Shown here: piece after piece, positions 1-64,000 of the stretch
How the letters are laid out: every line of letters begins with the position of its first letter
Position numbering within the stretch: position 1 is the stretch's first letter
Source: Deinococcales bacterium
Lineage (GTDB): Bacteria > Deinococcota > Deinococci > Deinococcales > JAAFIG01
Assembly: GCA_031414595.1 (NCBI GenBank)
Contig: JANNVX010000015.1
Location: 1-64,000 of the forward strand
Length of the DNA: 64,000 bases
Direction of reading: 5' to 3'
The notes under the pieces: generated by a model
What the model was told of the DNA's origin: nothing
The model's database searches: none
The model's input: only the letters and a program-made list of their open reading frames with translations
Position numbers and translations under genes: made by a program

Positions 1-76
1 AGGACAGACACAGGGGTCTGTCCCTACAAAATCCATAAAAATACGTCAGGTAGGGGCGGACCCCCGTGTCCGCCCT
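1..76. repeat. GTAG-family REP doublet (REPIN-like)
   Basis: Two outward-facing palindromic units: GTAGGGACAGACCCCTGTGTCTGTCCT (minus, 1-27) and GTAGGGGCGGACCCCCGTGTCCGCCCT (plus, 50-76). A near-identical inverted copy lies at 54980-55057. Confidence 0.85.
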
Positions 77-176
77 GTGACCAATTGTCTGTTTTTGGTC
101 TATTTGAAATCAGGAAGTTATTCTTGGACAGTTCCTTAGCGGTTGAGAATTGCGGTACATAAACTTTTGACATAAA

Positions 177-207
177 AATTAACTTGTCTCAAGTAGACAA
201 GTTAATT
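177..207 (-). terminator. 13-bp stem hairpin, possible terminator downstream of the DUF892 remnant
   Basis: AATTAACTTGTCT-caagt-AGACAAGTTAATT, followed by a T-run on the minus strand. Confidence 0.45.
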
Positions 208-220
208 GACTGCATTTATT

Positions 221-445
221 TTACTGCATTGCGGCTGGGTTGATAACCTGCTCGGCAAGGACGGTTAGCTTTTGGTCGGTATCGCCTTCTTCTTGGGCAA
301 TTCGGTGCAGGGTCTCTGCCCCTTTTTTGTCACCTAGTCGCTTGGCATAAGCACAGACTGTTCCATAACCAGCGATTTCATAATGCTCAACGGCAATTAA
401 GTCAGCATCCTTTACATCTCGGTCGGCTTTTTCTTTATTAAAGTT
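221..445 (-). pseudogene. 3' remnant of a ferritin-like DUF892 (YciE/YciF family) gene
   Basis: Manual translation gives KEKADRDVKDADLIAVEHYEIAGYGTVCAYAKRLGDKKGAETLHRIAQEEGDTDQKLTVLAEQVINPAAMQ*. It contains the EHYEIAxYG hallmark, has an in-frame TAA upstream and no start codon. Not in the ORF track. Confidence 0.8.
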
Positions 446-485
446 TTAGAGTTTTTTTGCTAAAACTTTACATGAGGTGTAGAGT
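439..485 (+). promoter_or_regulatory. Sigma70-type promoter overlapped by an 11-bp inverted repeat
   Basis: TTGCTA (457-462), 17-nt spacer, TAGAGT (480-485). Inverted repeat TAAAGTTTTAG (439-449) / CTAAAACTTTA (460-470). Confidence 0.55.
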
Positions 486-511
486 GTAACCATGAGCTTT
501 TCTGGAAGATT

Positions 512-874
512 GTGAATCAATACCGCATTTTGGTGATTGATGACGAACCCAGAATGCGAAGTCTGATGCAGCGTGGACTTGGTTTAGCTGGTTTTGTGGT
601 CGAAATCGCAGAAACTGGCGAAATAGGCTTAAAAATTGCCCTCGAAACCCGACCAGATTTAATTTTACTTGACCTGATGATGCCGGGTACATTCGATGGT
701 TTTGCTACCTTAGAGCATTTATTAAAACTCGAGCCTCGCCCAAAAGTGGTTGTGGTTTCTGGCAGAGACGAACCAGAAGACAGGCAAAGAGCCAAGATAG
801 CCGATGGATTTTTGGTCAAACCTGTGACATTTGATTTCTTAATAGAAACGATTTATACACTTATTCGGGCGTGA
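512..874 (+). CDS. Single-domain response regulator (receiver only)
   Basis: ILVIDDE, PDLILLDLMMP, VSG and KP receiver motifs; no output domain. Confidence 0.9.
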   Translation: MNQYRILVIDDEPRMRSLMQRGLGLAGFVVEIAETGEIGLKIALETRPDLILLDLMMPGTFDGFATLEHLLKLEPRPKVVVVSGRDEPEDRQRAKIADGFLVKPVTFDFLIETIYTLIRA

Positions 875-3800
875 ACAACCACAAAACCCATTCATCACAA
901 GCATCGCTCAAGGCTAGAAAAGCCAGAGTCGCAAGGAGTAGCGTGGTTAAGCAAAAACCAAAAGAATTACCCGTGGTGGTTGGGATTGGCGCTTCGGCTG
1001 GCGGTCTCGAGGCATTCTCGAAGTTGCTAAAGGCGCTGCCGTCAGACACGGGCATGGCTTTTGTTTTGCTGCAACACCTCGAGCGTAGCCATGACAGCCT
1101 ACTGAGCGAATTACTAGCCCGTACCACCAGTATGCAGGTTCTCGAGATTACAGACGGCAGCAGCCTGACCGCCAATTGTGTCTGTGTGATTCCGCCCAAT
1201 GTCAGTGTGGTGATTAAAGGCGGTGTTTTGCGGCTCTTAAAGCGCCCAGCCGGGCGGGAACTGCATCAGCCAATCAATGAATTTTTTAGCTCCTTGTCCG
1301 AAGCCCGCCAGCATCAGGCAATCGGCGTGGTTTTATCGGGTACAGCTTCGGATGGCACAGTCGGCTTAGAAGCAATTAAAGCCGCCGGCGGAATTACCTT
1401 TGCCCAGCGTCCAGAGTCGGCACGTTCAGCTTCCATGCCGCGCAGTGCAATTGCGGCGGGGGTGGTGGACTTTGTGCTGTCGCCCGAAGAGATTGCTGGC
1501 AAATTAAGCAGCTTGGCAAAAGACCCGTATTTAGGACAAGCAAAGCCCAAAACTCGAGCCAGCACCAAACCAGCTAACGAAGACAGCTTTGAAGGTATTT
1601 TTCATCTGCTGCACGATGCCCGAGGCGTGGATTTTTCCTTGTACCGCTCGACCACTATTCGGCGGCGGATTGCACGGCGGATGCTGCTTGACTCGATGAC
1701 CTCGACCAAAAATTACGCCCAATACCTGCGCGACCAACCAGTGGCGCTCGAGTTGCTGTACCAAGATTTATTGATTGGTGTGACCAGTTTTTTCCGCGAT
1801 GCACACGTTTTTGAGTGCTTACAAAAAAAAGTTTTTCCCGAACTGATTAAAGACCGAGCCACCGACGATGTGCTGCGAATCTGGGTCAGTGGCTGTTCGA
1901 CTGGACAAGAAGCCTATTCGTTGGGCATGGCATTTTTAGAATTTACGGCACAACATAAAATCAATCTGCCTTTGCAAATTTTTGCCACCGACTTAAACGC
2001 CCCAATGCTCGAGAAAGCCCGAGTAGGTTGGTACTCGAACACCAGTCTGGAAAATGTTTCGCCAGAACGCCTAAAACGTTTTTTTAGCCAAGAAAAAGAC
2101 GGTTGGCGCATCAGCGAAGCGGTGCGTAGTCAGGTTATTTTCTCGAGACAGAATGTTTTTGCCGACCCACCTTTTTCACGCATGGATTTGGTCAGTTGCC
2201 GCAATTTGCTGATTTACCTCGAGCCAGCCCTACAAAGCCGTGTGATTCCAACTTTTCATTATGCCCTAAAACCACACGGGGTGCTGTTGCTTGGTGCTTC
2301 GGAAACCGTCGGGCGCTTTGCCGATTTATTTACGGTCTTGGATACCCGATGTCGGTTTTATACCAAGCGTGCGGTTAGTTCTCGGATTCCAAAACCCGAG
2401 GGGCGAATGGTCAAAGTGCTGTCTAGTAAACAAGAACCCAGCGCTTTAGCGGTTAGCACCACCAACCTACAGACAGGGCGCGAAGTGGACCGATTATTGC
2501 TTTTGCGCTATGCCCCAAGCAGTGTCGTGGTCAATGATGCGCTCGAAGTGGTGCAGTTTCGTGGCTCGACCAGTCAATTCTTAGAAGCCCCGAGCGGCAA
2601 AGCCACTTTTAACCTCTTAAAGATGGCTCGAGAAGGCTTAATGTTGCCGTTGCGCCGTTTGACCGAACAAGCCCGCCAAGAAAATCGGGTCGTGCGCCAC
2701 GAAAACATCAGCTATCCGTACAATGGGCAACTGTGCAGCATCAATCTCGAGGTACAGCCGCTAAAACAACCCGGTTGTCTGTTGGTGCTGTTCGAGGTTT
2801 TGCCAGCCTTGCCAGAAATACCGCAAACCGACCCCCAGCCGCCAACCCAAAGCCGCCAAATCGAAGACCTAAACCGCGAACTCTTAGATTCACGCGAATA
2901 CCTGCGTTTTATCCAGCGCCAAAACGAAGACGAAAGCGAACAATTCCAAGCCACCAATGCCGAAATGCAATCCTCGAGCGAAGAACTCCAAAGCCTGAAC
3001 GAAGAACTCGAGACCGCCAAAGAAGAACTCGAGTCCACCAACGAAGAAATGCAGACTCTAAACGAAGAACTGACCACCCGCAACAGCGAATTGGGGCGCT
3101 TAAATACCGTCTTGACCAATTTTCAAGCCAGTGCCGAACTGGCAATTGTGGCGGTCAGTTTGGACTTGGCGGTGCAACGTTTTACCCCACAAGCCGAAAG
3201 CACCTTGGGACTGCGTGGCAGCGACCTTGGGCAGCCGGTCAGTCGGCTGAGTCATCTGTTAAACTTGCCCAATTTAGAAGAACTTGTTTTAGCAGTGATT
3301 AAGCAGCACCAAGCAACCGACCATGAAATCCGCGACCGCGATGGGCGCTGGTTTTTATTGCGGGTTCGTCCCTATTACAGCCTCGAAAACCAAATAGATG
3401 GCGCAGTGCTGGTGTTGTTCGAGATGGATGCCTTAAAACGAGCCGAACTCGAGCGCGAGCGTTTACAACGCCAGACCGAAACGGTTTTTGAAAGCCTAGC
3501 TGATGGCTTGCTTGCCCTAGATTTTGACTGGAATATTACGTACATCAATGCCAGTGGCGCTCGTTTGACGCAGCAATCGGTACAAAGTATGTTGGGACGC
3601 AACCATTGGGAAGTTTTCCCGGAAGGTGTTGGTACAGTCTTTGAAACGGGCTACAAAAAAGCCATGAGCGAACGGGTTGCGGTAGACCTCGAGGCATATT
3701 ACCCAGCCCTGTCCGCCCACTTTGAGGTTCGGGTCGTGCCAGTCGAAAACGGCATCACGGTCTTTTTTCGTGATGTCACCGCAAGACACAACACCGAAAT

Positions 3801-4515
3801 TTTGGTTGCCGAAACCAAAGAAAAACTGCGCGTGCTGGCTGTAAGCCAACAGCGTTTTTTAGCCGATGCCGCCCACGAGTTACGCGCTCCATTGGCGGTT
3901 ATTCAGGGCAATCTCGAGGTCTTAGAACGCTTCCCAAATATGCCCAGCCAAGACCGCCAAGAAGCCATCAGTGACAGCGCCCGTGAAGCCACCCGCTTGG
4001 CAAACCTCGCCAACGATTTACTGGCGTTAGCCCGAGGCGATGCTGGCGACGGTCTACGGCTCGAGCCACTTGAATTATCAGTGCTGGTTTCAGAAACCTT
4101 AAAAGGGGCAACCCACTTGGATGTTCAAAATCAACTCGAACTGGGTACAATCGAGTCGGCTTTGGTGCTTGGCGATGCCAATAAACTCAAGCAATTGGTG
4201 CTGATTCTGCTCGACAACGCCATGAAATACTCGCCCGAAGGTGGCAAGGTCAGCTTGAGTTTGCAACACCAGACCGACCACGCCGAATTGCGGGTTTCGG
4301 ATAGTGGTCAAGGCATTGCCCCCGAAGAACTCGAGCGGGTTTTTGAACGTTTTTACCGCACCGATACTTCGCGTTCACGCCAGACGGGTGGTACAGGGCT
4401 TGGCTTACCAATTGCTCGCTGGATTGCCGAACAGCACCACGCCAAACTTTGGCTCGAGAGTTCGGTTGGGGTTGGCACGACGGCGGTGTTGCGCTTACCG
4501 CTTATGCCAGAATAA
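871..4515 (+). CDS. CheB methylesterase-CheR methyltransferase-coiled coil-PAS-PAS-histidine kinase fusion
   Basis: CheB motifs GASAGG, QHL, SGTASDG; CheR motifs GVTSFFRD, RIWVSGCSTGQEAYS, SCRNLLIY; H-box AAHELRAPL; N/G boxes DNAMKY, DSGQG, GGTGLGL. Confidence 0.93.
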   Translation: MNNHKTHSSQASLKARKARVARSSVVKQKPKELPVVVGIGASAGGLEAFSKLLKALPSDTGMAFVLLQHLERSHDSLLSELLARTTSMQVLEITDGSSLTANCVCVIPPNVSVVIKGGVLRLLKRPAGRELHQPINEFFSSLSEARQHQAIGVVLSGTASDGTVGLEAIKAAGGITFAQRPESARSASMPRSAIAAGVVDFVLSPEEIAGKLSSLAKDPYLGQAKPKTRASTKPANEDSFEGIFHLLHDARGVDFSLYRSTTIRRRIARRMLLDSMTSTKNYAQYLRDQPVALELLYQDLLIGVTSFFRDAHVFECLQKKVFPELIKDRATDDVLRIWVSGCSTGQEAYSLGMAFLEFTAQHKINLPLQIFATDLNAPMLEKARVGWYSNTSLENVSPERLKRFFSQEKDGWRISEAVRSQVIFSRQNVFADPPFSRMDLVSCRNLLIYLEPALQSRVIPTFHYALKPHGVLLLGASETVGRFADLFTVLDTRCRFYTKRAVSSRIPKPEGRMVKVLSSKQEPSALAVSTTNLQTGREVDRLLLLRYAPSSVVVNDALEVVQFRGSTSQFLEAPSGKATFNLLKMAREGLMLPLRRLTEQARQENRVVRHENISYPYNGQLCSINLEVQPLKQPGCLLVLFEVLPALPEIPQTDPQPPTQSRQIEDLNRELLDSREYLRFIQRQNEDESEQFQATNAEMQSSSEELQSLNEELETAKEELESTNEEMQTLNEELTTRNSELGRLNTVLTNFQASAELAIVAVSLDLAVQRFTPQAESTLGLRGSDLGQPVSRLSHLLNLPNLEELVLAVIKQHQATDHEIRDRDGRWFLLRVRPYYSLENQIDGAVLVLFEMDALKRAELERERLQRQTETVFESLADGLLALDFDWNITYINASGARLTQQSVQSMLGRNHWEVFPEGVGTVFETGYKKAMSERVAVDLEAYYPALSAHFEVRVVPVENGITVFFRDVTARHNTEILVAETKEKLRVLAVSQQRFLADAAHELRAPLAVIQGNLEVLERFPNMPSQDRQEAISDSAREATRLANLANDLLALARGDAGDGLRLEPLELSVLVSETLKGATHLDVQNQLELGTIESALVLGDANKLKQLVLILLDNAMKYSPEGGKVSLSLQHQTDHAELRVSDSGQGIAPEELERVFERFYRTDTSRSRQTGGTGLGLPIARWIAEQHHAKLWLESSVGVGTTAVLRLPLMPE

Positions 4516-4876
4516 GTTTACTTGGTAAAAAAGTTTTTATCTTCTCGAGCAGCAAAATAAACTCTATCGGCTTATGAAAATAATCAGTTGCCCCTAGCGC
4601 CATGCCTTCTTCTGCCAAACCATCTCGACCAGTCATAAAAACAATCGGAATAATACTGCCAGCCTTGCGAATTTGCCGCAGGGCTTCTGGACCATCCATA
4701 CCGGGCATCATCCAGTCAAGAATAATCAGGTCTGGTTTAGCAATTCGGGTCAGTTCGACAGCCGTAACGCCAGAATCTGCCTCGAGGACATCGTAGCCTT
4801 CTAAGCTCAGTCCACGTCGCAAAAAACTGCGAATCCGTGGTTCATCGTCGGCAACCAGAATACGAAACTCAGGCAA
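4502..4876 (-). CDS. Single-domain response regulator (receiver only)
   Basis: ILVADDE, DLIILDWMMPGMDG, MTG and KP motifs; TTG start; convergent with and overlapping the kinase stop. Confidence 0.88.
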   Translation of the reverse strand: MPEFRILVADDEPRIRSFLRRGLSLEGYDVLEADSGVTAVELTRIAKPDLIILDWMMPGMDGPEALRQIRKAGSIIPIVFMTGRDGLAEEGMALGATDYFHKPIEFILLLEKIKTFLPSKLILA

Positions 4877-5046
4877 GAGCGCAACAACTTTTTTTGGTGA
4901 AACAGTAACTCATACCACAGAGTCTACAATCACTAACTGATTCTAAGCTGAAGAAACTGCCTCTTTCCTCCTAGACGAATGACCCACTTAGAGCTTAAAT
5001 TTGTGGGTCGTGGGCTACTCGAGAAAAATCTAGGCAGGTATTCAGT

Positions 5047-5748
5047 TTAGCGCTTAAAAATCTCGAGTCCGTTTAATCCAGCAATAATTGCCATATCGGC
5101 ATAACCGACAAATAAACCAGTACCGACCACACCGGGGATATGGCGCATTCGCGCATCGAGTTCCCTAGGCTCGAGAATTTCTCTAAATTTGCAGTCGGCA
5201 ATAAAATTATGATTGTCCGACAGCACTGCTTGTCCATCCCGCATTCTTAAACGCACTTGGACTTGCGGCGCAATATCTGCTAGTTTAACCATCGTGGCTC
5301 GAGAACCCCACTGCATAATCTCGACCGGTACAGCCCATTTATAACCAAGGTACGGCACAAGTTTGCTGTGGTCTGCTACGACGATAAAACGTTTGGCATT
5401 AAACTCGACCAGTTTTTCGCGCACCAACGCCCCGCCGCCGCCCTTAATTAACTCTAAATTTGGGTCTATTTCATCTGCGCCGTCTATCGCAAGGTCTACC
5501 CCTGCTGCCGAAAGTTCCATAAGGGGAATACCGCACTCGAGCGCCAGTTTTTCTGACTCGAGACTGGTGGCAACCCCAATAATATCGGCTAAATGCCCAG
5601 CTTTTAAGCGCCGTCCCAACTCGAGAATCGCGTGTTTAGCGGTGCTGCCCGTGCCTAAGCCGACCGTCATGCCAGTTTCTATGTAGTCAACAGCCTTTAT
5701 TCCAGCTTGTTCTTTTAGTCTTTCCAAAAATCCAGTCTCGGGATTCAT
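5047..5748 (-). CDS. rpiA: Ribose-5-phosphate isomerase A
   Basis: GLGTGST, DGADE and KGGGGAL-REK motifs. Confidence 0.96.
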   Translation of the reverse strand: MNPETGFLERLKEQAGIKAVDYIETGMTVGLGTGSTAKHAILELGRRLKAGHLADIIGVATSLESEKLALECGIPLMELSAAGVDLAIDGADEIDPNLELIKGGGGALVREKLVEFNAKRFIVVADHSKLVPYLGYKWAVPVEIMQWGSRATMVKLADIAPQVQVRLRMRDGQAVLSDNHNFIADCKFREILEPRELDARMRHIPGVVGTGLFVGYADMAIIAGLNGLEIFKR

Positions 5749-6200
5749 GCTTGCTGTGCCTCTCGCAATACTTTTTCAACTTCCTGGGCGTGGGTTTCGG
5801 TTTGAACTTTTTTCCAAGTCTTAACAATTTCGCCGTCCGGATTGATTAAAAAGGTATAGCGCAAAATGCCTGTAAAGATTTTGCCGTACATGTTTTTTTC
5901 GCCATAAGCCCCATAACTTTTGGCAAGCTCAGCATTGGCATCGGCAAGAAGCGGAAAGTTTAATTCGTACTTCTTGGCAAATTTGCCGTGGCTGTCCACA
6001 TCATCGGCACTGACTCCTAGCACGGTTGCACCAAGGGCTTGGAGATTCCCCAAGCCATCGCGGAAAGAACAGGCTTCTTTGGTACACCCCGGAGTGTCAT
6101 CCTTGGGATAGAAGTACAGCACCAGCCAATGTCCTTGGTACTGGCTTAAGGTGTGCAGGGTGTTGTTTTGGTCGGGTAAGTTGAAGTTTGGGGCTTTCAT
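5745..6200 (-). CDS. bcp: Thioredoxin-dependent peroxiredoxin (BCP/PrxQ)
   Basis: FYPKDDTPGCTKEAC motif. Start moved to ATG 6200, which lies 7 nt after TACAAT. Confidence 0.93.
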   Translation of the reverse strand: MKAPNFNLPDQNNTLHTLSQYQGHWLVLYFYPKDDTPGCTKEACSFRDGLGNLQALGATVLGVSADDVDSHGKFAKKYELNFPLLADANAELAKSYGAYGEKNMYGKIFTGILRYTFLINPDGEIVKTWKKVQTETHAQEVEKVLREAQQA

Positions 6201-6243
6201 GGTTTGTATTGTACCGCGAAGCCACAGATACGAACGTCCGTAA

Positions 6244-6642
6244 TCACTGGGCGCTCTCGAGGTCTGGACGCAGCACCGTTGAACCACGCAAATAAATATG
6301 TTTAATTTCACGTTGGGCTTTGGTGGTGTTAATGTGCATCATCACTCGGATGGCTCGCGCTAAACGGTTGGGTACGTCAATCTCGAGGGCGTTTAAGAGT
6401 GGCACAAATTTCATACCCAGTCCGTTGCGGGCTGCTTCGGCTGGAAAAGCGGCGTTTAGGTCGTGTGTTACAGTAAAAATAATGCTGCACACTTCTTCTA
6501 GTTCTTCCAGTGTTGGGGTGTTGGCATTTTGACAGATGTTATTTGCACCAAGCATTTCGACCAGTAATTCTTTGGTTGCTGCAAAAATAGCTTCTGAACT
6601 GTTTTCTTTGACGGTGGTTGCGCCGCGTACACCTCGTATCAT
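6244..6642 (-). CDS. aroH: Chorismate mutase, AroH class
   Basis: RGVRGAT, FTVTHDLNAAFPA and HIYLRG-LRPDL motifs. Confidence 0.93.
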   Translation of the reverse strand: MIRGVRGATTVKENSSEAIFAATKELLVEMLGANNICQNANTPTLEELEEVCSIIFTVTHDLNAAFPAEAARNGLGMKFVPLLNALEIDVPNRLARAIRVMMHINTTKAQREIKHIYLRGSTVLRPDLESAQ

Positions 6643-6674
6643 GGTGCTGAGTCTAACATGTCACTTGTGGTCAT

Positions 6675-8147
6675 TCAAATCATCGAGCGGGTGGCAGCAA
6701 ATCCTTTTTTATATTGGGCAAAAGCAGCTTCTAAACTCGAGTCATGAACAATATTGATTGGCGTAGAACTTGGCGCGGTGGCTTCCAGCGCACTGGCTAC
6801 ACTGGGGTACACCCCAGCCCCGACCAAGCCAAGAATGGCAGCGCCCCGAGCGGGTCCTTCCTCAAGGGCGGGTTTCTCGAGTGGCACACCAAGCGCATTG
6901 CCAATAATGCCAAGCCAAAGGTTAGAGCGTGTACCGCCACCAACTGACAGGAGTTTTTCAGCTTTAGCAATTGGGTTCATCACCTCTAAGGTTTCACGCA
7001 GACTAAAAGCGACCCCTTCAAGAATAGCGCGGGTCATGTGTCCTCGAGTGTGGGCGAGGCTTAAGCCTAACCATGCACCACGCAGGTCTGGGTTTAAGTG
7101 GGGGCTGCGTTCTCCAGCCAAATAGGGCATAAAGGTCACGCCGTCCGAGCCGCTAGGCACATTGGCAGCTTCCTGCATCAATTCATCAAATGGAACATTC
7201 TTGGCAAGGGTGTCTCTGAACCACTGCAAGCTCCCAGCCGCACTGAGGGTACAACCCAAGAAAAAGTATCCACCGTCGGCGTGGCAAAATAAATGAACCC
7301 GTCCGTTGGGTTCAGAAATCGGTTGCTCGAGCGGCACAACAATCACACCGCTTGTACCAAGGCTAACACTGCCTAAGCCCGGTTTTTTGCTCGAGACCCC
7401 TAAACCGATTTGTGCGCCAGCGTTGTCGCCAGCCCCAGCCACTACAGGAATTGCAAGCGGCAGTCCAGTGGCTTGCGCCCAAGTGCTGGTCAGTTGCCCA
7501 ACCACACTATGTGAGGCTTGAATGTTTGGAAAGAGGCTCGAGTCTAGTTTTAAGGCGTTAAGAATATCGCTGTCCCACTCGAGTTTGGCAAGGTTGAGTG
7601 CGCCAACCCCACTGGCATCCGAGGGGTCAGAAGCGATTTGACCAGTTAAAGCAAAATTGAGGTAATCTTTGGGCAGTAAAACATGGCGTACTTTGGCGTA
7701 ATGTTCGGGTTCATTGGTGCGTAACCAAAGCAGTTTAGGCAGTTGAAAACCTGTCACGGCAGGATTGCCCGTGCGTTGAATCAGTTCTGAACGCCCAATG
7801 GCAGCTTCGATTTCTTGGCAAGCCGCACTGGTGCGTTGGTCGTTCCAAAGTGGAGCGGGACGAATCACCTTCAGGCTCGAGTCTAGAAATACCGCGCCGT
7901 GCATTTGTCCAGCCACACCAATCGCAATAGGGGTGTACTTGTTCTCGAGTTGGCTTGTCAGGGCTTTTAGGGCAGTTCTAACCCCTTCTAACCAATCGCT
8001 GGGGTGTTGTTCAGTCCAGCCGGGATGGGGGGTCAAGAGGGGGTACGTGGCGCTGCTTTCGGCAACCCTTACGCCTTGGGTGGTGACGGCAATAATTTTT
8101 ACCCCACTTGTGCCTAAGTCTATGCCTATTGAAACGGGTTCGGACAT
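6675..8147 (-). CDS. xylB: Xylulokinase
   Basis: FGGY motifs IDLGTSGVK, GQMHG, LWNDQR, GAGDNA and PYLAGERSP. Confidence 0.92.
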   Translation of the reverse strand: MSEPVSIGIDLGTSGVKIIAVTTQGVRVAESSATYPLLTPHPGWTEQHPSDWLEGVRTALKALTSQLENKYTPIAIGVAGQMHGAVFLDSSLKVIRPAPLWNDQRTSAACQEIEAAIGRSELIQRTGNPAVTGFQLPKLLWLRTNEPEHYAKVRHVLLPKDYLNFALTGQIASDPSDASGVGALNLAKLEWDSDILNALKLDSSLFPNIQASHSVVGQLTSTWAQATGLPLAIPVVAGAGDNAGAQIGLGVSSKKPGLGSVSLGTSGVIVVPLEQPISEPNGRVHLFCHADGGYFFLGCTLSAAGSLQWFRDTLAKNVPFDELMQEAANVPSGSDGVTFMPYLAGERSPHLNPDLRGAWLGLSLAHTRGHMTRAILEGVAFSLRETLEVMNPIAKAEKLLSVGGGTRSNLWLGIIGNALGVPLEKPALEEGPARGAAILGLVGAGVYPSVASALEATAPSSTPINIVHDSSLEAAFAQYKKGFAATRSMI

Positions 8148-8158
8148 GGTTTCCTTTC

Positions 8159-9784
8159 TTAACTAGCGGCTTGGTATTCAAAGTAATCAAAGTCGGCATG
8201 TAATTTTGTGCCAGCCAAATCTTGGACACAAAGGGCAATAAATGCACCTGTAAATGATAACCCATTGCAGTAATCGTCGGACAGTTTGTAGGTTTCAAAG
8301 TCCCCGCCGATTCGCGTCCAAATTACGCCATCACTCGAGTAAGCAAAGTGAAAGCTGTGGCGTTCGACAATAACCCGTAAATACACCGCGCCTTCTATGG
8401 CAACTTCTTGCGCCAGTGGCTCGGAATAAACACCCGCATCCAAGACCAGAATACTCAGGGTTTTACCTAGAATTTCGTCCTTTGAGACCCGCAAATACAC
8501 CCAATGCTGACTGTCGTAAAACATCGCAAGTCCAGCCATCTGTTGTGAATCGGTGGGGTTAAACTCGAGTTTGGTGCTGGCAGTGGCAGAAAAATCTTGT
8601 AAGCGCCGAGCGATTAAGCTCTGAAAGTGGTTGCTAATCAGGCTTTCACGCCCGTATAAACGCAAAAAACCCGGGCGCTCAGTCAGGGATAACCAACTTG
8701 GGTCAGTCGGAGTGCGTAAACTCTGCCAATCCAAACTCAGTTCGGCTTGGTCAAAGTCATCTCGAGCAGGTGCGGACTTCCAAGGGTGCGGCTCGAGGCG
8801 CGGGGCTGGGACTTGGCTGTGTGGGCTGTTGCCACCGCCGCGAACGTACAACCAGTCATCATCACGCCATTCCATGGCTTGTAACCCAGTTTCACGTCCC
8901 AGTGGGCAGAAACCTCTTTGGTTGTTCGGCTCGAGCGGACGACCACATAAGTGCGCCAAGTACCATTCGCCGTTCTGGGTTTGTACCAAACAGGCGTGTC
9001 CAGCTTTACGAAGCTCTAAGTCTGGTTTTTCCCATGAGGTCAGGATTGGATTTTGAGGATGAATTTCGTAATCTCCGTCCAAGGTTCTTGAACGGGCAAA
9101 GGTTACAGCATGTTCATAACTTGTGCCGCCCTCGGCGGTGAGTAAGTAATACCAACCGTTGCGTTTATAAATATGGGGACCCTCGACCAGTCCGATTGGA
9201 GTGCCAGTAAAAATGTTTTTAATTTCACCAACTAATTTCTGGCTTTTCGGGTCATATTCTTGGAGTAAAATCCCACTGAACTGATTTTTGCCCGCTCGGT
9301 GTTCCCAACGCATGTTGACCAGCCATTTTCGTCCGTCGTCATCATGAAAAAGGCTCGGGTCAAAACCACTGGAATTTAAGTAAATCGGCTCTGACCACTG
9401 CCCGTGGATGTCGGTTGTCGTGACCAAGTAATTGTGTGAATCTTTGAATGGACCAGAATTCCAAGTTTTGACATCGGTGTAAATCAAATGGAACTTTTCA
9501 CCATCATGGGTTAAACACGGTGCCCAAATTCCACATGAATTCGGGTTTCCACGCATGTCCAACTGACTCGAGCGACGCAAAGGTGGCTTAATCGTGCGCC
9601 AATACACAAGGTCACGGCTATGATGAATCCGCACTCCGGGAAACCATTCAAAGGTGCTGGTGGCAAGGTAATAGTCATCGCCTACCCTAAGAATACTTGG
9701 GTCTGGGTGAAAACCCGTTAAGACTGGATTCTGGATTTGGGTCATGACTGCCAAGGAGGTAGGCGGCTCGAGTGTTTGCATCAT
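8159..9784 (-). CDS. GH43 beta-xylosidase (XynB-like) with C-terminal beta-sandwich
   Basis: GFHPDPSI, WAP, GFDPSLF and EGPH motifs; no signal peptide; RBS AAGGAG. Confidence 0.92.
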   Translation of the reverse strand: MMQTLEPPTSLAVMTQIQNPVLTGFHPDPSILRVGDDYYLATSTFEWFPGVRIHHSRDLVYWRTIKPPLRRSSQLDMRGNPNSCGIWAPCLTHDGEKFHLIYTDVKTWNSGPFKDSHNYLVTTTDIHGQWSEPIYLNSSGFDPSLFHDDDGRKWLVNMRWEHRAGKNQFSGILLQEYDPKSQKLVGEIKNIFTGTPIGLVEGPHIYKRNGWYYLLTAEGGTSYEHAVTFARSRTLDGDYEIHPQNPILTSWEKPDLELRKAGHACLVQTQNGEWYLAHLCGRPLEPNNQRGFCPLGRETGLQAMEWRDDDWLYVRGGGNSPHSQVPAPRLEPHPWKSAPARDDFDQAELSLDWQSLRTPTDPSWLSLTERPGFLRLYGRESLISNHFQSLIARRLQDFSATASTKLEFNPTDSQQMAGLAMFYDSQHWVYLRVSKDEILGKTLSILVLDAGVYSEPLAQEVAIEGAVYLRVIVERHSFHFAYSSDGVIWTRIGGDFETYKLSDDYCNGLSFTGAFIALCVQDLAGTKLHADFDYFEYQAAS

Positions 9785-9819
9785 GGGTGTAACTCCTTAA
9801 ATGTAGTCTAGCATTTTCT

Positions 9820-11196
9820 TTATACGTGGCTGCTTAAAAAACCCTTAAACCAAAGACCGGATTCTTTTACAATTCGCTTCTGGGTTGTAAAGTCAACATA
9901 GGTCATGCCAAAGCGTTTTTCATAGCCTTCTGCCCATTCAAAATTATCTAAGAAACTCCATGCAAAATACCCTGTTAGTTTTGCACCATGTTCTATTGCC
10001 TCGAGACTGGCTTGTAGGTGTTGCTGGAAGTATAGGGTGCGTTCAGTGTCGTTAATGGCGTTATTCTCGAGACGGTCAAAGTAGCTTGCACCATTTTCGG
10101 TAATCAAGATACTTTTGGGATTGTATTCTTTTTGTAATCGCACTAGAAAATCGGTCAATCCTTGTGGGTACACTTCCCAATCAAAAAAAGTGCGTTCAAC
10201 ATCTTGTAAAAACACATGTTGATAACCAAGTAGGGCTTCTGGGCTGGCTTGATTTTGTATTTTGGCAGCTTTGACCACGGTTCTCGAGTAATAATTGATG
10301 CCAATAAAATCTAAGGGAGCAGCCATAATTTCTAAATCACCCTCAGCAATTTTGGGGGCATATGCGCCGTATAGCTCGATTAAATCTCTTGGGTAGCCTT
10401 GTCCAAATACGGGGTCAAAGTACCAACGGTTCTGGAATCCATCGGCTAAATGGGCAGCGCGTTGGTCTTCACCCGAGTCAGTTGCTGGGTACACAGGAGC
10501 GGGGTTAAGAACAATACCCGCTTGGGCATCGGGTACATTTTGACGAATAATCGGCATGGCTTGCCCGTGAGCCAGTAATAAATGATGGGTGGCTTGTAAA
10601 GAAGCTGCAAAATCGGTTTTGCCCGGCGCATGAATCCCAATTCCGTAGCCTAGGTACGCCGAACACCAAGGCTCGTTGAGGGTTGTCCAGTTCTTTAATC
10701 TGTCACCTAGAGCTTGGGTAACAACATCGGTATACTCGGCAAAAGCATCGGCAGTGTCACGATTTAACCAACCACCAGCATCCTCGAGAATTTGCGGTAA
10801 ATCCCAATGGTACAAGGTGGCATACGGTTCTATCCCTCGGTCTAGCAGCCCGTCCACAATTCGGTCATAAAATGCCATGCCTGTCGGATTGACTGCACCG
10901 CGTCCATTAGTCACGACTCGAGACCAAGAAATCGAAAAGCGGTAGGCATTAAAACCAAGTTGCTGCATTAAATCAAAATCTGATGGGTATAAATGATAAT
11001 GGTCGCACGCCACATCGCCAGTATCGCCATTTTTGACTTTACCGGGGGTTTTGGCAAAAATATCCCAAATGCTTGGGGTGCGTCCATCGAGGGCGGCAGC
11101 CCCTTCGATTTGATACGAAGCCGTGGCTGTCCCCCAAATAAAGTTATTGGGGAATTGTTTTCTTAAAATACTTGGTTTTTCGATTGTTTTTATCAT
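9820..11196 (-). CDS. GH1 beta-glucosidase
   Basis: GTATASYQIEG, TLNEP, ITENG and DNFEWAEG motifs. Confidence 0.95.
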   Translation of the reverse strand: MIKTIEKPSILRKQFPNNFIWGTATASYQIEGAAALDGRTPSIWDIFAKTPGKVKNGDTGDVACDHYHLYPSDFDLMQQLGFNAYRFSISWSRVVTNGRGAVNPTGMAFYDRIVDGLLDRGIEPYATLYHWDLPQILEDAGGWLNRDTADAFAEYTDVVTQALGDRLKNWTTLNEPWCSAYLGYGIGIHAPGKTDFAASLQATHHLLLAHGQAMPIIRQNVPDAQAGIVLNPAPVYPATDSGEDQRAAHLADGFQNRWYFDPVFGQGYPRDLIELYGAYAPKIAEGDLEIMAAPLDFIGINYYSRTVVKAAKIQNQASPEALLGYQHVFLQDVERTFFDWEVYPQGLTDFLVRLQKEYNPKSILITENGASYFDRLENNAINDTERTLYFQQHLQASLEAIEHGAKLTGYFAWSFLDNFEWAEGYEKRFGMTYVDFTTQKRIVKESGLWFKGFLSSHV

Positions 11197-14100
11197 GGTT
11201 TAACCTCTTTTGTTATTTGTGCATAGCGGTGCGGTGGCATTTCCAAGACCACGCCATCGGAAAATGTGGCGATTTGCAAAGTTGAACTTGGGTTATAGGC
11301 AAAATAGGTGCGGATGTTGTTTTTTTCCAGCACCGCAAATTGGGCGGTGTCGGCTAAAATTTTTTGGTTCGGCACACCGTAGGCTTCCAGACTCGAGAAC
11401 CAATGGTGTGTCTGCACCAAGGAATTACCAAACTCTGGACGCAATTCTTGATTCCACAGGCTTTTGCCAAGACTCGGATTGCCAAGCGCCAAGTACATTG
11501 CTGAAAGGTCATTCCAGTAGCGCTCCTTGGAAAAACTGGCAAAGTTATTTGCAATAAAACCCTGTTCTCGAGCCAAATACAAACTTGCGCCAGTCAAAGG
11601 TAAGGCGTTAATTAAGTGAATTGCGCCTTTGACGCTAGTCCACCAAGTTCCGTACTGTCCGCCATCGCCCCAAAGAATCCCAATCGCAGTTGGTGCAAAA
11701 GTGGCTGGAAAGTTTTTGCCAGCCGCAAACCAATACTGCCAAACAGCATTGGTCTCGAGGGCGTACATCCCAATGGCTCGTTCGAGTAATTCTGGGTTTT
11801 GACTGACCTGAGCGTAACGAATTAAACCCGCCCAAGCATTGACCGCTTCGCTCGAGGATTCTTGATTTGCGCCGCGCATCCGCCCACGGTTATCACCACT
11901 TGCCCATGAATGCCCAGCGTAAGCATCAAAGTTATGAGTTTTGGTAAATGAAGCATCATTTTCTTCTGCTGCCATTTCTCGAGCCAAAACATCAAGCACA
12001 GTACGGTGTTTATTAAGCCAAGTAGGGTCGCGTTCGGCAACACTGGCAGCCGCATGAAGAAAATAACCAAAATTAAAATGGTGATCGTTGAGTTGATAAT
12101 CTGCTCCATGTGAAGCTGGCACTGGAATAACTGTTCCCCAACGTCCATCCCAAAAAAGTGCATGTGGTGGGGCTGGGTCAAACCATTCTTCAAGCCGTTC
12201 TTTGATGGCATTGACCAACGTTTGCACGGCTACAGGTTCATCAAGTTGCTCGGCAACCTCGAGCATTTGGCTTAAGCGCCCAAAATTACGAGCATCAGTG
12301 TACCCATCGGTAATGCGAATGCTTTCTGGGGATAATGGAAAAAATTGTTTACGTTCAATAAACGCTAACAATGCCGTGCGGATTTCGGCTCGAGCCGTTG
12401 TATCTGGGCTAATCGGCAAGTTTGGCAAAATCCCCGTGTATGGTGTACTGGTCACAAAAGAATTGGTGGCAGCCAAACGAATCTGCCCTCGAGCCGAAAT
12501 ATAACTCCATTTGGATAATTCGAGTGTGGTGTTTTTGTGTTGATGCGGGTATAAACCCATGATTGGTGTTCCGCTTCTGGTCTCGAGCCGATGGGTTGTT
12601 TCTACGCTTTGCCCAGCCCAATTCCATGAAACTTTAGAATTGGTTGGTATTGCCAAATGCTGGGCTAAAAAGGTTGTGGCTTCGAGTCGCAATTCTGGGT
12701 TTTGTTGGGCTTCTTCGGGCAAGGCAGCCACCGTTAAACGACCACCTGAAACAAATCGCTGATTCTTAGAACCACGCCATTTTGCACCCTGCGAAGTAAA
12801 AATTAGATAATCACGTCCAGCTACACGTAACCCAGTTGCATCACAAGCAAGTTCAATGCAGGGACGCGCCCAAATCTGAGGTGACTCGAGAAACGATAGC
12901 TTTATTTCTTGATTGGCACTAAACCAAACAAAAGGTAAGCCTCGTCCAAAAGTAGAATGCAGCACTTGCTGGTCGTTCTTAAATTCACTGCGAACCACAA
13001 AATCACTAGCAGCATCCACTCGAGCATCAGAGAAGGTTTGATTGGTCAAGCCAACTGTCATATGCGGTGCGAACGGCGTGGTAAAGCCTTCCTCTCCTAC
13101 CTCGAGCTTCGGGTAATTTAATGCCATGCCATTGGCAGTGGCTTGTAGGGCAAAAGGTTGTGCCATGAGCGCGCCAGAAAACTTTTCCCACAGGAGCGAA
13201 CCCCACCAAGCATTGGTTGGGTAAGGCGCACTAAAATTCTTGGTCTTAAACTCTGGGGCTGGAGGCGCTCGGAAATTGCCTTCACGCCACTGGGTCACCA
13301 ATTGCGGCGCTGGTTTTTGCAAGATAACTGGTTTGCGGTATACCAAGCGCCAAAAACTACGGGCTGGCAGAACAATTTGGGCTGATAGTGCCAAACGTAA
13401 ATCAGGCTTTTCGGCTTGTACCACAGCATCGGTGAAGCCTTTAATACCAATCAGTTCCCAACCGTTCAAATTGGTCTCGAGAAGTTGCGAAGCCAAACTG
13501 GTGTTAGTTGCCATAACTGTCAAACGATTTTCTTGTTGTGCTGCATGAAGCCATAAATTTGGATTATTAGAATTCAATTTTATGGCATGACCAGTAAAAT
13601 GCTTTAAGTGCCTAAACGCATAATAAGTTGCCCGTGGTACACCAGAAATATCGAGTGTGCCATGTCCGCCAATGCCCTGCAAAGCAAAATAAGCGTTCAA
13701 GGTTGCCCCAGCGCTTGCCATTCGCAAAGTGGTTTCGGCAGCCCAGAGTCCCGCCAGTTGATCGCCAATGTGCCTATTGCTTTCGGTGCGGTACGACAAA
13801 CCATATTCGGTTAAGCCAAAACCAATTTGTTTTTGATATGCCAAAGGGTTTTTTTCGGGGTCTTTCCAAAGTGCCATGTACTGTTCTCGTTCAGTGTCTA
13901 CTCGAGCAATACTGGCAATCGCGGCATCTTCGGTAGCCCGACCATCGGTTGGATAGACATGCCACGTTAAAACATCTATTTGATCGCCACATAAACGCAC
14001 AAAATCGGCAAGAAAGGCAGTATCTCCTGTGGTACTCGGTCCTGCAAATTTGGCATTTGGCTGCACCTCGAGAATAGCGGCTCGGTGTGCCTTAAAGGTC

Positions 14101-14618
14101 TGGCAGTATTTCTCGCTTGTCCACGTTTTATCGCCTCTGGTCACGGCATATAAATTAGGTTCGTTGCCAACGCTCCAATAATCCACTTTTATCTTGTTTT
14201 CAAAAGCCAACCGCGCAGCGTTTGCCGCATCCTCAGTACGGTTTTTACCGTCGCCTCGAGCGCCCTGAAAAGCTCTGGTTTGGATAATTACTTTTGGCGC
14301 AACCCCGTTTAACTCGAGTAACTTAAGGTTAATTGCAAAAATTCGCATACTCGAGGCGTTCAAGTCTTGGTCATCGCCAACATTACCAGCCGGAAACCGC
14401 ACAAGGCGCGGTTGTAACTCGAGCAGCGCCTTTTTATTTTCAACAATATTCATCATATTGCCAAGGTTAAAACCAGAGACCGCTTCAGCTTGAATTGGTG
14501 TACCAAGCACGCCTAACTCGAGCTTGGTGCTTTGGCTGGTTAGTGTCTTAGCCGTACCAATTGAAAAAGAAGATAGCGCAAGACACCCAAAAAACAACAA
14601 AACCCCAAATCGTTTCAT
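11193..14618 (-). CDS. Secreted two-domain glycoside hydrolase: clan GH-A-like N-terminal domain + GH81 endo-beta-1,3-glucanase
   Basis: Signal peptide MKRFGVLLFFGCLAL. N-domain: RFPAG, WSVGNEP, WHVYP, LTEYG. C-domain GH81: PTNAWW, NDHHFNFGY, FDAYAGHSWASG, NQESSSEA. Confidence 0.82.
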   Translation of the reverse strand: MKRFGVLLFFGCLALSSFSIGTAKTLTSQSTKLELGVLGTPIQAEAVSGFNLGNMMNIVENKKALLELQPRLVRFPAGNVGDDQDLNASSMRIFAINLKLLELNGVAPKVIIQTRAFQGARGDGKNRTEDAANAARLAFENKIKVDYWSVGNEPNLYAVTRGDKTWTSEKYCQTFKAHRAAILEVQPNAKFAGPSTTGDTAFLADFVRLCGDQIDVLTWHVYPTDGRATEDAAIASIARVDTEREQYMALWKDPEKNPLAYQKQIGFGLTEYGLSYRTESNRHIGDQLAGLWAAETTLRMASAGATLNAYFALQGIGGHGTLDISGVPRATYYAFRHLKHFTGHAIKLNSNNPNLWLHAAQQENRLTVMATNTSLASQLLETNLNGWELIGIKGFTDAVVQAEKPDLRLALSAQIVLPARSFWRLVYRKPVILQKPAPQLVTQWREGNFRAPPAPEFKTKNFSAPYPTNAWWGSLLWEKFSGALMAQPFALQATANGMALNYPKLEVGEEGFTTPFAPHMTVGLTNQTFSDARVDAASDFVVRSEFKNDQQVLHSTFGRGLPFVWFSANQEIKLSFLESPQIWARPCIELACDATGLRVAGRDYLIFTSQGAKWRGSKNQRFVSGGRLTVAALPEEAQQNPELRLEATTFLAQHLAIPTNSKVSWNWAGQSVETTHRLETRSGTPIMGLYPHQHKNTTLELSKWSYISARGQIRLAATNSFVTSTPYTGILPNLPISPDTTARAEIRTALLAFIERKQFFPLSPESIRITDGYTDARNFGRLSQMLEVAEQLDEPVAVQTLVNAIKERLEEWFDPAPPHALFWDGRWGTVIPVPASHGADYQLNDHHFNFGYFLHAAASVAERDPTWLNKHRTVLDVLAREMAAEENDASFTKTHNFDAYAGHSWASGDNRGRMRGANQESSSEAVNAWAGLIRYAQVSQNPELLERAIGMYALETNAVWQYWFAAGKNFPATFAPTAIGILWGDGGQYGTWWTSVKGAIHLINALPLTGASLYLAREQGFIANNFASFSKERYWNDLSAMYLALGNPSLGKSLWNQELRPEFGNSLVQTHHWFSSLEAYGVPNQKILADTAQFAVLEKNNIRTYFAYNPSSTLQIATFSDGVVLEMPPHRYAQITKEVKP

Positions 14619-14660
14619 GCCTAAACGCTCCATCGTGACTGCTCGAGCCACTGCCAATTT

Positions 14661-15518
14661 TTAACTCTTGACCGAACCTGCGGTCAAACCAGAAATCAGT
14701 TGTCTTGAGGTCAAAATAAAAATAATCAAAAGCGGCAAAACCGTGATTGCTGTTCCCATCATCAAACCACCATAATCAACGTTGGTGGCAGTTGTTCCAC
14801 CTGAAATGGCACGAATTAGGGTTTGAAGGGTTCGAGTTTCGGCACTCCTAAAAATTAGGCTTTGCAACACAAATTCATTCCAAACGCCAATAAAAGTAAT
14901 TAAGCCCAGTGTGCCAAGCGCAGGTCGAATAAGCGGTAAAATAATTCGCCAGAACATCCCAAATTCTGTACAACCGTCTACCCTTGCCGCATCCATCAGT
15001 TCTCGAGGAATTGCACTTTGAATATATTGACGGGTTAAAAAAATTCCAAACGCACTTGCCATGCCCGGAAACCACAGGGCTTTAGGCTGGTTAATCCAAC
15101 CAATTAAATTCATCACTAGATAAAAAGGAATCAGGTTCAAAGCGGCTGGAATGGCTTGAGTCGCCACGACCACAGCAAATAAGGCATTTTTGCCCTTAAA
15201 GTCATACATTGCAAAACCGTATCCAGCCAAAGAACAAAAAAAGATGGTTGTGACTGTGGCAATGCTGGCTAAGTAAAAACTGTTCCAAAAGACCCGCCAG
15301 AATGTTCCAGCCGTCATGGTCATCAGGGCATTGTAATTGCTGACAATTTGTTCAAAACTGCCAAAAGTCAGTGGCGGTGGGAACGAAAAAATGGTTTCCC
15401 TACTTTGGGTGGCAAAAACCAGCATAAAGTAAAGCGGCAGAATCATTAACAAACCACCAAATAGGATTAGCCCGTAAATAAGTGCATTTCCAAAAGTCAG
15501 TTTTTGCATATCAATCAT
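14661..15518 (-). CDS. Carbohydrate ABC transporter permease (MalG-like)
   Basis: Multi-TM; EAA loop LMDAARVDGC. Confidence 0.93.
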   Translation of the reverse strand: MIDMQKLTFGNALIYGLILFGGLLMILPLYFMLVFATQSRETIFSFPPPLTFGSFEQIVSNYNALMTMTAGTFWRVFWNSFYLASIATVTTIFFCSLAGYGFAMYDFKGKNALFAVVVATQAIPAALNLIPFYLVMNLIGWINQPKALWFPGMASAFGIFLTRQYIQSAIPRELMDAARVDGCTEFGMFWRIILPLIRPALGTLGLITFIGVWNEFVLQSLIFRSAETRTLQTLIRAISGGTTATNVDYGGLMMGTAITVLPLLIIFILTSRQLISGLTAGSVKS

Positions 15519-16476
15519 TCCTTAATTTGGCAAAGATTTGATTATTGATGATGGTCAGAACAATAATCACCGCAAATAAAACCCATGTCTGGGTGGCTGC
15601 ATCACCAAATAACAAGTTATTAAAAGCGTTATCCCAAAGGTACATCACTGATGTACGCCCCGCGTTTCCAGTTCCGCCAGCCGCATTGACCAATAAGAAT
15701 GGTTCGGCAAATAACTGCATATTGCCAATAATTGTAAATGTAACCGCCGTAAACATGGTTGGGCGCAAGAGCGGCAGTGTGATATAGCGAAAACGTTCAA
15801 AACGACTTGCCCCATCTACTTCGGCGGCTTCGTATAAATCCCCAGAAATGGCTTGTAGACCAGCCAAATACAGCACCGTATTCCAGCCAGTGTAGCGCCA
15901 AACCACCAGAATCGAAATCGAAATTGGAATCATGTGCCTGTCGCCTAACCAGCGCACAGGTTCATCGGTCACAAAGTTATTCAATACGGGAATCTTATTA
16001 AAAACCTCGAGCAGTAACCAGTTTAAGACACCACTGCGTTCCGAGTATAATGTGCCGAAAACAGCCGCAATTGCGGCGACCGAAGTTACGAAAGGGGCAA
16101 AGTAAACAGCCGTCACAAAGCCTTGCATTTTTTTCATGCCAGTGTGAATCATAAAGGCAAGCGGAATGGCAATTAAGTGCTGTGGTAAACCCGAAATAAG
16201 GGCAATATAAGCGGTTTGTTTGACTGAATTCCAAAAAGCAGTGTCTTGGGTAAATAAAAATATATAATTATCTAAACTAACAAATTTCATGCCACCCAAA
16301 CCAGAAATCGCGTCCCAACTGGTTAAGGAAACGTAGACTGAAAAAATCATTGGGAACAATCCAAAAATAAGAAAAAGAATAAAAAATGGGCTAATAAACA
16401 CATAGGGCGCTAAGGTACGTTGCCAGCGCGTATAGAAACGTTCAAAATTAAATTCTCTATTTTTTTCAACCACCAT
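15511..16476 (-). CDS. Carbohydrate ABC transporter permease (MalF-like)
   Basis: Multi-TM; EAA loop LYEAAEVDGAS. Start placed at ATG 16476 (approximate). Confidence 0.92.
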   Translation of the reverse strand: MVVEKNREFNFERFYTRWQRTLAPYVFISPFFILFLIFGLFPMIFSVYVSLTSWDAISGLGGMKFVSLDNYIFLFTQDTAFWNSVKQTAYIALISGLPQHLIAIPLAFMIHTGMKKMQGFVTAVYFAPFVTSVAAIAAVFGTLYSERSGVLNWLLLEVFNKIPVLNNFVTDEPVRWLGDRHMIPISISILVVWRYTGWNTVLYLAGLQAISGDLYEAAEVDGASRFERFRYITLPLLRPTMFTAVTFTIIGNMQLFAEPFLLVNAAGGTGNAGRTSVMYLWDNAFNNLLFGDAATQTWVLFAVIIVLTIINNQIFAKLRND

Positions 16477-16557
16477 GCTTTTCACGTTTAAGTCCTTTGA
16501 AGAGCAGGCTCGAGCGAGTGACTCGAGCCTCACATTTACTACAATTTGTAAGGAGGT

Positions 16558-16587
16558 GTGCTAAAGAGTTTCTTCCCTCTTTAGCAC
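16558..16587 (-). promoter_or_regulatory. Intergenic stem-loop after the binding-protein gene (mRNA stabiliser or attenuator)
   Basis: GTGCTAAAGAG-N8-CTCTTTAGCAC, in the typical position for ABC operons. Confidence 0.6.
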
Positions 16588-16596
16588 GTCATGATT

Positions 16597-17856
16597 TTAA
16601 CGGCGGGCGCGTTTTTCGATTTCGGCACGGGCTTCGGTCAAAGCAGCACGGATGTCTTTGCCCTCGTCGAGAACCGCAGTCAATTGAGTTGTGACAATGG
16701 TTTCGGCAACACTGTCGTACTTATTGACATCAAGTGGTTTGATTTTTTGGGCAGCAGCTTTCCAGAGTTGACGGGCTTTTTGACCACCAAGGAAAGGTAC
16801 TGGTTCGTTAAAGCTGGCATCTGACCAAGCGGCTTTCAGGCTTGGGAATGCGCCGTTGCCTTTGAAAGCAGCAATTTGTTGCTTTCGATCCATCGCCAAA
16901 AATTTGATGATGTCCCAAGCCTCTTTTTTGTTCTTGCTGGCGGTTGGAATGGTGTAGAAGCTACCGCCCCAAGGAGCATATGCGCCATCTGGCAAGTCTT
17001 GAACCCGCCATAATCCTTTGGTTTCTGGTGCCATCCAGTTCTGGAAGTGACCTTGTAACCAAGCACCGCTAAATTGGGTAGCGACAGTCCCGCCCTTAAA
17101 GCCTTCGTACCATTCGTTGCTCCACTCACCAATTTTGGCATCGAGTTTAGCATCGCGGATTTGCTTAGCGATGGTAAAGGCTTTGACCCAACGGGCGCTG
17201 TCTGGTCCGACAATGACTTTGTTGTCCTTAGAAAAGTAAATACCTTCGCCGGCTGGAATGTTTGAGCGCCAGATTAGACCTGCGGCGCTGGCAGCGCTGT
17301 TAATCAGGAATACTTTTTTGTCTTTGGCTTGAATTTTCTTACCTGCGGCAATGTAACCTTCCCAAGTGGTCAGGTCGTTAGCGGTCACACCAGCATTATC
17401 TAAAATATCTTTGCGGTAAAAGGTTGTCCCAGGTCCGATGTCGGCTGGCATACCAATGTAACGACCGTCAGAAGCCGTAGCCTGACCAACGGTGTAATCC
17501 ACAAAGAGGCTCTTGAGTGGTTTAGCGTTGTATGGGGCTTTGTTGAGGTCTTCTAAGCCGCCGCCTTCAGCAAATTTACCAACAAAACCAATCTCTACGG
17601 CTTCGATGTCGTGCAAACCCTGTCCGGTTGCAAGGGCTGTGGTTAGGGCTTGGTGATGATCGCCGTATTGCAAGGCAACCAGTTCAATTTCGTAGTTTGG
17701 GAACTTGGCTTTTAGGGCGGGCATGGCGATTTTAATGGCTTCGTCGAGGCTTGGGAAAGCAGCGATAGAGATTTTTTTCATGCCACCTTGAGCGGCGACT
17801 AAACCAGTGATGGCAACGGCTGCCAAACCAAATGCAACTAATGTACGAGCTTTCAT
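16597..17856 (-). CDS. Carbohydrate ABC transporter substrate-binding protein
   Basis: Signal peptide MKARTLVAFGLAAVA; SBP family 1 features (PADIGP, WGGSF); RBS GGAG. Confidence 0.92.
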   Translation of the reverse strand: MKARTLVAFGLAAVAITGLVAAQGGMKKISIAAFPSLDEAIKIAMPALKAKFPNYEIELVALQYGDHHQALTTALATGQGLHDIEAVEIGFVGKFAEGGGLEDLNKAPYNAKPLKSLFVDYTVGQATASDGRYIGMPADIGPGTTFYRKDILDNAGVTANDLTTWEGYIAAGKKIQAKDKKVFLINSAASAAGLIWRSNIPAGEGIYFSKDNKVIVGPDSARWVKAFTIAKQIRDAKLDAKIGEWSNEWYEGFKGGTVATQFSGAWLQGHFQNWMAPETKGLWRVQDLPDGAYAPWGGSFYTIPTASKNKKEAWDIIKFLAMDRKQQIAAFKGNGAFPSLKAAWSDASFNEPVPFLGGQKARQLWKAAAQKIKPLDVNKYDSVAETIVTTQLTAVLDEGKDIRAALTEARAEIEKRARR

Positions 17857-17957
17857 GGTGTTCCTCCAAATGAGTGAATGAGGGCTTAATTCCAAGATAA
17901 CGAGGTGCTAATCAAATATCCTCCTTGCGGTTGACACAAAAAACTAAATAAAAGGCT

Positions 17958-18965
17958 TTAAGAAAAACGTAGACGTGATGTAGATTCACGAAGAATTAAG
18001 CTAGGTGTAAGGGTAGTCGGTTTTTGAAGATGACCCTCGAGTAAATTCAGTACCATTGCCGCCGCCGCCGCCCCCATGTCTTCGCCCGGTTGGCGCACCG
18101 TTGTTAGCGGAGGGGTGGTGTATCCTGCGGCAAAAAGGTCGTCAAAGCCAACCAGACTCATGTCTTCAGGAACCCTGATACCACGGCGGAATAAGGCTAA
18201 ACGTGCGCCCATTGCAGTCTGGTCATTGGCGGCAAAAATAGCCGTAAAGTCGGCGCGGCGTGAAAGCAGCAATTCTGCGGCTAATAACCCACCGCGTTCT
18301 TGAAAATTACCCTCGAGTACAAGGTCTGGATCGTAAGCAATACCAAATTCGGCTAAGGCTGCCTTATAACCGGTTAAACGCTCAATTGAATCACGGTGCG
18401 TGCTAGGTCCTGCCAAATGGGCGATTTTGCGATGCCCCAACTCGAGCAAGTGACGCATACCAAGCATTGCTCCGTCCTCTTGACTGATGTAAATGCTTTG
18501 GCGTTCTAAACCTTCAACCGACCGACCAACCGTGACGATTGGTAATGATTTCGCCATTTTAAGGATGTATTCATCCTCGAGATTTCCACCAAGAATAATG
18601 ATTGCATCTGACCGACGTGCCGTTAGAATATCCACAGCTTCACGTTCTTCATCTGCCCGCCAATGCCCAGAAATAAACATCGGGTGATAGCCACTGTTTG
18701 CCAGTCCTTGTTCGATACCAACAAAGGTTTCACCATAAAACGGACTCGAGATGGCTTGGGTCACTACCCCAATAATCATTGAACGACCTTTTGCAAGCGC
18801 TTGCGCCATCACATTTGGACGATAACCCAGCGAAGCAATTGCATCTTCGACTGATTTACGTTTGTCTGAACTGACCACAGCCGTCCCGTTGAGGATTCTC
18901 GAGACCGTACTGGGCGAGACATTCGCAATTTTGGCAACATCATTTAAGGTGCGTGCTTGGGACAC
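17958..18965 (-). CDS. LacI-family transcriptional regulator
   Basis: HTH TLNDVAKIANVSPSTVSRILN, hinge YRPNVMAQAL, PPLTTVRQ. Confidence 0.95.
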   Translation of the reverse strand: MSQARTLNDVAKIANVSPSTVSRILNGTAVVSSDKRKSVEDAIASLGYRPNVMAQALAKGRSMIIGVVTQAISSPFYGETFVGIEQGLANSGYHPMFISGHWRADEEREAVDILTARRSDAIIILGGNLEDEYILKMAKSLPIVTVGRSVEGLERQSIYISQEDGAMLGMRHLLELGHRKIAHLAGPSTHRDSIERLTGYKAALAEFGIAYDPDLVLEGNFQERGGLLAAELLLSRRADFTAIFAANDQTAMGARLALFRRGIRVPEDMSLVGFDDLFAAGYTTPPLTTVRQPGEDMGAAAAAMVLNLLEGHLQKPTTLTPSLILRESTSRLRFS

Positions 18966-19004
18966 TTAACAAACTCCTTTGAGGTGATTTCTTGAATGTT
19001 CTGG

Positions 19005-19033
19005 ACTTTATCAGATGTTGAAAGCGCTGTCAA
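19005..19033 (-). promoter_or_regulatory. Promoter with overlapping LacI-type operator
   Basis: Minus strand TTGACA-17 nt-TAAAGT. The palindrome TTGAAAGCGCTGTCAA (19018-19033) has the central CG typical of LacI operators. Confidence 0.8.
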
Positions 19034-19066
19034 GAGTTGGCGAATCAAGCCAAAAATAAATGGCGA

Positions 19067-22000
19067 TTATGCAGAACCTCGGGTCTTTTCTTCGAGAAAT
19101 GGCGCTTCGATGTGCCGATACGACCAAGTTGCCGCCAGATACGCCAAACCCAAGCCCAAGCCTGATAACCAGAAAAACTCGAGTGGATTTTGAATACCAC
19201 CGTAACGAAAATCTGGGTTGTGCAGCAAGCGAATCGTCTCGAGAATCGGATAATGCCAAATGTAGAGTCCAAAAGAAATTTTTGCCGTATGGCGAAAAAA
19301 AGCATTGTCAAATAAACGCCCTAAGACTCGAGAAAATGGCAAAGTGACGAGCATAATTGCAATGGTCAAAGGAAACCACGGAAAACGGTATGGCTGGGCT
19401 TGAAAACTCGAGCCAAAATCCCCTGCTCCACGCCAGAACCACAACAGTGCCAGCATTGCCATAAACGCCAACAACGCAACGCCATCAAAAGCTGCACTGA
19501 CCCTGCCCTGACGGTTCTTGCGATCTACAATAAAGCCGGCTGCCAGCACGCCAAGCAGATAATGGGCAAACATCCCAATCGCGTTGTAATTTGGCATCCA
19601 GTATTTAGCGCCGCCAATTAAGCCATGCTCCCAACCACGATTTACATTGTCCGGTACAAGCCCTTCGAGAATCAGATGATTTGCCACAAAAACAATGCCT
19701 AATAAACCAAGCCAAAACTGCACCGCAAACCAAAAGCCACGTTTTGGGAACTGCACAAATAATAACCACATCCCAAGCGGCATTAAAAGATAACAAAAGA
19801 CTTCAAAGCCAATGCTCCAAAGCGGACCATTAAGTTCGACTGGAAAAAAAGTGATATGCGAAAAAGCACTGGTAAAGGTCGCGGCGGACAGTAAACGCAA
19901 CCAAATTTTTTCACCGTCCACCGCAAAAAATAAACCCAATAAAAAACTGACCAATAAACTGGCATAAAAGCCCGGCACAATCCGCACTGCCCTGCGCCGT
20001 GTGTACTCGAGCATATTTGGCATTGGTTTTTGTGCCAAGTATGCTTTCCAGAACGGAATTGAAAGCAGCATTCCAGATAAGACAAAAAAGGCACTGACCC
20101 CAGCGCTGCCCTGTTCAAAAAAAGCATCAAAAAACTGAAGTTCTGCACCTGCCTGTCTGGAATCAAAACGCTGCCACAAATGATGCAAAATCACCATTAA
20201 GCAACCAATCGCCCTGACCCCATCCGCGCCTTGCAGGGTTTGCGCTCCAAAGACTTGCACTCGAGAACGATTTGCCCAAAGGGTTTGCCAACGCCCCCAC
20301 CAAGGCGCAGCCACAGTTGCTACAGCGATATTTAAGGCTAAACTAATCTGACGCGCAAAGACCAAAAACACCAATAAAGGCACTAAACTCGAGATGGCTG
20401 TGCCAATCAAATATGCGCCACTCAGACCACTTCTAGCATTCATATAGGCTAAAATCTGCCCAACCATCTGCTGTTCTGGCGACTTTAAGAGGGCTAAAGC
20501 CACCGAGTTATTGTTCCAAACCGTCACAAAGGTCATTAAACCAAGGGTGGCAAGGGCTGGGCGAGCGAGCGGTAACATGATTTGTCCATAAATCCGCAGG
20601 TCACTTGCTCCATCAATTCGGGCTGCCTCGAGTAAGGATTTTGGCACAGCACTCTGCACATATTGACGCACCAAAAACACCCCAAAAGCCGAAACCATCC
20701 CAGGAACCCAAATTGCTTTAGGCTGGTCTATCCAACCTAAAATTGCCATATTGACCGCCGTTGGAATCAGATTCATTAAACTTGGAAAGAGCATCACACT
20801 CAGCACCAGACCGTACAAAATGGCTTTACCGCGAAACTCGAGCAGCGCAAAAGCAAAACCCGCTAGACTCGAGACCAACACCGCTCCCAAAGTCGAAAGA
20901 AGGGCAATATAGGTGCTGTTCCACAAATTACGCCAAAAAGTCGGTTGTGCCTCAAGCAACAAAGCATAATTATCTTGCCAAGCATCGCCGACACCAAGCC
21001 AAGCCCCAGAGTATGAGCGTGTACCTGAGAGTAACAAGTTAAAAATCGGAATTAGACACAATGCCAAACCAGCCAGTAAAATAAATTTCATCACCACCCG
21101 AGCGGCTTTAGAAAACTGCAATGGTGAATTGTCTGACTCGAGCAGGGCAGTCGTCTCGAGCAGGGTAAAGTTACGCCCAAAAAGCTGATAGAACACAAAA
21201 ACAATCAGGGCGATGCCTAAAAAGAACAACCATGTCTGAGCGCTGGCTAAGCCAAAATCGGCATCCCAAAAAGCAGTGCGAATAATATAAGTCGGTAAAT
21301 CAATACTGCGAATATCTGAAACCAGACCAAACCACTGCCCAACCGAAGTCTGTGTGCCACGCAAAAAACTCATGGTGAATGCCACAAAAATCATGGGGCG
21401 CATCATCGGTAGCGCCAGATGCCAAAATAAACGCCAAAAACTCGCCCCGTCTAGCTGAGCGGCTTCGTACAAACTGCGAGGCACAACGTTTAAGACCATT
21501 AAGTAAAGTAAGACATTCCAACCAGTCACATTCCAAAGTTGAGTAAAAGCTGCCGAACTTTCTGAGTAAAAAGAAGACAGTGACGGCAAACTCGATGCAA
21601 AAATTGGCAAAGCCGAAAGCAGTGATTCAAGTCCCAAAGGCAGCCCCCAGAAAATTGTAAAAATTGCACCTAGAACCGCCCCTGCCGCTAAACTCGAGGT
21701 CATAAACGGCACAAAAATAATCGTGGCAATTAAACCCTGAATTCGCTTAAAGGCAATATGCAGCATAAACGCCAAAGGAATGGCTAGTAAATGCTGTCCT
21801 AGTGCTGTGATTAAAGCCAATCGCAATGAACGCCACCAACCCTGCCAGAAAATCGGGTCTTGAACAGTGTAATTAAACGCCCACAGACCATCAAAACGCA
21901 TACCGCTTAGTCCACTGCTGGGATTCCATTCCATAAAGGCAACCACCAAGGACAAAAACAGTGGAGCAAAAGCAAACAACAACAACAAGATAAAAAACGG

Positions 22001-22090
22001 GGCAATAAAGACATAAGCACTGCTCGAGTGCAACGAAGAACGCTTGGTGTTGGTACGCGAGGGCGCACTTTGTAAAGGTTGACTGACCAT
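19067..22090 (-). CDS. Fusion protein: MalF-like permease + MalG-like permease + acyltransferase-3 (OafA/YrhL-like)
   Basis: Two EAA loops (LYEAAQLDGAS, LLEAARIDGAS) followed by AT3 motifs DGVRAIG, FFVLSG, RRAVRIVP, LWSIGFE, SFGLYIWH and IEAPF, all in one open frame. Confidence 0.85.
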   Translation of the reverse strand: MVSQPLQSAPSRTNTKRSSLHSSSAYVFIAPFFILLLLFAFAPLFLSLVVAFMEWNPSSGLSGMRFDGLWAFNYTVQDPIFWQGWWRSLRLALITALGQHLLAIPLAFMLHIAFKRIQGLIATIIFVPFMTSSLAAGAVLGAIFTIFWGLPLGLESLLSALPIFASSLPSLSSFYSESSAAFTQLWNVTGWNVLLYLMVLNVVPRSLYEAAQLDGASFWRLFWHLALPMMRPMIFVAFTMSFLRGTQTSVGQWFGLVSDIRSIDLPTYIIRTAFWDADFGLASAQTWLFFLGIALIVFVFYQLFGRNFTLLETTALLESDNSPLQFSKAARVVMKFILLAGLALCLIPIFNLLLSGTRSYSGAWLGVGDAWQDNYALLLEAQPTFWRNLWNSTYIALLSTLGAVLVSSLAGFAFALLEFRGKAILYGLVLSVMLFPSLMNLIPTAVNMAILGWIDQPKAIWVPGMVSAFGVFLVRQYVQSAVPKSLLEAARIDGASDLRIYGQIMLPLARPALATLGLMTFVTVWNNNSVALALLKSPEQQMVGQILAYMNARSGLSGAYLIGTAISSLVPLLVFLVFARQISLALNIAVATVAAPWWGRWQTLWANRSRVQVFGAQTLQGADGVRAIGCLMVILHHLWQRFDSRQAGAELQFFDAFFEQGSAGVSAFFVLSGMLLSIPFWKAYLAQKPMPNMLEYTRRRAVRIVPGFYASLLVSFLLGLFFAVDGEKIWLRLLSAATFTSAFSHITFFPVELNGPLWSIGFEVFCYLLMPLGMWLLFVQFPKRGFWFAVQFWLGLLGIVFVANHLILEGLVPDNVNRGWEHGLIGGAKYWMPNYNAIGMFAHYLLGVLAAGFIVDRKNRQGRVSAAFDGVALLAFMAMLALLWFWRGAGDFGSSFQAQPYRFPWFPLTIAIMLVTLPFSRVLGRLFDNAFFRHTAKISFGLYIWHYPILETIRLLHNPDFRYGGIQNPLEFFWLSGLGLGLAYLAATWSYRHIEAPFLEEKTRGSA

Positions 22091-22106
22091 AATAATTTTA
22101 TTGAAC

Positions 22107-22124
22107 TCTGAAAGCCCTTTCAGA
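22107..22124. promoter_or_regulatory. Second LacI-type operator-like palindrome
   Basis: TCTGAAAG-CC-CTTTCAGA, between divergent genes and next to a minus-strand TTGACA (22128-22133). Confidence 0.6.
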
Positions 22125-22193
22125 TTGTGTCAAAATAATGACATGTGATGTATTCTGAACCATCCCGCCCCACAAAGACGTAAACTAAGCATC

Positions 22194-24056
22194 GTGATTG
22201 GTTCTGAAATTCTGCATTATAAAATCCTGCGAAAACTTGGGGCTGGCGGTATGGGTGTTGTCTACGAAGCGCTTGACACCAAACTCGAGCGGAGTGTTGC
22301 CTTAAAGTTCCTTTCCGAAGGTGTAATCCATAACCCCCAAGCCATGGAACGCTTTGCCAGAGAAGCCAAAGCCGTCTCGAGACTTGACCACCCGAACATT
22401 GGCGCGGTCTTTGCCTTAGAACAAAGCACCGACCAAACCTTTTTAGCCATGGCAATGTACCAAGGCACAACCCTTGCTGGGCGACTCGAGACAAGCCGCC
22501 TAAGCCTGCCCGATGCGCTAAGAATTGCCCTCGAGATAGCCCGAGGCTTGGAACACGCCCACGGACAAGGTGTGATTCACCGCGATATTAAACCCGCCAA
22601 TGTGATGCTCGCCAAAATGCCGAACAACAACGAACTGACCAAAATCCTTGACTTTGGACTTGCCAGACTCGAAGATGCCTCCAAACAACTGACCCGCCCC
22701 GGCGCAACCACAGGCACGCTACTTTACATGTCACCAGAGCAATTAGCGGGCAAAGCCGATGCACAATCAGACATTTGGGCATGGGGCGCAGTGGTTTACG
22801 AAACCTTAGCTGGACACACGCCGTTTAATGTAGACGGGATTGGCGCACTGCTAAACGCCATTTTGAACGCCGAACCAATCCCACTCGAGCAAAGTCGCTC
22901 AGACACACCAAAAATCCTTATAGAAATCGTGATGCAGAGTTTGCAAAAAAACCCAGCCAACCGCCCAAGCAGCATGAGTCAAATTGTTGCCAGTCTCGAG
23001 ACGCTGCTTTCTAGCAGTGGCGAACGAATGCTCATGAGCAGCCAAAATGCCAGTGTTTCGCTTCCACCACTCGAAAAACCCATTCCAAAAGCCATGCCAA
23101 GCCCATCCGAATCTTTACTCTTTGAAAACCCCTCGAGTTGGGATACTGGCTTAAAAAATTCCAAAATCATAGACACGACTTCCGACAATGATAGTGTCAC
23201 CATCAGCATTCCCCGCCGCCGATTTCCGTGGTTGCTGTCTATTCCAATTCTAGCCAGTATTGTCGTTGCAGCATGGTTTTTTGTACCACGCACCCCACCA
23301 GAAAACAATTGCGAACCATTAAACACCACAGGTTCAATGCTCGACATCGCCATCAAATGGGCAGTTCCCTTAATTCCACTCGAGAACTGTGGTTCATTTG
23401 GCTATGGACAAGGCAGCGCCACCAGCCAATATACAGATGCCCAAAATGTCAAACGCCAAGTCCTCGCTTTACTGCCCGGTACAGTCCTTGTGGCAGACAA
23501 TATCCAATACCCGCAAACCCAATCTATGCGAACCATGATTGGCTTAAAAGGCAATGCCACACCAAATGCCAGCTACCAAGGCAGTGGCAGCCAATTCCAA
23601 GTTGGTAAAGGCAAACTTTTTACCGCCCTCTATCCCTCGAGCCTGAACGCAAATACATCTGGACAAGCAATTGTTTTAACCAATGAAGAACTAAGTAGTA
23701 CCCATTTAGCCCTGAATGTCTACCAAGTAGACGAAGTAGACACCGATATCCAGCGCTTAGATGTCACAACTTCTAACCAGCATACCCAAAACTTTGTTGG
23801 CGCACTCTTTGGCGGTAAAACTGCTGTTTTTCTGGGGATTGGCGCAAATGCCAACGCCAACACCTTTAATGTCAATGTTCCGCTCGGCATCACCCGATAC
23901 ATTATTACGGGTTTAACCCCCGGCAAAAGTTACGACATGGGCTTTGAACCAGACCGAGGTTGGAATTACATCACCTTGAAAGCTGGAAAGTCCGGCACGG
24001 TCAATAGCGCCGGAATACTTGTACTTGGTGAAGGTTTACAGCGCTTAAAGAGGTAA
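22194..24056 (+). CDS. Hanks-type Ser/Thr protein kinase with one TM helix and a beta-rich extracytoplasmic domain
   Basis: GAGGMGVVY, VALK, HRDIKPAN, DFGLA, YMSPEQ and DIWAWG motifs; TM segment WLLSIPILASIVVAAWFFV. Confidence 0.92.
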   Translation: MIGSEILHYKILRKLGAGGMGVVYEALDTKLERSVALKFLSEGVIHNPQAMERFAREAKAVSRLDHPNIGAVFALEQSTDQTFLAMAMYQGTTLAGRLETSRLSLPDALRIALEIARGLEHAHGQGVIHRDIKPANVMLAKMPNNNELTKILDFGLARLEDASKQLTRPGATTGTLLYMSPEQLAGKADAQSDIWAWGAVVYETLAGHTPFNVDGIGALLNAILNAEPIPLEQSRSDTPKILIEIVMQSLQKNPANRPSSMSQIVASLETLLSSSGERMLMSSQNASVSLPPLEKPIPKAMPSPSESLLFENPSSWDTGLKNSKIIDTTSDNDSVTISIPRRRFPWLLSIPILASIVVAAWFFVPRTPPENNCEPLNTTGSMLDIAIKWAVPLIPLENCGSFGYGQGSATSQYTDAQNVKRQVLALLPGTVLVADNIQYPQTQSMRTMIGLKGNATPNASYQGSGSQFQVGKGKLFTALYPSSLNANTSGQAIVLTNEELSSTHLALNVYQVDEVDTDIQRLDVTTSNQHTQNFVGALFGGKTAVFLGIGANANANTFNVNVPLGITRYIITGLTPGKSYDMGFEPDRGWNYITLKAGKSGTVNSAGILVLGEGLQRLKR

Positions 24057-24152
24057 AAGCTGTTTGTATAAGACTTCGGTTTGGGCATCAAACGCCACAA
24101 AGACCACTCGCTCGAGACTCGAGGGTAATTCAAGAACTGCTCGGGCTTCACG
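24045..24152 (-). pseudogene. Probable 3' remnant of a macrodomain (YmdB-like) gene
   Basis: Manual translation REARAVLELPSSLERVVFVAFDAQTEVLYKQLLPL* resembles the final strand and helix of macrodomains; in-frame TAG immediately upstream. Confidence 0.55.
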
Positions 24153-24196
24153 CTAAAAGCAAAAGCCCCCTGTACGCATAGAATCACAAGTAGTCA

Positions 24197-24419
24197 GCCC
24201 CTCTCCCAACTCGCTTGAGGCTCGTCACCCTCCCCCAAATACGCTTCGCTTGGGGAGGGTTTTGGATTCGGGTAGTGTTTTGTGTTTCCTTGAAAAGTGC
24301 TTTTAGAACAATACTTTTTGGTGTTCCCCCAAATTTAATTAGCAAAACAAACCGAACAACCCTCTCCCGCGCTTTTTGGCGGGACGAGGGTAACGAGCCT
24401 AAGCGAGTTGGGTGAGGGT
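24197..24419. repeat. Composite inverted-repeat element (CCCTCWCCC type, MITE/REP-like)
   Basis: Imperfect terminal inverted repeats of about 40 bp (CCCTCTCCCAACTCGCTTGAGGCTCGTCACCCTC vs reverse complement CCCTCACCCAACTCGCTTAGGCTCGTTACCCTC), plus inner hairpins at 24228-24259 and 24360-24390. Confidence 0.75.
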
Positions 24420-24490
24420 TGGATGACGTTGACAGGCTATCACTCTCGAGTAATTAGGGATTTGGTAATGTCGCCACGCCAGACCTCAAG

Positions 24491-25987
24491 CTAGAATTCA
24501 GGGCGGAACTCACCCCAAAGTTGCCTTAGTACACCACAAACTTCGCCCAGCGTGGCATTTGCCCTGAAAGCTGCCATGACAAGCGGGAACACATTTTCTT
24601 CACTCGAGGCGGCTGTTTTTAAGTTTGCTAAGGCTGCTGTAGTGGCATTATTGTCTCGAGCCGCACGGTAGGCTTGTACCTCAGCACGGCGTAGGGCATC
24701 GGTTTGGGGGTTGATGCTTTGAATCGGAACACTCGAGCCTTCTTTACTTTGGAATTTATTGACCCCAACCACAATTCGCGTCCCCTTTTCGATTTCTTTT
24801 TGGAACTGATAAGCGGCTTCTTCGATTTCTGACTGAATAAACCCTGCTTCGATGGCGGCTACACTGCCACCAAGCGCTTCGATTTGCTCTAAAATATGGG
24901 TGGCTTGTTGCTCGAGCGCATCGGTTAGGCTTTCGATATAATAACTGCCACCTAGCGGGTCGGGTTCTTTGGTCACACCACTTTCAAAGGCAAGCACTTG
25001 CTGGGTACGAAGCGCCAGTTTTGCGCTTGATTCGGTCGGCAGCCCAAGGGCTTCGTCAAAAGCATTGGTGTGTAAACTCTGTGTGCCACCAAGCACCGCC
25101 GCCAGTGCTTGATACGCAGTGCGGATAATATTTACTTCGGGTTGCTGTGCGGTGAGGGTACTGCCTCCCGTCTGGGTATGAAAACGCAACATCCATGATT
25201 TGGGATTGAGCGCCCCAAATTCAACCCTTGCAATTTGCGCCCACATCCGCCGTGCTGCCCTAAACTTAGCGGTTTCCTCGAGAATATCATTGTGGCAAGC
25301 AAAGAAAAAACTAAGGCGCGGTGCAAATTCATCCAAGGTTAAACCCGTCTCGAGGGCTGCCCGAACATAGGCTTTGGCATTTGATAAGGTAAACGCAATT
25401 TCTTGGGCGGCGGTACTGCCCGCTTCGCGGATGTGATAGCCCGAAATGCTGATCGTGTTCCATTTTGGAATGTGCTTGGTGCAGTACACAAAAGTATCGG
25501 TAATTAAACGCATAGACTGTTTTGGCGGGTAAATATATGTTCCTCGGGCAATGTATTCTTTCAAAATATCGTTTTGAATTGTGCCACCAATTTGAGTTAA
25601 ATCCACGCCTTGCGACTCGGCAACCAGTGCATAAAGTGCTAGTAACATCATTGCTGGGGCGTTAATCGTCATGCTGGTGGTGACTTGCTCAAGCGGAATG
25701 TCCTTAAACAGTTTTTTCATGTCGTCTAGCGTGGCAATGCTCACACCAACCCGTCCGACTTCACCAAGCGCCAAGGCATCGTCAGGGTCAAGTCCGAGTT
25801 GCGTTGGCAAATCAAAGGCTACTGACAAACCGGTTGTACCTTGGGATAACAAATACTGGTAGCGTTTATTGGATTCCTCGGCGCTGCCAAAACCCGCGTA
25901 CTGACGCATTGTCCAAGCTCTAGACTTGTACATGTCTATATGGATGCCTCTGGTAAACGGAAACTGCCCAGATTGTAAAGTGTTCAT
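24491..25987 (-). CDS. Methylmalonyl-CoA mutase, substrate-binding (N-terminal) subunit
   Basis: [31 protein letters not shown] and [11 protein letters not shown] motifs; no B12-binding DxHxxG domain. Confidence 0.92.
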
Positions 25988-26004
25988 AACCGCATGATAA
26001 CGCT

Positions 26005-26820
26005 TTATTTGATAACTTTAGCCACTTCGCGCCGTACCGCATCTGGGCTTAAACCCGCGCCAAAAAACTTGGTTTCGTTTTCAGTCCAAATTTCAAACAA
26101 CAAACGGGCATTGTTCTTTGTGCCTCGAGTGCCATCTAGCGTGCCGCTATTGCCGACAAAACCAATAATATCGCCGCGTTTAATTTGCGTGGCATAGGTT
26201 AAATTTGGATTGATGCTCGAGAGATGCCCATACCGAGTTATCACGCCGTTATTGTGCAACAAAGAAACTTGCCGACCACGCAATAAATTTAGATCATTTT
26301 GACTTGCACCATCTTTGACTTTAGTCAGCAAAACCTGAAATTCTTGAGGGGTTAATTCCTTAAAGTTCGAGGTCAATAACTTGACTTTAGCATCAGCAAC
26401 TGCCAAGACTGGCATTCCAAATTGAACTTGCACCCCAGCATCCACACCCGTAAACACAAAACCCTGTGAAACACCACGACGATATGCCCTTGGTGCATTT
26501 GGCAAATTATCTGCCGAAGTTGGCAGCCGCGCCCCCGCCAAAGGCAAAGAAAGTTTGGCATCCTCGAGAAGTGCGGCTTTTTCAAAGACCTCGAGTTTTG
26601 CTTCTGTGCGCTCTAAATTCGCCACAGCCCCACGCCACTGGATGGTCGCAAAAATGCCATACAACAGTAAAGCAGCCATAATATACCAACCCGCACGAAC
26701 CCGACCCCACGGAACACGCCCTAAAAAACGTTGCGCCTCGAGCCACCACAAAGAAGCCCCGCGTTGCACCCGCCGCCACAAGACTTTTGCACGATTGAAC
26801 CACTCTTCTCGAGTATTCAT
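26005..26820 (-). CDS. Membrane-anchored M23-family peptidase-like protein
   Basis: TRYGHL and [11 protein letters not shown] motifs; N-terminal TM. The usual HxH metal ligand reads RLLFE, so activity is uncertain. Confidence 0.8.
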
Positions 26821-27042
26821 GGGCATTATTGTACGTTATTTGGCAACGGCTCTGAGTACCCGACACTTTCGGTTGTTCCAAGAGTGTTTTTAAGAAGCAT
26901 AAAGAGTGAACCCCGACTGATAGCACTTAGCTCGAGACTGCCCGAAAATTTTTTGCCCCTCGAGCCAAAGAAATTGTGCGTGACCAAATTTTAGAGCATT
27001 TTGTAGCTGTATGTCATCAGTCTCGAGAATCATGATTTATTG

Positions 27043-27708
27043 TCATTGGTTTTCGGGTATCGGGCGCATTGGCACAAAGCTATTGATATGGTCTGAATCT
27101 TGGTGTCCTTCATGCCAAGCACCACCAAATCCTAAAACCGCTAGGGTACAACGGCTTGCGTCAGCACTCTTTTCGGACTTTGCTTGCTCGAGTAACCCAG
27201 TGATGTCTTGTACCAATTGCTGATACCGTGCTTGGCTTAAACTCAGTGTTCGACTATGAAAATGGGCTGGGTGCTTCTCGAGCGTATTTGGCACAAACGC
27301 TTCGATTTCAGGACGTGGAATGTGTTGATCTGCAAAACCATGAACATGATAATCGGGGTCATCTGATGCCAGTAGTGCATCTGAGCGCTCATATGCGGCT
27401 AAAAAAGCGGCACTGAGCAATTTCATATCTGTTACTTCTTGTTGTTCGACAGGTAACAAATCCCTGCCATAAGTAAAAGTTCGGGCTGCTAACTGGTAGA
27501 ACACCTTATTCTTTTCTCGTTGATGCTCGAGTAATAATCCTACTACTAAGGCTTTTTTAGCATGATGGTGGACAAGATTTGCAGCTAAACCTATTTTTTT
27601 TGCAACATCACTTGGGTTTGTTGGCTCGAGAAAATGACCAAGAATACTCGAGGTGCGTAGGACATGAGCGGCTTCTGGGTTGGTAATCCGAATTTTATCT
27701 TTTTGCAT
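27043..27708 (-). CDS. Winged-helix (ArsR-like) domain protein
   Basis: N-terminal HTH PSDVAKKIGLAANLVHHH...KVFYQL. Confidence 0.65.
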   Translation of the reverse strand: MQKDKIRITNPEAAHVLRTSSILGHFLEPTNPSDVAKKIGLAANLVHHHAKKALVVGLLLEHQREKNKVFYQLAARTFTYGRDLLPVEQQEVTDMKLLSAAFLAAYERSDALLASDDPDYHVHGFADQHIPRPEIEAFVPNTLEKHPAHFHSRTLSLSQARYQQLVQDITGLLEQAKSEKSADASRCTLAVLGFGGAWHEGHQDSDHINSFVPMRPIPENQ

Positions 27709-27756
27709 GGGTTTAGTTTGCGCTGTTTGGCTTTCAGTGCGCTAGAGTCTCGACTG

Positions 27757-27900
27757 AAACTCGAGCAAGTCGGGTATTTGGAAGTGCTAAAAGCCTTTCG
27801 TGGCAAAGCTCCAGTCACCAGTTTTAAGATTACCCAAGCTGGGCGCGATGCTCTGGCTGGCTATTGGACTGCATTACGTGGAGCAATTCCTAGTGGTTAA
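27757..27900 (+). pseudogene. 3' remnant of a small winged-helix transcriptional regulator
   Basis: KLEQVGYLEVLKAFRGKAPVTSFKITQAGRDALAGY matches the C-half of HTH_34-type regulators. The upstream part of the frame overlaps the opposite gene and is not homologous. Confidence 0.6.
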
Positions 27901-28457
27901 TTTTCCGGTAAATTACTGTACAAAACAGCCAAGTCTATTTCTAAGGGCAATGGGCGTAAGACCAACAAACCTTGCTCGAGAACTTCATAACTCCACAATC
28001 CAGTCTCTAATCTCGAGTAAATCTCGGCTCGAGGTTCGTTTTGCGAAAGTAAAATATAGGTTTGCAAACTTGGTATCTGACAGTAACGACGCAGTTTTTC
28101 TCCTCGGTCTATGGCTTCGGTGCTGGGTGATAAAATTTCGATGATTAAGCATGGTTTTCGTTTGACCCGAGCTTGGTTGTCCGATGGGTCGCAAATCAGC
28201 ATTACATCTGGAAAATAGCCCGTTTCATCAGGTGTTTTTAAGGAGACATCGCTAAATAAAAGTCGGCAATTGTGTTCTGTGGCAACACTAAAGGCACTGA
28301 CAATAATTCTTCCAGCCAATAAGTTATGTCGTTCTGTTCCGCCTAATATCTGAAATAGATTACCATCTACAAATTCATAGCGTTCTTGAGTTGTATCTAA
28401 AAATTCTAAATACGCTTCAAAACTTGGTGCTGTTTGGATTGGTACTGGGCGCGACAT
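27897..28457 (-). CDS. Uma2-family (DUF820) endonuclease-like protein
   Basis: RYEFVDG, FPDVML, IEILSPST, DRGEK and Y-QIPSL motifs. Confidence 0.9.
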   Translation of the reverse strand: MSRPVPIQTAPSFEAYLEFLDTTQERYEFVDGNLFQILGGTERHNLLAGRIIVSAFSVATEHNCRLLFSDVSLKTPDETGYFPDVMLICDPSDNQARVKRKPCLIIEILSPSTEAIDRGEKLRRYCQIPSLQTYILLSQNEPRAEIYSRLETGLWSYEVLEQGLLVLRPLPLEIDLAVLYSNLPEN

Positions 28458-28490
28458 TGTGTCATTATAGCGAATTTTTGACTTGAGTCT

Positions 28491-29891
28491 GTGTCAAGAT
28501 ATTCTATGATTTATTCCGATTCACTCGGCAATTCCACCAGTGCTTCCTCGAGCCAAGCCGTGCTGCATCTCGAGGAAGCACTGGATTGTTTTTTGCATTT
28601 TCGTGGTTCTATGCCTTTGGCGTTAAATGCCGCCCTCGAGTCAGACCCACAAAATGCTTTGGCATGGGCGTTCAGGGCATACCTTGGGGTGCTTGGTACT
28701 GAACCGCTTGACGCGCAAGCGGCTCGAGAAGCCTTTAACACTTTTGCCATGCCCAAAAATGTAACCCCTCGAGAACGTGGGCATTTGGCATCGGCGCAAG
28801 CCCTCCTCGCAGGGGACTTTTGGCAAGCTGGGCGCTTACTCGAGGAGGTCAGTATTGCCCACCCAAGGGATTTACTGGCTTTGGCAGTCGGGCATCAAAT
28901 AGACTTTTTTACAGGCAACAGCCGAATGCTGCGTGACCGTCCGGCGCAAGTGTTTGGGGCATGGTCGGAATCTGACAAGAATTATGCCAATGTACTGGGG
29001 ATGTTAGCCTTTGGTTTTGAGGAAATGAATCAGCACGACAGGGCTTTTGAACTGGGTTTTGAAGCCGTGGAACGCAATCCCCAAGATGTCTGGGCGCTTC
29101 ATGCGGTCGGGCATACCTTTGAAGAAACTGGGCGATTCCAAGACGGCATGAAGTATTATGATGTAAGGGCAAATGACTGGACAACAGGCAATTACTTTAT
29201 TATTCATAACTGGTGGCACTATGCGCTTTTTGCACTTGAGGCTGGGGATACAACTCGGGTTCTCGAGATTTTTGATGCGGTGCTGTTCAATGCCGATAAT
29301 GGTGGGCTTGCGCTGCAATTGCTTGATGCCAGTGCTTTGTTGTGGCGCTTACGGCTCGAGGGACACCGCGAAGAGACACGCTTCTCGAGACTCGCGGTGA
29401 AGTGGCTACACCGCATTGAACCTGCTTACTACGCTTTTAATGACATGCATGCAGTCATGGCTTTGGTTGGGGCGGGTTGGTTTGAAGCTGCTTCAAACTT
29501 GATAAAAAGCCGTGAAACTTGGCTCGAGACCAAACCCAGTGCAAATAATGCTGTCATGACCAGAGAAATTGGTTTACCAGTCTGCAAGGCGATTCTGGCG
29601 TTTGAACAAGGGCAGTTTGAAACGGTTGTGGCGCTGTTGTATCCGATTAGGCGCCGAATTCATGAATTCGGCGGTTCACATGCCCAACGCGATGTGGTGC
29701 TAAAAACCCTGATTGAAGCGGCGTTGCGTGGTAAAAAATTTGACCTTGCCCAAGCGATGTTATCGGAACGAATTGCTGTCCGCCCCAAAAGCCCATATAA
29801 CTGGCTAAAGTATTCAAAAGCACTCGAGGGGATTGGACAAGACACCAAGGCAGTGTTAGCAAAGGACAAAGCCAAGGAGTTACTGCCCTAA
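28491..29891 (+). CDS. TTC38-like tetratricopeptide repeat protein
   Basis: GMLAFGFEE, DVWALHAVGH, HNWWH, DASALLWRL and GGSHAQRD motifs. Start may be ATG 28506. Confidence 0.85.
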   Translation: MSRYSMIYSDSLGNSTSASSSQAVLHLEEALDCFLHFRGSMPLALNAALESDPQNALAWAFRAYLGVLGTEPLDAQAAREAFNTFAMPKNVTPRERGHLASAQALLAGDFWQAGRLLEEVSIAHPRDLLALAVGHQIDFFTGNSRMLRDRPAQVFGAWSESDKNYANVLGMLAFGFEEMNQHDRAFELGFEAVERNPQDVWALHAVGHTFEETGRFQDGMKYYDVRANDWTTGNYFIIHNWWHYALFALEAGDTTRVLEIFDAVLFNADNGGLALQLLDASALLWRLRLEGHREETRFSRLAVKWLHRIEPAYYAFNDMHAVMALVGAGWFEAASNLIKSRETWLETKPSANNAVMTREIGLPVCKAILAFEQGQFETVVALLYPIRRRIHEFGGSHAQRDVVLKTLIEAALRGKKFDLAQAMLSERIAVRPKSPYNWLKYSKALEGIGQDTKAVLAKDKAKELLP

Positions 29892-30988
29892 GCCCGTTGG
29901 CTTCGTCGTTGCAGCAAGACCGAAATGATCAAAAGTGGTATTCCTAAAATGGTGATGACCGTAGGAATACTGTTTGGATTACTGCCTAAATTCGAGGCGA
30001 TGGGCGGAATCAGCACCGCACCAAAATTCGCGGCTGCCACAACCAGACTGGCTGCCGCCACACTCGAGGGGATGGCTTGGGTTAGCCAGACAAAACCAGT
30101 CGGGAAAATCGGTCCAAAACCAAGTCCAGCGATTAAGTAGGCATACGGCGCTAAACTTGGGACATGGGTTAATGCCAAACCAAAAAGCGCTAAGGCAGAA
30201 CTGCCAATCACAATCGTGGCGGGCTTAAAACGCAGTGCAACAGGCACAATTAAAATTCTCGAGGCGGTGATTCCACCCCAGTACAAGGCGTTCCATTGGG
30301 CGGCGGCTTCTTCGCTAAAGCCTAAACCTTCTTTGAGTTGCCGAGGCTCGAGGGTCGCGGCACTGACTTCTACGCCAACGTAGACAAAGAACAGCAGCAC
30401 AAATAAGCCAAACAGTCCAGAATACACAAATTGGGTTTTAGGCTGATCGAGCTTGCTGGCACGAAGCCCAAAAAGCAGTGGGGCTAAGGTTAAGGTGGCG
30501 GCGGCGACAATTAAAAATGGAGTTCTCGAGTCGTTTGGAAAAGCACTGACCAGAATTGGACCAACAATTGCCCCAACTCCAAATAAGGCATTCAAGACAT
30601 TGGTCATGGCGGTGCTGTTGTTGCCAAATCCTGTCGAAAAAATCGTGTTAAACGATAAATCCATCGTGCCAAAACCAAGCCCGATAATCACTGCACCAAG
30701 TAATGCCAATCCCCAAATTGGAGCGAATGCCACGCTTAAACAGCCAAGAATCAGTAAACTCGAGCCGAGCAGCAGCACTTTGCGCCAACCCAAGTTTTTC
30801 TCGAGTGGGGCAAGCAGTAAAATTCCGGTCATTGAACCTAAAAAATGTGCCGAGACGATAAAACTGACGGTGTTGGCATCTAGGGCAAATCGTTCGCGGA
30901 AAGCAAATTGAGCCGGTCCATAAAAGGCTTGGACAGCGCCAATTAAAAGAAACGCAAGAAACCCCGCCGCCGTAGCCGTTTTAGTCAT
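29888..30988 (-). CDS. MFS transporter
   Basis: About 12 hydrophobic segments; FGVGAIVGP, YVGVE and GPIFP motifs. Confidence 0.85.
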   Translation of the reverse strand: MTKTATAAGFLAFLLIGAVQAFYGPAQFAFRERFALDANTVSFIVSAHFLGSMTGILLLAPLEKNLGWRKVLLLGSSLLILGCLSVAFAPIWGLALLGAVIIGLGFGTMDLSFNTIFSTGFGNNSTAMTNVLNALFGVGAIVGPILVSAFPNDSRTPFLIVAAATLTLAPLLFGLRASKLDQPKTQFVYSGLFGLFVLLFFVYVGVEVSAATLEPRQLKEGLGFSEEAAAQWNALYWGGITASRILIVPVALRFKPATIVIGSSALALFGLALTHVPSLAPYAYLIAGLGFGPIFPTGFVWLTQAIPSSVAAASLVVAAANFGAVLIPPIASNLGSNPNSIPTVITILGIPLLIISVLLQRRSQRA

Positions 30989-30993
30989 CAGGG

Positions 30994-31944
30994 CTATTTA
31001 ATCACAGCCCAAGCCGTATTGTGCAAGATGTCGCGCTTAAAGTCGCTGTAACTATGAATGTTCAGGCGTGGGTAACTCATTTTTCGACTCAAAAAGGCTG
31101 AGCTATTCGGTAACGGGGCAAGTAACGCCCCAGACTGCAAAGTTTGTCCCATACCTTCAAAGTAACCCAGCCAAGCCCGAAAAGCGGCACTGGTACGGCA
31201 TTTTGTTTTGTAGTTTGGAATTGGTTTTGGTGGCATTAACCCGTAAGGATAAGCCAGAATCATACTCGAGGTTGCAAAGTATTTACAAACCCCATCTATT
31301 TCTTGAATCACAGCATTATTGCCCAGCTTTGACATCATTGGATGGCTGACCGTGTGGTTACCAATGGTAAATCCGTGCTGACCTAACCAAGTGATTTTAG
31401 CTTTGCTTTGCGTGCCAAAAGGAGCGCCGCCATTACTGACATTCAAAAAAAATGTGGCTTTGGCAGTTGGAAAAACACTGAGCAGCACACCCAAACCAGA
31501 TGTTGGGTCTACCGAGCCATTCTTTAAGAACCGAAATTGACTGGCATGACCATCATCAAAAGAAATCGCAAAAGGCTTTTTACCAGTGCAGCGCTTCATA
31601 AAGGTTGCTTTGGTGTACTCGAGTAAATCAATTAAGCAATAACTTTTAGTTGAGAGTGCCAATAAAATCTTCTTAAACTCGGTAGGTTTAAGGCTATAGA
31701 TACTACTACTGTTGCTCGAGAAACGGTGCAGCATTAAAATGGGAATCCCCTTTTGTTTGCCGTACACATTCTTAGGTGCTGTCATTGAACGCAATCTAGG
31801 CTTTTTTTGTTTCTTTTGACTGATTACAAATTCCGATTTTGTATTTAAGCGCTCAGTCAGGCGAGATACTTTTCTGGAAAAAGTTGCAGAACCACCAATC
31901 AGTAGAAAAACACTTAAAAACGCCATCAGTTTAATCGGCAGCAT
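30994..31944 (-). CDS. Secreted or anchored polysaccharide deacetylase (CE4)
   Basis: SFDDG, GNHTVSHP and AYPYG motifs; N-terminal hydrophobic segment. Confidence 0.82.
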   Translation of the reverse strand: MLPIKLMAFLSVFLLIGGSATFSRKVSRLTERLNTKSEFVISQKKQKKPRLRSMTAPKNVYGKQKGIPILMLHRFSSNSSSIYSLKPTEFKKILLALSTKSYCLIDLLEYTKATFMKRCTGKKPFAISFDDGHASQFRFLKNGSVDPTSGLGVLLSVFPTAKATFFLNVSNGGAPFGTQSKAKITWLGQHGFTIGNHTVSHPMMSKLGNNAVIQEIDGVCKYFATSSMILAYPYGLMPPKPIPNYKTKCRTSAAFRAWLGYFEGMGQTLQSGALLAPLPNSSAFLSRKMSYPRLNIHSYSDFKRDILHNTAWAVIK

Positions 31945-34900
31945 TGGCTTGTCCCTCGTTTTTAATGCTGTAGACCCTCGAGATACCGCCAGTATCGGTG
32001 GTTACGCCCCACAAGGCATCAGCAATTTCCATGGTGGCTTTTTGATGGGTGACCAAAATAAATTGTGTGCCTTGGTCTGCCAGTACCCGCAAAAAATGGG
32101 TAAAACGGCGGATATTGGCTTCATCCAGTGGTGCATCCACTTCGTCAAGGGCGGCAAAAGGCAGTCCAGCATGTCCTTCTGGCGCTCGAGAAAGCGCAAA
32201 TAAAAATCCTAATGCCGCCATTGTGCGCTCGCCAGTGCTGAGCAAATGCAGCGCCCTTGTACGTTTGCCTTTGGGTGTGACCCGCAATGCCAGTCCTTCG
32301 AGTGCGCCGGTTTCATCACGAATCGTCTCGAGTTCGCCTTCGCCACCCAGCAGTTGGGTGCTGTATTCCCGAAAAGCTATTGCCACCCGAGCAATACTTT
32401 CTTTTAATCGCGCTGTCACATCACGTTCGAGTTCGTCCAGCGCCACCTCGAGTTCTTGGACGGCGGCTAAAGAATCTGCCACACCAGTCTCGAGTTCAAA
32501 CAGCCTTGTTTGTTCACGGATAAATTCTTCGGCAGCCAGCATATTGACCGCGCCGATTTCATCAAGTCGGTTGCGGATTTGATTAACTCGAGTTGTCCAA
32601 CTTCGCGGTGTACCTTCGGGGTCTGGGATTTGTAGTAATGCCTCTAAAACCCCAGCCTTTGTAGGGGAGATGTCACGAAGTGACAGAGGGGTCGCCCTTT
32701 CTGACGATTCAATGGCTTGGTCAGAGGGTATAGTTTTCGAGGCAAATTCTGGGCTATTCTCGAGCAGTTCAGTCTCAACCGTCTCCAAATTTGTTTCGCG
32801 CCGAGCAATGGCTAACTTTGCGGTTTCAATGTTTTCGCGTTCGCTCGAGACTTGCCGTGTGGTTTTGCTCAGTTCGCTTTCTAAGTGCAAGCGTTGTTTT
32901 TCTAACAACTCAAGTTCTTCTTTGGCTTGGCTTACACCAAGGTTGTCGGCTTGCTGCTCGAGTGCCACAATCTCAGGATTGGCTTGTTCTAATCGCGCTC
33001 CTAGTTCAAGTTCTTGTAAATAAATGCCTTCAAGCCGTTCACGGATTCGCTCGACTCGAGTCTGATTTTCTTGACTGCGCAACAGGGCGGTTTGGTATGC
33101 CCGTTGCTTTTCGAGGTGAAGCGCAGCACGGTTCTGGGCTTCACGCCATGAATTTTCGGCTTGGCGTTCGATACCCCTTGCAGTTTCGATATTGGCAGTG
33201 GCGGTTTGTACAATTTGTTCTTGTGGACTAAGACTTGGTACTGCCATCTCAAAATCGGTTTGACCCACTGCGGCTGGCTCGAGTTTACTAAGGCGCTGCT
33301 CGAGTTGGGTTACGCGGTGTGCCAGACTTTCGCGCTTGGTTTCAGATTGCAATGCCAGTTGCCGTGCCGCATCGGTGTCGCGGCGCAACTGACTGACTCG
33401 AGTATCCATTTGGGTGGTGGCAAGTCTGGCTTGGCTGGCAATTTCTCGCATCTCATCAAGGGTTTTCTCGAGTTTGAGAAGTTCTTTTTCTAAGGTTTCG
33501 AGTTCGCTTTTGGTTTCATCTAAGCGGCGCAGTTCGGCAAAAGTTTCGCCCGTTGTGTCGCGTCCTCGTCCGCCTGTCACCGCCCCGCCCGCCTCGAGCA
33601 ATTCGCCTTCGCGGGTGACTAAGCGTGGACGGTCACGGTATGCCCGAGCCAGCCGCAGACCAACATCAAGATTCTCGACAATCAGGGTTTCGCCAAATAA
33701 GCTCTCGAGAACTACTTGGTACTCGGATTCGACCAGTTCGGCAGCATAACCAACCACACCCGCTTCGTTGATAATCGGTAAATTGCGGCGTGGGCGGGTT
33801 CGCAGAATATCAAGCGGTAAAAATGTAGCCCGACCGCCAGATTTTTTAAGTGATTCAATCACTTTTTTAGCCACTTCGCCAGTCTCCACGACAATATTTT
33901 CGATGCGCCGCCCAAGGGTAGCACCCACGGCTGTCTCGAGGTGTTGCGGCACACGCAGCAAGTCCGAAACCGGACCAATCATCCCTTTGACCCCACTGCC
34001 CAGCGCCCGACGCGAACCCTCAGAAAGATAAGAATGTGAGTTCTTCGCCGCTTCTAAACGGGCAAATTCTTTTTGCATCGGCGCACGGGCTGCCCTTAAT
34101 TCCATCTGTCTCGAGCTACCAGCGCTTAGCTTGGCGGTGATGCTCATGGATTCACGTTCAAACTTGTCTAAGCCCTTTTGGGCGGTCTCGAGTTCGGTTT
34201 TGGTCTGCTCGAGTGCCAGCGCGGTTCGGGCAGCCTCGAGTTGGACGGGTTCGAGTTCGGCTTTGGTGGATTCAAGTTCTTGCGCCAAAGTCTCGCGCTC
34301 AGCATTGGCTCGGGCGCTCATCTCAACTTGTACCCGCACTTCACGCTCGAGCTTATCGCGCTCTGAACGCATTTTAGAAAGTTCTATTTTGGCATCGAGT
34401 TCGGCTTGAGAAGCGCTACGCAGGGCAGCTTTGGCTGCCATAAATGCCGCCTCTAATGCCAGCAAATCATCGCTTGGAACTTCGGGTTCAAGCGGCACGG
34501 TTTGCACCGCCAGCATTTGCAATTCAGACTCGAGCCTTAAGCGCTCCGACTCAAGGCTTTTGGCGTTGGCATCGGCATTGGCTGCCCGTTCCCGAGCCAG
34601 TTTTGCCTCGCCACGCAGACGCTCAAACTCGGCGGTCAGTTCGGCAAATGCCACTTGTTTATTTTCGCGCTCTAAACGTAATTGCTCGAGGCTGGTGCTT
34701 AAACCAGTCAGGCTTTTCGAGGCATTTTCGGTTCTGACCTCAGTCCCCTGTAATTCAAGCCGCAATTTACCAATTTCATCGCGCAGTACCCGCACTCGAG
34801 AACGCCGAATCGAGGCTTCTAAAGTTGTGACTTCTAAACTTAAGAGCGCAGATTCTTTGGCTGCCACTGCTTCAAGCTCCAACTTAGCCACCCGCGATTT

Positions 34901-35479
34901 GACTTCATGGGTTAAATCCTCGGCTCGAGACAAATGAATCCGCGCTTGTTCTAAGCGCTCTAAACTCTGCGCTCGGCGGTGGGTGGCTCGTGATAACCCA
35001 GCCGCTTCCTCGAGATAACCCAGCATGGTGGTGGGGTTGGCACTAATCACCGCCCCGATTTCGCCTTGTCCAACCACTGCAATCCCGCCAGGTCCTAGCC
35101 CAGAACCACGCAGCGCATCATGTAAATCACGCACTCGGACATTTTTCCCAGCCAGTTCAAGGTCAGAATCTCCGTCACGGTACAAACGCCGTGCAATGCT
35201 CAACGCCCCGCTTGGCTGCTCGAGTTCAAGTTGCACCTCGGCTAAATTCAGGGCTTGTTTACCACTCGAGCCATGAAAAATCAGTTCGGTACTTTCCTTA
35301 ACCCGCAGTTCCCGTGTTCGCGCCGTGTGGCTTGCCCAACGAATCGCCTCAATCACATTACTTTTACCCGAGCCATTTGGTCCAATCACGGCATTGACTT
35401 TGGGTGAAAACTCGAGCCTGACCCGTTCACCAAAACTCTTAAAGCCCTGAATCGTAATCCCACGCACCCGAATGGTCAT
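31931..35479 (-). CDS. smc: Chromosome segregation protein SMC
   Basis: GFKSF, Walker A GPNGSGKS, hinge GRATFLPL, signature LSTGE, Walker B LDEVDAPLD, long coiled coils. Confidence 0.93.
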   Translation of the reverse strand: MTIRVRGITIQGFKSFGERVRLEFSPKVNAVIGPNGSGKSNVIEAIRWASHTARTRELRVKESTELIFHGSSGKQALNLAEVQLELEQPSGALSIARRLYRDGDSDLELAGKNVRVRDLHDALRGSGLGPGGIAVVGQGEIGAVISANPTTMLGYLEEAAGLSRATHRRAQSLERLEQARIHLSRAEDLTHEVKSRVAKLELEAVAAKESALLSLEVTTLEASIRRSRVRVLRDEIGKLRLELQGTEVRTENASKSLTGLSTSLEQLRLERENKQVAFAELTAEFERLRGEAKLARERAANADANAKSLESERLRLESELQMLAVQTVPLEPEVPSDDLLALEAAFMAAKAALRSASQAELDAKIELSKMRSERDKLEREVRVQVEMSARANAERETLAQELESTKAELEPVQLEAARTALALEQTKTELETAQKGLDKFERESMSITAKLSAGSSRQMELRAARAPMQKEFARLEAAKNSHSYLSEGSRRALGSGVKGMIGPVSDLLRVPQHLETAVGATLGRRIENIVVETGEVAKKVIESLKKSGGRATFLPLDILRTRPRRNLPIINEAGVVGYAAELVESEYQVVLESLFGETLIVENLDVGLRLARAYRDRPRLVTREGELLEAGGAVTGGRGRDTTGETFAELRRLDETKSELETLEKELLKLEKTLDEMREIASQARLATTQMDTRVSQLRRDTDAARQLALQSETKRESLAHRVTQLEQRLSKLEPAAVGQTDFEMAVPSLSPQEQIVQTATANIETARGIERQAENSWREAQNRAALHLEKQRAYQTALLRSQENQTRVERIRERLEGIYLQELELGARLEQANPEIVALEQQADNLGVSQAKEELELLEKQRLHLESELSKTTRQVSSERENIETAKLAIARRETNLETVETELLENSPEFASKTIPSDQAIESSERATPLSLRDISPTKAGVLEALLQIPDPEGTPRSWTTRVNQIRNRLDEIGAVNMLAAEEFIREQTRLFELETGVADSLAAVQELEVALDELERDVTARLKESIARVAIAFREYSTQLLGGEGELETIRDETGALEGLALRVTPKGKRTRALHLLSTGERTMAALGFLFALSRAPEGHAGLPFAALDEVDAPLDEANIRRFTHFLRVLADQGTQFILVTHQKATMEIADALWGVTTDTGGISRVYSIKNEGQANAAD

Positions 35480-36048
35480 GGACTACATTCCTTAGCAGTA
35501 AACGGTTTGCTGGTCGGAATATGTCCACCGATGGTGGCAATCGGCTGACCAGACAATAAAAATTTGACCTTCTGAACACCTTCTAAATTCAGCATCGTGT
35601 TGGTGATGCCGCAAACCAGCAGCAGTTCGCCTTGAGTGCCTAAAGTAATTTTTTGCCAAGCAGCCTGAAGGTCAATAAAAACCGTGTCTTTATGGGCAAA
35701 AACGGTTGGGACTGGCAACTGAGAAATCAGTGCGACTGCACCGTCTACCTTGGGTCCGGCAATAAAGTTTCGCATGGCAACACCAGCCCGAGTCTCGAGG
35801 TCATCGAGTTCTAAACCTGCGTCGCGCTCCTCGACCGCAAAGGATTTACCATCGGGGGTGACAAAATAAAGTTTGAGTTGCAAACGCGAACGCGAACGAT
35901 CCTCGGGTTGTAATAACCTTGGGTCAATGGCAAGCGGTGTCGGACGGGTTTGGAAGTAACGTACCGCCAAAACCCCAACCAAGAGCAAGGCAAAAATAAT
36001 GTTCCAAGGCGAGAACAACCAACGAAAAAAGAGTTTGACCCATCTCAT
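35476..36048 (-). CDS. GerMN-domain membrane protein
   Basis: N-terminal TM; LYF, FIAGP, ITNTM and VKFLLSG-TIGGH motifs. Confidence 0.8.
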   Translation of the reverse strand: MRWVKLFFRWLFSPWNIIFALLLVGVLAVRYFQTRPTPLAIDPRLLQPEDRSRSRLQLKLYFVTPDGKSFAVEERDAGLELDDLETRAGVAMRNFIAGPKVDGAVALISQLPVPTVFAHKDTVFIDLQAAWQKITLGTQGELLLVCGITNTMLNLEGVQKVKFLLSGQPIATIGGHIPTSKPFTAKECSP

Positions 36049-37505
36049 TTTGGCGGTGTTCCTGTTGGGTCTGGTTTTTTGACAGGCACGGGCTTACCAA
36101 GGTACTCGAGAACTGCGTAAGCCACAGCTTCGGCTCGAGCCACAGACTCATCGGGGTTTTGCAGTAAATCTCGGTCTGTTTGGCTGGACAAATACCCAAG
36201 TTCTAAGACCACCGCCGCTTTAGGGGCGCGTTCAAGGGCGGTATGACTGGTTAATCCTGACACTCGAGCTGCACCATTTGGGACACTGAGAATTCTGGCG
36301 CTAATCATGTCAGCTAAACGCTGCGAAGCGGCTCTGGGCGATAAGAACCGTGCCAGCAGTTTACGGTCACGTTCTGATTTTGGATTTTCTAAGGCATCAC
36401 GCCCAGCTTCTAAAATCCCTTCGGTGGGGGCATCTGGCGACAAGTAAAAAATCTCTGCGCCACTAGCAGTCGTATTTGGCATACTTGATAGGTGCAAACT
36501 AATCAGCACATCGGCTTTGACCGACAATGCCTGACGTTCTTCAAGGGAAACTGTTTTATCGGTGTCTCTGGTGTACTTAATTTTTACGCCACGCGGCGCA
36601 AGAATCGCTGCAATCCGCCGCGCCATACTCAGCGCAATTTCTTTTTCGCGCAGATTACCTGCAACAATTCCGGTGTCTGTTCCACCATGCCCGGGGTCTA
36701 AGACCACAATACTCGGGCGAGCATCAAGTGCCACATTTAAGCGGTCAAAACGCGGACCGACATCAATAATCACCCGGGCTGGAATACCCTGAGAAGCTGC
36801 CACGGCAAAGACCGAATAGCCAAAATCGGGTTTGAGGTTGACCCTGACCTCGAGTTTATTGGCATTTTGTTTGACCTCAAAAATATCCACGAATTTACCA
36901 CCGACTTGGTATGGCGCAGCATCACCAGACACAAACCGCAAGGTCACAATCAAGACATTTTTTTCAATCCGACTCGAGAAACCCACATCTCTATCCACTT
37001 CTAGCACAATCCGATCCGACTTTTCGGTCTTATCACTCGAGACTGTTCCTAAATTGGCTTGTGGCAAGCTGACTAAGTAACGCCCACCAGAATCATCAAA
37101 ACTGCCACCAACCGCCTCGGCAACACTGCGGACTGGAATCAGAATTTTACCATTTGCGCCCATTCCAGCCGCCGAAGATTTGCTGCGAATTCCATTAACC
37201 TCGAGTCCATTTGTCCATTGGGTAGCGGCATCATAAGCGTTATCGGCAAGTGCTAAGCGCAAAACTTTACCGCCTTGCTTTAGTAGAACGGCTTGGTTGG
37301 TCATTAAAGTCTCGAGACCTAAAGCCGCCGCGAATTCCAAACCCGCAAAAGCCACACCGTTGTACAAAAAGGCTTTTTGGTTGCTGCCCATGACCGTTAA
37401 ACCCCGAGACTGCACCGCCTGACCAAGCCCAAGCCAAGCCACCCCAAACAGCAAGACAAGTACAAGCAGCCCTCGAGCCTTGAAATGGATGCCAGCACCA
37501 TTCAT
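36045..37505 (-). CDS. N-acetylmuramoyl-L-alanine amidase (Amidase_3)
   Basis: VLDPGHGG, EK, SLH and LELGY motifs; signal peptide. Confidence 0.88.
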   Translation of the reverse strand: MNGAGIHFKARGLLVLVLLFGVAWLGLGQAVQSRGLTVMGSNQKAFLYNGVAFAGLEFAAALGLETLMTNQAVLLKQGGKVLRLALADNAYDAATQWTNGLEVNGIRSKSSAAGMGANGKILIPVRSVAEAVGGSFDDSGGRYLVSLPQANLGTVSSDKTEKSDRIVLEVDRDVGFSSRIEKNVLIVTLRFVSGDAAPYQVGGKFVDIFEVKQNANKLEVRVNLKPDFGYSVFAVAASQGIPARVIIDVGPRFDRLNVALDARPSIVVLDPGHGGTDTGIVAGNLREKEIALSMARRIAAILAPRGVKIKYTRDTDKTVSLEERQALSVKADVLISLHLSSMPNTTASGAEIFYLSPDAPTEGILEAGRDALENPKSERDRKLLARFLSPRAASQRLADMISARILSVPNGAARVSGLTSHTALERAPKAAVVLELGYLSSQTDRDLLQNPDESVARAEAVAYAVLEYLGKPVPVKKPDPTGTPPK

Positions 37506-37927
37506 CGGTACATCTCCATTTCACGCTTGGCTGATTTGGTTTTCTCGGCTTCACGCTTATCGTGTAGTTTTTTACCCCTTGCTAGTGCAATTTCGAGTTT
37601 AATTCGCCCCCGCACAAAATACAGACGGACTGGCACAATTGTTAAGCCCTTACGAGTCACAGAGGAAAATAAATCGGTTAATTCCTTGCGGTGCAGCAAC
37701 AATTTTCGTTTGCGTCGCGCCTCGTGATTATTGTAGGAAGCCTTGCCATACGGCGGAATATACAAATTTTCTAGGTACAACTGATTGCCCTCAAAGCGGG
37801 CATAAGAATCTCTGAAATCCACCCCACCACCACGCATGGACTTAATTTCTGTGCCTCGCAATTCGACACCCGCCTCAAAGCGATCCAGCAATTCAAATTC
37901 AAAACGAGCGCGGCGGTTCTCGAACAT
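37502..37927 (-). CDS. smpB: SsrA-binding protein
   Basis: ENRRARF, EAGVEL-GTEIKS and GKKLHDKRE motifs. Start moved to ATG 37927, 6 nt after TACAAT. Confidence 0.96.
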   Translation of the reverse strand: MFENRRARFEFELLDRFEAGVELRGTEIKSMRGGGVDFRDSYARFEGNQLYLENLYIPPYGKASYNNHEARRKRKLLLHRKELTDLFSSVTRKGLTIVPVRLYFVRGRIKLEIALARGKKLHDKREAEKTKSAKREMEMYR

Positions 37928-38000
37928 TAGTGTATTGTAACCAAGCCATATGAGGACTGTGAAGAAACCTATCATCACCTATTTCTTATAGACTAAGCCC

Positions 38001-39254
38001 ATGACCGCTCTTCCTAAAATTTCACCCCATATTTTTGGCTGGTATGCCGTAGCTGCTTTTACAAACCTCAGTCTAGGCTTAACGGCTGCCCTTAAATTTG
38101 TGGATGGTAACCTAGCCCTGCTGCTGGTTCTCTCGAGTACCGTTGTGGTGATTGCCCTTGCATGGGCAACCTTGGCGCAGACTGGACAGAACTGGGTTTA
38201 TGCAAGTAGCCTTGGTGTGGCTGTCTCGAGCTTGCTGGCGGTGTTCTTGGGCGCTTGGGCATGGTTGTTGCCCGGCGTGGTGGCTTTTATCACCATGCTA
38301 CCGTTGCTGTTGCGGGCTGGCAACTTACCGCGAGGAGCAGAAGCCGACCTCTGGGGTTGGATTTTTGTTTTCCCAGCCGTGTTTTTACTGATTGTTTGGC
38401 ACTTTGCACCTGCTTTGTATGCTTTGGTCTTGTCTTTTTTGAAAAACTTTAATTTCCTTAAACCCCCAGAATTCGCTGGTTTTGAAAATTATACCGTCTT
38501 GTTGCGTGACCCAGTGTTCTGGCAGAGTTTACTCAATAGCTTTTGGTATGTGGTTGGAACTGTTCCAGTCGGCATTTTTATCGCCACGATTACGGCTATT
38601 TTACTGAACGAAAAAGTCAGGGGTTTACCGATATTTCGCACCCTTTACTTTTTGCCTTATGTGACCGCATTAACAGCCGCCGCCGCCGTTTGGAAATGGA
38701 TTTACAACCCAGAATTTGGTTTACTCAACGCTGCCCTAGGTACAAAAGTGGCTTGGCTCGAGAACCCCAATGGTCTTTTTGCAATTATTTCTGGTCTCGA
38801 GTTACCACAATGGGCAGCCGGACCGAGTGTGGCATTGTGTGCGATTATGGTCATGAGCATTTGGCATCACCTTGGCTACAGCGTGGTGATTTTACTGGCT
38901 GGCTTACAAACCATCCCGCCCGAATACTACGAAGCCGCCAGTTTAGATGGGGCAACATGGTGGGATAAAGTACGGCACATCACTTTCCCGCTTCTGAGCG
39001 CCACGACGTTTTTTCTAGCGATTACTGGTTTAATTGGGGCTTTTCAGGTCTTTACCCAAATACTGGTGCTAACCCCAGATGGTGGGCAACTAAAAGACAC
39101 CACCACGATTGTTAAATACCTATACGACAAAGGTTTCCGCGACAGCAATTACAGCTATGCCAGTGCCATGGCATTTGCTCTTTTTGTGCTGGTTTTTGTG
39201 ATGACAATGGTTCAAAATAGGATTCTCAGTAAGCGCGTGACCTACGATATTTAA
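38001..39254 (+). CDS. Sugar ABC transporter permease with N-terminal TM extension (orphan here)
   Basis: EAA loop YYEAASLDGA; FRTLYFLP motif. Confidence 0.9.
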   Translation: MTALPKISPHIFGWYAVAAFTNLSLGLTAALKFVDGNLALLLVLSSTVVVIALAWATLAQTGQNWVYASSLGVAVSSLLAVFLGAWAWLLPGVVAFITMLPLLLRAGNLPRGAEADLWGWIFVFPAVFLLIVWHFAPALYALVLSFLKNFNFLKPPEFAGFENYTVLLRDPVFWQSLLNSFWYVVGTVPVGIFIATITAILLNEKVRGLPIFRTLYFLPYVTALTAAAAVWKWIYNPEFGLLNAALGTKVAWLENPNGLFAIISGLELPQWAAGPSVALCAIMVMSIWHHLGYSVVILLAGLQTIPPEYYEAASLDGATWWDKVRHITFPLLSATTFFLAITGLIGAFQVFTQILVLTPDGGQLKDTTTIVKYLYDKGFRDSNYSYASAMAFALFVLVFVMTMVQNRILSKRVTYDI

Positions 39255-40360
39255 TTTAACAAATGTGTCACATCCACCGCCCGTAACTCGGGGGCTTTTT
39301 GTTCTGGCAGCACATCCATTGCCACCAAGCCCGCGCCCAGTTCTGTGCCAGCCAAGTATTTGAGTTTATCTTTGGTGCGGTACGGCGGGTAAAACTCGAG
39401 GTGAAGATGGGCTTCTGGGTGGGCTTGTCCGTCGGTTGGGGCTTGGTGCATGACCATCAGGTACGGAAAAATCGGGCGATTATCAAACATATGGTCAAAC
39501 TTTAAGAGCAGTGTTTTTAGCACTAGCGCCAAGTCTTTACGTTCTAAGTCTGTTAGCTCGAGTAAACTGGCTTTGGGGGCAATCGGGGCTATCCAAGTTT
39601 CAAATGGGTACCTCGAGAAAGCTGGAATAAAAGCAATCACCGTTTCAGTTTGCACCACGACTCGTTCGCCAGATTCGATTTCGGCTCTTATAATCCCCTC
39701 GAGTAAACCCTGCCCTGTTTTTGCAAAGTGGGCAGTCTGCATCTCGAGTTCACGCGCTGGGACTGGTGGGATATGGTCATAGGCATAGATTTGCCCATGC
39801 GGATGATGCAGCGTCACCCCCATTTCTACACCGCGATTCTCGAAGGGCATGATGTATTTAATTTGTTCAAGTAAGCCAAGTTCGCGGTAACGGTCAGTCC
39901 AAACCTCGAGCAACAATTCGATTTGTGCCAAGGGTAGCCGCCCAAGACTCGAGTTTGCATCATTATCAAAAACCACGACTTCGCATTTGCCAACACCCGC
40001 TACAGTTGGGACAAGCCCAGCATCTAGGGCTTCGGGCGGGTTGTGGGCATCGAGTTCTAAACTCGGGAAACGATTATCAAAAACCGCAATTTCATAATCC
40101 CCAACGGGTAACTCTGTAGGGATTTCTGGGTTGGTCATTCGAGCAAGCGGGTTGTAATCGGGTGGTGGTAAAAACGGACGACTCTGGCGGTGAGCCGCAA
40201 AAGTAATCCATTCACCACGAAGCGGATGCCAACGCATGTGTGGATTGCCAACAATTGGTTCATTGCCCGGACTCGGGGCAACAATGCCGTCTGGAATGGG
40301 CATACTCGAGTACAGATGAAGGGCGCGACCATCTGGCTTGGTTAAGGTTTTTTTATGCAC
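39251..40360 (-). CDS. galT: Galactose-1-phosphate uridylyltransferase
   Basis: RWHPLRGEW and FENRG-GVTLHHPHGQ (HPH nucleophile motif). Confidence 0.93.
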   Translation of the reverse strand: MHKKTLTKPDGRALHLYSSMPIPDGIVAPSPGNEPIVGNPHMRWHPLRGEWITFAAHRQSRPFLPPPDYNPLARMTNPEIPTELPVGDYEIAVFDNRFPSLELDAHNPPEALDAGLVPTVAGVGKCEVVVFDNDANSSLGRLPLAQIELLLEVWTDRYRELGLLEQIKYIMPFENRGVEMGVTLHHPHGQIYAYDHIPPVPARELEMQTAHFAKTGQGLLEGIIRAEIESGERVVVQTETVIAFIPAFSRYPFETWIAPIAPKASLLELTDLERKDLALVLKTLLLKFDHMFDNRPIFPYLMVMHQAPTDGQAHPEAHLHLEFYPPYRTKDKLKYLAGTELGAGLVAMDVLPEQKAPELRAVDVTHLLN

Positions 40361-40388
40361 GGCTTTATTGTATCAGGTGGCTCGAGTT

Positions 40389-40943
40389 TTACTGTGTATT
40401 GATAACACTTATGTCGTCTATGCAAAAAACCGAGGGTTTAGAACCTCTAAAATCGGCTTTTAAGTACATGGCAACTTCTTGCCCGCCGTTGACAGCAATA
40501 CCTTTACGATTGGTAATATCTATTTTGCGAGTCAAGTACCTGTCTCGAGTATCGCCTGTGGTAATGGTTGAACCGACCAAGGCTTCACCATTTCCAACAA
40601 AAACCTTAAAAGAATTGGCACTTGTCCCTGTATTTTCTAGGGTGTCCACCCGAACTGAAAACTCGAGGGTGGTTGTGCCTTTATTTGGGACGATAAAATC
40701 TTGCCCAATGTCAGGTTCGGCAAATTCACCTTGGGTACTAAGCGCACCATACGCTGCACCATTTTTTGCACAATAAGCCTGTGTTCCTCGAGAAGCCTTA
40801 TTAGAACTATACCTCCAGCCTGTATTGGTTTCAAAACCACCATTGATGATGAGTTCAGTGGTAATTGGTGTTGGAGGTGTAGGGCAGGCGACTAAGCCAA
40901 AACTGAGCAGTAAACCAGTTACAGAAATAATTTTGTTGTTCAT
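40389..40943 (-). CDS. Putative lipoprotein with CBM-like beta-sandwich
   Basis: Lipobox LVAC, Pro/Thr linker, LIINGGFE; RBS AAGGAG before ATG 40943. Confidence 0.7.
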   Translation of the reverse strand: MNNKIISVTGLLLSFGLVACPTPPTPITTELIINGGFETNTGWRYSSNKASRGTQAYCAKNGAAYGALSTQGEFAEPDIGQDFIVPNKGTTTLEFSVRVDTLENTGTSANSFKVFVGNGEALVGSTITTGDTRDRYLTRKIDITNRKGIAVNGGQEVAMYLKADFRGSKPSVFCIDDISVINTQ

Positions 40944-40992
40944 AGACTTCTCCTTTAGACCAAGTATGAAGTATGGGTGGTTACACCCTTGT

Positions 40993-43900
40993 CTAAGGAA
41001 CTGGCATTTTTGCCGTTTGTACCAAAAAGTCCGACCAGTGTAGCGGTAATTGCTCGCCAATTTCTTTCATTTGTTCTCGGGTTTTTTCGTAAGCTCGGGC
41101 TAAAGACTTATAATTTTTGTTTTTTAGTAACGCCTGTAACCACAGCCGTATCGCCTCGAGGTGGTATGGGTCGGACTCGAGTAAAATGCGCGTAATCCGG
41201 ATCGCTTCGCCCGTGTCGGTCTCGAGCAACTGATTGGCTTGTTCAATTAGGGCTTGGTGGAGTGTTTCGCGCAAGCTGTCGTCTCGTTTGATGGCAATGC
41301 CTTCTAAGTAAATTCCTGTCCATAATTGGGTGTTTTTGGTGCTTAGGAATTCTTCGACATCGGTGCTGAATTCGCCAAGGGCATAACCATTGGGCGTGGT
41401 GATGATCGTGTTTTCACCATGGCTTTTTCGGACTTGGTAAATGGTTTTTCGCAATGCACCGGCGGCTTGAAACTCGTTTTCGTTTGGGTACAGCGCATCG
41501 AGTAAATCTAAGCGCCGTATTTCGTTGCGCCCAGCGATTCGAGCCTCGAGCAGAACCGCAAATAATTCTTTGCGTTTTGTGCCTTTAATCAGTTCGTTTT
41601 CGATTCGTAGGTTGCCAAGAGCCGATAAGTATTTTTTTGGCAGGCTGATGGTGCTTATTTGATGCTCGAGTTGTGGGTAGAGCCGCAGTGCAACATTGGC
41701 ATAGTACAAACTCTCAGATTTTCGTAATTCCTCGAGGTAGCCTCGAGCCATTTGGTAATTGGCATTGCGGCATTCGTGTTCCAAAGCATAAAAATTTGCA
41801 TCTGGCAAACTGCCACCAGCCCGTAAGCGTTTTTCGGCTTCTAGTAAGGCTTGTGTGGCTTCGGGTTGTCGTCCCAAGGCGTTGAGGGCTTGGTAACGGG
41901 CATGGTGCGGATAATTTTGCATGGCAGGGTAGTTCAGTTCATTTCCCATAGCCAAGGCTTCATCGGCTAATACCAGCCCTTGGGTAGGATTGCCAAACAG
42001 CGTCAGTGATTTAGACAACTGGTACAAACAATTGTTAATTAAACGCGGATTTTGAATAGCTCGAGCCACTTCTAAGCCTTTACGGGCGAATTTTAGGGCT
42101 AACATTGGGGCGTAAGGAATATCCCAACCTCGGTACAAATAACTTAGGTGATTGCAAACTTCAATGTGCAGACCCGTTGGCTGGTTACGAGCATAGTGGC
42201 TTTCGGTCTCGAGCAAATGCTGTTCGGCTTCTTGGTACTGGGCAAGTTCGGTGTAAATCGCGTAGGTCAGAATCGCACACGTCCAATAATGCTGATTGCC
42301 CGCTTTTTCAAACAGATTCATGGCATTTTGGCAGTTTTCGGCAGCTAAACGCGGTGCGCCTGAATAATACAAATCTGAACCCAAACGGTACAAAACAAAA
42401 GCAATACCTTGTTCGTCGCCAAGTTTTTTGTAGATTTGTAACGCTTTGGTAAAATCTTGGTGTTCGACCCCCAAGTAAGTATTTAGCCGTCCTCGAGCCA
42501 GTAGCGCATCAGCTTTATGATTTTCTTGGTCGGCGATGATAAGCACTTTCTCGAGAATTATGGCGGCTTTCTTAAAATGACTTAGGGTTGTTAAACTGCT
42601 CGCCAGCAATAACCAGAAACGTGCATTGCGACTTTCTTGTAAGGCAGGCGACCGTTCAAAAAAACAAACTGCCTCGGCTGCGTTCTCGGCTAAACTCCGA
42701 ATCATCACCTGATGCTCAAGCCACAACAGTTGTTGTTGGTCTGGTATGGACTGGAGTAACTGTTCGGCTTTGGTGTATTGTCCAATTTTAGCCAACACAC
42801 ACGCCCACTCAAAAGTATCGTTGGCATTTGCATTTTGAGTAGCCGCAAATAAAGCCGCCGCTTTGACCATCTGAAAAGGCAACACCAAATGCGCCATTTC
42901 TCGAGCCAGATTGGACTGTTCGGGTTGGTGGTAAAACGGTAAGGCTTGCAGGGTTAAATCGGCGGCTAACGAATAATTTTTGTTGTTTTGAGCTGCAAAA
43001 ATAGCTTGCTCGAGGTATTCTTTTTGGGTTGCTTCGGGCAATTCTGCCATTTTCAAATACCCAACTCGAGCCAAGGGCTGGTCTTTGAGGGCTTCTATAA
43101 TGCGTCTGGCTAAGGTTTTTTGTTGGGCTGATGGAATGATTTGCTGTGTGACTTCTTGAAATAATGGATGGCGCAGTTCATCCCTGACTAAAATCCCTGC
43201 TTGTTCTAAATTGATTCGAGCCAGTAACAATTGGTCTGGTGTTAAATCCGCTACCAATGCCCAAAAATCAAAGTTTGAATCTGGTGGAATCATTGCCTTG
43301 GCATACAGCGCTTGGGCGACAAGCGTATCTTTGGTCAAATGCAATACCGATTGCTCAATCAGCACTTCGATGGTGATTGGTAAAATGCTTTTTTCGGGTT
43401 CATGCCAACGCCATTGCCGACCATCGTTCCATAAATAACCTTGTTGCCTTAAAAACCGCACAAACTCGAGGCTGAACAGTGGATTACCTGTTGTTCGGGC
43501 AAATAACCAATCAAGAGCTTGACTTGGTAAAACTGCCAAAAATTCGGTCTCGAGCAGTAGTTTGGTGTTTTCTTGGTTCAAGGACTCGAGTCTAAGCGCT
43601 TCAAAAGGTTCGGGTGGCAAGTGGCGACTGGTAACCAGTAAACCCACGCCTTTGCTGCGAGTTATACGCACCGCCAATTCTTGTACCAATTCGAGTTGAC
43701 CGCCACTGACTTCATGAATATCTTCTAAGTGCAGGATAACTGGTGCAAGCCCGCCCAAAACTGCCACAATGGTATCTATTATTTTGATTGGTTCAACAAA
43801 TTCATGTCGTTGCAGATTTTGGATCACTCGAGTACAAAATTCTGGAAGTTTACTCGGGCGTGGCAAATGCAGTAAACACTGCCCAAAGTCAAGGCTTGCA

Positions 43901-44079
43901 TGAACACTTAAAGATTGGAACGAAAGTTCGCTAAAAAGTTGTTGTACAGCGTGTGTTTTACCAATGCCTGCTTCGCCCCACAAGCCCAGCAACAAACCAT
44001 TTCGCTTAAACGGCAGCGCTTTACAGCGTTTTTGTAACCATGTGCGTTGAGACTCCCGATTCTCTACTTTTGCACGCAT
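40993..44079 (-). CDS. ATPase-TPR protein with C-terminal winged-helix/BTAD-like module
   Basis: Walker A GEAGIGKT, Walker B LEDIH, GNPLF; TPR-like helices; C-terminal LLDALYP...TTPNGY...DVEEFL. Confidence 0.82.
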   Translation of the reverse strand: MRAKVENRESQRTWLQKRCKALPFKRNGLLLGLWGEAGIGKTHAVQQLFSELSFQSLSVHASLDFGQCLLHLPRPSKLPEFCTRVIQNLQRHEFVEPIKIIDTIVAVLGGLAPVILHLEDIHEVSGGQLELVQELAVRITRSKGVGLLVTSRHLPPEPFEALRLESLNQENTKLLLETEFLAVLPSQALDWLFARTTGNPLFSLEFVRFLRQQGYLWNDGRQWRWHEPEKSILPITIEVLIEQSVLHLTKDTLVAQALYAKAMIPPDSNFDFWALVADLTPDQLLLARINLEQAGILVRDELRHPLFQEVTQQIIPSAQQKTLARRIIEALKDQPLARVGYLKMAELPEATQKEYLEQAIFAAQNNKNYSLAADLTLQALPFYHQPEQSNLAREMAHLVLPFQMVKAAALFAATQNANANDTFEWACVLAKIGQYTKAEQLLQSIPDQQQLLWLEHQVMIRSLAENAAEAVCFFERSPALQESRNARFWLLLASSLTTLSHFKKAAIILEKVLIIADQENHKADALLARGRLNTYLGVEHQDFTKALQIYKKLGDEQGIAFVLYRLGSDLYYSGAPRLAAENCQNAMNLFEKAGNQHYWTCAILTYAIYTELAQYQEAEQHLLETESHYARNQPTGLHIEVCNHLSYLYRGWDIPYAPMLALKFARKGLEVARAIQNPRLINNCLYQLSKSLTLFGNPTQGLVLADEALAMGNELNYPAMQNYPHHARYQALNALGRQPEATQALLEAEKRLRAGGSLPDANFYALEHECRNANYQMARGYLEELRKSESLYYANVALRLYPQLEHQISTISLPKKYLSALGNLRIENELIKGTKRKELFAVLLEARIAGRNEIRRLDLLDALYPNENEFQAAGALRKTIYQVRKSHGENTIITTPNGYALGEFSTDVEEFLSTKNTQLWTGIYLEGIAIKRDDSLRETLHQALIEQANQLLETDTGEAIRITRILLESDPYHLEAIRLWLQALLKNKNYKSLARAYEKTREQMKEIGEQLPLHWSDFLVQTAKMPVP

Positions 44080-44121
44080 TCGCCACTATACCCGAATTTA
44101 GAAATTAAGCTGTTAATAACG

Positions 44122-45741
44122 CTACATTTTATACTGCTTATACTGATGTAAAAGGGCGTTGGTGCTGCTGTCTTGTTCTGTCGGTGCTGCTTGACCCTCG
44201 AGCAATTGCGGGGCGATATTTTGGGCTAAGACTTTGCCAAGCTCCACGCCCCATTGGTCAAAGCTGTTCACATCCCAAATAATGCCTTGCACAAAAACCT
44301 TATGCTCGTACAGGGCTACCAACGCGCCAAGTGTAAATGGGTTTAGTTCTTTTGCCAAAATGGTGTTACTCGGCTTATTGCCCGCAAAAACTTTGTGCGC
44401 TATCAGTTCAGGTTTCACGCCGTCTCGAGCCACCTCTTCGGGCATTTTGCCAAATGCCAGCGCTTGGGTTTGGGCAAAAACATTGGCTAATAAAATTTCA
44501 TGGTGGTTAGACAGTGGGTTTAAGCTCTGTGAAAAAGTAATAAAATCACAGGGAATCAGTTTAGAACCCTGATGGATTAACTGATAAAAGGCGTGTTGAC
44601 CATTTGTGCCGGGCTGCCCCCAAATAATTTGCCCAGTCTGATAGTCGGTTCTCGAGCCGAGTAAAGTGGTGGTTTTGCCGTTACTTTCCATATCGAGTTG
44701 CTGCAAATAAGCACTAAAATAGGTCAGGTAGTGGTCGTATGGCAGTACCGCATGGCTGGCTGCTCCAAAAAAATTGTTGTACCAAATGCCGAGTAACCCA
44801 AGAATAATGGGCATGTTCTGATCTAGAGGTGCGGTGCGAAAATGTGTGTCCATGCTTCTAAAACCCTCGAGCATGGCGTGATAGTTTTGTTCACCAATCG
44901 CAATCATTAAACTTAAACCGACCGCCGAAGTCATGCTATAGCGCCCTCCAACCCAATCCCAAAAGCCAAACATATTCTTGGTGTCAATGCCAAACTCTGC
45001 CACGGCTTTGGCATTGGTACTGACGGCAACAAAGTGCTTTGATATTGCATCCTCGTCTTTTAAGACTCCCAAACTCCAAGCCCGTGCCGAACGTGCATTG
45101 GTCATGGTTTCTTGGGTGGTAAAAGTTTTAGAGCAAATGATAAACAGGGTTTCTTCGGGGTCTAAGTCGCGGGTATTTTCGGTAAAATCGGTGCTGTCAA
45201 CGTTCGATACAAAACGAAATGTCAGATTTCGGCTCGAGTAAAACCCAAGGGCTTTATACGCCATCACAGGACCTAAATCAGAGCCACCAATCCCGATGTT
45301 GACAATGTTTTTAATCGGTTTATTGGTATGCCCAAGCCAAGTCTGATTGCGGATTTGTTCGGCAAAAAGCGCCATGCTGTCTAGCACTGCGTACACTTCG
45401 GGGATAACATTAGTTCCATCTACCCGAACATCGGCATCTCGAGCCGCCCGAAGTGCCGTGTGTAGCACCGCTCGGTTTTCGGTGGTGTTGATTTTTTGCC
45501 CCACAAACATGGCTTCGCGTTTCTGCTCGAGTCTGGAGGTTTTGGCTAACTCGAGCAGTAAGCTCATGGTTTTATCCGTGACTCGGTTTTTAGAGTAATC
45601 CAAATACAATCCAGCCGCCTCGAGTGAAAACCGAGTGCCACGAGAAGCATCCAAGTCAAATAATTCGCGCAAATGGGTGTCTTTAATTTCTTGGTGGTGT
45701 TGCTCGAGTGCCTGCCAAGCTGCTGATTGTGTGATTGACAT
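44122..45741 (-). CDS. pgi: Glucose-6-phosphate isomerase
   Basis: [22 protein letters not shown] and DQWGVELGK motifs; RBS AGGAG before ATG 45741. Confidence 0.97.
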
Positions 45742-45837
45742 AAAACTCCTTTGGGGATGGCTAATTTTCTTATTTTTGATTGTGGGAAAATCACTTTTCA
45801 CAAGGCGAGGCTTCTTGACCATATACGCGCACCTTAC

Positions 45838-45864
45838 GGGCATGGTCGCATGCCTCGCCCCTAC
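45838..45864 (-). repeat. Degenerate single GTAG REP
   Basis: Minus strand GTAGGGGCGAGGCATGCGACCATGCCC. Confidence 0.6.
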
Positions 45865-45881
45865 GGTTTATCGAATAAATT

Positions 45882-45930
45882 GAAAGAGGAAAGCGGATAT
45901 TTAATTCCTCTTTCCTCTTTCCTCTTTCCT
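45882..45930. repeat. Heptamer-repeat hairpin downstream of citrate synthase
   Basis: GAAAGAGGAAAGCGGA paired with (TTCCTCT)3. Confidence 0.6.
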
Positions 45931-47100
45931 TCACCTCTGCTCGAGTGGAATCCAATGTGCATCCGAAGGACCCGTATAATTGGCGGTCGGTCGCAAAATA
46001 CTGTTTTTATGGGTGTATTCGATGATGCTGGCTGTCCAACCTGCAATTCTCGAGAGTGCGAATATCGGGGTGAAGAAAGATTTTGGTAAGCCAAGGTCGG
46101 AGTAAACCACACCACTGTAAAAATCCACGTTAGGGTAAATGCCGCGACTGCCAAGGCGAGCCACAACAATCTCTTCGACTTTTTCGAGTGTGCTGTACGC
46201 TATGCTTTTACCGTGTTTATTGGCAACCACTTCGGCATATTCTTTAAGGACTCGAGAACGCGGGTCAAAGAATTTATAGACTGCGTGTCCGACCCCCATG
46301 ATTTTCTCTTTTCTCTCGAGTTTGGCGTTGATAAACGCTTCGGCATTTTCTGGACTGCCAATCAAAGCCAACATGTCCATCACAGCTTCGTTTGCTCCAC
46401 CGTGCAGTGGACCTTTTAAGCTACCTATCGCACTGGTGACACTCGAGTACATATCCGATAAAGTGCTGGCAGTGGCGATGCCTGTAAAGGTACTGGCGTT
46501 CATACCGTGGTCAGCGTGGAGAATTAAAGCAATATCAAATAATCTGGCTTGCTCGAGACTCGGTTCGGCATCGTGCAGCATGTACAAGAAGTTTGCTGCA
46601 TGACTTAATTCTGACTTTGGAGCGATTGGCTCTAGTCCTTGTTGTAAACGAAACAGGGCAGCGATAATTGTGGCGGTTTGGGCGGTTAAATTTAGCGCCT
46701 TGTCGAGTTTGCCGCTTTCGCTCACGTCATCGGCATGGTCATCAAACATTGCTAGGCTCGAGATGGCGGTTCGCAGGGCGTGCATCGGATGTAGGTTTTT
46801 TGGGTATAAACGCATCAGGGCGGTTAAACCACTGGGAATAACCCGGCGGGCTTTTAGCGCCAAATCAAAGGTCTCGAGTTCGGTTTGGCTGGGAAGACGA
46901 GCATTAAAGAGCAGAAAAGCCGTTTCTTCATAGGTGCTGTTCTCGGCGAGTTCTTGAATTGGAATGCCGACATATTTGAGGATTCCTTTTTCACCATCTA
47001 TAAATGAGAGCTTGGATTCGGTAAAAACCACGCCTTTTAACCCGTCCATGACGGCTGGCTTGGTGCTAATAGAAACATCTTGCGGGGTTGGTTGACTCAC
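45931..47100 (-). CDS. gltA: Citrate synthase
   Basis: HADHGMNAST, GPLHGGANE, GVGHAVY, DPR and YPNVDFYSG motifs. Confidence 0.93.
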   Translation of the reverse strand: MSQPTPQDVSISTKPAVMDGLKGVVFTESKLSFIDGEKGILKYVGIPIQELAENSTYEETAFLLFNARLPSQTELETFDLALKARRVIPSGLTALMRLYPKNLHPMHALRTAISSLAMFDDHADDVSESGKLDKALNLTAQTATIIAALFRLQQGLEPIAPKSELSHAANFLYMLHDAEPSLEQARLFDIALILHADHGMNASTFTGIATASTLSDMYSSVTSAIGSLKGPLHGGANEAVMDMLALIGSPENAEAFINAKLERKEKIMGVGHAVYKFFDPRSRVLKEYAEVVANKHGKSIAYSTLEKVEEIVVARLGSRGIYPNVDFYSGVVYSDLGLPKSFFTPIFALSRIAGWTASIIEYTHKNSILRPTANYTGPSDAHWIPLEQR

Positions 47101-47244
47101 TTTTAAGCTCCTTTGATTTTGGCACAGCCTTCAAAGTATTTTACACCTCGAGCCGTGCTGAATTACAGGTGTTTCTTAAGGAGTGATTAGAATACGTGCT
47201 TAAAGGTAAAACACAAAACGCAAACGTTTGTTACTTAAATCAAT

Positions 47245-47270
47245 AAAAAAGGGCGAACTTATGTTCGCCC
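47245..47270 (-). terminator. Intrinsic terminator of csp copy 1
   Basis: GGGCGAAC-N4-GTTCGCCC followed by T6 on the minus strand. Confidence 0.85.
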
Positions 47271-47288
47271 GAAAGTGGTCTGGTCGGA

Positions 47289-47495
47289 TTAAGCGCGGGT
47301 CACATTCGCTGCTTGTGGACCTTTGCCGTTCTTACCGTTTTCGATCTCGAGTTTTACACGAGTACCTTCTTCGAGATTACGGTAGCCATCACCTTGAATT
47401 GCGCTGAAATGCACAAATACATCTGGTTGACCTTCGACGCTGATAAAACCATAACCTTTTTCTGAGCTGAACCATTTAACTACACCTTCAATCAT
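47289..47495 (-). CDS. Cold-shock protein (copy 1)
   Basis: RNP1 KGYGFI and RNP2 VFVHF. Confidence 0.96.
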
Positions 47496-47604
47496 GAAAC
47501 TCCTTGCCGCTAATTATTGCGGGTACAACATAGCCAAGAACCACATCTGCTTGAGAATTCGCTTTGCATTTCACAAAGGCTCTCAAGTCGAACCCCGACT
47601 AGGC
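47496..47604 (-). promoter_or_regulatory. Structured 5' leader of csp copy 1
   Basis: -10 TATAGT at 47611-47616; stems covary with the leader of copy 2. Confidence 0.7.
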
Positions 47605-47666
47605 TCTATTACTATAGCAGATAATTGCCAAGTGTGTATGGGGTAATAAAATGTTGTAGTCGGTAC

Positions 47667-47692
47667 AAAAAGGGCGAACAGAATGTTCGCCC
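47667..47692 (-). terminator. Intrinsic terminator of csp copy 2
   Basis: GGGCGAAC-N5-GTTCGCCC followed by T5 on the minus strand. Confidence 0.85.
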
Positions 47693-47729
47693 GAGTGAGG
47701 TCTTAAAATTGCGCTAGAGGCTGGTTGTC

Positions 47730-47936
47730 TTAAGCGCGGTTGACGTTGGCTGCTTGTGGACCTTTGCCGTTCTTACCGTTTTCGATCTCGAGTTTTACGC
47801 GAGTACCTTCTTCGAGATTACGGTAGCCATCACCTTGAATTGCGCTGAAATGCACAAATACATCTGGTTGACCTTCGACGCTGATAAAACCATAACCTTT
47901 TTCCGAACTGAACCATTTAACTACACCTTCGACCAT
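47730..47936 (-). CDS. Cold-shock protein (copy 2)
   Basis: 66 of 68 aa identical to copy 1; RBS AAGGAG before ATG 47936. Confidence 0.96.
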
Positions 47937-48045
47937 GAAACTCCTTGCCGCTTTTCCTGCGGATAAAACCTGACTCGAGGACTGCATCTGCTCGAGTCTG
48001 ACCGCCGCATTTCACGGGGTCTCTCGAGTCGAAACTCGACCAAGC
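47937..48045 (-). promoter_or_regulatory. Structured 5' leader of csp copy 2
   Basis: -10 TACACT at 48052-48057, at the same 116-nt offset from the ATG as in copy 1. Confidence 0.7.
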
Positions 48046-48100
48046 AACAGTAGTGTAGCATAGAATTCAAGACTTTGTGCCTTTCGTAAACGTTTGTTAA

Positions 48101-48145
48101 ATTAGATTTGGATATAATCAAGCCATTAGATTTGGATATAATCAA
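48101..48145 (+). repeat. Tandem 21-bp direct repeat containing TATAAT (duplicated promoter)
   Basis: ATTAGATTTGGATATAATCAA at 48101-48121 and 48125-48145. Confidence 0.9.
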
Positions 48146-48148
48146 CCA

Positions 48149-49327
48149 ATGCAACCTACCCAAGACTTTGATTATATTTTTGCTGGAGCAGGTGCAAGCG
48201 GTTTGGCATTGGCTTATTTTTTGCCTGCTTCGGCTCGAGTCTTGCTGATTGACAAAGTGCAAAAAACCAAGAATGACCGAACGTGGTGTTTTTGGGAAAG
48301 TACCCCCAATCCTTTTGACCATCTGGTTTATCGTCGCTGGGACAACATTTTTTTTTATGCTCCAGATTTTTCAAATCGCTTTGCGATTGCGCCGTATCAG
48401 TATAAAATGATTCGCGGCATAGACTTTTACACGTTTTTAAGGCAGGAATTGCAAAAACGTCCAAATGTAGAGTTTGTTTACGGCGAAATAGAAAATCTCG
48501 AGTCAGATAACCAAAAAGCTCGAATTACAGTGAATGGCACAACTCATACTGCTTCTTGGATTTTTAACAGTGCTTTACGCCCAGATGTACTAAGTGGTTA
48601 TCATCATCTGCTCCAACATTTCAAAGGTTATGTCTTACGCACCAATCAAGCTGCCTTTGACCCCAGTACAGCCACCTTTATGGATTTTCGGATTGCCCAA
48701 AACAACGAAACTCGTTTTGTCTATGTGTTGCCTTTTGACTCTCAAACTGCACTGGTCGAATACACCCTTTTCTCGAGTACAATACTGCCCGAAGCCGAAT
48801 ACGACACTGCTCTGCACGATTATCTTAAGCACTACCTAAAACTAGACCAGTATGAAATTCTCGAGACCGAAGCTGGGGTCATCCCGATGACCGATGCGCC
48901 TTTTGCCCGTTTACACAGCCCTCGAGTAATGAACATTGGCATTGCTGGCGGACGTGCCAAAGCCAGCACTGGCTATGCTTTTAAGCGCATTCTTTATCAA
49001 GCCCAAGCCATTGCTAAGCATCTGACGGAAACGGGTTCACCGCTTTTTTCGCAGAGCCGCTTTGATCGTCACGCTTGGATGGATAGTGTCTACTTGCGGG
49101 TTCTCGAGCAGAAACGGATTGGTGGGGCGAGTTTTTTTAGTGATTTATTTAAGCACAATCCCGCCACGACCGTCCTTAAATTTTTAGATGAAGCCAGTAG
49201 CCCTTTAGAAGACTTAAAACTGATGTCTAGCGTCAATATCCCAGTTTTTAGCCGCAGTGCAATTGAGATTACGGCTCAGAGTGCGCGACGTTCACTAATC
49301 CGGATTGCACCCAATATCACACGATAA
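48149..49327 (+). CDS. Lycopene cyclase family protein
   Basis: FAD motif GAGASG; NDRTWCFW, FMDFR, ALVEYT, IPMT and KASTGY motifs. Confidence 0.88.
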   Translation: MQPTQDFDYIFAGAGASGLALAYFLPASARVLLIDKVQKTKNDRTWCFWESTPNPFDHLVYRRWDNIFFYAPDFSNRFAIAPYQYKMIRGIDFYTFLRQELQKRPNVEFVYGEIENLESDNQKARITVNGTTHTASWIFNSALRPDVLSGYHHLLQHFKGYVLRTNQAAFDPSTATFMDFRIAQNNETRFVYVLPFDSQTALVEYTLFSSTILPEAEYDTALHDYLKHYLKLDQYEILETEAGVIPMTDAPFARLHSPRVMNIGIAGGRAKASTGYAFKRILYQAQAIAKHLTETGSPLFSQSRFDRHAWMDSVYLRVLEQKRIGGASFFSDLFKHNPATTVLKFLDEASSPLEDLKLMSSVNIPVFSRSAIEITAQSARRSLIRIAPNITR

Positions 49328-49818
49328 ATAAACCAAATTGCCACACCTAACAAAATCGGAATGCCAATAAATATAAAAGACAACATAAAGCCAAGTACGC
49401 CAACCCCAAAGGCAATCCAGAAGGTCTCGATAATCCATTTGCAATGTGACTCGAGATATGTGCCTTTTAATTCATCTCGTTTGATGTACGCCATGATTAA
49501 GCCAGCCACACTGACCACACCAGCCGTCAAAATCGAAGCTCCCATCAGCACATGGGCAATTAGAATAAAAGTGTAATCGCTGTCTTGAACTGCCCCTGTT
49601 GGAAGTACCACAGGAGCTAACCGTGCTGGGATTGGTGCAATTGGCATTTGTGGAGGGGTTGCTAAAACTGTGGCAATTGGTTGCCAGTCGGTCATGCCTT
49701 CGGTCCAAACCAGTGCCTGAGCCGACAATTCGCCGTTACGCCGAAAATTCTCGAGTTGTGAGACTGAATAAGGACCGCGTTGCGCGTTGCTTTCGTAGAC
49801 CATAAAAAACTTTTCCAT
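49276..49818 (-). CDS. GYF_2 domain + membrane (DUF4870-like) protein
   Basis: QRGPYS...LVWTEGMTDWQP, then TM segments with ESHCKWIIETFW. Confidence 0.8.
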   Translation of the reverse strand: MEKFFMVYESNAQRGPYSVSQLENFRRNGELSAQALVWTEGMTDWQPIATVLATPPQMPIAPIPARLAPVVLPTGAVQDSDYTFILIAHVLMGASILTAGVVSVAGLIMAYIKRDELKGTYLESHCKWIIETFWIAFGVGVLGFMLSFIFIGIPILLGVAIWFIYRVILGAIRISERRAL

Positions 49819-49914
49819 AAGCTACAATACGCGGGTTTTCAGGCAATCGTTCCCGAAATCAACTTGGGTTTTTATAAAATCCTGTTTTTGACTTAAATAA
49901 ACATAACCTTTCGC

Positions 49915-49939
49915 AGGGCAAGGCATGCCTTGCCCCTAC
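49915..49939 (-). repeat. Single GTAG REP
   Basis: Minus strand GTAGGGGCAAGGCATGCCTTGCCCT (perfect palindromic core). Confidence 0.8.
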
Positions 49940-49989
49940 GGTCAATGTTAAACTATTCTTATTGCAGGACATTATTTTTTATCAAGTCT

Positions 49990-50853
49990 TTAACGCCTTA
50001 CTCTTGAACGCGGTGTACTTAAAATTTCATTCCAAACAAAACCAGAAACGGCTTCTTTGGTGTCTATAAAACGTTTGCTGTTGCCTAAAACTGGGCGATT
50101 GGTAGGTACAATTTCTTTGCCACGCACTTCTTGAATGCTACGCAGTGCCACCACCGTCGAACCAATTTCGCCAGGTACTGAAGAAAGCCCTTCTTGCTCG
50201 GGACGAAGCCCTCGGGGGCGGTCAAAATGCGGTTGGCGATTGCTGTGACCAAATGAATCTGGTCTCGAGTCGCGCTCGAGTTTTTCTTGGCTGCTGCTTT
50301 CTAAGTAGGTTTCGATGTTAGAAGTGATGGTGGTTTCGATTGGTTTACGGTCTTCTCGTTCCTGCGGGCGCTTCATGCCCATGGGGGCTGGTGGTGGTGG
50401 TTTGCCACGTCCCAATGGCGCTTGTGGGGCAACCTGAGCCGTAGTGCGTCCCATTTTCTGAGCCAATTTGCGCCGTAATTCTTCTTGAGGATTGGCACTG
50501 GCAGTTGTGGTGGTCCCCATGCCAAGTGCCTCGAGAATATCAGCTTGCAAGTCTTTGAGTTCTTGCTGGTTTGGTGGCGGTGGGGCTGGTCTGGACAGGG
50601 TTGCGTCTGGTTGCTCGTTGCGTTTCAAGTAGCCATCATAACTTTGTGTGGCAGGGTCAGCTTCGCGCTGTTCGGTCTCGAGCATCGAACCACGCCGACG
50701 ACGTTCTTCGGCTTCTTCGCCAGCCGCTTGGGATTCGCGCAGACGTTTCCCGGAATTGCCTAGGAAGTTAATTAGGCTCGATAAAACCACAAAACCAATG
50801 ATTAAGAACTCGGGGTTTCTAAGAAAAAATTGAACGATAGTTTGAAGGTTCAT
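49990..50853 (-). CDS. Membrane-anchored low-complexity protein (YqfB-like position)
   Basis: N-terminal TM, disordered body, C-terminal GFVWNEILSTPR; third gene of the nfeD-floA operon. Confidence 0.65.
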   Translation of the reverse strand: MNLQTIVQFFLRNPEFLIIGFVVLSSLINFLGNSGKRLRESQAAGEEAEERRRRGSMLETEQREADPATQSYDGYLKRNEQPDATLSRPAPPPPNQQELKDLQADILEALGMGTTTTASANPQEELRRKLAQKMGRTTAQVAPQAPLGRGKPPPPAPMGMKRPQEREDRKPIETTITSNIETYLESSSQEKLERDSRPDSFGHSNRQPHFDRPRGLRPEQEGLSSVPGEIGSTVVALRSIQEVRGKEIVPTNRPVLGNSKRFIDTKEAVSGFVWNEILSTPRSRVRR

Positions 50854-50873
50854 ACTCCCCCTCGAGATTCAAA

Positions 50874-51848
50874 TTACTTACTGGCATCGCGTTTAGCCGA
50901 TTCAGAAATTGCGCCACGCATACTGGTGTCGGCTTGTAAATTCTGCATGTTGTAATAATCCATCACACCTAATTTGCCGCTCTTAAATGCCTCGGCAAGC
51001 GCCAAAGGCACTTGGGATTCGGCTTCGACCACTTTGGCACGCATTTCTTGGACTCGAGCCTGCATTTCTTGCTCGACTGCCACAGCCATAGCACGGCGTT
51101 CTTCGGCTTTGGCTTGGGCGACCCGCTTTTCGGCTTCGGCTTGGTCGGTTTTTAATTGTGCGCCAATGTTTTTGCCGACATCCACTTCGGCAATATCAAT
51201 ACTAAGGATTTCAAAAGCAGTACCCGCGTCTAAGCCTTTAGCTAACGTGGTTTTAGAAATAATATCGGGTTGCTCGAGAACTGCTTTATGGTCTTGCGCT
51301 GCACCAATGGCAGCCACAATACCTTCGCCGACACGGGCGATAATCGTTTCTTCGCCAGCCCCACCGACCAACCTGTCAATTTTAACCCGCACGGTAATAC
51401 GGGCTGTGGCAAGTAGTTGAATACCATCTTGTGCCATACCTGTGACCATTGGGGTTTGAATCACTTTTGGATTAACCGAGACCCGCACAGCATCCAGCAC
51501 ATCGCGCCCAGCAAGGTCAATGGCGGTGGCTTGCTCGAAGGTCAATGGAATTCTGGCTTTATCGGCGGCAATTAAGGCATCTACGACCTTATCTATGTTA
51601 CCACCCGCCAAGAAGTGCGCCTCGAGATTATTTTGAATCACATCTTTAAGTCCTGCCTTACGAGCTTTAATTAGAGGGTAAATAATTCGAGCAGGAGAAA
51701 CACGCCGTAAACGCATCCCAATTAAACTTGGTAAGCCGACATTGACACCGCTTGCCAAAGCCGAAATCCACAAACCAGTCGGGATGACACTAAATAAAAT
51801 CCAGAACGCCACGATGACCAAGACACCAATAAAAATAAATGCTTCCAT
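50874..51848 (-). CDS. floA: Flotillin-like protein FloA (YqfA)
   Basis: [37 protein letters not shown] and GVMDYY motifs. Confidence 0.93.
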
Positions 51849-51919
51849 GTAAATCCTCCTAAAGACACCACTAGACTACTCGAGAAATACCATTAAGTCT
51901 TGGCTTTGACCACAATTGC

Positions 51920-53230
51920 CTAAGTCTTGGTCTTGACCACAATTCGCCTTCCCTCAACTCGAGTTACCTCAAGCATCGTACCAGATTTAATAAACTCACC
52001 ATCGGCAACCACATCCATGCGTTCACCTTCGATACTGGCAATACCACTTGGACGTAAGTCTGAAAGGGCTGTGCCGAACCTGCCCTCGAGTTTAGAAGCC
52101 AGTTGATTGGGCATGATGGCGGCTGCGCCAGTGGTTGCCATGGTGGTGTTCAAAAAAATTGAGCGATTCAAAATCGTACTGCTTGGTAATTTCCACAAGG
52201 CAAGCCCGATACAAATACCCGCCACGATGGTGGCTGTGCCGGACACAACTGCAAAATTCTGACCAAATTGCAAGTAAATACTGGCGACAATACTGCCTAA
52301 ACCAAGCAATCCAACCACGGTTGCTCCAGGGACAATTAAAAGCTCTGCCATAATCAGTAGAATCCCTGCAATAAATAAAATAAACGCCACGGTACTGCCA
52401 CTGCCGGTTAATAACCCACCCATAAAGTACGCCACCAATGCCAAAACGCCGATGATACCCGGTGCAGCTAAACCGGGATGAAACAATTCAATTAAGATGC
52501 CAATAATTCCAATGGCGAGTAAAATTCCAGCCACAAACGGATTGGTCAGGGTTGCCCCGATTTGCTCAGATGGAGAAAGCACATACTTCTCGAGCCGAAG
52601 ATTAGCAAACCCAGCTTGACGCACGGCATCTTCAACACTTAAAGCGGTGAAATCCGCGATATTATTTTTGACTGCTTCGGGCGCGGTCAGGGTCAAAATC
52701 TCCCCTTTTTCTTTAAGCCCCGGAATGACCTTATTGGGATTGACCATCCCCTCGGCAGCATCTTTATTGCGACCCCTAGTCTCGGCAACACTGCGAAACT
52801 TTCCACGCACTGCACTGTTGATTTTTTCGCCCACTACGCCCTCGAGTGCCTGACCCGCCCCAGTGATTGGCAGTGCCGCCCCGATTTCTGAAGCCGGCAG
52901 CATGGCGAGTTGCTCGGCACTCATGGCAATTAGCGCTCCAGCACTAAAAGCATTTCTAACCACCGCTAGGGTCGGCACTTTACTCGAGACAATCGCATCC
53001 GACATTGCTATAGCCGCATCTACCCGACCACCGGGGGTTTGAATTTCAATCACGATTAACGGACGCTGTTCAAGATTGGCTTGATCAATTTGCTTTTTGA
53101 GGAGTTCGGCACTGGCGGGTTGAATCTCACCTTCGACTTTAAGAATCACCCCAAGTTTATCGTTTTTAGCGGGTTGCGCCAAAGCAAACGTACCAAACAA
53201 CAGCAGAAAGGAAAAAGTAAAACGTTTCAT
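51920..53230 (-). CDS. NfeD family protein (long form, YqeZ-like)
   Basis: ClpP-like TPGG and AFSAGALIA motifs, TM region, C-terminal OB fold DLRPSG. Confidence 0.9.
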   Translation of the reverse strand: MKRFTFSFLLLFGTFALAQPAKNDKLGVILKVEGEIQPASAELLKKQIDQANLEQRPLIVIEIQTPGGRVDAAIAMSDAIVSSKVPTLAVVRNAFSAGALIAMSAEQLAMLPASEIGAALPITGAGQALEGVVGEKINSAVRGKFRSVAETRGRNKDAAEGMVNPNKVIPGLKEKGEILTLTAPEAVKNNIADFTALSVEDAVRQAGFANLRLEKYVLSPSEQIGATLTNPFVAGILLAIGIIGILIELFHPGLAAPGIIGVLALVAYFMGGLLTGSGSTVAFILFIAGILLIMAELLIVPGATVVGLLGLGSIVASIYLQFGQNFAVVSGTATIVAGICIGLALWKLPSSTILNRSIFLNTTMATTGAAAIMPNQLASKLEGRFGTALSDLRPSGIASIEGERMDVVADGEFIKSGTMLEVTRVEGRRIVVKTKT

Positions 53231-53274
53231 ACCGATAGTGTACGCGGTTTTAGGGCAAAAGGTTTCAGGATAAA

Positions 53275-54513
53275 TTACAACTCGAGAACACTCAGCACTT
53301 CAACATGATTGGTCTGCGGATAAAAATCATACGGCTGTACCAAGGTGAGCTTATACCCACCTCGAGCCAGCTTCGCCACATCCCGCGCCCATGTCGCTGG
53401 GTCGCACGATACATACACCAAACGCGGCGCTCGAGCCAGCAGCAAAGCAGTTAGTACATCCTTTTCCAAACCAGCCCTTGGTGGGTCAAGCACAATACAA
53501 TCGGCAAAAACACCCTCGAGCCGCGAAGCATCCCCACGAGTAAAACCAATGTTATCCACCTCGAGTCTCGCAGCATCGGCTTGCCCTCGTGCCACGGCTT
53601 CTGGGTTAATTTCAATCACGCGGACATTGACAAAATTCTTCGCCAGATGCAAACCCATTGTGCCACTGCCGCCGTATAAATCAATCGCTAAGCCACCCGT
53701 TCCAGCCAGACGCGCTGCCTCGAGATACATTTGGGAAGCCGCCACAGGATTGACTTGGGCAAAACTCGAGGCGGTCACCGAAACCGCGTAATCGCCGTAC
53801 TGCTCGAGAATGGATTCGAGTCCCCAAAGATGTTCCGTACCCGCCCGAAAGCGCCCCTCGAGCGAAGCAAAAGCATAACTAATTCCAGCCACGCCCAGTT
53901 CTTTTAAGTGATACACAGCTTTTTTGAAGCGGTGCGGTTCTTCTTTGGCGATTAAACAGACCAAGACTTCACCCGTTAAAAAACTGCCGCGAAAAGCAAT
54001 TTCTAGGGTTGGCTCGAGACTGGCAGCTTTAATGCTGCTTAGACCATCGGCAACCCCGTGCATTAAAAGTGGATCGTCGTATAGCATCCAAATTCGGTGC
54101 GACAATGGAATTCGGTAGCCGAGTCCAACAGGAGAAAGCGCGTACTGCGCCCCAGAGCGATACCGCCACTCGAGCGAACTTGGTTTGGTCGGCAGCACAG
54201 TTACATCCTCGAGCTTCGCAATACGCTGCAATGCCTCGAGGATAAAACCACGCTTAAACTCGAGTTGTGCCTCATAACTGGCATGAGCCAAATCTGCGGT
54301 TGGCGGCGTACCACGTGGCGGTTGGACTCGGGTGATGGATGGTTCAATCACCCGCACCAGCGTCCCCTCGAGCGCCCCACGTTTTTTCTTCAGTTCCACT
54401 TCCACCAGTTCGGTTGGCAATGCCCCAGCCACCAGCACCACGCCGCTTTCGGTACGCGCCAAGCCAAGACCACCAGAAACCAATTTTTCGATACGCACTC
54501 GAGCAGTTGTCAT
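53275..54513 (-). CDS. RNA (uracil-C5)-methyltransferase, RlmD/TrmA family
   Basis: SFAQVN, DLYGGSG, LDPPRAG, YVSCDP and FYPQTNHVE motifs. Start at ATG 54513, 7 nt after TAGACT. Confidence 0.9.
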   Translation of the reverse strand: MTTARVRIEKLVSGGLGLARTESGVVLVAGALPTELVEVELKKKRGALEGTLVRVIEPSITRVQPPRGTPPTADLAHASYEAQLEFKRGFILEALQRIAKLEDVTVLPTKPSSLEWRYRSGAQYALSPVGLGYRIPLSHRIWMLYDDPLLMHGVADGLSSIKAASLEPTLEIAFRGSFLTGEVLVCLIAKEEPHRFKKAVYHLKELGVAGISYAFASLEGRFRAGTEHLWGLESILEQYGDYAVSVTASSFAQVNPVAASQMYLEAARLAGTGGLAIDLYGGSGTMGLHLAKNFVNVRVIEINPEAVARGQADAARLEVDNIGFTRGDASRLEGVFADCIVLDPPRAGLEKDVLTALLLARAPRLVYVSCDPATWARDVAKLARGGYKLTLVQPYDFYPQTNHVEVLSVLEL

Positions 54514-54539
54514 TGGCGCTAGTCTACCCTGTGATGTGG

Positions 54540-54872
54540 TTATTTCTCGAGACAAGTATCAAGTACGGTGATGGTCTCTAGGTTTGTACCCTTAAATAAA
54601 GTGGCTTCTTTACCCTTGTTCCACCAAGTATAGCCACTGCCAACATACCGCGCCCCAGAAGCCGAAATTTGGGTTTGCATTTTTAGCTTTACGCCATTCA
54701 CAATGACTGTGGCAAAAGAACCCTGAAAGTTATTTAAGTAAATCGCTTGGACTCGAGTCCCTTTTTCGCATTTGTACGCCACTTTGAAGGGTGCATCAGA
54801 ATCCGAATTGCCAGCCCCAGCTAAAGCGACACCAAAAAGGGATAGAACCAAACCAAAAAGGAATTTTTGCAT
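54540..54872 (-). CDS. MliC/PliC-family lysozyme inhibitor-like secreted protein
   Basis: Signal peptide; YKC, SASGARY and WWNKGKEA motifs. Confidence 0.85.
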   Translation of the reverse strand: MQKFLFGLVLSLFGVALAGAGNSDSDAPFKVAYKCEKGTRVQAIYLNNFQGSFATVIVNGVKLKMQTQISASGARYVGSGYTWWNKGKEATLFKGTNLETITVLDTCLEK

Positions 54873-54979
54873 AGACATTAGCATAGCCACGCAAATTAGA
54901 ATTAGGCTCGAGAAGGCTGTACAATGGGTATCCGAGAGGTCTTAATTTTAGAAATATTTCGTCGAATTACATGAATAGC

Positions 54980-55057
54980 AGGGCGAACACGGGGGTTCGC
55001 CCCTACCTGACGTGTTTTTACGCCGTAATTGTAGGGACAGACCCCTGTGTCTGTCCT
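54980..55057. repeat. GTAG-family REP doublet (inverted copy of 1-76)
   Basis: GTAGGGGCGAACCCCCGTGTTCGCCCT (minus) and GTAGGGACAGACCCCTGTGTCTGTCCT (plus). Confidence 0.85.
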
Positions 55058-55110
55058 GTTTTAACGATGATGTTGCATTCTTTCAGAGGCTCTGGCTGTA
55101 CAATACGCCC

Positions 55111-56376
55111 ATGCTAACCGCGTTACAACTTGGGAATTTTAAGTCATGGCGTGAAGTCAATGTGCCACTAGCCCCAATCACAGGTTTTTTTGGCACAAAC
55201 AGCAGTGGAAAAAGCAGCCTCCTGCAAGCGCTTTTGCTGATGAAGCAAACAGTAGAAAGTTCAGACCAAGGGCAGGTTCTCGAGTTTGGAGATGACAACA
55301 GTTTAGTACAATTGAGTTCGTACAAAGAACTTATTTGGAATCATGATTCAAATAATGCTTTGATTTTAGGATTTATGCGAGACTTCAAAAACAGTAATCT
55401 TGAAATACTCTCAAAATCGTATTTGCCAATAAAATCTCTAGAGTTTGAGTGCAGAATTGTAGAGACTCGAGACACCATCAAAGTGGATTTTTTTCGATTT
55501 ACTCCTGGAAATTCCAATCTGCCAATAAGTTCTGAATTTAGGCAAATTCGCAAATTTTATAAAATCGTTCATACAACTCAACAGGTACCAGGCGACTCTT
55601 TCTTCGGTTCTGGGAGTCTTGAAGTTGCTTTAGAAGAAGTTTTTCTTCAAATGTATTACTTAGGTCCACTTAGAGATTCTCCCAAACGATTTTACTCTTG
55701 GTCGGGCGCTGCCCCTTCAAATGTCGGTAAATCTGGCGAAAATACCATTGCTGCACTGCTTGCGGCTCGAGTTGGTGGCAATAAAGTCGGTGACACCCCA
55801 CTCGAGAATTATATAGCCGAAAAACTAAAACAATTGGGTTTAATAGATTCTTTTCGGCTCGAGGAACTGCGCGAAGGCACAAACATTTTTCGTGTGCTGG
55901 TGCGCCGTACTCCTGAATCCCCCGAAGTTTCCCTGACCGATGTTGGCTTTGGTGTTTCCCAAGTGCTGCCTGTGCTGGTGCTGTGCTATTACGTCCCCGA
56001 AGGTTCTACCATTCTGCTCGAGCAACCCGAATTGCACCTGCATCCCAGTGTTCAATCTGGTTTAGCCGATATTTTTATTGATGCTTATAAAACCCGTGGA
56101 GTACAAATTATTCTCGAGAGTCATTCGGAGCATTTATTACAGCGTTTGCAAAGGCGAATTGCCGAGGAGTTTGAAGGAATTACCAACACAGACATTAGTG
56201 TTTACTTTTGTCGTCTCGAGCATGGCGAATCGAAACTCGAGTCGCTGGAACTCGATGAGTACGGCAATATCCATAATTACCCAGAAGAATTCTTTGGAGA
56301 CCGTTTTGCAGAAATGGTCGCCGTGACAGAAGCAGGAATTGCAAGACGAGAAAAGAAGGTTCTCGAGCCTGTATGA
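55111..56376 (+). CDS. ABC-type ATPase (AAA_15/AAA_21) with C-terminal DUF3696-like domain
   Basis: NFKSW, Walker A GTNSSGKS, YLGPLR, VGFGVSQ, Walker B LLEQPELHLHP, ESHSE, LDEYGNI-NYPEEFF. Start at ATG 55111, 6 nt after TACAAT. Confidence 0.88.
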   Translation: MLTALQLGNFKSWREVNVPLAPITGFFGTNSSGKSSLLQALLLMKQTVESSDQGQVLEFGDDNSLVQLSSYKELIWNHDSNNALILGFMRDFKNSNLEILSKSYLPIKSLEFECRIVETRDTIKVDFFRFTPGNSNLPISSEFRQIRKFYKIVHTTQQVPGDSFFGSGSLEVALEEVFLQMYYLGPLRDSPKRFYSWSGAAPSNVGKSGENTIAALLAARVGGNKVGDTPLENYIAEKLKQLGLIDSFRLEELREGTNIFRVLVRRTPESPEVSLTDVGFGVSQVLPVLVLCYYVPEGSTILLEQPELHLHPSVQSGLADIFIDAYKTRGVQIILESHSEHLLQRLQRRIAEEFEGITNTDISVYFCRLEHGESKLESLELDEYGNIHNYPEEFFGDRFAEMVAVTEAGIARREKKVLEPV

Positions 56377-56864
56377 GTGCTTTTGTGATTGATGAAAATG
56401 TGCTTGTGAATGCCATGAAGGAAGCGCCCGACGAGAATACAACTGACGTATGTATCCGACAATGTGCCAAGACTTTATTGGATGTCAGAAAAGGCATTGT
56501 TATTTTGGATGACACAAACATCATTTACCGAAAATACCGTAGCCATTTTAGAGAAACACCGACAAGAAAAACACCTGAATTCTTGGTTTGGTTGCTCAGT
56601 GTCCAACATATGCCCAAGTATTGCGAACGGGTTAAATTCACGCCTCTCGCGCCTAGTTTTCTCCAAGTCCCGCTTGAATTGCGAATCCCAGACGCAGAAA
56701 ACAAGGTCTTTGATTTAGATGACCACATTTGGTTGGCGGTAGCCAAAGCCAGTAAAAATAGCCCGACCATTCTGAACGCCACCGATAGCGATTGGAAAAA
56801 CTGGGAACAACAACTGCTAAAACACGGTTTTGATGTTCGCTGTATTTGCCAATTAAAAATCTAA
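56373..56864 (+). CDS. PIN-like domain protein coupled to the ATPase
   Basis: FVIDENV, ILDD, FDLDD and NATDSDW acidic pattern; ATGA overlap with the ATPase stop. Confidence 0.65.
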   Translation: MSAFVIDENVLVNAMKEAPDENTTDVCIRQCAKTLLDVRKGIVILDDTNIIYRKYRSHFRETPTRKTPEFLVWLLSVQHMPKYCERVKFTPLAPSFLQVPLELRIPDAENKVFDLDDHIWLAVAKASKNSPTILNATDSDWKNWEQQLLKHGFDVRCICQLKI

Positions 56865-56904
56865 ACTTTTGTCTCGAGTAGCAAAACCATGATACGTTTT
56901 ACCG

Positions 56905-57540
56905 ATGACCATGACCACAACAGCCATTAAACCCGCTTTTATTATTGGTGTTGCCGGTGGTACTGGAAGCGGTAAAACCACTGTTACCGAAAGGGTTCTC
57001 GAGGTTGCTGGGGTGGGTAGCGTGGCAATTCTAGCCCAAGATAGTTATTACCGTGACCAAAAAGACTTACCGCGTGACCAGCGCCGAGAAATAAATTATG
57101 ACCATCCAGATGCTTTTGATTGGGCGCTGATGCTCGAGCAACTGCGGCGCTTACGAGATGGTGAACCGATTTATAGCCCCATTTATGATTTTACCCACGA
57201 CACCAGAGCCAGTAACACAATTGCAATTCTGCCTGCGCCAATTATTGTGGTTGAAGGAATTCTGGCACTTTACGATCCTGAACTGCGAAACTTGTTTGAT
57301 TTAAAAATCTTTGTGGATGCCGACCCCGATGTGCGTTTTATTCGTCGGCTGGAGCGTGATGTGCGTGAACGCGGACGCACCCCAGAGAGCGTGATTCATC
57401 AGTACCTCGAACTTGTCCGTCCAAGCCATTTGCAATTTATTGAACCGACCAAACGTTACGCCGATGTGATTATCCCGCATGGTGGGATGAACCAGCCAGC
57501 CCTCGAGATGTTAGGGGCGCGAATCAATGCGGTCTTGTAG
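56905..57540 (+). CDS. udk: Uridine kinase
   Basis: GVAGGTGSGKTT, QDSYY, NYDHPDAFD and RRLERD-ERGR motifs. Confidence 0.95.
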   Translation: MTMTTTAIKPAFIIGVAGGTGSGKTTVTERVLEVAGVGSVAILAQDSYYRDQKDLPRDQRREINYDHPDAFDWALMLEQLRRLRDGEPIYSPIYDFTHDTRASNTIAILPAPIIVVEGILALYDPELRNLFDLKIFVDADPDVRFIRRLERDVRERGRTPESVIHQYLELVRPSHLQFIEPTKRYADVIIPHGGMNQPALEMLGARINAVL

Positions 57541-59007
57541 CGCCGCTTGCGCTTCGGCGTTCTCGTCCCACGGGAGAATCTGTGTGCCGCGTTCAATGGT
57601 TCGTTCGTGTCCTTTGCCAGCCAGCAGCACCGTGTCGCCGTCTCGAGCCATCCGAATGGCGCTTTGAATAGCAGTGCGGCGGTCCGGGATGATTTCGTAA
57701 CTTGTTCCCCCAGCCCCCAGAAAGGCGGTTTTGATCGTCTCGAGAATGGCGCTGGTGTCTTCGGTGCGGCTGTCCTCTTCGGTAAAAATGGCATGGTCAA
57801 CGGTTCTGGCTGCCACACTACCAATTCCAGTTCGCCGATTTGGGTCGCGTTGCCCGGCTGCGCCAATCACCAAAATCAGCCTACCTTTTGTGGTCTGTCT
57901 TAACGTTGTGGCGGCGACCTCGAGACTTGCGCCAGTATGAGCAAAGTCGTTAATCACCCGAAAAGGTTCGGCTTGTAGAATCTGCATTCGCCCGGGGACT
58001 CCCGCAAACGTCCTAAAACCCTGCTCGAGTTGCTGTTGACTTAATCCAAGATGCTGCCCAATGGCGTAAGCGGCGGCGGCATTGCTGGTGTTAAATGCAC
58101 CAATCATCGGTAAGAAAAGCGGGTATTCTTCAAAACCATTTTTTAAGACAAATTCTATCCCATGGGCAGTCTCGAGGAGGTTGATTGGCTGCCAATTAAA
58201 TTCCGAGCCAAACGAATCAATCTCGGGGTACTCGAGTGTTGCTTGTTGTTTGAACCGCTCAAATTGTGTCCAGAAACGTGGCAAGAAATCATGTTCTACA
58301 ACGGCGAATCGGCTTCGGGCGGGCAGTTTGGCTTTAGCCGCAAAATAGCCGCTTTCCGAACCATGAAAATCAATATGGTCGTCGGGGTAGAAATTGATAA
58401 ACGCCCCAACTTCAAATTTAATCCCAGTTACCCGCTCGAGTTCAAGCGCATGAGATGAAATTTCCATCACCACATGGGTGCAGCCAGCCGTTAAAAATCG
58501 GTGCAGCAATTCGTAAACTTGGGGCGATTCTGGGGTGGTGAAATGCCCTGGTAGGTGTTCTTCACGTCCTGCAAAACGCACTGCTACGGTACTCATCTGG
58601 GCAGCCTTCAAGCCAGCGCTCTCGAGCAGATGATAAACCAGTGCAACCGTGGTGCTTTTACCTTTAGAACCTGTAATTCCAATAATTTTGAGCTGCTTAT
58701 CTGGGCGACCCCAAATTTCTTTTGCCAATAATGCACAGGTTTCCCTAGGATTCGGCACTTGAAGGTACGGCACATTTAACTCGAGTGGTTTAGACCCAAT
58801 CACCGCGACTGCGCCATTCTCGAGGGCTTTGGGAATAAAATCATGTCCATCAAGTGGTTCGCGCCCAGCCAAAGGAATGCCAGATGCAGCCACAAACACA
58901 AAATCGGGTTTAACCAGTCTCGAGTCAAGTGCCACGCCAGTTATTTTTGGGTTGCTCGAGAAGCTATGTTTTAGGTGGACTCGAGTCAGGAGGTCTGCGA
59001 GGTTCAT
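57511..59007 (-). CDS. murE: UDP-MurNAc-dipeptide:diamino acid ligase
   Basis: DSR, GITGSKGKST, TTPE, MEISSH, DFAHT and AGKGHE motifs. Confidence 0.92.
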   Translation of the reverse strand: MNLADLLTRVHLKHSFSSNPKITGVALDSRLVKPDFVFVAASGIPLAGREPLDGHDFIPKALENGAVAVIGSKPLELNVPYLQVPNPRETCALLAKEIWGRPDKQLKIIGITGSKGKSTTVALVYHLLESAGLKAAQMSTVAVRFAGREEHLPGHFTTPESPQVYELLHRFLTAGCTHVVMEISSHALELERVTGIKFEVGAFINFYPDDHIDFHGSESGYFAAKAKLPARSRFAVVEHDFLPRFWTQFERFKQQATLEYPEIDSFGSEFNWQPINLLETAHGIEFVLKNGFEEYPLFLPMIGAFNTSNAAAAYAIGQHLGLSQQQLEQGFRTFAGVPGRMQILQAEPFRVINDFAHTGASLEVAATTLRQTTKGRLILVIGAAGQRDPNRRTGIGSVAARTVDHAIFTEEDSRTEDTSAILETIKTAFLGAGGTSYEIIPDRRTAIQSAIRMARDGDTVLLAGKGHERTIERGTQILPWDENAEAQAALQDRIDSRP

Positions 59008-59061
59008 GCGCTACGATAACTGATTCCTCGAGCCGAGGTGATTTTTTATATACTGCTTGAT

Positions 59062-60309
59062 ATGCGAACCCCCAGTGTGCTTGAAATGCAAAGCCATCAT
59101 CTCGAGTTGAATAATCCAGATTTTATCCTGAATCCTTACCCTGTTCTGGGGGAGCTTCGCCAAACCAAGCCAATTTTTTATGACCCAATTTGGAAAAAAG
59201 TTTTTGTTCTAAGCTATGACCACATTTCAAGTTTATTGCGCGACAAACGCTTTGGGCGGAGCATTTTTCATCTCCTGAGCCGTGATGAACTGGGTTTCCC
59301 ACCTCCCGACCCACGCCTAACGGCTTTTGATGCTTTTCAGGAGCATCATATTCTCGATATGGAAGGCTCTGGACATACTCGCATTCGGGGTTTGGTGCAA
59401 AAAGCCTTTACGCCCTCAAAGGTCGAGAATCTTCGTTTGCGAATTCGGGATTTGGTGGCAAGCAGTCTCGAGAACCTGCCGCAAACTTTTGATGCAGTCG
59501 GTGATTTTGCAGAGCCGCTTCCTGTGATGGTGATTGCCGAATTGTTGGGTGTTCCAGCCTTAGACAGGCACAAACTGCGCCCGTGGAGCGCGGCGATAGT
59601 CAAACTCTATGAGCTTGGGTATTCAGATGAGACTGCTGAAGCAGGTAACACGGCGGTTCTCGAGTTTTCGGCATATATTCAAGCCCTTGCTAAGCAACGT
59701 CGGCTCGAGCCACAAGATGATTTAATTTCGGCGTTGGTACAAGTCGAAGAAGCAGGGGAGAGGTTAAGCAATGCCGAGTTAATTGCCAACTGTATTTTGT
59801 TTTTGAATGCTGGGCATGAAGCCACGGTCAATGGTTTATCGAGTGCGCTTTTAGCACTGCACAACCATCCAAGTGCCAAAGCCGAGTTGGTCGCGGCTGT
59901 TTCGCAACCAGACACCGCAAAAATTTGGACAAGTGCGGTGGACGAATTGCTGCGTTTTGACACGCCCTTGCCAATGTTTGAGCGCTGGGTTCTCGAGGAT
60001 ATGGAATTTGCTGGGCTGCAACTAAAAAAAGGTATGGAACTGGCATTAATGTACGCCAGTGGCAACCGTGACCCAAATAAATTTGAGTATCCAGACCAAA
60101 TAAACCTAGCTCGAGAACCCAATATGCACCTGACTTTTGGGCTTGGCACACACTACTGTATTGGCGCACCGTTGGCTCGACTCGAGATGAGTGTGGCACT
60201 GCGGATGTTTCTAAAGAAATTTCCAAATTACAGTATTCCAGAGCAGCCCCTTGAGTACACTGGGTTTGTGATTCGGGGCTTAAAACAATTGATCGTGCAA
60301 GTCGGATAA
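59062..60309 (+). CDS. Cytochrome P450
   Basis: AGHEAT I-helix, ELLR, heme motif FGLGTHYCIG. Start at ATG 59062 (after TATACT). Confidence 0.94.
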   Translation: MRTPSVLEMQSHHLELNNPDFILNPYPVLGELRQTKPIFYDPIWKKVFVLSYDHISSLLRDKRFGRSIFHLLSRDELGFPPPDPRLTAFDAFQEHHILDMEGSGHTRIRGLVQKAFTPSKVENLRLRIRDLVASSLENLPQTFDAVGDFAEPLPVMVIAELLGVPALDRHKLRPWSAAIVKLYELGYSDETAEAGNTAVLEFSAYIQALAKQRRLEPQDDLISALVQVEEAGERLSNAELIANCILFLNAGHEATVNGLSSALLALHNHPSAKAELVAAVSQPDTAKIWTSAVDELLRFDTPLPMFERWVLEDMEFAGLQLKKGMELALMYASGNRDPNKFEYPDQINLAREPNMHLTFGLGTHYCIGAPLARLEMSVALRMFLKKFPNYSIPEQPLEYTGFVIRGLKQLIVQVG

Positions 60310-60463
60310 GTCATTCGAGGTGTGGAGGTACGTTGAATCTTAAAAATAACGTCTAGGACAAATTTCTCAAAACTCAAAGCCAAATAGTCTGCTGCTGTTC
60401 AAAAACAATTTTGCTAAGGTCTGCATTGAAAAGTCTAGTCTAGTATGATACACTTGGTCTACT

Positions 60464-60697
60464 ATGGAAACCACAACAGTGAATGTTTACCAAGCCAAAA
60501 CTCAACTTTCGCAACTGATAGACCGTGCCTTGAGTGGCGAACAGATTGTCTTATCTAGGCGTGGAAAACCACTGATTAAGTTCTTGCCCCTCGAGAATAC
60601 ACCAAAAAAACGTGAATTGGGTTTCTTAGATTTTCCGCTTGAACCAGACTTTGATAAACGCTGCATGGAACAACTGGATTTTGAGATGTTCAAGTGA
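60464..60697 (+). CDS. Phd/YefM-family antitoxin
   Basis: VNVYQAKTQLSQLID-GEQIVLSRRGKP. Confidence 0.9.
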   Translation: METTTVNVYQAKTQLSQLIDRALSGEQIVLSRRGKPLIKFLPLENTPKKRELGFLDFPLEPDFDKRCMEQLDFEMFK

Positions 60698-61086
60698 AAT
60701 CTTACCTTTTGGATACCCATGTTTTTATCTGGGCAATTCGTGAACCAAAAAAATTGTCTATTGCGGCTCGTCGTATTCTCGATAATCCTCAAGCCGATTT
60801 GCTCATCTCGAGTATTACACCTTGGGAAATCGCCATGAAATACCGCATCGGAAAAATGCCAGAAGCTGCCTATATTCTGCCGCAATTTGATTCGCATTTA
60901 CAAAAAATTCGCGCTCGTGACTTACCATTTTCTTTGCAACATGGACTTGAAACGTCCAGTGTACAATTGCCTCATGGTGATCCTTTTGACCGAGCGCTTT
61001 TTGCTCAAGCCAAACTCGAGGGCTTAACCTTAATCAGTGCCGATACAGCCTTTGAAGATGCGGTTGGCGTAAAGGTGTTGTGGTAA
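60694..61086 (+). CDS. VapC PIN-domain toxin
   Basis: LLDTH, SSITPWE, HGDPFDR and ISAD motifs; GTGA overlap with the antitoxin. Confidence 0.92.
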   Translation: MKSYLLDTHVFIWAIREPKKLSIAARRILDNPQADLLISSITPWEIAMKYRIGKMPEAAYILPQFDSHLQKIRARDLPFSLQHGLETSSVQLPHGDPFDRALFAQAKLEGLTLISADTAFEDAVGVKVLW

Positions 61087-61093
61087 AAAAAAC

Positions 61094-61126
61094 CGAACTC
61101 GAGAAAAATACATCTCGAGTTCTTTT
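61094..61126. terminator. Hairpin between convergent genes, probable terminator
   Basis: GAACTCGAGA-N8-TCTCGAGTTC followed by TTTT. Confidence 0.6.
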
Positions 61127-61201
61127 AGGTGGATATTTTGGATTTGAAAAGCCCTACGAGAACTCCTACAAAACCCTCGAGAAGCTGCCTTTTGGCATGG
61201 A

Positions 61202-62680
61202 TTAGCGGTTCAAGTCAAAGACAAATAAGTAATGCTCGGTGCTGCGGGTTTTAAGACTCATTTCTTTGGGTGTACCAATTTCGATTTTGGCTTTAACATC
61301 AGTCATTTCTAAACCGATTTCCGCCCCGTTCTTTTGTGGTGCGCTTAAACGCAGGGTTTTTACGCCAGCCATTGGCTCGCTGCTCTGTAGGGAAACGGGT
61401 ACACTGGTGCTTTCGTGTGGGAATTTATAGTTGTTTGGGTTGCGCCACTCTCCTGTAACATTTGCCACGGCTGGGAAAATCCAACCAGCCAAATAGAGCT
61501 TGTTGCCATACGCGGCAATGCCCATGTTGTGATCCATGGCGAGAACTTCTTTTTGCGTGCCGGTAAAGTAATACATTTCTTGCTCGAGTTTGCCGTCTAA
61601 GTTGTATTTGAGTAAAACACTATCGCCAAATTGATAATCAGCTTGGGTGTTTTCTTGATAGCCGATTCGTCCGCCTAAGTAAAGGCTATTGCCAATCACC
61701 CGAACGATTCTTGCATTGTTGCGGTCATTGCGAACCCCAGCGTTGTAGCGTTGCCCCCAGAGAATTTTACCATTGGGGTCTAGTTTGAATAGCTCGAGGT
61801 AGGTTTGTGTTCCGTGGACATCGCTAGCGGCATACAGATTGCCATTTGCATCCATATCAAGGTCAGAAATGGTGCTACCACGGGTTTCTTGGGGAATTTC
61901 TTTTGCCCAGTTAAACTCGAGTTTATCTTGAATTACGCTTAACTTGAGGATTTGTCCTCGGGCGGTGCGTCCGTTCCAACCGCCTAAGTAAAGGCTGCTG
62001 GCGTTGGCATTGGCAACGATGCTATACACGCGGTCATTGCTGCCGGGAGTTGGGTCTATGGTCAGGGCATCGAGTTGATTGCCGTTATTTGTATCAAAAA
62101 TACTGACCAGAATCTGGGCTTCGTCGCCAGCGTCGCCGCCGCCACCAGCCACAAAGACCCGATTACCGACCACCGTCAGGCTCGAGGCGTTGGTTGCCCC
62201 ATTGGCTTGGTTTTTCCAATGGGGTCGCCAGGCTTTGCTCCAGAGCATTTCACCGTTACTGGATAATTTGACAACAATTTGGCTTGGTGGTTCGGCATTG
62301 ATTTTCCAAGCGGCTCGAGCCACGATATAAACACTACCTGCGCTGTCTATGGCGATAGAACGACTGGTTGCGCCGTGGTCGCCATCTATGTAGCGCATCG
62401 GAGAATCTAAGCCCGGTGTGCCAATGCTTTTTGCCCATAAAAGCTCGCCAGATGGAGATACCTTAGAAACCAGTAAATCGCCGTAGTAAGTGTCCACAAA
62501 GCTCTTGGAGACCCCAACCGTGATGGCATTGCCGTTTGAATCCACCACCAAACCATTTAAGACATCCGAACTATTGCCTCCCCAAACGCGCTCGAGACTT
62601 GGTTTAGGGGTGCTGTTTTGGGCAAAAGCAAACACGCTTAAGCCAATTGCCAATGCAGTTGTTTGTAGAATTTTTTTCAT
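61202..62680 (-). CDS. Secreted beta-propeller repeat protein
   Basis: Signal peptide MKKILQTTALAIGLSVFAFA; repeated DxxGN...K-xxGxxxW blades; RBS GAGGAAGG. Confidence 0.75.
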   Translation of the reverse strand: MKKILQTTALAIGLSVFAFAQNSTPKPSLERVWGGNSSDVLNGLVVDSNGNAITVGVSKSFVDTYYGDLLVSKVSPSGELLWAKSIGTPGLDSPMRYIDGDHGATSRSIAIDSAGSVYIVARAAWKINAEPPSQIVVKLSSNGEMLWSKAWRPHWKNQANGATNASSLTVVGNRVFVAGGGGDAGDEAQILVSIFDTNNGNQLDALTIDPTPGSNDRVYSIVANANASSLYLGGWNGRTARGQILKLSVIQDKLEFNWAKEIPQETRGSTISDLDMDANGNLYAASDVHGTQTYLELFKLDPNGKILWGQRYNAGVRNDRNNARIVRVIGNSLYLGGRIGYQENTQADYQFGDSVLLKYNLDGKLEQEMYYFTGTQKEVLAMDHNMGIAAYGNKLYLAGWIFPAVANVTGEWRNPNNYKFPHESTSVPVSLQSSEPMAGVKTLRLSAPQKNGAEIGLEMTDVKAKIEIGTPKEMSLKTRSTEHYLFVFDLNR

Positions 62681-62711
62681 GTCCTTCCTCCGCATATCAG
62701 TATCAAAGAAA

Positions 62712-62729
62712 GGTGTTATGTGGGTGTTA
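62712..62729 (-). promoter_or_regulatory. Heptamer direct repeat with 11-bp period, candidate activator site
   Basis: TAACACC-caca-TAACACC, 7 nt upstream of a -10-like GATACT. Confidence 0.5.
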
Positions 62730-64000
62730 TGCGAAAACATCAAAAGGCAAAATCTCCTCGAGCGAAATAAGTGGTTCAATCGGCACTTGCCCGATTTTTT
62801 GGCGCAATTCTTTGAGTATTTTCTCGAGCAATTGTTGTTCTCGGGGGGCTGGTTGGCGCTCCAAAACAAGGTTGGCAATGCGCCATGCTTGGAGGTACTG
62901 CTTATTTTCAAGCTCGAGTTCGGTCAGGGCAACAAGGGTCAGATTTGTTTGCGGTGCCGCTTCGAGTTGCAGACTTACTTTAAGGCTTTGCAGTAACATC
63001 TTTTTGGCTGGCTCGAGTTGCCCTAGGTCTTGTAGGGTCAGTCCAATACCACGCAAGGCAATCACTTCAACATAGCCGTGTCCCATACGCTGACAGCGTT
63101 TGAGGGTCTGTTCAAAACCACCTAGGGCTTGAGGGAGTTTTTGTTCACGGCGGGCGGTATCGGCTAAGTGGCTGCTGACCAGTGTTTCGCCAAAATGATC
63201 GCCTATTGCTTGGGCAATACTCAAACATGCCCTAAATAATTGTTTGGCTTGGCTTAATTGCCCAAGGTTTTTTAGGGCATCGCCAAGATTAAGCTGGGCA
63301 ATAAACATGGCTCTGGGCTGAGCGCTTTTGCGCCGTAACTCGAGGCTCTCACGGTGGTACTGCACAGCTTTTTGGGCATCGCCACTGTTTAAGGAAACCA
63401 AACCCAAAGAATTGAGTACCCGAGCCTTGGCTGCACCATCCTCGAGTTGCTGCATCAGACCTAAAGCGATTTCAAATTGCTGCGTGGCTTTGGTAAAATC
63501 ACCCATGCCCTCAAAGACATTACCCAATTGATAGGCGCAAACACCAATCCCGCGTGGGTCGTTTTCGCGGGTATACAGTGCTTGGGCATTCTCGAGGGTT
63601 TTTAAGGTGCTGTGGTACAAACCCAAGCGAAATTCTGCCCATGCCAAGCGCACCAAGAGTTTAGCATGGGCAAGGGTGTTGGCTTGGCTGGCATCAGCCG
63701 CGATTCTAAAGAGTTGTTGAGCTTCAAAAAATAAGCCTCGTAAATCTAGGTAAGTCGAAAGAGCAACACTGGCAGAACTAAGTAATTCTATTTGCTGATG
63801 TTCACAGGCAAAATTCCAAGCCGCACGGATATTCTCGAGTTCAATCCGAACCGCCTCGAGATGATTTTTTGGTTCAATTTCTAGTTTGCCCTCGAGTTTG
63901 GCTAACCATTGCAAAAAATACTGAGCATGAGCGGCTTTGACCTCAATCTGGGATTGCAGATTTTTGATCGCGGCGTGCCGAATCAGTTTGAGCATCGTAA
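62727..64000 (-). CDS. C-terminal part of an ATPase/TPR (AfsR/STAND-like) protein, 5' end outside the window
   Basis: HAQYF, ELENIRAAW and RG-EA motifs typical of NB-ARC-associated regions, followed by TPR repeats; the frame is open to the window edge. Confidence 0.75.
   Translation of the reverse strand, partial: TMLKLIRHAAIKNLQSQIEVKAAHAQYFLQWLAKLEGKLEIEPKNHLEAVRIELENIRAAWNFACEHQQIELLSSASVALSTYLDLRGLFFEAQQLFRIAADASQANTLAHAKLLVRLAWAEFRLGLYHSTLKTLENAQALYTRENDPRGIGVCAYQLGNVFEGMGDFTKATQQFEIALGLMQQLEDGAAKARVLNSLGLVSLNSGDAQKAVQYHRESLELRRKSAQPRAMFIAQLNLGDALKNLGQLSQAKQLFRACLSIAQAIGDHFGETLVSSHLADTARREQKLPQALGGFEQTLKRCQRMGHGYVEVIALRGIGLTLQDLGQLEPAKKMLLQSLKVSLQLEAAPQTNLTLVALTELELENKQYLQAWRIANLVLERQPAPREQQLLEKILKELRQKIGQVPIEPLISLEEILPFDVFA

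Follow-up and report, generated by a model that had tools for sequence, protein, structure and literature searches.

A hyper-abundant CTCGAG palindrome kept at the DNA level in a family of Deinococcales

The hexamer CTCGAG is shown here to be a highly iterated palindrome, which a directional force acting at the level of DNA maintains at ~5 copies per kb. In the window, the whole 64,000-nucleotide stretch that was analysed, 100 dinucleotide-preserving shuffles give 7.94 ± 3.0 copies (maximum 19) against the 349 present, which bears out the original prediction of recurrence resembling that of the highly iterated palindromes (HIPs). The genome as a whole carries 23,235 copies in 4,488,778 bp, or one per 193 bp, and CTCGAG is its commonest hexamer. 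Base composition alone (order 0) gives one per 4.6 kb, in line with the predicted one per 4–5 kb, and the Markov check proposed earlier yields observed/expected ratios (O/E) of 23.9, 43.6 and 18.1 at orders 0, 1 and 2. At order 4 the ratio is 1.16, a value that is circular because 90% of the CTCGA pentamers in the genome already sit within CTCGAG. The 18 one-base variants, among whose copies transitions dominate, occur 173–1,368 times each (11,992 in total, O/E 0.16–1.26). The perfect word alone is favoured over every one of them, and the landscape is cliff-shaped. The flanking bases are near-uniform throughout the genome, and there is therefore no longer core. The excess is confirmed as real.

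The palindrome is found in all reading frames and between genes. In a crude in-house set of 3,866 ORFs of at least 100 aa, 12,082 copies fall in frame 0 (CTC GAG), 3,992 in frame 1 and 4,299 in frame 2, with a further 2,852 in intergenic sequence. Density is 5.34/kb between genes and 5.14/kb within them, and the intergenic O/E is 29–39. Shuffling synonymous codons within genes yields 1,972 copies where 20,420 are observed; frame by frame the excess is 9.4x, 9.7x and 16x. The original prediction had named two other possible outcomes, an excess that vanishes under codon- or dipeptide-preserving shuffling and one confined to the Leu-Glu frame; instead, 9–16x remains in every frame, and frames 1 and 2 and the intergenic DNA are enriched as well. 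There is accordingly next to no chance that the excess comes from biased use of codons or dipeptides, from an unseen longer repeat or mobile element, or from faulty assembly. The 59% share of coding sites taken by the Leu-Glu frame and the low order-4 ratio would suit such an origin, but the latter is circular, and the frame split, the synonymous shuffle and the intergenic O/E rule it out. The flanks and the equal coding and intergenic densities also stand against it, as does the recurrence of the excess in 19 genomes from several projects, one of them a single-contig genome.

The effect extends to the proteome. CTCGAG spells 60% of Leu-Glu dipeptides, versus ~5% expected from codon usage, and Leu-Glu is the most over-represented dipeptide of this genome (O/E 2.23). 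The same ratio is 1.9–2.45 across the family, 1.2–1.65 in partly enriched relatives and 0.9–1.0 in Deinococcus and other phyla. The force behind CTCGAG thus overrides the choice among synonymous codons and, in part, the protein sequence itself.

Along the DNA the sites are spaced at random rather than evenly, with a coefficient of variation (CV) of 0.99 for the gaps and a variance/mean of 1.05 for counts in 1-kb bins, which is Poisson-like; binning of metagenome-assembled genomes (MAGs) by k-mer content may exaggerate this uniformity and the scarcity of islands. Six contigs of 112–305 kb show no autocorrelation beyond 2 kb up to 60 kb. At short range, spacings under ~18 bp are depleted and spacing 6 does not occur in the genome, whereas spacing 7 occurs 101 times, versus 17–49 times for spacings 8–14 (an intergenic example is included in Table 1). 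CTCGAG is missing from 189 of the 3,866 ORFs, where ~150 are expected. Unevenness is weaker than the earlier description suggested.

Three ORFs of the window had been singled out (Table 1). The interval 53281–54550, said to hold 17 copies, has 16; the full ORF around it does have 17, versus 6.6 expected (P = 5e-4), and is the densest gene of the window and the sixth most enriched of all ORFs. The two ORFs described as lacking the word both count zero. For the solute-binding-protein gene, which lies in a site-free gap spanning 16522–18036, 6.7 copies are expected (P = 1.2e-3, uncorrected for the 3,866 genes compared); it is approximately the 20th most depleted ORF, and its GC content is normal at 0.49. 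The 163-aa ORF had been labelled a PIN gene, a name that could not be upheld, since no Pfam family matches it at 1e-5. As had been proposed, sites are fewer in genes likely to be highly expressed (0.30x in that for the S-layer protein SlpA, ~0.65x in the rplN region) and in low-GC accessory genes such as those for an RHS toxin, HsdR and a polysaccharide flippase. Low-GC islands lack CTCGAG, and variable restriction-modification (R-M) genes have it at normal density. Core genes and accessory genes of long residence are both subject to the force.

Table 1. Positions in the window of the CTCGAG copies and of the genes and sites discussed
Feature	Position	Strand	Remarks
CTCGAG, 349 dispersed copies	1..64000	.	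5.45/kb; in genes of both strands, all frames, and intergenic
Solute-binding-protein gene without CTCGAG	16597..17895	-	PF01547
Intergenic doublet CTCGAG-N-CTCGAG	24111..24123	.	Example of the spacing-7 excess
Methylmalonyl-CoA mutase gene	24491..25987	-	6 CTCGAG; used to trace site turnover
tRNA (U5)-methyltransferase-like ORF	53275..54555	-	Pfam PF05958; 17 CTCGAG in 1,281 bp
163-aa ORF (492 bp) without CTCGAG	56373..56864	+	P(0) = 0.078, not significant

The genome derives from an uncultured freshwater member of the Deinococcales. All 19 genomes of its family carry 4.3–6.8 sites/kb (one per 150–230 bp) at 46–61% GC, parts of two sister families carry 1.3–3.4/kb, and Deinococcus-like genomes avoid the word. 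The comparison with related Deinococcota suggested earlier thus reveals graded states across the order, at 0.01–0.3, 1–3.4 and 4–7 sites per kb. Abundance is independent of GC content and of the methylase repertoire.

CTCGAG is conserved 3–6x better than background, synonymous positions included. At 7–9% divergence 79–93% of copies are retained, versus 61–69% for all hexamers, and at 15% divergence 67–78% versus 41% for background. Where Leu-Glu is itself conserved, identical codons are kept in 92, 89 and 77% of cases if it is spelled CTCGAG, versus 57, 65 and 44% otherwise. The positions nevertheless turn over between genera. A codon alignment of the methylmalonyl-CoA mutase gene from 14 family genomes contains 32 distinct CTCGAG positions, only three of which are near-universal (11/12, 10/11 and 9/11), and many of the gains accompany an amino-acid replacement. 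Polarised counts on two terminal branches, set against 158 ancestral sites, give 25 losses and 6 gains, with 8 further changes ambiguous, which fits purging of loss alleles and also slow decay. Gains and losses affect all six positions, beyond those prone to deamination. This pairing of conservation with turnover agrees with the active, site-favouring process that had been predicted.

A link to a CTCGAG/TCGA methyltransferase had also been predicted, and gene content does not support it: searches for an XhoI-type nuclease in the family, for Vsr in this genome and for a family-wide methylase found none. The genome is rich in methylases (~25 genes), two of them TaqI_C-type m6A enzymes, which occur in 4/19 and 3/19 family genomes. 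A search with five Pfam methylase families (PF01555, PF00145, PF07669, PF02384 and PF02086) found no DNA methyltransferase ortholog common to the 19 genomes, which are MAGs and, G013 apart, incomplete, and methylase specificity is not readable from sequence. None of the methylases of this genome has an ortholog in the complete genome G013, which lacks PF01555 genes altogether and whose single C5 gene and few N6 genes are at most 29–38% identical to those found here. D12-class methylases, the commonest of the family, are present in 18/19 genomes and split into non-orthologous groups. One group fits GATC and adjoins a MutH/Sau3AI-like nuclease; another fits GGCC (E = 1.7e-91 to M.CbeI) and sits in the slot of an NgoPII-like system. 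The C5 methylases of the genome have NgoPII-, TdeIII- and NgoBV-like nucleases as neighbours and lack conserved counterparts in both G013 and G010, and no Vsr gene (PF03852) is present; very-short-patch repair of the Vsr/Dcm type is rejected on these grounds. The XhoI-family nuclease (PF04555) is found in 0/19 family genomes and, elsewhere in the order, in 6 of 201, once as a pseudogene. A PF01555 methylase is adjacent in each case checked, and its nearest homolog in this genome is 26% identical, so that an XhoI-type R-M system is likewise rejected.

It is plausible, although short of an even chance, that CTCGAG is a self-tag read by a conserved protein other than a methyltransferase, most likely one that serves the uptake of DNA or homologous recombination and repair. 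Such a protein would read the symmetric duplex, and DNA with the perfect word would be preferentially taken up, protected or recombined. The tag, similar to an uptake signal sequence (USS) or to Chi, could then spread by molecular drive, as in the current proposal for HIP1. A mutated copy would be replaced from the population pool, from which site conservation would follow; the spread of new copies would produce positional turnover; foreign DNA without the tag would leave low-GC islands poor in CTCGAG; and strongly constrained genes would resist the drive. The self-tag reading is favoured by the size of the excess, the perfect-word cliff, the presence in all frames, conservation, turnover, the proteome imprint, the independence from GC content and methylase repertoire, the contrast between variable R-M genes of normal density and site-free low-GC islands, the published work on HIP1 and transformation, and comEC. 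This competence channel gene is intact in 18/19 family genomes; its presence fails to refute the reading and does no more, because comEC is near-universal (also in 10/14 control genomes). Random spacing and the 25 losses against 6 gains fit the self-tag less well. DNA uptake in Thermus is sequence-independent, and for a six-base palindrome identical to a classical Type II site a reader akin to a restriction enzyme or a methylase would be the more natural expectation. A more specific form appears doubtful: a methyltransferase-independent 'password' of an old branch of Deinococcales, in which an unrecognised conserved protein would read bare CTCGAG in uptake or recombinational repair at ~25,000 copies per genome, with codon use and ~1% of dipeptides rewritten, active purging in Deinococcus and a second independent origin of HIPs.

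In the HIP model of Elhai, the sites would carry the mark of a CTCGAG/TCGA methylase, and perfect copies would be restored and created by a repair nuclease that is guided by methylation or context, or the mark would serve as the strand signal of mismatch repair. We regard this as unlikely here, although the Type II character of the word, the wealth of methylase genes with the two TaqI_C-type enzymes, the predominance of transitions among variants and a density resembling that of GATC in E. coli all suit it, and cyanobacterial HIPs are reported to co-occur with cognate orphan methylases (PMC4390886). It is opposed by the patchy TaqI_C-type genes and the lack of a family-wide ortholog in the searches above, the distant methylases of G013, the non-orthologous D12-class genes with their fit to other words, the absence of Vsr from this genome, and changes at all six positions. 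It is distinctly unlikely that each site is instead selected because an abundant protein of the nucleoid, of chromosome organisation or of segregation binds there, the role that Xu et al. put forward for HIP1. Sites conserved within and between genes, a palindrome suited to a dimeric binder, smc in the window and the condensed nucleoids for which Deinococcales are known would agree with this, and the depletion of short spacings would fit a footprint. That depletion may, however, simply reflect coding constraint and avoidance of GAGCTC; effective selection on each of ~23,000 sites would be a large load, positions turn over freely between genera, 1-kb counts are Poisson-like with no periodicity at 1–60 kb in the six contigs of at least 100 kb, and no candidate protein was identified. 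Conflict among R-M systems could in principle have left CTCGAG as a safe or addictive word where nearly all other palindromes are purged, for example as the relic of an ancient XhoI-type system. The genome does hold several R-M systems, one slot of which is swapped between strains; 42 of the 64 palindromic hexamers have O/E < 0.2, with 152 copies of GGCC and six of GAGCTC; XhoI-family nucleases exist in the order, and Deinococcus-like genomes avoid the word. This origin is nonetheless very improbable: avoidance of other words frees ~1,000 copies per hexamer at most, not 23,000, selection by an R-M system works against its own sites rather than in their favour, the XhoI-family gene is found in 0/19 family genomes, and the nearest homolog of its methylase in this genome is only 26% identical.

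No earlier description of hyper-abundant CTCGAG was found in the literature, and hyper-abundant palindromes are so far known mainly from HIP1 of cyanobacteria. HIP1 has gone unexplained for ~30 years and had been regarded as confined to that group. CTCGAG represents an independent and denser case in a second phylum, graded across an order and without an obvious cognate methylase. With this gradation, genes whose distribution follows that of the word can be sought among ~200 genomes, and the complete or near-complete relatives with 2–3 sites/kb may be cultured, in which case methylome and transformation tests are possible. The 2.2-fold enrichment of Leu-Glu is a measure of how strongly a force acting on DNA can reshape a proteome, and k-mer-based binning and codon models can be expected to be skewed in such genomes. 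If the 'password' reading is true, enrichment and avoidance of CTCGAG would mark gene-flow compartments in Deinococcales, and a second origin would separate the HIP phenomenon from methylation.

Among known systems, CTCGAG meets HIP1 (GCGATCGC) and the alternate HIPs in being a short GC-rich palindrome in tens-fold excess, in all frames and intergenic, and conserved beyond background throughout a lineage that holds many R-M systems and avoids palindromes. Three traits of HIPs in the sense of Elhai 2015 and Xu 2018 are thus seen for CTCGAG: the excess of more than an order of magnitude, the independence of frame with occurrence in non-coding DNA, and the conservation. HIP1 is described as over-represented 15–300x, up to one per 350 nt (PMC5861425), and CTCGAG is denser. 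HIP1 proper, cyanobacterial GCGATCGC, is rejected as an identity: CGATCG has three copies in this genome, the host belongs to Deinococcales, and the word is a hexamer, not an octamer. The 10–90 kb periodicity of HIP1 was not detected for CTCGAG to 60 kb, within the limits of contigs of 112–305 kb. A role in signalling uptake has been put forward for HIP1 (PMC13756078), which is also reported to boost natural transformation, with a Chi-like role in recombinational repair suggested (bioRxiv 10.1101/2024.09.10.611283). That effect on transformation is methylation-dependent, and HIPs track cognate orphan methylases in cyanobacteria (PMC4390886), whereas the five Pfam families revealed no conserved cognate orphan methylase in these MAGs. 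CTCGAG is thus HIP-like in behaviour without the methylase link of HIP1.

The recognition word of XhoI and PaeR7I is identical; R-M hosts, however, avoid or tolerate their own site, and CTCGAG is 24-fold enriched here. Dcm/Vsr, acting on CCWGG-related words in E. coli, likewise alters oligonucleotide abundance through a sequence-context repair bias. Its effect is modest and involves T:G mismatches at one position, whereas all six CTCGAG positions change, and neither Vsr in this genome nor a conserved C5 methylase was found. Chi too is a short self word that occurs in excess and has an influence on recombinational repair, but it is asymmetric, strand-skewed and in few-fold excess, and is read by RecBCD or AddAB; CTCGAG is a symmetric palindrome. 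The asymmetric 9–12 bp core of USS (Pasteurellaceae) and DUS (Neisseriaceae), non-palindromic and found ~1 per kb, is rejected for CTCGAG, which is a palindrome of six bases, has flanks that carry no information and occurs at 5.2/kb. Uptake bias has been demonstrated for USS and DUS, which are explained by molecular drive, and CTCGAG resembles them in its perfect-word cliff, presence in coding sequence, proteome imprint, occurrence in related genera, scarcity in foreign islands and a host with competence genes.

CTCGAG is by far the commonest hexamer in the genome bearing the window (G000, the window being C15:1-64000; 4,488,778 bp in 120 contigs, 47.2% GC). It occurs 46,470 times on both strands, and the runner-up (14,786) is an overlapping word. 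This corresponds to 23,235 sites, or one per 193 bp. The window itself contains 349 sites, compared with 7.94 ± 3.0 (maximum 19) in 100 dinucleotide-preserving shuffles. Genome-wide observed/expected ratios (O/E) are 23.9 from base composition, and 43.6, 18.1 and 3.8 under first-, second- and third-order Markov models. The fourth-order (maximal-order) value of 1.16 is circular and was therefore set aside: 23,235 of the 25,876 CTCGA pentamers (90%) continue with G. Of all TCGA tetramers, 69% lie within CTCGAG. The flanks are near-uniform, each base having a frequency of 0.17–0.30 at four positions on each side, and the unit is therefore the hexamer and no longer repeat. The 18 one-base variants are present in 173–1,368 copies apiece (11,992 in sum, O/E 0.16–1.26); the favoured word is the perfect CTCGAG only.

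Site placement was assessed against our own crude ORF calls (3,866 non-overlapping ORFs of at least 100 aa, 88% of the genome). Frame 0 (CTC GAG) holds 12,082 sites, frame 1 holds 3,992, frame 2 holds 4,299, and 2,852 fall between ORFs. Density is 5.14 per kb in coding and 5.34 per kb in intergenic sequence. The original prediction placed sites in all reading frames and in intergenic DNA, and this is borne out: the excess is not limited to the Leu-Glu frame. It also goes beyond codon and dipeptide effects. When synonymous codons are shuffled within genes, so that proteins and gene-specific codon usage stay the same, 1,972 sites result, compared with 20,420 observed (excesses of 9.4x, 9.7x and 16x for the three frames). 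This test is conservative, because the motif inflates the very codon usage that is held constant. A shuffle of whole codons gives 929. Intergenic DNA alone has an O/E of 29 at order 0 and 39 at order 1, and spacers shorter than 100 bp are equally dense.

Codon usage in this genome is dominated by CTCGAG. The sites contain 52% of all CTC codons, 47% of GAG, 30% of CGA and 29% of TCG, and CTCGAG encodes 60% of the 20,173 Leu-Glu dipeptides, where codon frequencies predict ~5%. Leu-Glu is also the most over-represented dipeptide (O/E 2.23, with Glu-Leu at 0.98, Val-Glu at 0.72 and Met-Glu at 0.53). Lineages with denser sites have a larger Leu-Glu excess, from 0.91 in Deinococcus loci and about 1.0 in other phyla, through 1.2–1.5 and 1.65 in sister families with partial enrichment, to 1.9–2.45 in the uncultured Deinococcales family to which the genome belongs.

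Contigs of three same-genus genomes (G005, G001 and G004) were projected onto G000. At 7.2% divergence (G005), about 69% of all hexamers are unchanged in coding and 78% in intergenic sequence, and 86–93% of CTCGAG, depending on frame or intergenic position. The corresponding values are 61–63% and 79–88% at 9.3% divergence (G001), and 41–44% and 67–78% at 15% (G004). Where a Leu-Glu pair is conserved in the protein, its codons are unchanged in 92, 89 and 77% of CTCGAG-spelled cases and in 57, 65 and 44% of those spelled otherwise, and therefore the constraint acts on DNA at synonymous positions. Private sites are roughly balanced in each genome pair (27 versus 20, 100 versus 88 and 63 versus 35), and the alternative alleles are mostly single transitions affecting all six positions. 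Polarised against G001, changes on the two terminal branches comprise 25 losses, 6 gains and 8 ambiguous cases, set against 158 ancestral sites. These counts fit a purging of loss alleles and also slow decay, in a small sample whose 31 kb of three-way coverage is too little for estimating a gain rate.

Turnover is evident over longer distances. Among 14 family genomes the conserved methylmalonyl-CoA mutase gene carries sites at 32 different positions, only three of them near-universal (11/12, 10/11 and 9/11), and many lineage-specific sites replace other dipeptides with Leu-Glu (e.g. Asn-Pro, Gly-Thr or Leu-Ser). Retention together with such new positions indicates that sites are both maintained and continually created. 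A balance between 23,235 sites and 11,992 one-off neighbours would need a bias such that gains are fixed about 35 times as readily as losses at each step. A MITE-like intergenic repeat of the window was considered as a neutral multi-copy test of this bias. It has almost no CTCGAG inside. Copies of 71–100% identity lie on other contigs (24 BLAST hits) and in related genomes, and with only 10 of at least 220 bp they are too few for the purpose. Neither the repeat nor any other part of the window has an Rfam match.

The distances from one site to the next follow a near-geometric distribution (mean 191, median 138, CV 0.99) and counts in 1-kb bins have a variance/mean ratio of 1.05. A metagene profile shows no rise or fall in density around start codons. 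Spacings shorter than about 18 bp are under-represented as a whole. The doublet CTCGAG-N-CTCGAG (spacing 7) occurs 101 times with any central base, compared with 17–49 times for spacings of 8–14. Spacing 6 (CTCGAGCTCGAG) is never found in the genome, because it would create the avoided GAGCTC. A cluster of 17 sites reported at 53281-54550 was nearly right: there are 16 in that interval and 17 in the ORF at 53275-54555.

Real depletion of CTCGAG exists, though it is rare. Site-free ORFs number 189 of 3,866 (about 150 expected), only four gaps reach 2.5 kb, and only 11 regions have three or fewer sites per 3 kb, most of them at 33–44% GC. Two genes of the window had been singled out as empty, and both contain no sites. 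For the solute-binding-protein gene the uncorrected P is 1.2e-3, and for the 492-bp ORF the absence is unremarkable (P = 0.08). The most depleted genes of the genome include those for an RHS/PT-HINT protein, Type I HsdR, sacsin/NOV_C, WD40, DUF2326, PNP_UDP_1 and clostripain proteins and a polysaccharide flippase. All of these have low GC and look like recent imports. At normal GC, depletion affects the S-layer protein SlpA (7 sites versus 23.6 expected) and secreted subtilases. A 14.5-kb stretch surrounding the gene for ribosomal protein L14 averages 3.4 sites per kb as a whole, versus 5.2 (49 versus about 75 expected). By contrast, strain-variable restriction-modification (R-M) genes have ordinary densities of 1.3–8.8 per kb.

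The window's sequence occurs in freshwater-sediment metagenomes. All 19 genomes of the family (five genera) have 4.3–6.8 sites per kb at 46–61% GC. The single-contig genome G013 (5.1 Mb) has 4.6 per kb, and 7.7 per kb in sampled intergenic DNA. A survey of 201 genomes sampled across the order shows intermediate levels in several genera of family f2 (1.3–2.6 per kb) and three of family f5 (1.4–3.4 per kb). Where enough DNA had been sampled, in five of these genomes, sites occur in all frames and in intergenic sequence at an O/E of 6–12. In f4 and the remaining f5 genomes CTCGAG is about as frequent as its reversal, GAGCTC. Family f3 (e.g. G020, G084, G092) has only 26–1,193 sites per genome of 1.9–5.8 Mb (26–942 in its large genus g7). 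We take f3 to be Deinococcus-like, since named Deinococcus loci (L006, L007, L010) show the same avoidance, with 0–1 site in 21 kb. Within the order, then, one family purges the word and another amplifies it. An XhoI-family nuclease is absent from all 53 sampled f3 genomes.

No XhoI-family nuclease was found in G000 or in any of the 19 family genomes by a search that detects it in 6 of the 201 genomes of the order. In both loci checked it adjoins a PF01555 methylase. Homologs of this XhoI-linked methylase of sister-family genomes were rejected as candidates, the closest in G000 being only 26% identical. G000 itself has about 25 methylase genes, several of them next to ScaI-, NgoPII-, TdeIII- or NgoBV-like nucleases. 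Two TaqI_C-type m6A methylases (C89 and C4) are the most plausible CTCGAG or NTCGAN enzymes among these; they occur in only 4/19 and 3/19 family genomes and were rejected as the cognate enzyme. G013 has no PF01555 methylase, one C5 and a few N6 enzymes, none exceeding 29–38% identity to any G000 gene.

D12-class methylases are present in 18/19 genomes, in unrelated groups with 22–33% identity to the G000 copy. They were dropped as a conserved orphan because they are not orthologous and because both the adjacent genes and the word statistics are in keeping with GATC and GGCC. Genomes with the G000-type pair of D12 methylase and MutH/Sau3AI-like nuclease have a GATC O/E of 0.11–0.16, compared with 1.3–1.5 in G013, G009 and G010. 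The pair is probably a GATC R-M system, a MutH-like nickase role being the alternative. The second main D12 group matches PDB 7M6B (E = 1.7e-91), which PMC8616854 gives as M.CbeI, an N4-cytosine methylase of the alpha class. The G001 member of this group is accompanied by a 365-aa gene lacking a Pfam match, in the slot occupied in G000 by the NgoPII-like system. Across genomes the group tracks GGCC avoidance, with an O/E of 0–0.01 if paired and 0.29–0.42 if solitary. The specificity of M.CbeI is presumably GGCC, and both systems of the swapped slot apparently target this word.

Features located in the window and in compared genomes (G, genome; C, contig; L, locus pulled for comparison)
Feature	Location	Observation
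CTCGAG-N-CTCGAG doublet, example	window 24111-24123	
Intergenic element of ~280 bp	window 24145-24454	terminal inverted repeats
Fused protein of 1,214 aa	window 871-4515 (+)	CheB methylesterase, CheR methyltransferase, two PAS domains, histidine kinase
Dam-like D12 methylase, then overlapping MutH/Sau3AI-like nuclease gene	G000:C1:27108-28500 (L369:1297-2876)	PF02976, E = 1.7e-11
Swapped R-M slot in G000	G000:C90:33086-35056	NgoPII-like nuclease and C5 methylase
Swapped R-M slot in G001	L372:1393-3322	M.CbeI-like N4-C methylase and 365-aa gene
XhoI-family nuclease gene L115/L116, sister family	G031:C1:1095688-1096226	two stop codons, probably a pseudogene

A directional force at the DNA level favours perfect CTCGAG everywhere; it is old, active in many lineages, and independent of GC content and methylase repertoire. 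That the excess is a by-product of codon bias or an artefact is hardly credible, given its survival of the protein-preserving shuffle and its presence between genes. Methylation-linked repair, for which the TaqI_C-type enzymes would be the natural candidates, is an unlikely source: no methylase ortholog group spans the sampled family genomes, and G000 has no Vsr. A by-product of R-M conflict is very improbable. In this genome 42 of 64 palindromic hexamers have an O/E below 0.2, and for 28 it does not exceed 0.05 (GGGCCC 0 copies, TGCGCA 2, GAGCTC 6, AGTACT 15, and the tetramer GGCC 152), an extreme avoidance that matches its R-M genes. Selection of CTCGAG as the site of a nucleoid protein is also doubtful, somewhat more so than repair. 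Autocorrelation of site counts is 0.18 at 1 kb and 0.09 at 2 kb, remaining within about ±0.07 at 3–60 kb, and no periodic pattern was seen over that range on six contigs of 112–305 kb; the sole periodicity in site gaps is the codon period.

The mechanism that we tentatively favour is a conserved non-methylase protein that may read the symmetric CTCGAG when DNA is taken up or repaired by recombination. CTCGAG-tagged DNA would thereby gain a transmission advantage, the word serving as a USS- or Chi-like self-tag. A self-tag would explain why the landscape is cliff-shaped, why sites are conserved and yet turn over, how the proteome came to bear an imprint, and why accessory genes are tagged and islands are not. 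comEC is intact in 18/19 family genomes, which only fails to refute the model. Viral contigs scanned for triple-site clusters gave at least 126 stretches, mostly phage DNA of 60–78% GC in which GAGCTC is also common, and none was recognisable as a phage of this family. The HK97-type capsid gene (PF05065), sought as a prophage marker, was found in 0/19 family genomes, including single-contig G013.

A literature search outside subscription journals and REBASE found no account of CTCGAG as a highly iterated palindrome, nor of its over-representation as a palindromic hexamer or XhoI site; none of the Deinococcus, Deinococcota or Meiothermus papers found outside subscription journals mentions the word. 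The self-tag model is in line with the accessible portions of recent work on HIP1, the highly iterated palindrome of cyanobacteria (bioRxiv 10.1101/2024.09.10.611283; PMC13756078). The hallmark of HIP1 is a conserved cognate orphan methylase. The methyltransferase link proposed for CTCGAG was not supported, in that no family-conserved orphan of this kind was found among the sampled genomes, which are mostly MAGs and whose sequences do not reveal methylase specificity. The original prediction of a HIP-like palindrome therefore stands in part: CTCGAG is not a member of HIP1 and is without its methylase link, but in behaviour the two are alike.

Follow-up and report, generated by a model that had tools for sequence, protein, structure and literature searches.

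A single gene in the DNA that we analysed (a stretch of 64,000 nucleotides from a Deinococcales bacterium, referred to below as the window) encodes one inner-membrane protein, P0001, whose 22 helices form the two membrane halves of a CUT1-type importer followed by a complete AT3 acyltransferase. Its predicted co-regulation with genes for the use of plant and fungal sugars points to a connection of sugar acylation with transport that has not been described. The case for a functional connection between AT3 and sugar transport has become much stronger because the fusion of AT3 to transporters turned out to have occurred repeatedly and independently, and because the fusion gene is a predicted member of a LacI regulon even where it is unlinked to the other genes of that regulon.

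In P0001 a MalF-like transmembrane domain (TMD) is followed by a MalG-like TMD and by the AT3/TmAT domain (Table 1). Two stretches of BPD_transp_1 (PF00528) were recognised by Pfam with an E-value of 1.7e-17, and NCBIfam placed the UgpA/GlcT/MalF-type half at about residues 24-305 and the UgpE/GlcU/MalG-type half at about residues 334-580. Since the NCBIfam scores were far under all equivalog cut-offs (the best being GlcU with 89.6 bits versus 340, and UgpE with 86.7 versus 297), P0001 is none of the named transporters UgpAE, MalFG and GlcTU. Acyl_transf_3 (PF01757) matched residues 621-987 with an E-value of 1.1e-29 and 104 bits (cut-off 31), and this match covered positions 3-325 of the 326 positions in the profile. 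At E ≤ 0.01, no Pfam match to an SGNH/GDSL domain or to a left-handed beta-helix or hexapeptide repeat was found in P0001. Judged by the motif definitions in the available parts of two publications (PMC7448272, PMC12423673), all AT3 residues known for acyl-CoA binding or transfer catalysis are kept: D623, R626, H637, F668, G673, R700, R703 and S939 are present in 64/64 aligned fusions, and Y943 in 97%. The EAA residues of the first TMD (E209, A210, G215) and of the second (E488, G494) are invariant in the same 64 fusions.

Table 1. Features of the fusion gene and its surroundings (positions in the window; aa, residues of P0001).
Feature	Position	Strand	Details
Downstream catabolic genes	6675..14657	-	GH81-like, 1154 aa, 11193-14657; GH1, 9820-11196; GH43, 8159-9784; FGGY sugar kinase, 6675-8147
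Conventional permease pair	14661..16533	-	MalF-like, 15511-16533; MalG-like, 14661-15518
Extracellular solute-binding protein (SBP_bac_1), candidate shared SBP	16597..17895	-	Pfam
LacI-family regulator	17958..18965	-	Pfam/NCBIfam
Second operator-like palindrome	19019..19032	.	upstream of lacI; 12/14 bases common with the first
Fusion gene (protein P0001)	19067..22090	-	ATG-started open frame, 1007 aa and stop
MalF/UgpA/SugA-like permease domain	21176..22021	-	aa 24-305; six predicted TM helices and coupling helix
EAA loop / coupling helix, first TMD	21446..21478	-	aa 205-215; model helix 205-213
Linker 1	21092..21175	-	aa 306-333; 51% mean identity, fixed length (41-44 aa between anchor residues)
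MalG/UgpE/SugB-like permease domain	20336..21091	-	aa 334-585; six predicted TM helices
EAA loop / coupling helix, second TMD	20609..20641	-	aa 484-494; model helix 484-492
Linker 2	20231..20335	-	aa 586-620; 22% conservation, 35-90 aa between anchors, low pLDDT
AT3/TmAT domain	19091..20230	-	aa 621-1000; ten predicted TM helices, no 11th helix, no SGNH domain
AT3 TMH1 motif DxxR...H (R-X10-H)	20180..20224	-	D623, R626, H637
AT3 TMH2 motif FFVLSG (FxxxxG)	20072..20089	-	F668, G673
AT3 TMH3 motif RxxR	19982..19993	-	R700, R703
AT3 TMH9 motif SxxxY	19262..19276	-	S939, Y943
LacI-type palindromic operator-like site	22109..22122	.	centre 26 nt upstream of fusion ATG

The combination of PF01757 and PF00528 was present in 66/69 database matches, including isolate genomes of four named Deinococcus species, and the occurrence of the same architecture in many other assemblies gives independent support for the fusion being genuine. 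Logan contigs of two runs (X1 and X2) spanned positions 18900-22200 without a break, showing 0 differences and no listed insertions or deletions, these runs possibly representing the source sample and hence not being independent support. An apparent joint (19837>21496) was ruled out as a deletion, since it arises from short matches (29-letter sides) of another contig. In 7 pairs of fusions, dN/dS ranged from 0.03 to 0.13 in each of the three domains, while linker 2 was near neutral (about 0.5-1.4), and the fused TMDs diverged about as slowly as conventional TMDs compared between the same genomes. These values indicate purifying selection on all three domains. An assembly or frameshift artefact, or a decaying pseudogene, is extremely improbable given the recurring architecture, the spanned junctions, this selection and the invariant motifs; the few broken relatives that could suggest it (L009 has an in-frame TGA, and the frames of L019 and L061 are fragmented) are all located in fragmented metagenome bins.

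Much of what the preliminary description had read from the letters was thereby substantiated. The limits given by Pfam and NCBIfam match the ranges of its uninterrupted 1007-aa frame with MalF-like, MalG-like and AT3 domains, the completeness that it ascribed to the AT3 domain agrees with the full-length Pfam match and the kept catalytic motifs, and both EAA loops are where it had seen them (E209-A-A...G215 and E488-A-A...G494). The homologues, read support and dN/dS values that it had named as checks led to the rejection of the artefact. It had also regarded the permease halves as paralogues of the neighbouring permeases on the basis of a quoted peptide pair; the MalG-like half indeed contains the quoted strings and is 40% identical to the product of 14661-15518, and the MalF-like half is 36% identical to that of 15511-16533. 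The neighbouring permeases scored 188 and 152 bits against the fused halves, as compared to 113 and 65 bits for the next-best conventional permeases, and both these scores and trees indicate that the neighbouring pair represents the closest conventional relatives of the fused halves.

Of the 22 distinct fused loci, 15 are part of sugar-utilisation loci equipped with LacI, an SBP, GH genes and a conventional permease pair, and in four cases (L020, L026, L076, L100) the fusion is the final gene of an SBP-permease-permease-GH operon. A complete conventional permease pair, which the preliminary description had not noticed as a constant feature, was kept in every sugar locus carrying the fusion, which is why the fusion must be regarded as an extra module and not as the only importer of the locus. 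The SBP gene of the window locus stands together with the conventional pair and encodes a candidate shared SBP, and the MalK/MsiK-type ATPase (OB_MalK) is encoded by a single copy in the genome. The same genome has a second fused paralogue within a mannan-type locus, where a CE7 esterase gene overlaps the start of the paralogue and is translationally coupled to it. CE7 was considered as a constant partner of this paralogue and rejected, because its position between GH2 and the fusion is confined to genus g1 (the genome under study and L034), with no such arrangement in L094, L095, L096 or L062. An SGNH esterase adjoins the fusion copy in L095, and a third paralogue (L097) is located among fatty-acid and P450 genes.

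The operator-like site upstream of the fusion gene overlaps the -35 hexamer of a promoter-like site (22123-22095, minus strand), and the site upstream of lacI overlaps a promoter-like site at 19033-19005. In 8 loci (the window, L014, L016, L017, L031, L036, L101 and L104), the fusion start was preceded by an operator-like site with its centre 23-26 nt upstream, and such sites were found upstream of lacI and the SBP gene too. The operator pattern was derived first from the two window sites, so that its statistic within the window is circular and only its recurrence across genomes is independent. In two Deinococcus genomes where the fusion is unlinked, the orthologous xylo/gluco-oligosaccharide locus has the only other paired sites, which lie ahead of its lacI and SBP genes. 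Per genome there were 4-5 sites, versus 0 for a reversed-pattern control. A third match in the genome under study (C11:14427) is located in a CRISPR-like repeat array and was taken as chance. Among the B-type loci, L011, L034, L094 and L096 had 0 sites, and L095 had one site with 2 mismatches at 152 nt upstream. The fusion gene is thus predicted to belong to the LacI regulon of a locus for the utilisation of xylo-/beta-gluco-oligosaccharides.

The AT3 clade of P0001 occurs fused to transporter domains in no fewer than six layouts, namely F-G-AT3, F-AT3-G, F-AT3, G-AT3, AT3-G and AT3-MFS. According to our trees, the permease parts of the other layouts fall outside the Deinococcota clade, and since they stem from different lineages the fusions are independent. 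One AT3 clade has therefore been welded repeatedly by evolution to importer membrane domains, under sugar-responsive control as predicted here, which amounts to a 'Rosetta stone' pointing to the transporter as partner. The EAA loops are kept in the F-AT3 family as well. The idea that F-AT3 provides the only F subunit to an SBP operon was dropped: the one locus with flanks, L119, adjoins dnaG and tsaD, with neither a partner permease (G) nor an SBP nearby, and the other 79 loci in the F-AT3 scan were ordinary permeases or short contigs. In Gammaproteobacteria the clade occurs in a permease-permease-AT3 operon (L053, L066, L072). This operon was rejected as a split form of the fusion because its permeases form a separate branch of great length (2.2-2.3 changes per column), and it is an independent association. 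Stand-alone AT3 proteins make up 107/156 mapped members of the clade. Such relatives were found in unrelated housekeeping contexts in Devosia, Paenibacillus, Actinomycetota, a Trueperaceae MAG and Meiothermus hypogaeus, so the basic acceptor of the clade could be something else; in Demequina, an acetyl-CoA synthetase adjoins the stand-alone AT3.

The AF2 model of P0001 had a mean pLDDT of 83.1 and a pTM of 0.80. In this model linker 2 contains a single short helix (597-610), and the AT3 part has ten helices between residues 622 and 999, the chain ending 8 residues after the helix 969-999. The type I importer TMD fold was recognised in both predicted halves (Z 17-19). Of the structures compared with VIA-align, FbpB (9j4r_A) was the best match (Z 25.1, 476 residues aligned over model residues 37-585), and MalG (2r6g_G) and SugA (7caf_A) matched the predicted TMDs with Z 19.3 and 19.2, respectively. 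The predicted AT3 matched HGSNAT (8vlu_B) over model residues 616-999 (Z 16.9, rmsd 5.0, 289 aligned); Foldseek alone gave HGSNAT at only E 0.049, the Z-value coming from the second look with VIA-align. A PDB sequence search with P0001 gave no AT3 chain at E ≤ 0.001, all 16 matches being permeases, and the ESM Atlas gave nothing beyond generic 'acyltransferase family' clusters. Docking of the AT3 onto the TMDs reached a median ipSAE of 0.67 in three runs versus 0.00 for the best control, a level attained by 58/80 solved complexes and 2/110 mismatched pairs, with at least 96% of contacts agreeing between runs and a partner pLDDT of at least 82. The predicted contact is with the peripheral TM1 of the MalG-like half (29 contacts) and not with the central translocation path, so the model gives no support to acylation inside the channel. 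The C-terminal end of linker 1 (328-336) lies inside this predicted interface, and the catalytic His of the AT3 faces outward in the models. Conservation of the predicted interface was not above background (interface versus domain 0.41 vs 0.62 on the TMD side and 0.72 vs 0.68 on the AT3 side).

With the AT3-only enzymes Oac and OacB of Shigella phages and the AT3-SGNH enzymes OafA, OafB and OatA, P0001 has in common PF01757, the ten-helix core and the motifs DxxR, R-X10-H, FxxxxG, RxxR and SxxxY, and presumably the same chemistry, in which cytoplasmic acyl-CoA supplies the acyl group for presentation on the outer face. Unlike all of these, it has two N-terminal importer TMDs and is predicted to be regulated with sugar catabolism instead of surface-glycan synthesis; compared to the AT3-SGNH enzymes it also has no 11th helix or SGNH domain and ends after TMH10. 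The type I TMD fold and the EAA loops of its halves are found likewise in MalFGK2, LpqY-SugABC and the alginate importer AlgM1M2SS, and a candidate SBP gene and a MalK-type ATPase are encoded in the locus and the genome, respectively, whereas its TMDs are in one chain with an enzyme domain. Thermus thermophilus FbpB, a natural fusion of two importer TMDs like the permease part of P0001 but an iron importer without acyltransferase, shows that two TMDs joined in a single chain can work in this phylum. HGSNAT, the heparan-alpha-glucosaminide N-acetyltransferase of human lysosomes, which the available source material describes as the one well-studied transmembrane acetylation serving glycan catabolism, has the TmAT fold in common with the predicted AT3; it differs in its Pfam family (10-12% identity), in the N-acetylation of glucosamine and in having no transporter domain. 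In VanT an AT3 is fused to a serine or alanine racemase, the partner thus being a soluble enzyme and not a transporter domain, and the accessible part of a review notes that its membrane domain is proposed to cooperate in small-solute handling, its function being unproven (PMC9558356). Full-text literature searches yielded no published description of a permease-AT3 fusion, in line with the earlier statement that no described fusion to an importer was known; the words 'ABC' and 'permease' have 0 occurrences in the available portions of PMC9558356, PMC7448272, PMC12423673 and PMC9833829. PMC6045613, considered as a prior description, holds both Pfam numbers in unrelated tables.

We propose, as a reading that is plausible though not quite probable, that P0001 forms a membrane module dependent on an SBP and MsiK, with O-acylation of the oligosaccharide that it handles, whereby we infer the acceptor, acyl group, direction and purpose. 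The fused permease pair would take the oligosaccharide from the binding protein of the locus and would still run an ATP-driven cycle with the single MalK/MsiK-type ATPase of the genome, beside and not in place of the conventional pair. Lying against TM1 of the MalG-like half within the membrane, the AT3 would bring an acyl group from cytoplasmic acyl-CoA to the outer face and O-acylate the oligosaccharide as the module receives or translocates it, so that one complex would perform both acylation and transport. This group would most likely be acetyl, as hinted by the CE7 esterase of the paralogue, the SGNH esterase in L095 and the acetyl-CoA synthetase in Demequina, and cytoplasmic esterases such as these two may remove it after uptake. 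Trapping or marking the sugar, excluding unusable sugars and making an inducer are candidate purposes. A bolder and rather doubtful extension is group translocation by acylation. Here, the SBP-delivered sugar would be O-acetylated by the built-in AT3 during the ATP cycle, enter as acetyl-sugar and be deacetylated by the CE7/SGNH esterases, with recycling of the acetate via acetyl-CoA synthetase; this mechanism would have arisen on at least five occasions through the fusion of a single AT3 clade with CUT1 permeases or MFS carriers, the order of the parts differing, and transporters would be the long-sought acceptor-presenting partner of the stand-alone AT3. If the coupling is true, the repertoire of ABC importers dependent on binding proteins would include a further chemical step, and the finding would bear on the bacterial handling of acetylated hemicellulose fragments.

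Acetyl-CoA-dependent sugar acetyltransferases that are encoded and regulated together with sugar uptake are known in LacA and Maa, detoxifying enzymes that sugar operons can encode. These are soluble cytoplasmic left-handed beta-helix enzymes, and their likeness to the fusion is functional only. P0001 could act as a comparable safety valve at the membrane, its acylation keeping unusable or excess SBP-delivered oligosaccharides out or preventing their re-entry while the conventional pair imports. Such exclusion would explain why a conventional pair is always kept beside the fusion and why the fusion is in the same regulon, and it fits the peripheral AT3 with its outward catalytic His in the models. 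We nevertheless regard it as unlikely, because no mechanism of discrimination is evident, the invariant EAA loops argue for a full ATP-driven cycle that acylation outside would not obviously need, and the esterases linked to the paralogues suggest that acyl-sugars enter, even if those loci may just target naturally acetylated mannan. It is similarly improbable that the fused pair is a docking platform only, translocating nothing, docking the SBP (perhaps with the ATPase as gate) and handing the AT3 its acceptor, which corresponds to the 'substrate-capture' version in the preliminary description. How AT3-only proteins meet their acceptor, and whether a partner exists, is an open question stated in the field itself, according to the accessible part of PMC9833829. 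Docking would suit a fusion that is always additional to a working permease pair, as well as the single-TMD fusions (F-AT3, G-AT3, AT3-G), some of which have no partner permease nearby. The low dN/dS, however, extends over the whole length of the TMDs and not over docking loops only, as in genuine permeases, and the EAA loops are kept both in the aligned fusions and in the F-AT3 family. The 'sensing module' of the preliminary description is unsupported, as P0001 has no output domain; its reading held for the genuine fusion, the paralogy, the EAA loops and the AT3.

The AT3 might instead acylate peptidoglycan, S-layer or another polymer, with the ABC part powering, gating or anchoring it and the link to the sugar locus being one of regulation only. 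This would agree with the characterised bacterial AT3 systems, all of which act on surface or secreted glycans as far as the accessible part of a review covers them (PMC9558356), and with the stand-alone orthologues of 39-53% identity in housekeeping contexts of several phyla. Modification of the envelope has little probability in our view, considering the predicted sugar-responsive LacI-type operator in 8 loci, the co-operonic GH genes in others, the second paralogue in a different sugar locus, and the repeated independent fusions specifically to solute-importer domains and an MFS transporter. Even so, an envelope-directed enzyme would represent the first case in which an ABC module drives or gates an AT3.

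The fusion system can be tested directly, because it is carried by cultured, non-pathogenic Deinococcus species. Among CUT1 permeases, F-G fusions without AT3 also exist, for example P0084 of Deinococcus misasensis.

A single uninterrupted frame in the window joins two sugar-importer permease halves to a full-length acyltransferase-3 (AT3) domain. The coordinates in the preliminary description, the peptide pair that it quoted and both EAA loops were all correct. In Pfam, Acyl_transf_3 matched residues 621-987 (E 1.1e-29, 104 bits against a cut-off of 31) and BPD_transp_1 matched in two stretches. NCBIfam resolved two halves within the first 600 residues, one of UgpA/GlcT/MalF type (F, about 24-305) and one of UgpE/GlcU/MalG type (G, about 334-580). 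Since all scores of these halves were far under the equivalog cut-offs, they form a CUT1-type pair that corresponds to none of the named transporters. The fusion has neither an 11th helix nor an SGNH (esterase) domain. As the same description had implied, Pfam identified a LacI regulator, a solute-binding protein (SBP), a conventional permease pair and sugar-catabolism genes nearby; the same-strand downstream genes include GH81-like, GH1 and GH43 glycoside hydrolases and an FGGY kinase, and a divergent Ser/Thr kinase gene lies upstream.

The concern that this architecture might be an artefact could be set aside: both junctions are spanned by Logan contigs from two runs, which possibly represent the source sample, with 0 differences and no indels listed, and the same architecture recurs elsewhere. 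A word index over 5.8 billion proteins was searched and 8000 candidates were scored, giving 69 matches; PF01757 and PF00528 occurred together in 66 of these, and 65 were 823-1188 aa long. Among the members are isolate records named Deinococcus rufus, D. yunweiensis, D. metalli and D. sonorensis, all of which bear no annotation beyond 'acyltransferase family protein' or a composite automatic name. A few broken relatives occur in fragmented bins (loci L009, L019 and L061). Across 64 aligned full-length fusions, the mean identity to the window protein was 52% for the MalF-like, 54% for the MalG-like and 60% for the AT3 domain. Linker 1 is conserved and fixed in length; in linker 2 the identity is 22%, with 35 to 90 residues between the anchors. 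The dN/dS ratios (Nei-Gojobori, seven orthologue pairs) were 0.03-0.13 per domain and approximately 0.5-1.4 in linker 2, with dS saturated in every pair except the closest one.

No variation occurs among the 64 fusions at E209, A210 and G215 or at E488 and G494 of the EAA coupling loops. The same holds for the AT3 motifs DxxR (D623, R626), R-X10-H (H637), FxxxxG (F668, G673) and RxxR (R700, R703), and for S939 of SxxxY, the Y943 of which is present in 97%. PMC7448272 and PMC12423673 define these AT3/TmAT motifs, the residues of which are described as acyl-CoA-binding or catalytic. An AlphaFold2 model built on the 64-fusion alignment (mean pLDDT 83.1, pTM 0.80) contains 6 + 6 + 10 transmembrane helices plus two short coupling helices. 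In VIA-align comparisons with this model, Thermus FbpB, a natural fusion of two transmembrane domains, matched residues 37-585 with a Z of 25.1, MalG and SugA gave Z values of 19.3 and 19.2, and human HGSNAT matched residues 616-999 with a Z of 16.9 (E 0.049 by Foldseek alone). Judged from these residues and the predicted fold, both permease halves and the AT3 part look functional. The helix count is even in every module and both termini are cytoplasmic, so that the modules could be joined in whatever order.

When residues 24-590 and 615-1003 were folded as two chains, the ipSAE was 0.67 (0.68, 0.67 and 0.54 in the individual runs), compared to 0.00 for the best of three controls. Among solved complexes 58 of 80 attained that mark, and among mismatched pairs 2 of 110; this calibration is only rough because we supplied our own alignment. 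The runs had at least 96% of contacts in common, and partner pLDDT was at least 82. The predicted interface is small (29 contacts) and lies within the membrane, with TMH3 (706-723), the 9-10 loop (955-959) and TMH10 (993-998) on the AT3 side and the MalG-like TM1 (328-347), its first outer loop (362-367) and residue 146 on the permease side. In the 64-fusion alignment these residues are no more conserved than their domains, and the arrangement is therefore a purely model-based prediction. According to it, the AT3 domain would be placed beside the channel, not within it, and its outer face may adjoin the presumed binding-protein docking surface, which we take to be positioned as in MalFGK2 structures.

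Of 363 genomes from the order, 32 contain the clade according to an AT3-only profile: 15 of the 18 from the family of the window (plus the window genome), and 10/125, 5/68, 1/128 and 0/23 in the four other families. In a scan of genome contigs, F, G and AT3 occurred in one frame at 16 loci, all in Deinococcota (Deinococcales bins, Deinococcus, Meiothermus). Stand-alone relatives (39-53% identity, approximately 405-450 aa) were found in a Trueperaceae bin, Meiothermus hypogaeus, Actinomycetota, Paenibacillus, other Bacillota, many Devosia and a Rhodoferax bin. In trees, the fused MalG-like halves form one clade (SH-aLRT 84-92) beside the conventional permeases of the same locus type, and the fused AT3 domains form one clade (96), with one Meiothermus row just outside. 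Within the window genome, the second fused paralogue is the best match of the fused halves, at 200 and 179 bits; the neighbouring conventional permeases follow at 188 and 152 bits, and nothing else exceeds 113 and 65 bits. Together, the trees and this ranking indicate that the fusion arose once in the Deinococcota lineage, from a duplicate of the locus's own permease pair, and was duplicated afterwards. A third, more distant fused paralogue of one genus (L097:8328-11453 in G011:C75; 1042 aa, about 40% identical) has fatty-acid-synthesis and cytochrome P450 genes as neighbours, not sugar genes.

Fifteen of the 22 distinct fused loci with usable flanks lie inside sugar-utilisation loci, namely all seven window-type loci of the window's family, one each in Meiothermus and Deinococcus, and all six of the second-paralogue type. 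A complete conventional permease pair is retained in every one of the 15. Window-type loci contain GH10, GH43, xylose isomerase and xylulokinase genes, and/or GH81 plus GH1, and in several the fusion is the last gene in the order SBP-permF-permG-GH...-GH43 (or GH3)-fusion. Second-paralogue-type loci have the fusion behind a GH2 beta-mannosidase-like gene, with a divergent set made up of LacI, SBP, two permeases, GH5 and GH1. At the mannan-type locus of this kind in the window genome, GH2, a CE7 acetyl-xylan esterase and the fusion are overlapping genes of one operon, the CE7 gene running over the start codon of the fusion, and the divergent set further contains a GFO/MocA oxidoreductase and a sugar-isomerase-like TIM barrel. 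O-Acetylation is natural to both xylan and glucomannan, and acetyl-oligosaccharides, once imported, are substrates of CE7 enzymes. An SGNH esterase adjoins the fusion in one other locus, and in Demequina aurantiaca (L045, L047) a stand-alone AT3 gene is divergent from an acetyl-CoA synthetase gene. The MalK-type ATPase is encoded in single copy away from the fusion locus in the window genome; one MsiK-like ATPase can be common to several importers.

A 14-bp palindrome, which resembles the LacI-family operator consensus, precedes both the fusion and lacI. Counting it in the window (4 strand-hits where 0.26 are expected) is a circular test, the pattern having been taken from those very sites. 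Independent support for a putative operator comes from its recurrence across loci: its centre lies 23-26 nt upstream of the fusion start in L014, L016, L017, L031, L036, L101 and L104. In L016 and L017 it further occurs 58-59 nt before lacI and 44-46 nt before the SBP gene, and L026 and L076 likewise have it ahead of the SBP gene. The chance level is about 0.06 sites per 20-kb locus at up to two mismatches. In two Deinococcus genomes the fusion sits among aro genes. These genomes contain 4-5 sites at up to one mismatch (0 for a reversed-pattern control), a pair of which precedes lacI and the SBP gene of the orthologous LacI-SBP-permF-permG-(GH81)-GH1-GH43 locus, which lies on a separate contig or at a distance of 1.46 Mb. 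These paired sites suggest that the fusion belongs to the oligosaccharide-system regulon even when unlinked, which accounts for four of the seven loci without sugar neighbours. No such palindrome was found at the second-paralogue loci, where the fusion and its own LacI gene have a common divergent promoter region. The position of the -10 hexamer and the lack of an evident Shine-Dalgarno sequence before the window fusion suggest that the mRNA is leaderless or nearly so; in the Deinococcus orthologues, GGAG is present between operator and ATG instead. One match to the motif outside the window, at a spacer-repeat junction of a CRISPR-like array (G000:C11, about 14370-14510; direct repeat of about 35 nt plus spacer), is due to chance.

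Fused and stand-alone members of the AT3 clade, with sites at the window locus. F, MalF-like; G, MalG-like; L, loci in database genomes; P, proteins; G000, window genome; C, contig.
Feature	Location or protein	Strand	Remarks
Fusion gene	19067-22090	minus	single uninterrupted frame, ATG start, 1007 codons
Promoter-like site	22095-22123		-10 hexamer ends 5 nt before fusion ATG (22090)
Operator-like palindrome	22109-22122		14 bp, upstream of fusion ATG; overlaps -35 of promoter-like site
Second palindrome copy	19019-19032		before lacI, overlaps promoter-like site; 12/14 bases common with first
Second fused paralogue	G000:C95:19820-23050 (L011:9820-13044)	minus	1074 aa, 37-49% identical, outside window
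F-G-AT3			at least 4 representatives among 156 mapped
F-AT3-G	P0079		Rhizobacter bin; among 156 mapped
F-AT3	P0083; P0087		P0087 from Uliginosibacterium bins; among 156 mapped
G-AT3	P0086		29-member cluster; among 156 mapped
AT3-G	P0089; P0066		P0089 from deltaproteobacterial bin; among 156 mapped
AT3-MFS	L038:9962-12439; L042:9962-12352		826 and 797 aa, two Actinomycetota bins; MFS at C-terminal side
AT3-DUF2141	P0067; P0092		among matches listed
AT3 alone			107 of 156 mapped
F-G without AT3	P0084 and 11 other representatives		12 among 156 mapped
Gammaproteobacterial runs	L066:6190-11149; L072:6167-11083; L053:6500-11149		

When 1.84 billion cluster representatives were searched with a profile, 103,271 matches were obtained at E ≤ 0.001, and the best 150 of these, together with six earlier proteins, were mapped with our own F, G and AT3 profiles and a Pfam check. 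Layouts other than F-G-AT3 are separate events, since their MalG-like parts fall outside the Deinococcota clade. A conserved gene run at three loci in Gammaproteobacteria consists of a GH3-like gene, two permeases (BPD_transp_1) that are very divergent and this AT3, with no adjoining SBP gene. The varied layouts, their separate origins and these operons indicate that one AT3 clade has been recruited repeatedly to solute-transporter membrane domains. Among the 12 F-G proteins without AT3, P0084 (record named Deinococcus misasensis) is the closest to the window permease pair (532 bits). The GH3-like proteins are 706-709 aa long; they match the GH3 N- and C-domains weakly, and their N-terminal 290 aa are unassigned. 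A DUF2141 gene lies near the L066 run, DUF2141 being a fusion partner of AT3 elsewhere.

Taken together, the data show that a single-chain permease pair with a catalytically equipped AT3 domain is conserved, under selection and embedded in a regulon, and that members of this AT3 clade have tended, in evolution, to become joined to importers. The reading that we favour, at a little short of even odds, is that the fused pair would cycle with MsiK, that the oligosaccharide would pass to it from the SBP, and that the AT3 domain would O-acylate this oligosaccharide on the outer face. Acylation-coupled ABC import would be a bolder reading. Three rivals have to be weighed against acylation of an SBP-delivered oligosaccharide: the module may serve exclusion or detoxification, it may act as a docking platform with no transport of its own, or it may modify the envelope, powered or gated by the ABC part.

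The architecture is already visible in databases through automatic names. Full-text literature searches did not find it; supplements and Pfam architecture pages may list it. In the searchable portions of AT3 papers (2020 mBio, 2022 review, 2023 eLife, 2025 JBC), the terms 'ABC' and 'permease' have 0 occurrences, and these portions treat only AT3-alone, AT3-SGNH, AT3-racemase and eukaryotic NRF fusions.

Several other genes in the window were recorded. The GH81-like protein (11193-14657, minus) is unusually long (1154 aa), with the GH81 C-domain at 780-1045, a weak N-domain match and a weak GH39-like stretch at 161-251; it is matched by no NCBIfam model. A polysaccharide deacetylase (CE4-type, weak match) lies beside an MFS transporter at 29888-31944 (minus), about 9 kb from the fusion and with no evident link to it. 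Four long minus-strand open frames, 40993-44079, 61202-62911, 40389-41060 and 49990-50853 (1028, 569, 223 and 287 aa), have no Pfam family at E ≤ 1e-6. In one 1214-aa chain (871-4515, plus), a CheB methylesterase and a CheR methyltransferase occur together with two PAS domains and a histidine kinase. Finally, an AAA_15/AAA_21 ATPase with DUF3696, followed by a 163-aa protein of no family (55012-56864, plus), may represent a small defence-type pair.

Follow-up and report, generated by a model that had tools for sequence, protein, structure and literature searches.

The tandem cold-shock protein (csp) genes of this Deinococcales contig raise the question of whether two diverged mRNA leaders preserve one RNA structure, whether that structure contacts the coding region behind it, and whether it senses temperature, as the original prediction had proposed. 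The window, i.e. the whole stretch of 64,000 nucleotides that was analysed, carries both genes on its minus strand, and all features of the tandem pair described below lie on this strand. The downstream gene (CDS 47289..47495) and the upstream gene (CDS 47730..47936) are open reading frames of 68 amino acids whose products match the Pfam cold-shock domain (CSD, PF00313) at 88.2 and 87.6 bits, respectively, against a gathering score of 27 bits. The ATG at 47936, which lines up with the start of all homologues in the alignment, is the real start of the upstream gene. Both proteins have CspB, CspD and CspA as their nearest solved chains, and they differ only by I2V and T66N, which bears out the claimed identity of 66 in 68 residues (97%). 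A third csp gene in the genome is 62% identical and has an unrelated leader. Within the tandem pair, each gene has its own promoter-like -10 box, 109-nt leader and terminator. The extended -10 boxes, read from the sequence and found by the promoter scan, are TGCTATAGT at 47611..47619 for the downstream and TGCTACACT at 48052-48060 for the upstream gene, and intrinsic-terminator-like hairpins lie 3' of the two genes at 47251..47270 and 47672-47692, respectively. The predicted +1 is the G 7 nt past the extended -10 box (47604 and 48045); for both leaders it stays a prediction, because assembled contigs cannot reveal RNA ends. From this G to the base before the ATG the leader measures 109 nt in both copies, and the two share 71% identity over 104 nt, in agreement with the claimed divergence at equal length.

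Homologues of the leader were found in seven of the eight genomes of the genus (species-level), as ten copies that always lie directly upstream of csp; three of these genomes have a tandem csp pair, and the sole genome without a match is 84% complete. RNAalifold, applied to an alignment of the ten leaders (A1; 123 columns, mean column identity 76%), folded them into four helices. P1 is a long-range stem between the first 11 nt and the region past GCAGAUG; it begins at the predicted +1 G in 10/10 leaders, and a box of the TGnTAnnnT type precedes it at constant distance in all ten (with AG for TG in one). P2 is the stem CUYGAG/CUCRAG of the original prediction, P3 closes the loop UGAAAUG, and P4 is the hairpin CCGC/GCGG. 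On the basis of the consensus and of pair counts, the 5'-terminal stem-loop domain of the downstream gene occupies 47528..47604, with P1 joining 47594-47604 to 47528-47538, P2 joining 47582-47586 to 47551-47555, and P3 joining 47574-47578 to 47562-47566 around the apical loop at 47567..47573. P4 follows at 47507..47522, 2 nt before the Shine-Dalgarno sequence AAGGAG (47500-47505). The corresponding domain of the upstream gene occupies 47968..48045, with P1 formed by 48035-48045 and 47968-47979, P2 by 48023-48027 and 47992-47996, and P3 by 48015-48019 and 48003-48007 around the apical loop at 48008-48014; its P4 lies at 47948..47962 and its Shine-Dalgarno sequence at 47941-47946.

The elements predicted from the two window copies thus recur in the consensus to different degrees. 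The long stem, CUUGAG/CUCAAG in one copy and CUCGAG/CUCGAG in the other, and the CCGC/GCGG hairpin 2 nt ahead of AAGGAG were found in both copies as claimed. The inner stem closing GUGAAAUGC is likewise present in both, but its loop is not invariant, since one genome of the genus has GUAAAAUGC instead. GCAGAUG also occurs in both copies, but is only partially conserved in the genus. The 5' hairpin GUCG-N5-CGAC can be drawn in both copies as well, but it is absent from the consensus, and as a conserved element it was rejected: across the genus 74% of its cells are paired, there are no changes on both sides, and it competes with P1. An upstream ORF starting at GCAGAUG was also discarded; it runs in frame with no stop in the upstream copy, has 10 codons in the downstream copy, and lacks an ATG in the leader from genome G006.

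The four helices themselves are backed by pair counts and by controls. For P1-P4, 94.4% of the 267 cells pair and both sides change at 10 of the 27 pairs; 500 shuffles never reached either value, and slid controls paired at 39-52%. A P4 swap from G-C to C-G in G006 accounts for two of the five singleton changes of that sequence. A partner-swap control, which preserves relatedness, set each of these pairs against 310 candidate columns: the P1-P4 pairs that change on both sides had 1-12 equally good partners, and the cleanest of them only 1-6. The claimed covariation of the leaders is therefore supported by pair counts, shuffles, slid controls and partner swaps in ten sequences. When the ten leaders are folded alone, their consensus leaves the Shine-Dalgarno sequence unpaired, and the consensus of the whole mRNA pairs it with CDS columns 293-299 by six pairs, none of which changes on both sides. 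Shine-Dalgarno or start codon pairing, which a classical RNA thermometer requires, was not found in the conserved structure. These comparisons show the conserved leader to be a 5'-terminal stem-loop domain with a predicted free ribosome-binding site.

The original prediction further held that the P3 loop is complementary to the coding region. Indeed, UGAAAUGC exactly complements GCAUUUCA in the V-H-F-S codons (CDS nt 84-91) of both copies. When RNAalifold was run on an alignment of leader plus CDS (A2; 10 sequences, 327 columns), it returned, unprompted, a 6-bp hairpin in codons 27-33, here named HC, which lies at 47399..47416 in the downstream and at 47840..47857 in the upstream gene. Its 6-nt loop, AUUUCA (47405-47410 and 47846-47851), exactly complements the UGAAAU of the P3 loop. 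The predicted coding partner is thus the apical loop of a conserved hairpin, and the proposed contact becomes a loop-loop contact of 6 nt. RNAalifold and the pair counts agree that each partner is the apical loop of a conserved hairpin: in P3, 94% of the cells are paired and three of five pairs change on both sides, and in HC, 100% are paired and one of six pairs does so. This one, the second pair of HC (columns 201/216), is U-A in five sequences and C-G in five, hence paired in 10/10, and it joins the third position of the Phe27 codon (TTY) to that of the Ala32 codon (GCR), both of them synonymous; column 216 was the sole one of 310 to fit column 201 as well in the partner-swap control. Elsewhere in HC, a change from AGC to AGT in two sequences retains a G-U pair. 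Predicted folds of single whole mRNAs give HC a probability above 0.8 in eight of ten sequences at 37 C, and both loops are mostly unpaired in the folding predictions. UGAAAU and AUUUCA are each unique per mRNA, except for a second AUUUUA in the 3' UTR of G001_up.

The six kissing pairs are complementary in 10/10 sequences; one of them is G-C in nine and A-U in one. The exception is G001_up, the sole leader with an altered loop (GUAAAAUGC, G to A, column 41) and also the sole CDS with TTT for TTC in the VHFS codons (column 210), a synonymous change that is the exact partner of the first. G001_up has only four singleton substitutions in 327 columns (41, 210, 297 and 320), and two of them are the kissing partners. 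Moreover, column 41 was the sole column of 310 to fit column 210 in the partner-swap control. With the kissing pairs included as a pseudoknot, the whole structure has 96.7% of its 369 cells paired and both-sided changes at 12 of its 37 pairs; 500 shuffles never equalled it, and slid controls paired at 33-47%. Watson-Crick complementarity between the loops is hence conserved and covaries through one exactly compensatory double change, which supports the predicted pairing of leader loop and CDS. Taken together, these comparisons argue for a putative intramolecular 5'UTR-CDS kissing loop in the csp mRNAs.

The alternative that fares best, although we regard it as unlikely, is that the leader serves only as a 5' stabiliser at all temperatures, by way of its paired 5' end and P4, and that the complement between loop and CDS is coincidental. 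The start of P1 at the predicted +1 in every leader would suit such a role, as would the Shine-Dalgarno sequence left free in the consensus fold and the set of ribonucleases: in the genome, RNase J scores 524.8 bits and RNase Y 614.6 bits, both above their family cut-offs, and RNase E/G was not found in it (94% complete). Simple arithmetic also shows that some complement of 8 nt is not unusual for a leader of 110 nt and a CDS of 207 nt, and the VHFS codons would be kept for protein reasons. Invariance on the CDS side is in fact largely attributable to this conserved protein motif (RNP2); 13 of 54 synonymous third positions are invariant overall, so the invariance of two more says little. A coincidental complement, however, would not be expected to link two apical loops of hairpins that both have compensatory changes, and the double change in G001_up, which uses two of its four singletons and joins column 210 to its sole fit, stands against it.

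Whether a kissing loop of this kind would respond to temperature was approached by folding predictions. For the 6-bp kissing duplex, nearest-neighbour energies are weak, at -2.3 kcal/mol at 37 C and -5.6 kcal/mol at 5 C, and for the all-A-U variant of G001_up 0.0 and -2.7 kcal/mol, respectively. Since five of the six pairs are A-U, the contact should form mainly in the cold. The thermosensor of the original prediction is a hypothesis that the folding of the ribosome-binding site does not support so far: between 5 and 55 C, the predicted exposure of Shine-Dalgarno and AUG undergoes no consistent change with temperature in the ten sequences, the unpaired probability of the Shine-Dalgarno sequence ranging from 0.28 to 0.79. 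In leader-only folds at 37 C, six of ten leaders have the P1-P4 model no more than 1.5 kcal/mol above the minimum; in two more it lies 3.1 and 4.3 kcal/mol above it, in G001_up 7.5 and in G000_up, the window's upstream copy, 10.0. G000_up, with its three CUCGAG hexamers, prefers an alternative fold composed of the 5' hairpin and a hairpin in which the middle CUCGAG strand pairs with the 3' one, the latter hairpin pairing in 85.5% of cells among the genus leaders. A conserved two-state switch between the two folds was rejected. The alternative was better than P1-P4 only in G000_up, tied with it at 10 C in G001_up, and was 4 to 24 kcal/mol worse in the other eight leaders; the switch is thus not a family feature. 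Folds of single whole mRNAs seldom include P1.

Decay of mRNA in organisms that have RNase J and RNase Y is slowed when the 5' end is paired and A/U-rich single strands are hidden. This background, the presence of both enzymes, and a contact favoured by cold lead us to propose stabilisation or improved translatability in the cold as its effect. The csp mRNA would open with a 5'-terminal stem-loop of about 80 nt (P1-P2-P3), followed by P4 and a single-stranded Shine-Dalgarno sequence. The UGAAAU of the P3 loop would pair with the AUUUCA loop of HC in codons 27-33 of the same mRNA, chiefly as long as no ribosome or Csp protein is on the site. Together, the contact and the paired 5' end would keep the 5' terminus and A/U-rich single strands out of reach of RNase J and RNase Y, and the csp mRNA would live longer or be translated more at low temperature. 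Warming, ribosomes or accumulated RNA-melting Csp would undo the contact, and this would provide negative feedback. For this reading as a whole, i.e. P1-P2-P3 and P4 with a free Shine-Dalgarno sequence and a P3-HC kissing loop that is favoured by cold and affects stability or translation, we see the chances as evenly balanced. A bolder version is possible but distinctly more doubtful. It would make the mRNA a new kind of bacterial cold sensor, in which a weak, A/U-rich 5'UTR-CDS kissing contact forms only in the cold and is melted by heat, ribosomes or the chaperone, so that the mRNA reads temperature and its own product by one tertiary contact and without a masked ribosome-binding site.

Alternatively, the two A/U-rich loops may be binding sites of the Csp proteins in an autoregulatory circuit, without pairing to each other. 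Both loops are predicted to be single-stranded, both proteins are canonical cold-shock domains, and the sites that E. coli CspA binds on its own mRNA are mainly apical and internal loops (bioRxiv 10.1101/2021.05.24.445485). Protein binding, however, predicts neither complementarity between the loops nor matched changes in them, and as an explanation in its own right we hold it to be rather improbable; it is compatible with the kissing-loop reading, of which it could form the feedback arm.

A more sceptical reading denies the leader any RNA function and attributes the apparent structure to the shared ancestry of duplicates, to gene conversion and to an excess of CTCGAG. This hexamer occurs 349 times in the window, where 14.3 copies are expected, and in the genome the count is 23,235 for an expectation of 972 (a 24-fold excess), an excess common to all five genera of the family. 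CTCGAG is a palindrome, so that each copy can pair with every other; as evidence, P2 and the inner part of P1 therefore weigh less in leaders of the upstream type, and three copies of the hexamer stand in the upstream leader of the window. The CUCGAG stems (inner P1 and P2) could thus be partly a by-product of the excess. The folding z-scores of the leaders are also unremarkable (-0.49 and -1.21). Nevertheless, CTCGAG is absent from P3, P4, HC and the outer part of P1, all of which change on both sides, and leaders of the downstream type have CUUGAG with CUCAAG in place of the hexamers, i.e. the word was lost through compensating mutations and the pairing was kept. The slid and partner-swap controls, which keep relatedness, do not reproduce the pairing either, and we consider an absence of RNA function quite improbable. 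The objection does bear on the depth of the comparison: its ten sequences come from related genomes and belong to two paralogue lines subject to gene conversion. The latter is indicated by the central CDS, which is identical in the two window copies; independent events are accordingly few, and the split of HC into U-A and C-G may reflect only one or two changes. The proposed kissing contact depends on a single compensatory event.

Relatives were also sought beyond the ten copies. A covariance model built from the ten copies recovered them at E <= 1e-18 and detected a deletion remnant in G003 (E 0.004); a match in G009 was dismissed, as it sits within a transporter gene. Nothing credible emerged from the 11 other genomes of the family, and among 150 sampled genomes from the rest of the phylum there was a single match, at E 0.088. 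Metagenome contigs, scanned with a pattern of Shine-Dalgarno sequence plus CDS start, yielded no matches, the 80 loci of a protein-based metagenome scan (top identity 74%) did not include this leader, and a scan of genome contigs added no further species that carries it. The leader element is, as far as these searches extend, confined to one genus, and the comparative evidence is shallow. Thermus thermophilus, of the same order, has a csp 5'UTR stem-loop that has reportedly been proposed as a cold sensor. The Thermus-like leaders examined resemble the present one in having a csp leader 5' end paired near the Shine-Dalgarno sequence, but they differ from it in sequence and architecture, in keeping with the E value of 0.088 as the best among the phylum genomes, and they have no conserved complement of the RNP2 codons, apart from an 8-mer in one of three loci. 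More generally, complementarity of the leader to a 24-nt RNP2 window exceeds that of dinucleotide shuffles in all ten genus leaders (p 0.005-0.05). As a general trait of csp genes it was discarded, with p <= 0.05 in 3 of 73 loci outside the genus, which is about chance. A regulon of P3-like hairpins found no support either: UGAAAUG has 673 sites in the genome, 20 of them with a stem of at least 4 bp, and of the four inspected, three fall within long open frames, one (C3) falls in no open frame, and none adjoins csp.

Among known RNA families, Rfam 15 gave no match in the 64-kb window at the gathering score, and with the covarying stems this agrees with the predicted status of the leader as a distinct structured cis element. 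Membership of the enterobacterial cspA thermoregulator family (Rfam RF01766), as a diverged representative, is barely credible. The best match obtained with permissive settings (26.3 bits, E 1.3e-4, 47247-47604) falls far under the gathering score of 78 bits. It covers the whole downstream mRNA, its coding part aligning with high posterior probability and its 5'UTR part skipping 53 of 74 model positions. The leader here, at 109 nt, also has a different architecture. The cspA mRNA of Staphylococcus aureus is said to have a long 5'UTR hairpin that is processed by RNase III and tied to mRNA stability. Unlike in that system, RNase III was not found above the family cut-off in the present genome (best match 28.3 bits against a cut-off of 166; genome 94% complete), and we know of no UTR-CDS loop contact in S. 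aureus cspA. The proposed contact resembles the kissing loops of antisense and viral RNAs, in which two apical loops with six or seven complementary bases are held by conserved closing stems, but here both loops would belong to one bacterial mRNA, one in its leader and one in its coding region.

The closest parallel in theme is E. coli cspA (RF01766), which likewise has a long structured leader and a fold with 5'UTR-CDS pairing (bioRxiv 10.1101/2021.05.24.445485; PMC9411577). Its 37 C form contains a long helix of the 5'UTR with CDS nt 232-326, and the binding of its product to loops of its own mRNA is a precedent for the feedback proposed here (bioRxiv 10.1101/2021.05.24.445485); its mRNA is longer-lived at 10 C (PMC9411577). 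Whereas the E. coli contact is a long interrupted helix, that of the present mRNA would be a loop-loop contact of 6-8 nt with codons 27-33, and folding at 5-55 C gives no consistent switch here, the alternative fold being favoured in only two of ten leaders. A literature search at the level of titles and abstract starts returned nothing on this leader or on a csp UTR-CDS loop contact. The leader is new and restricted to one genus, and the theme, self-regulation of csp mRNAs via leader structure and UTR-CDS pairing, is already known.

The csp mRNAs are the textbook case of a cold-sensing RNA, and the mechanism is established essentially for one enterobacterial family. If the kissing-loop reading holds, an unrelated leader with a loop-loop reach into the CDS would be a second and simpler solution, and reporter fusions that lack the first 100 nt of the CDS can miss the regulation. 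The contact can be addressed by a clean pair of mutations, of which one alters the loop and the other is a synonymous change of the CDS. On comparative grounds, the leader is a good candidate for a new regulatory RNA with a putative function and, for this uncultured lineage of freshwater Deinococcales, a defined candidate for a new family of RNAs.

Freshwater metatranscriptome runs contain traces of the downstream unit. One RNA-library contig (depth 55) runs over its CDS at 47289-47506 with five differences, and a second, at 47437-47587, comprises the CDS start and most of the leader; the latter is consistent with a transcribed leader, bearing in mind that RNA libraries can contain DNA and that contigs reveal neither the ends nor the levels of RNAs. 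One DNA run has the loop variant of the G001_up type; its contigs stop short of the partner site in the CDS and therefore provide no independent test of the double change. The sequencing runs in which this stretch occurs are labelled as metagenomes of freshwater sediment and biofilm, and those that cover it best may include the source sample.

The coding sequences of the two csp genes (minus strand, 47289-47495 for the downstream and 47730-47936 for the upstream copy) are identical in their central part, and all differences are confined to near the ends. Because the corresponding paralogues in two other genomes of the genus, G001 and G004, diverge at many synonymous sites while the centre is identical here, the comparison of these sequences points to a recent gene conversion in this genome. 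In one metatranscriptome contig (X18 record 9), the region of the downstream copy's 3' end is fused to the upstream coding sequence (47312 to 47730), with 417 nt skipped and 4 other letters at the joint. This contig comes either from a relative that carries one csp gene only or from the two paralogues having been assembled into a chimera.

The pair is flanked by a 15-nt direct repeat on the minus strand, TAACAAACGTTT(G/A)CG, of which no further copy exists in the genome beyond these two. One copy (48085-48099) lies about 40 nt 5' of the upstream csp start, and the other (47219-47233) is located between the terminator of the downstream csp and the citrate synthase gene (45931-47100, minus strand). 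Other members of the genus have similar words 5' of csp genes homologous to the upstream copy. The repeat may be a common operator or the scar of the duplication. In G003, another genome of the genus, the upstream csp copy survives as a remnant 5' of an intact csp gene (contig C63; 1500-1600 of locus L145). In this remnant, the leader's first half, up to and including the 3' strand of helix P2 (CTCGAG), is joined directly to the last ~23 codons of the coding sequence. It looks as if a deletion had occurred between the hexamer of the leader and the TCGAG word within the codons for K-F/L-E-I-E.

The hexamer itself is hyper-abundant. By word count, the palindrome CTCGAG occurs 349 times in the 64-kb window (14.3 expected; examples at 47147, 47346, 47787, 47974, 47991, 48023, and 48234) and 23,235 times in the whole 4.49-Mb genome (972 expected), which corresponds to about one copy per 193 bp. 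In 3-kb samples, each of the family's five genera showed the excess (11-36 copies versus ~1 expected); two neighbouring families had it in mild form, and the high-GC genomes of Deinococcus-like and Thermus-like type lacked it. The excess is reminiscent of the HIP1 phenomenon of cyanobacteria (PMC5861425); a literature search found no description of a CTCGAG excess in this lineage.

The genome that contains the window encodes a third csp paralogue (C33:16941-17129; 62% identical), whose leader is unrelated to those of the pair. Its VHYS region is also capable of forming a hairpin, with the loop AUUACA, and on reading the leader by eye no complement to this loop was noticed. In another genus of the family (G008, locus L019), the extreme 5' end of a csp leader (-93) contains an 11-nt perfect complement to nt 148-158 of its own coding sequence, matched by 0 of 100 shuffles. 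This complement, which overlaps a TCGAG word, may provide an analogous UTR-CDS contact made from a different sequence. The same 5' segment of the leader can also pair just 5' of the Shine-Dalgarno sequence.
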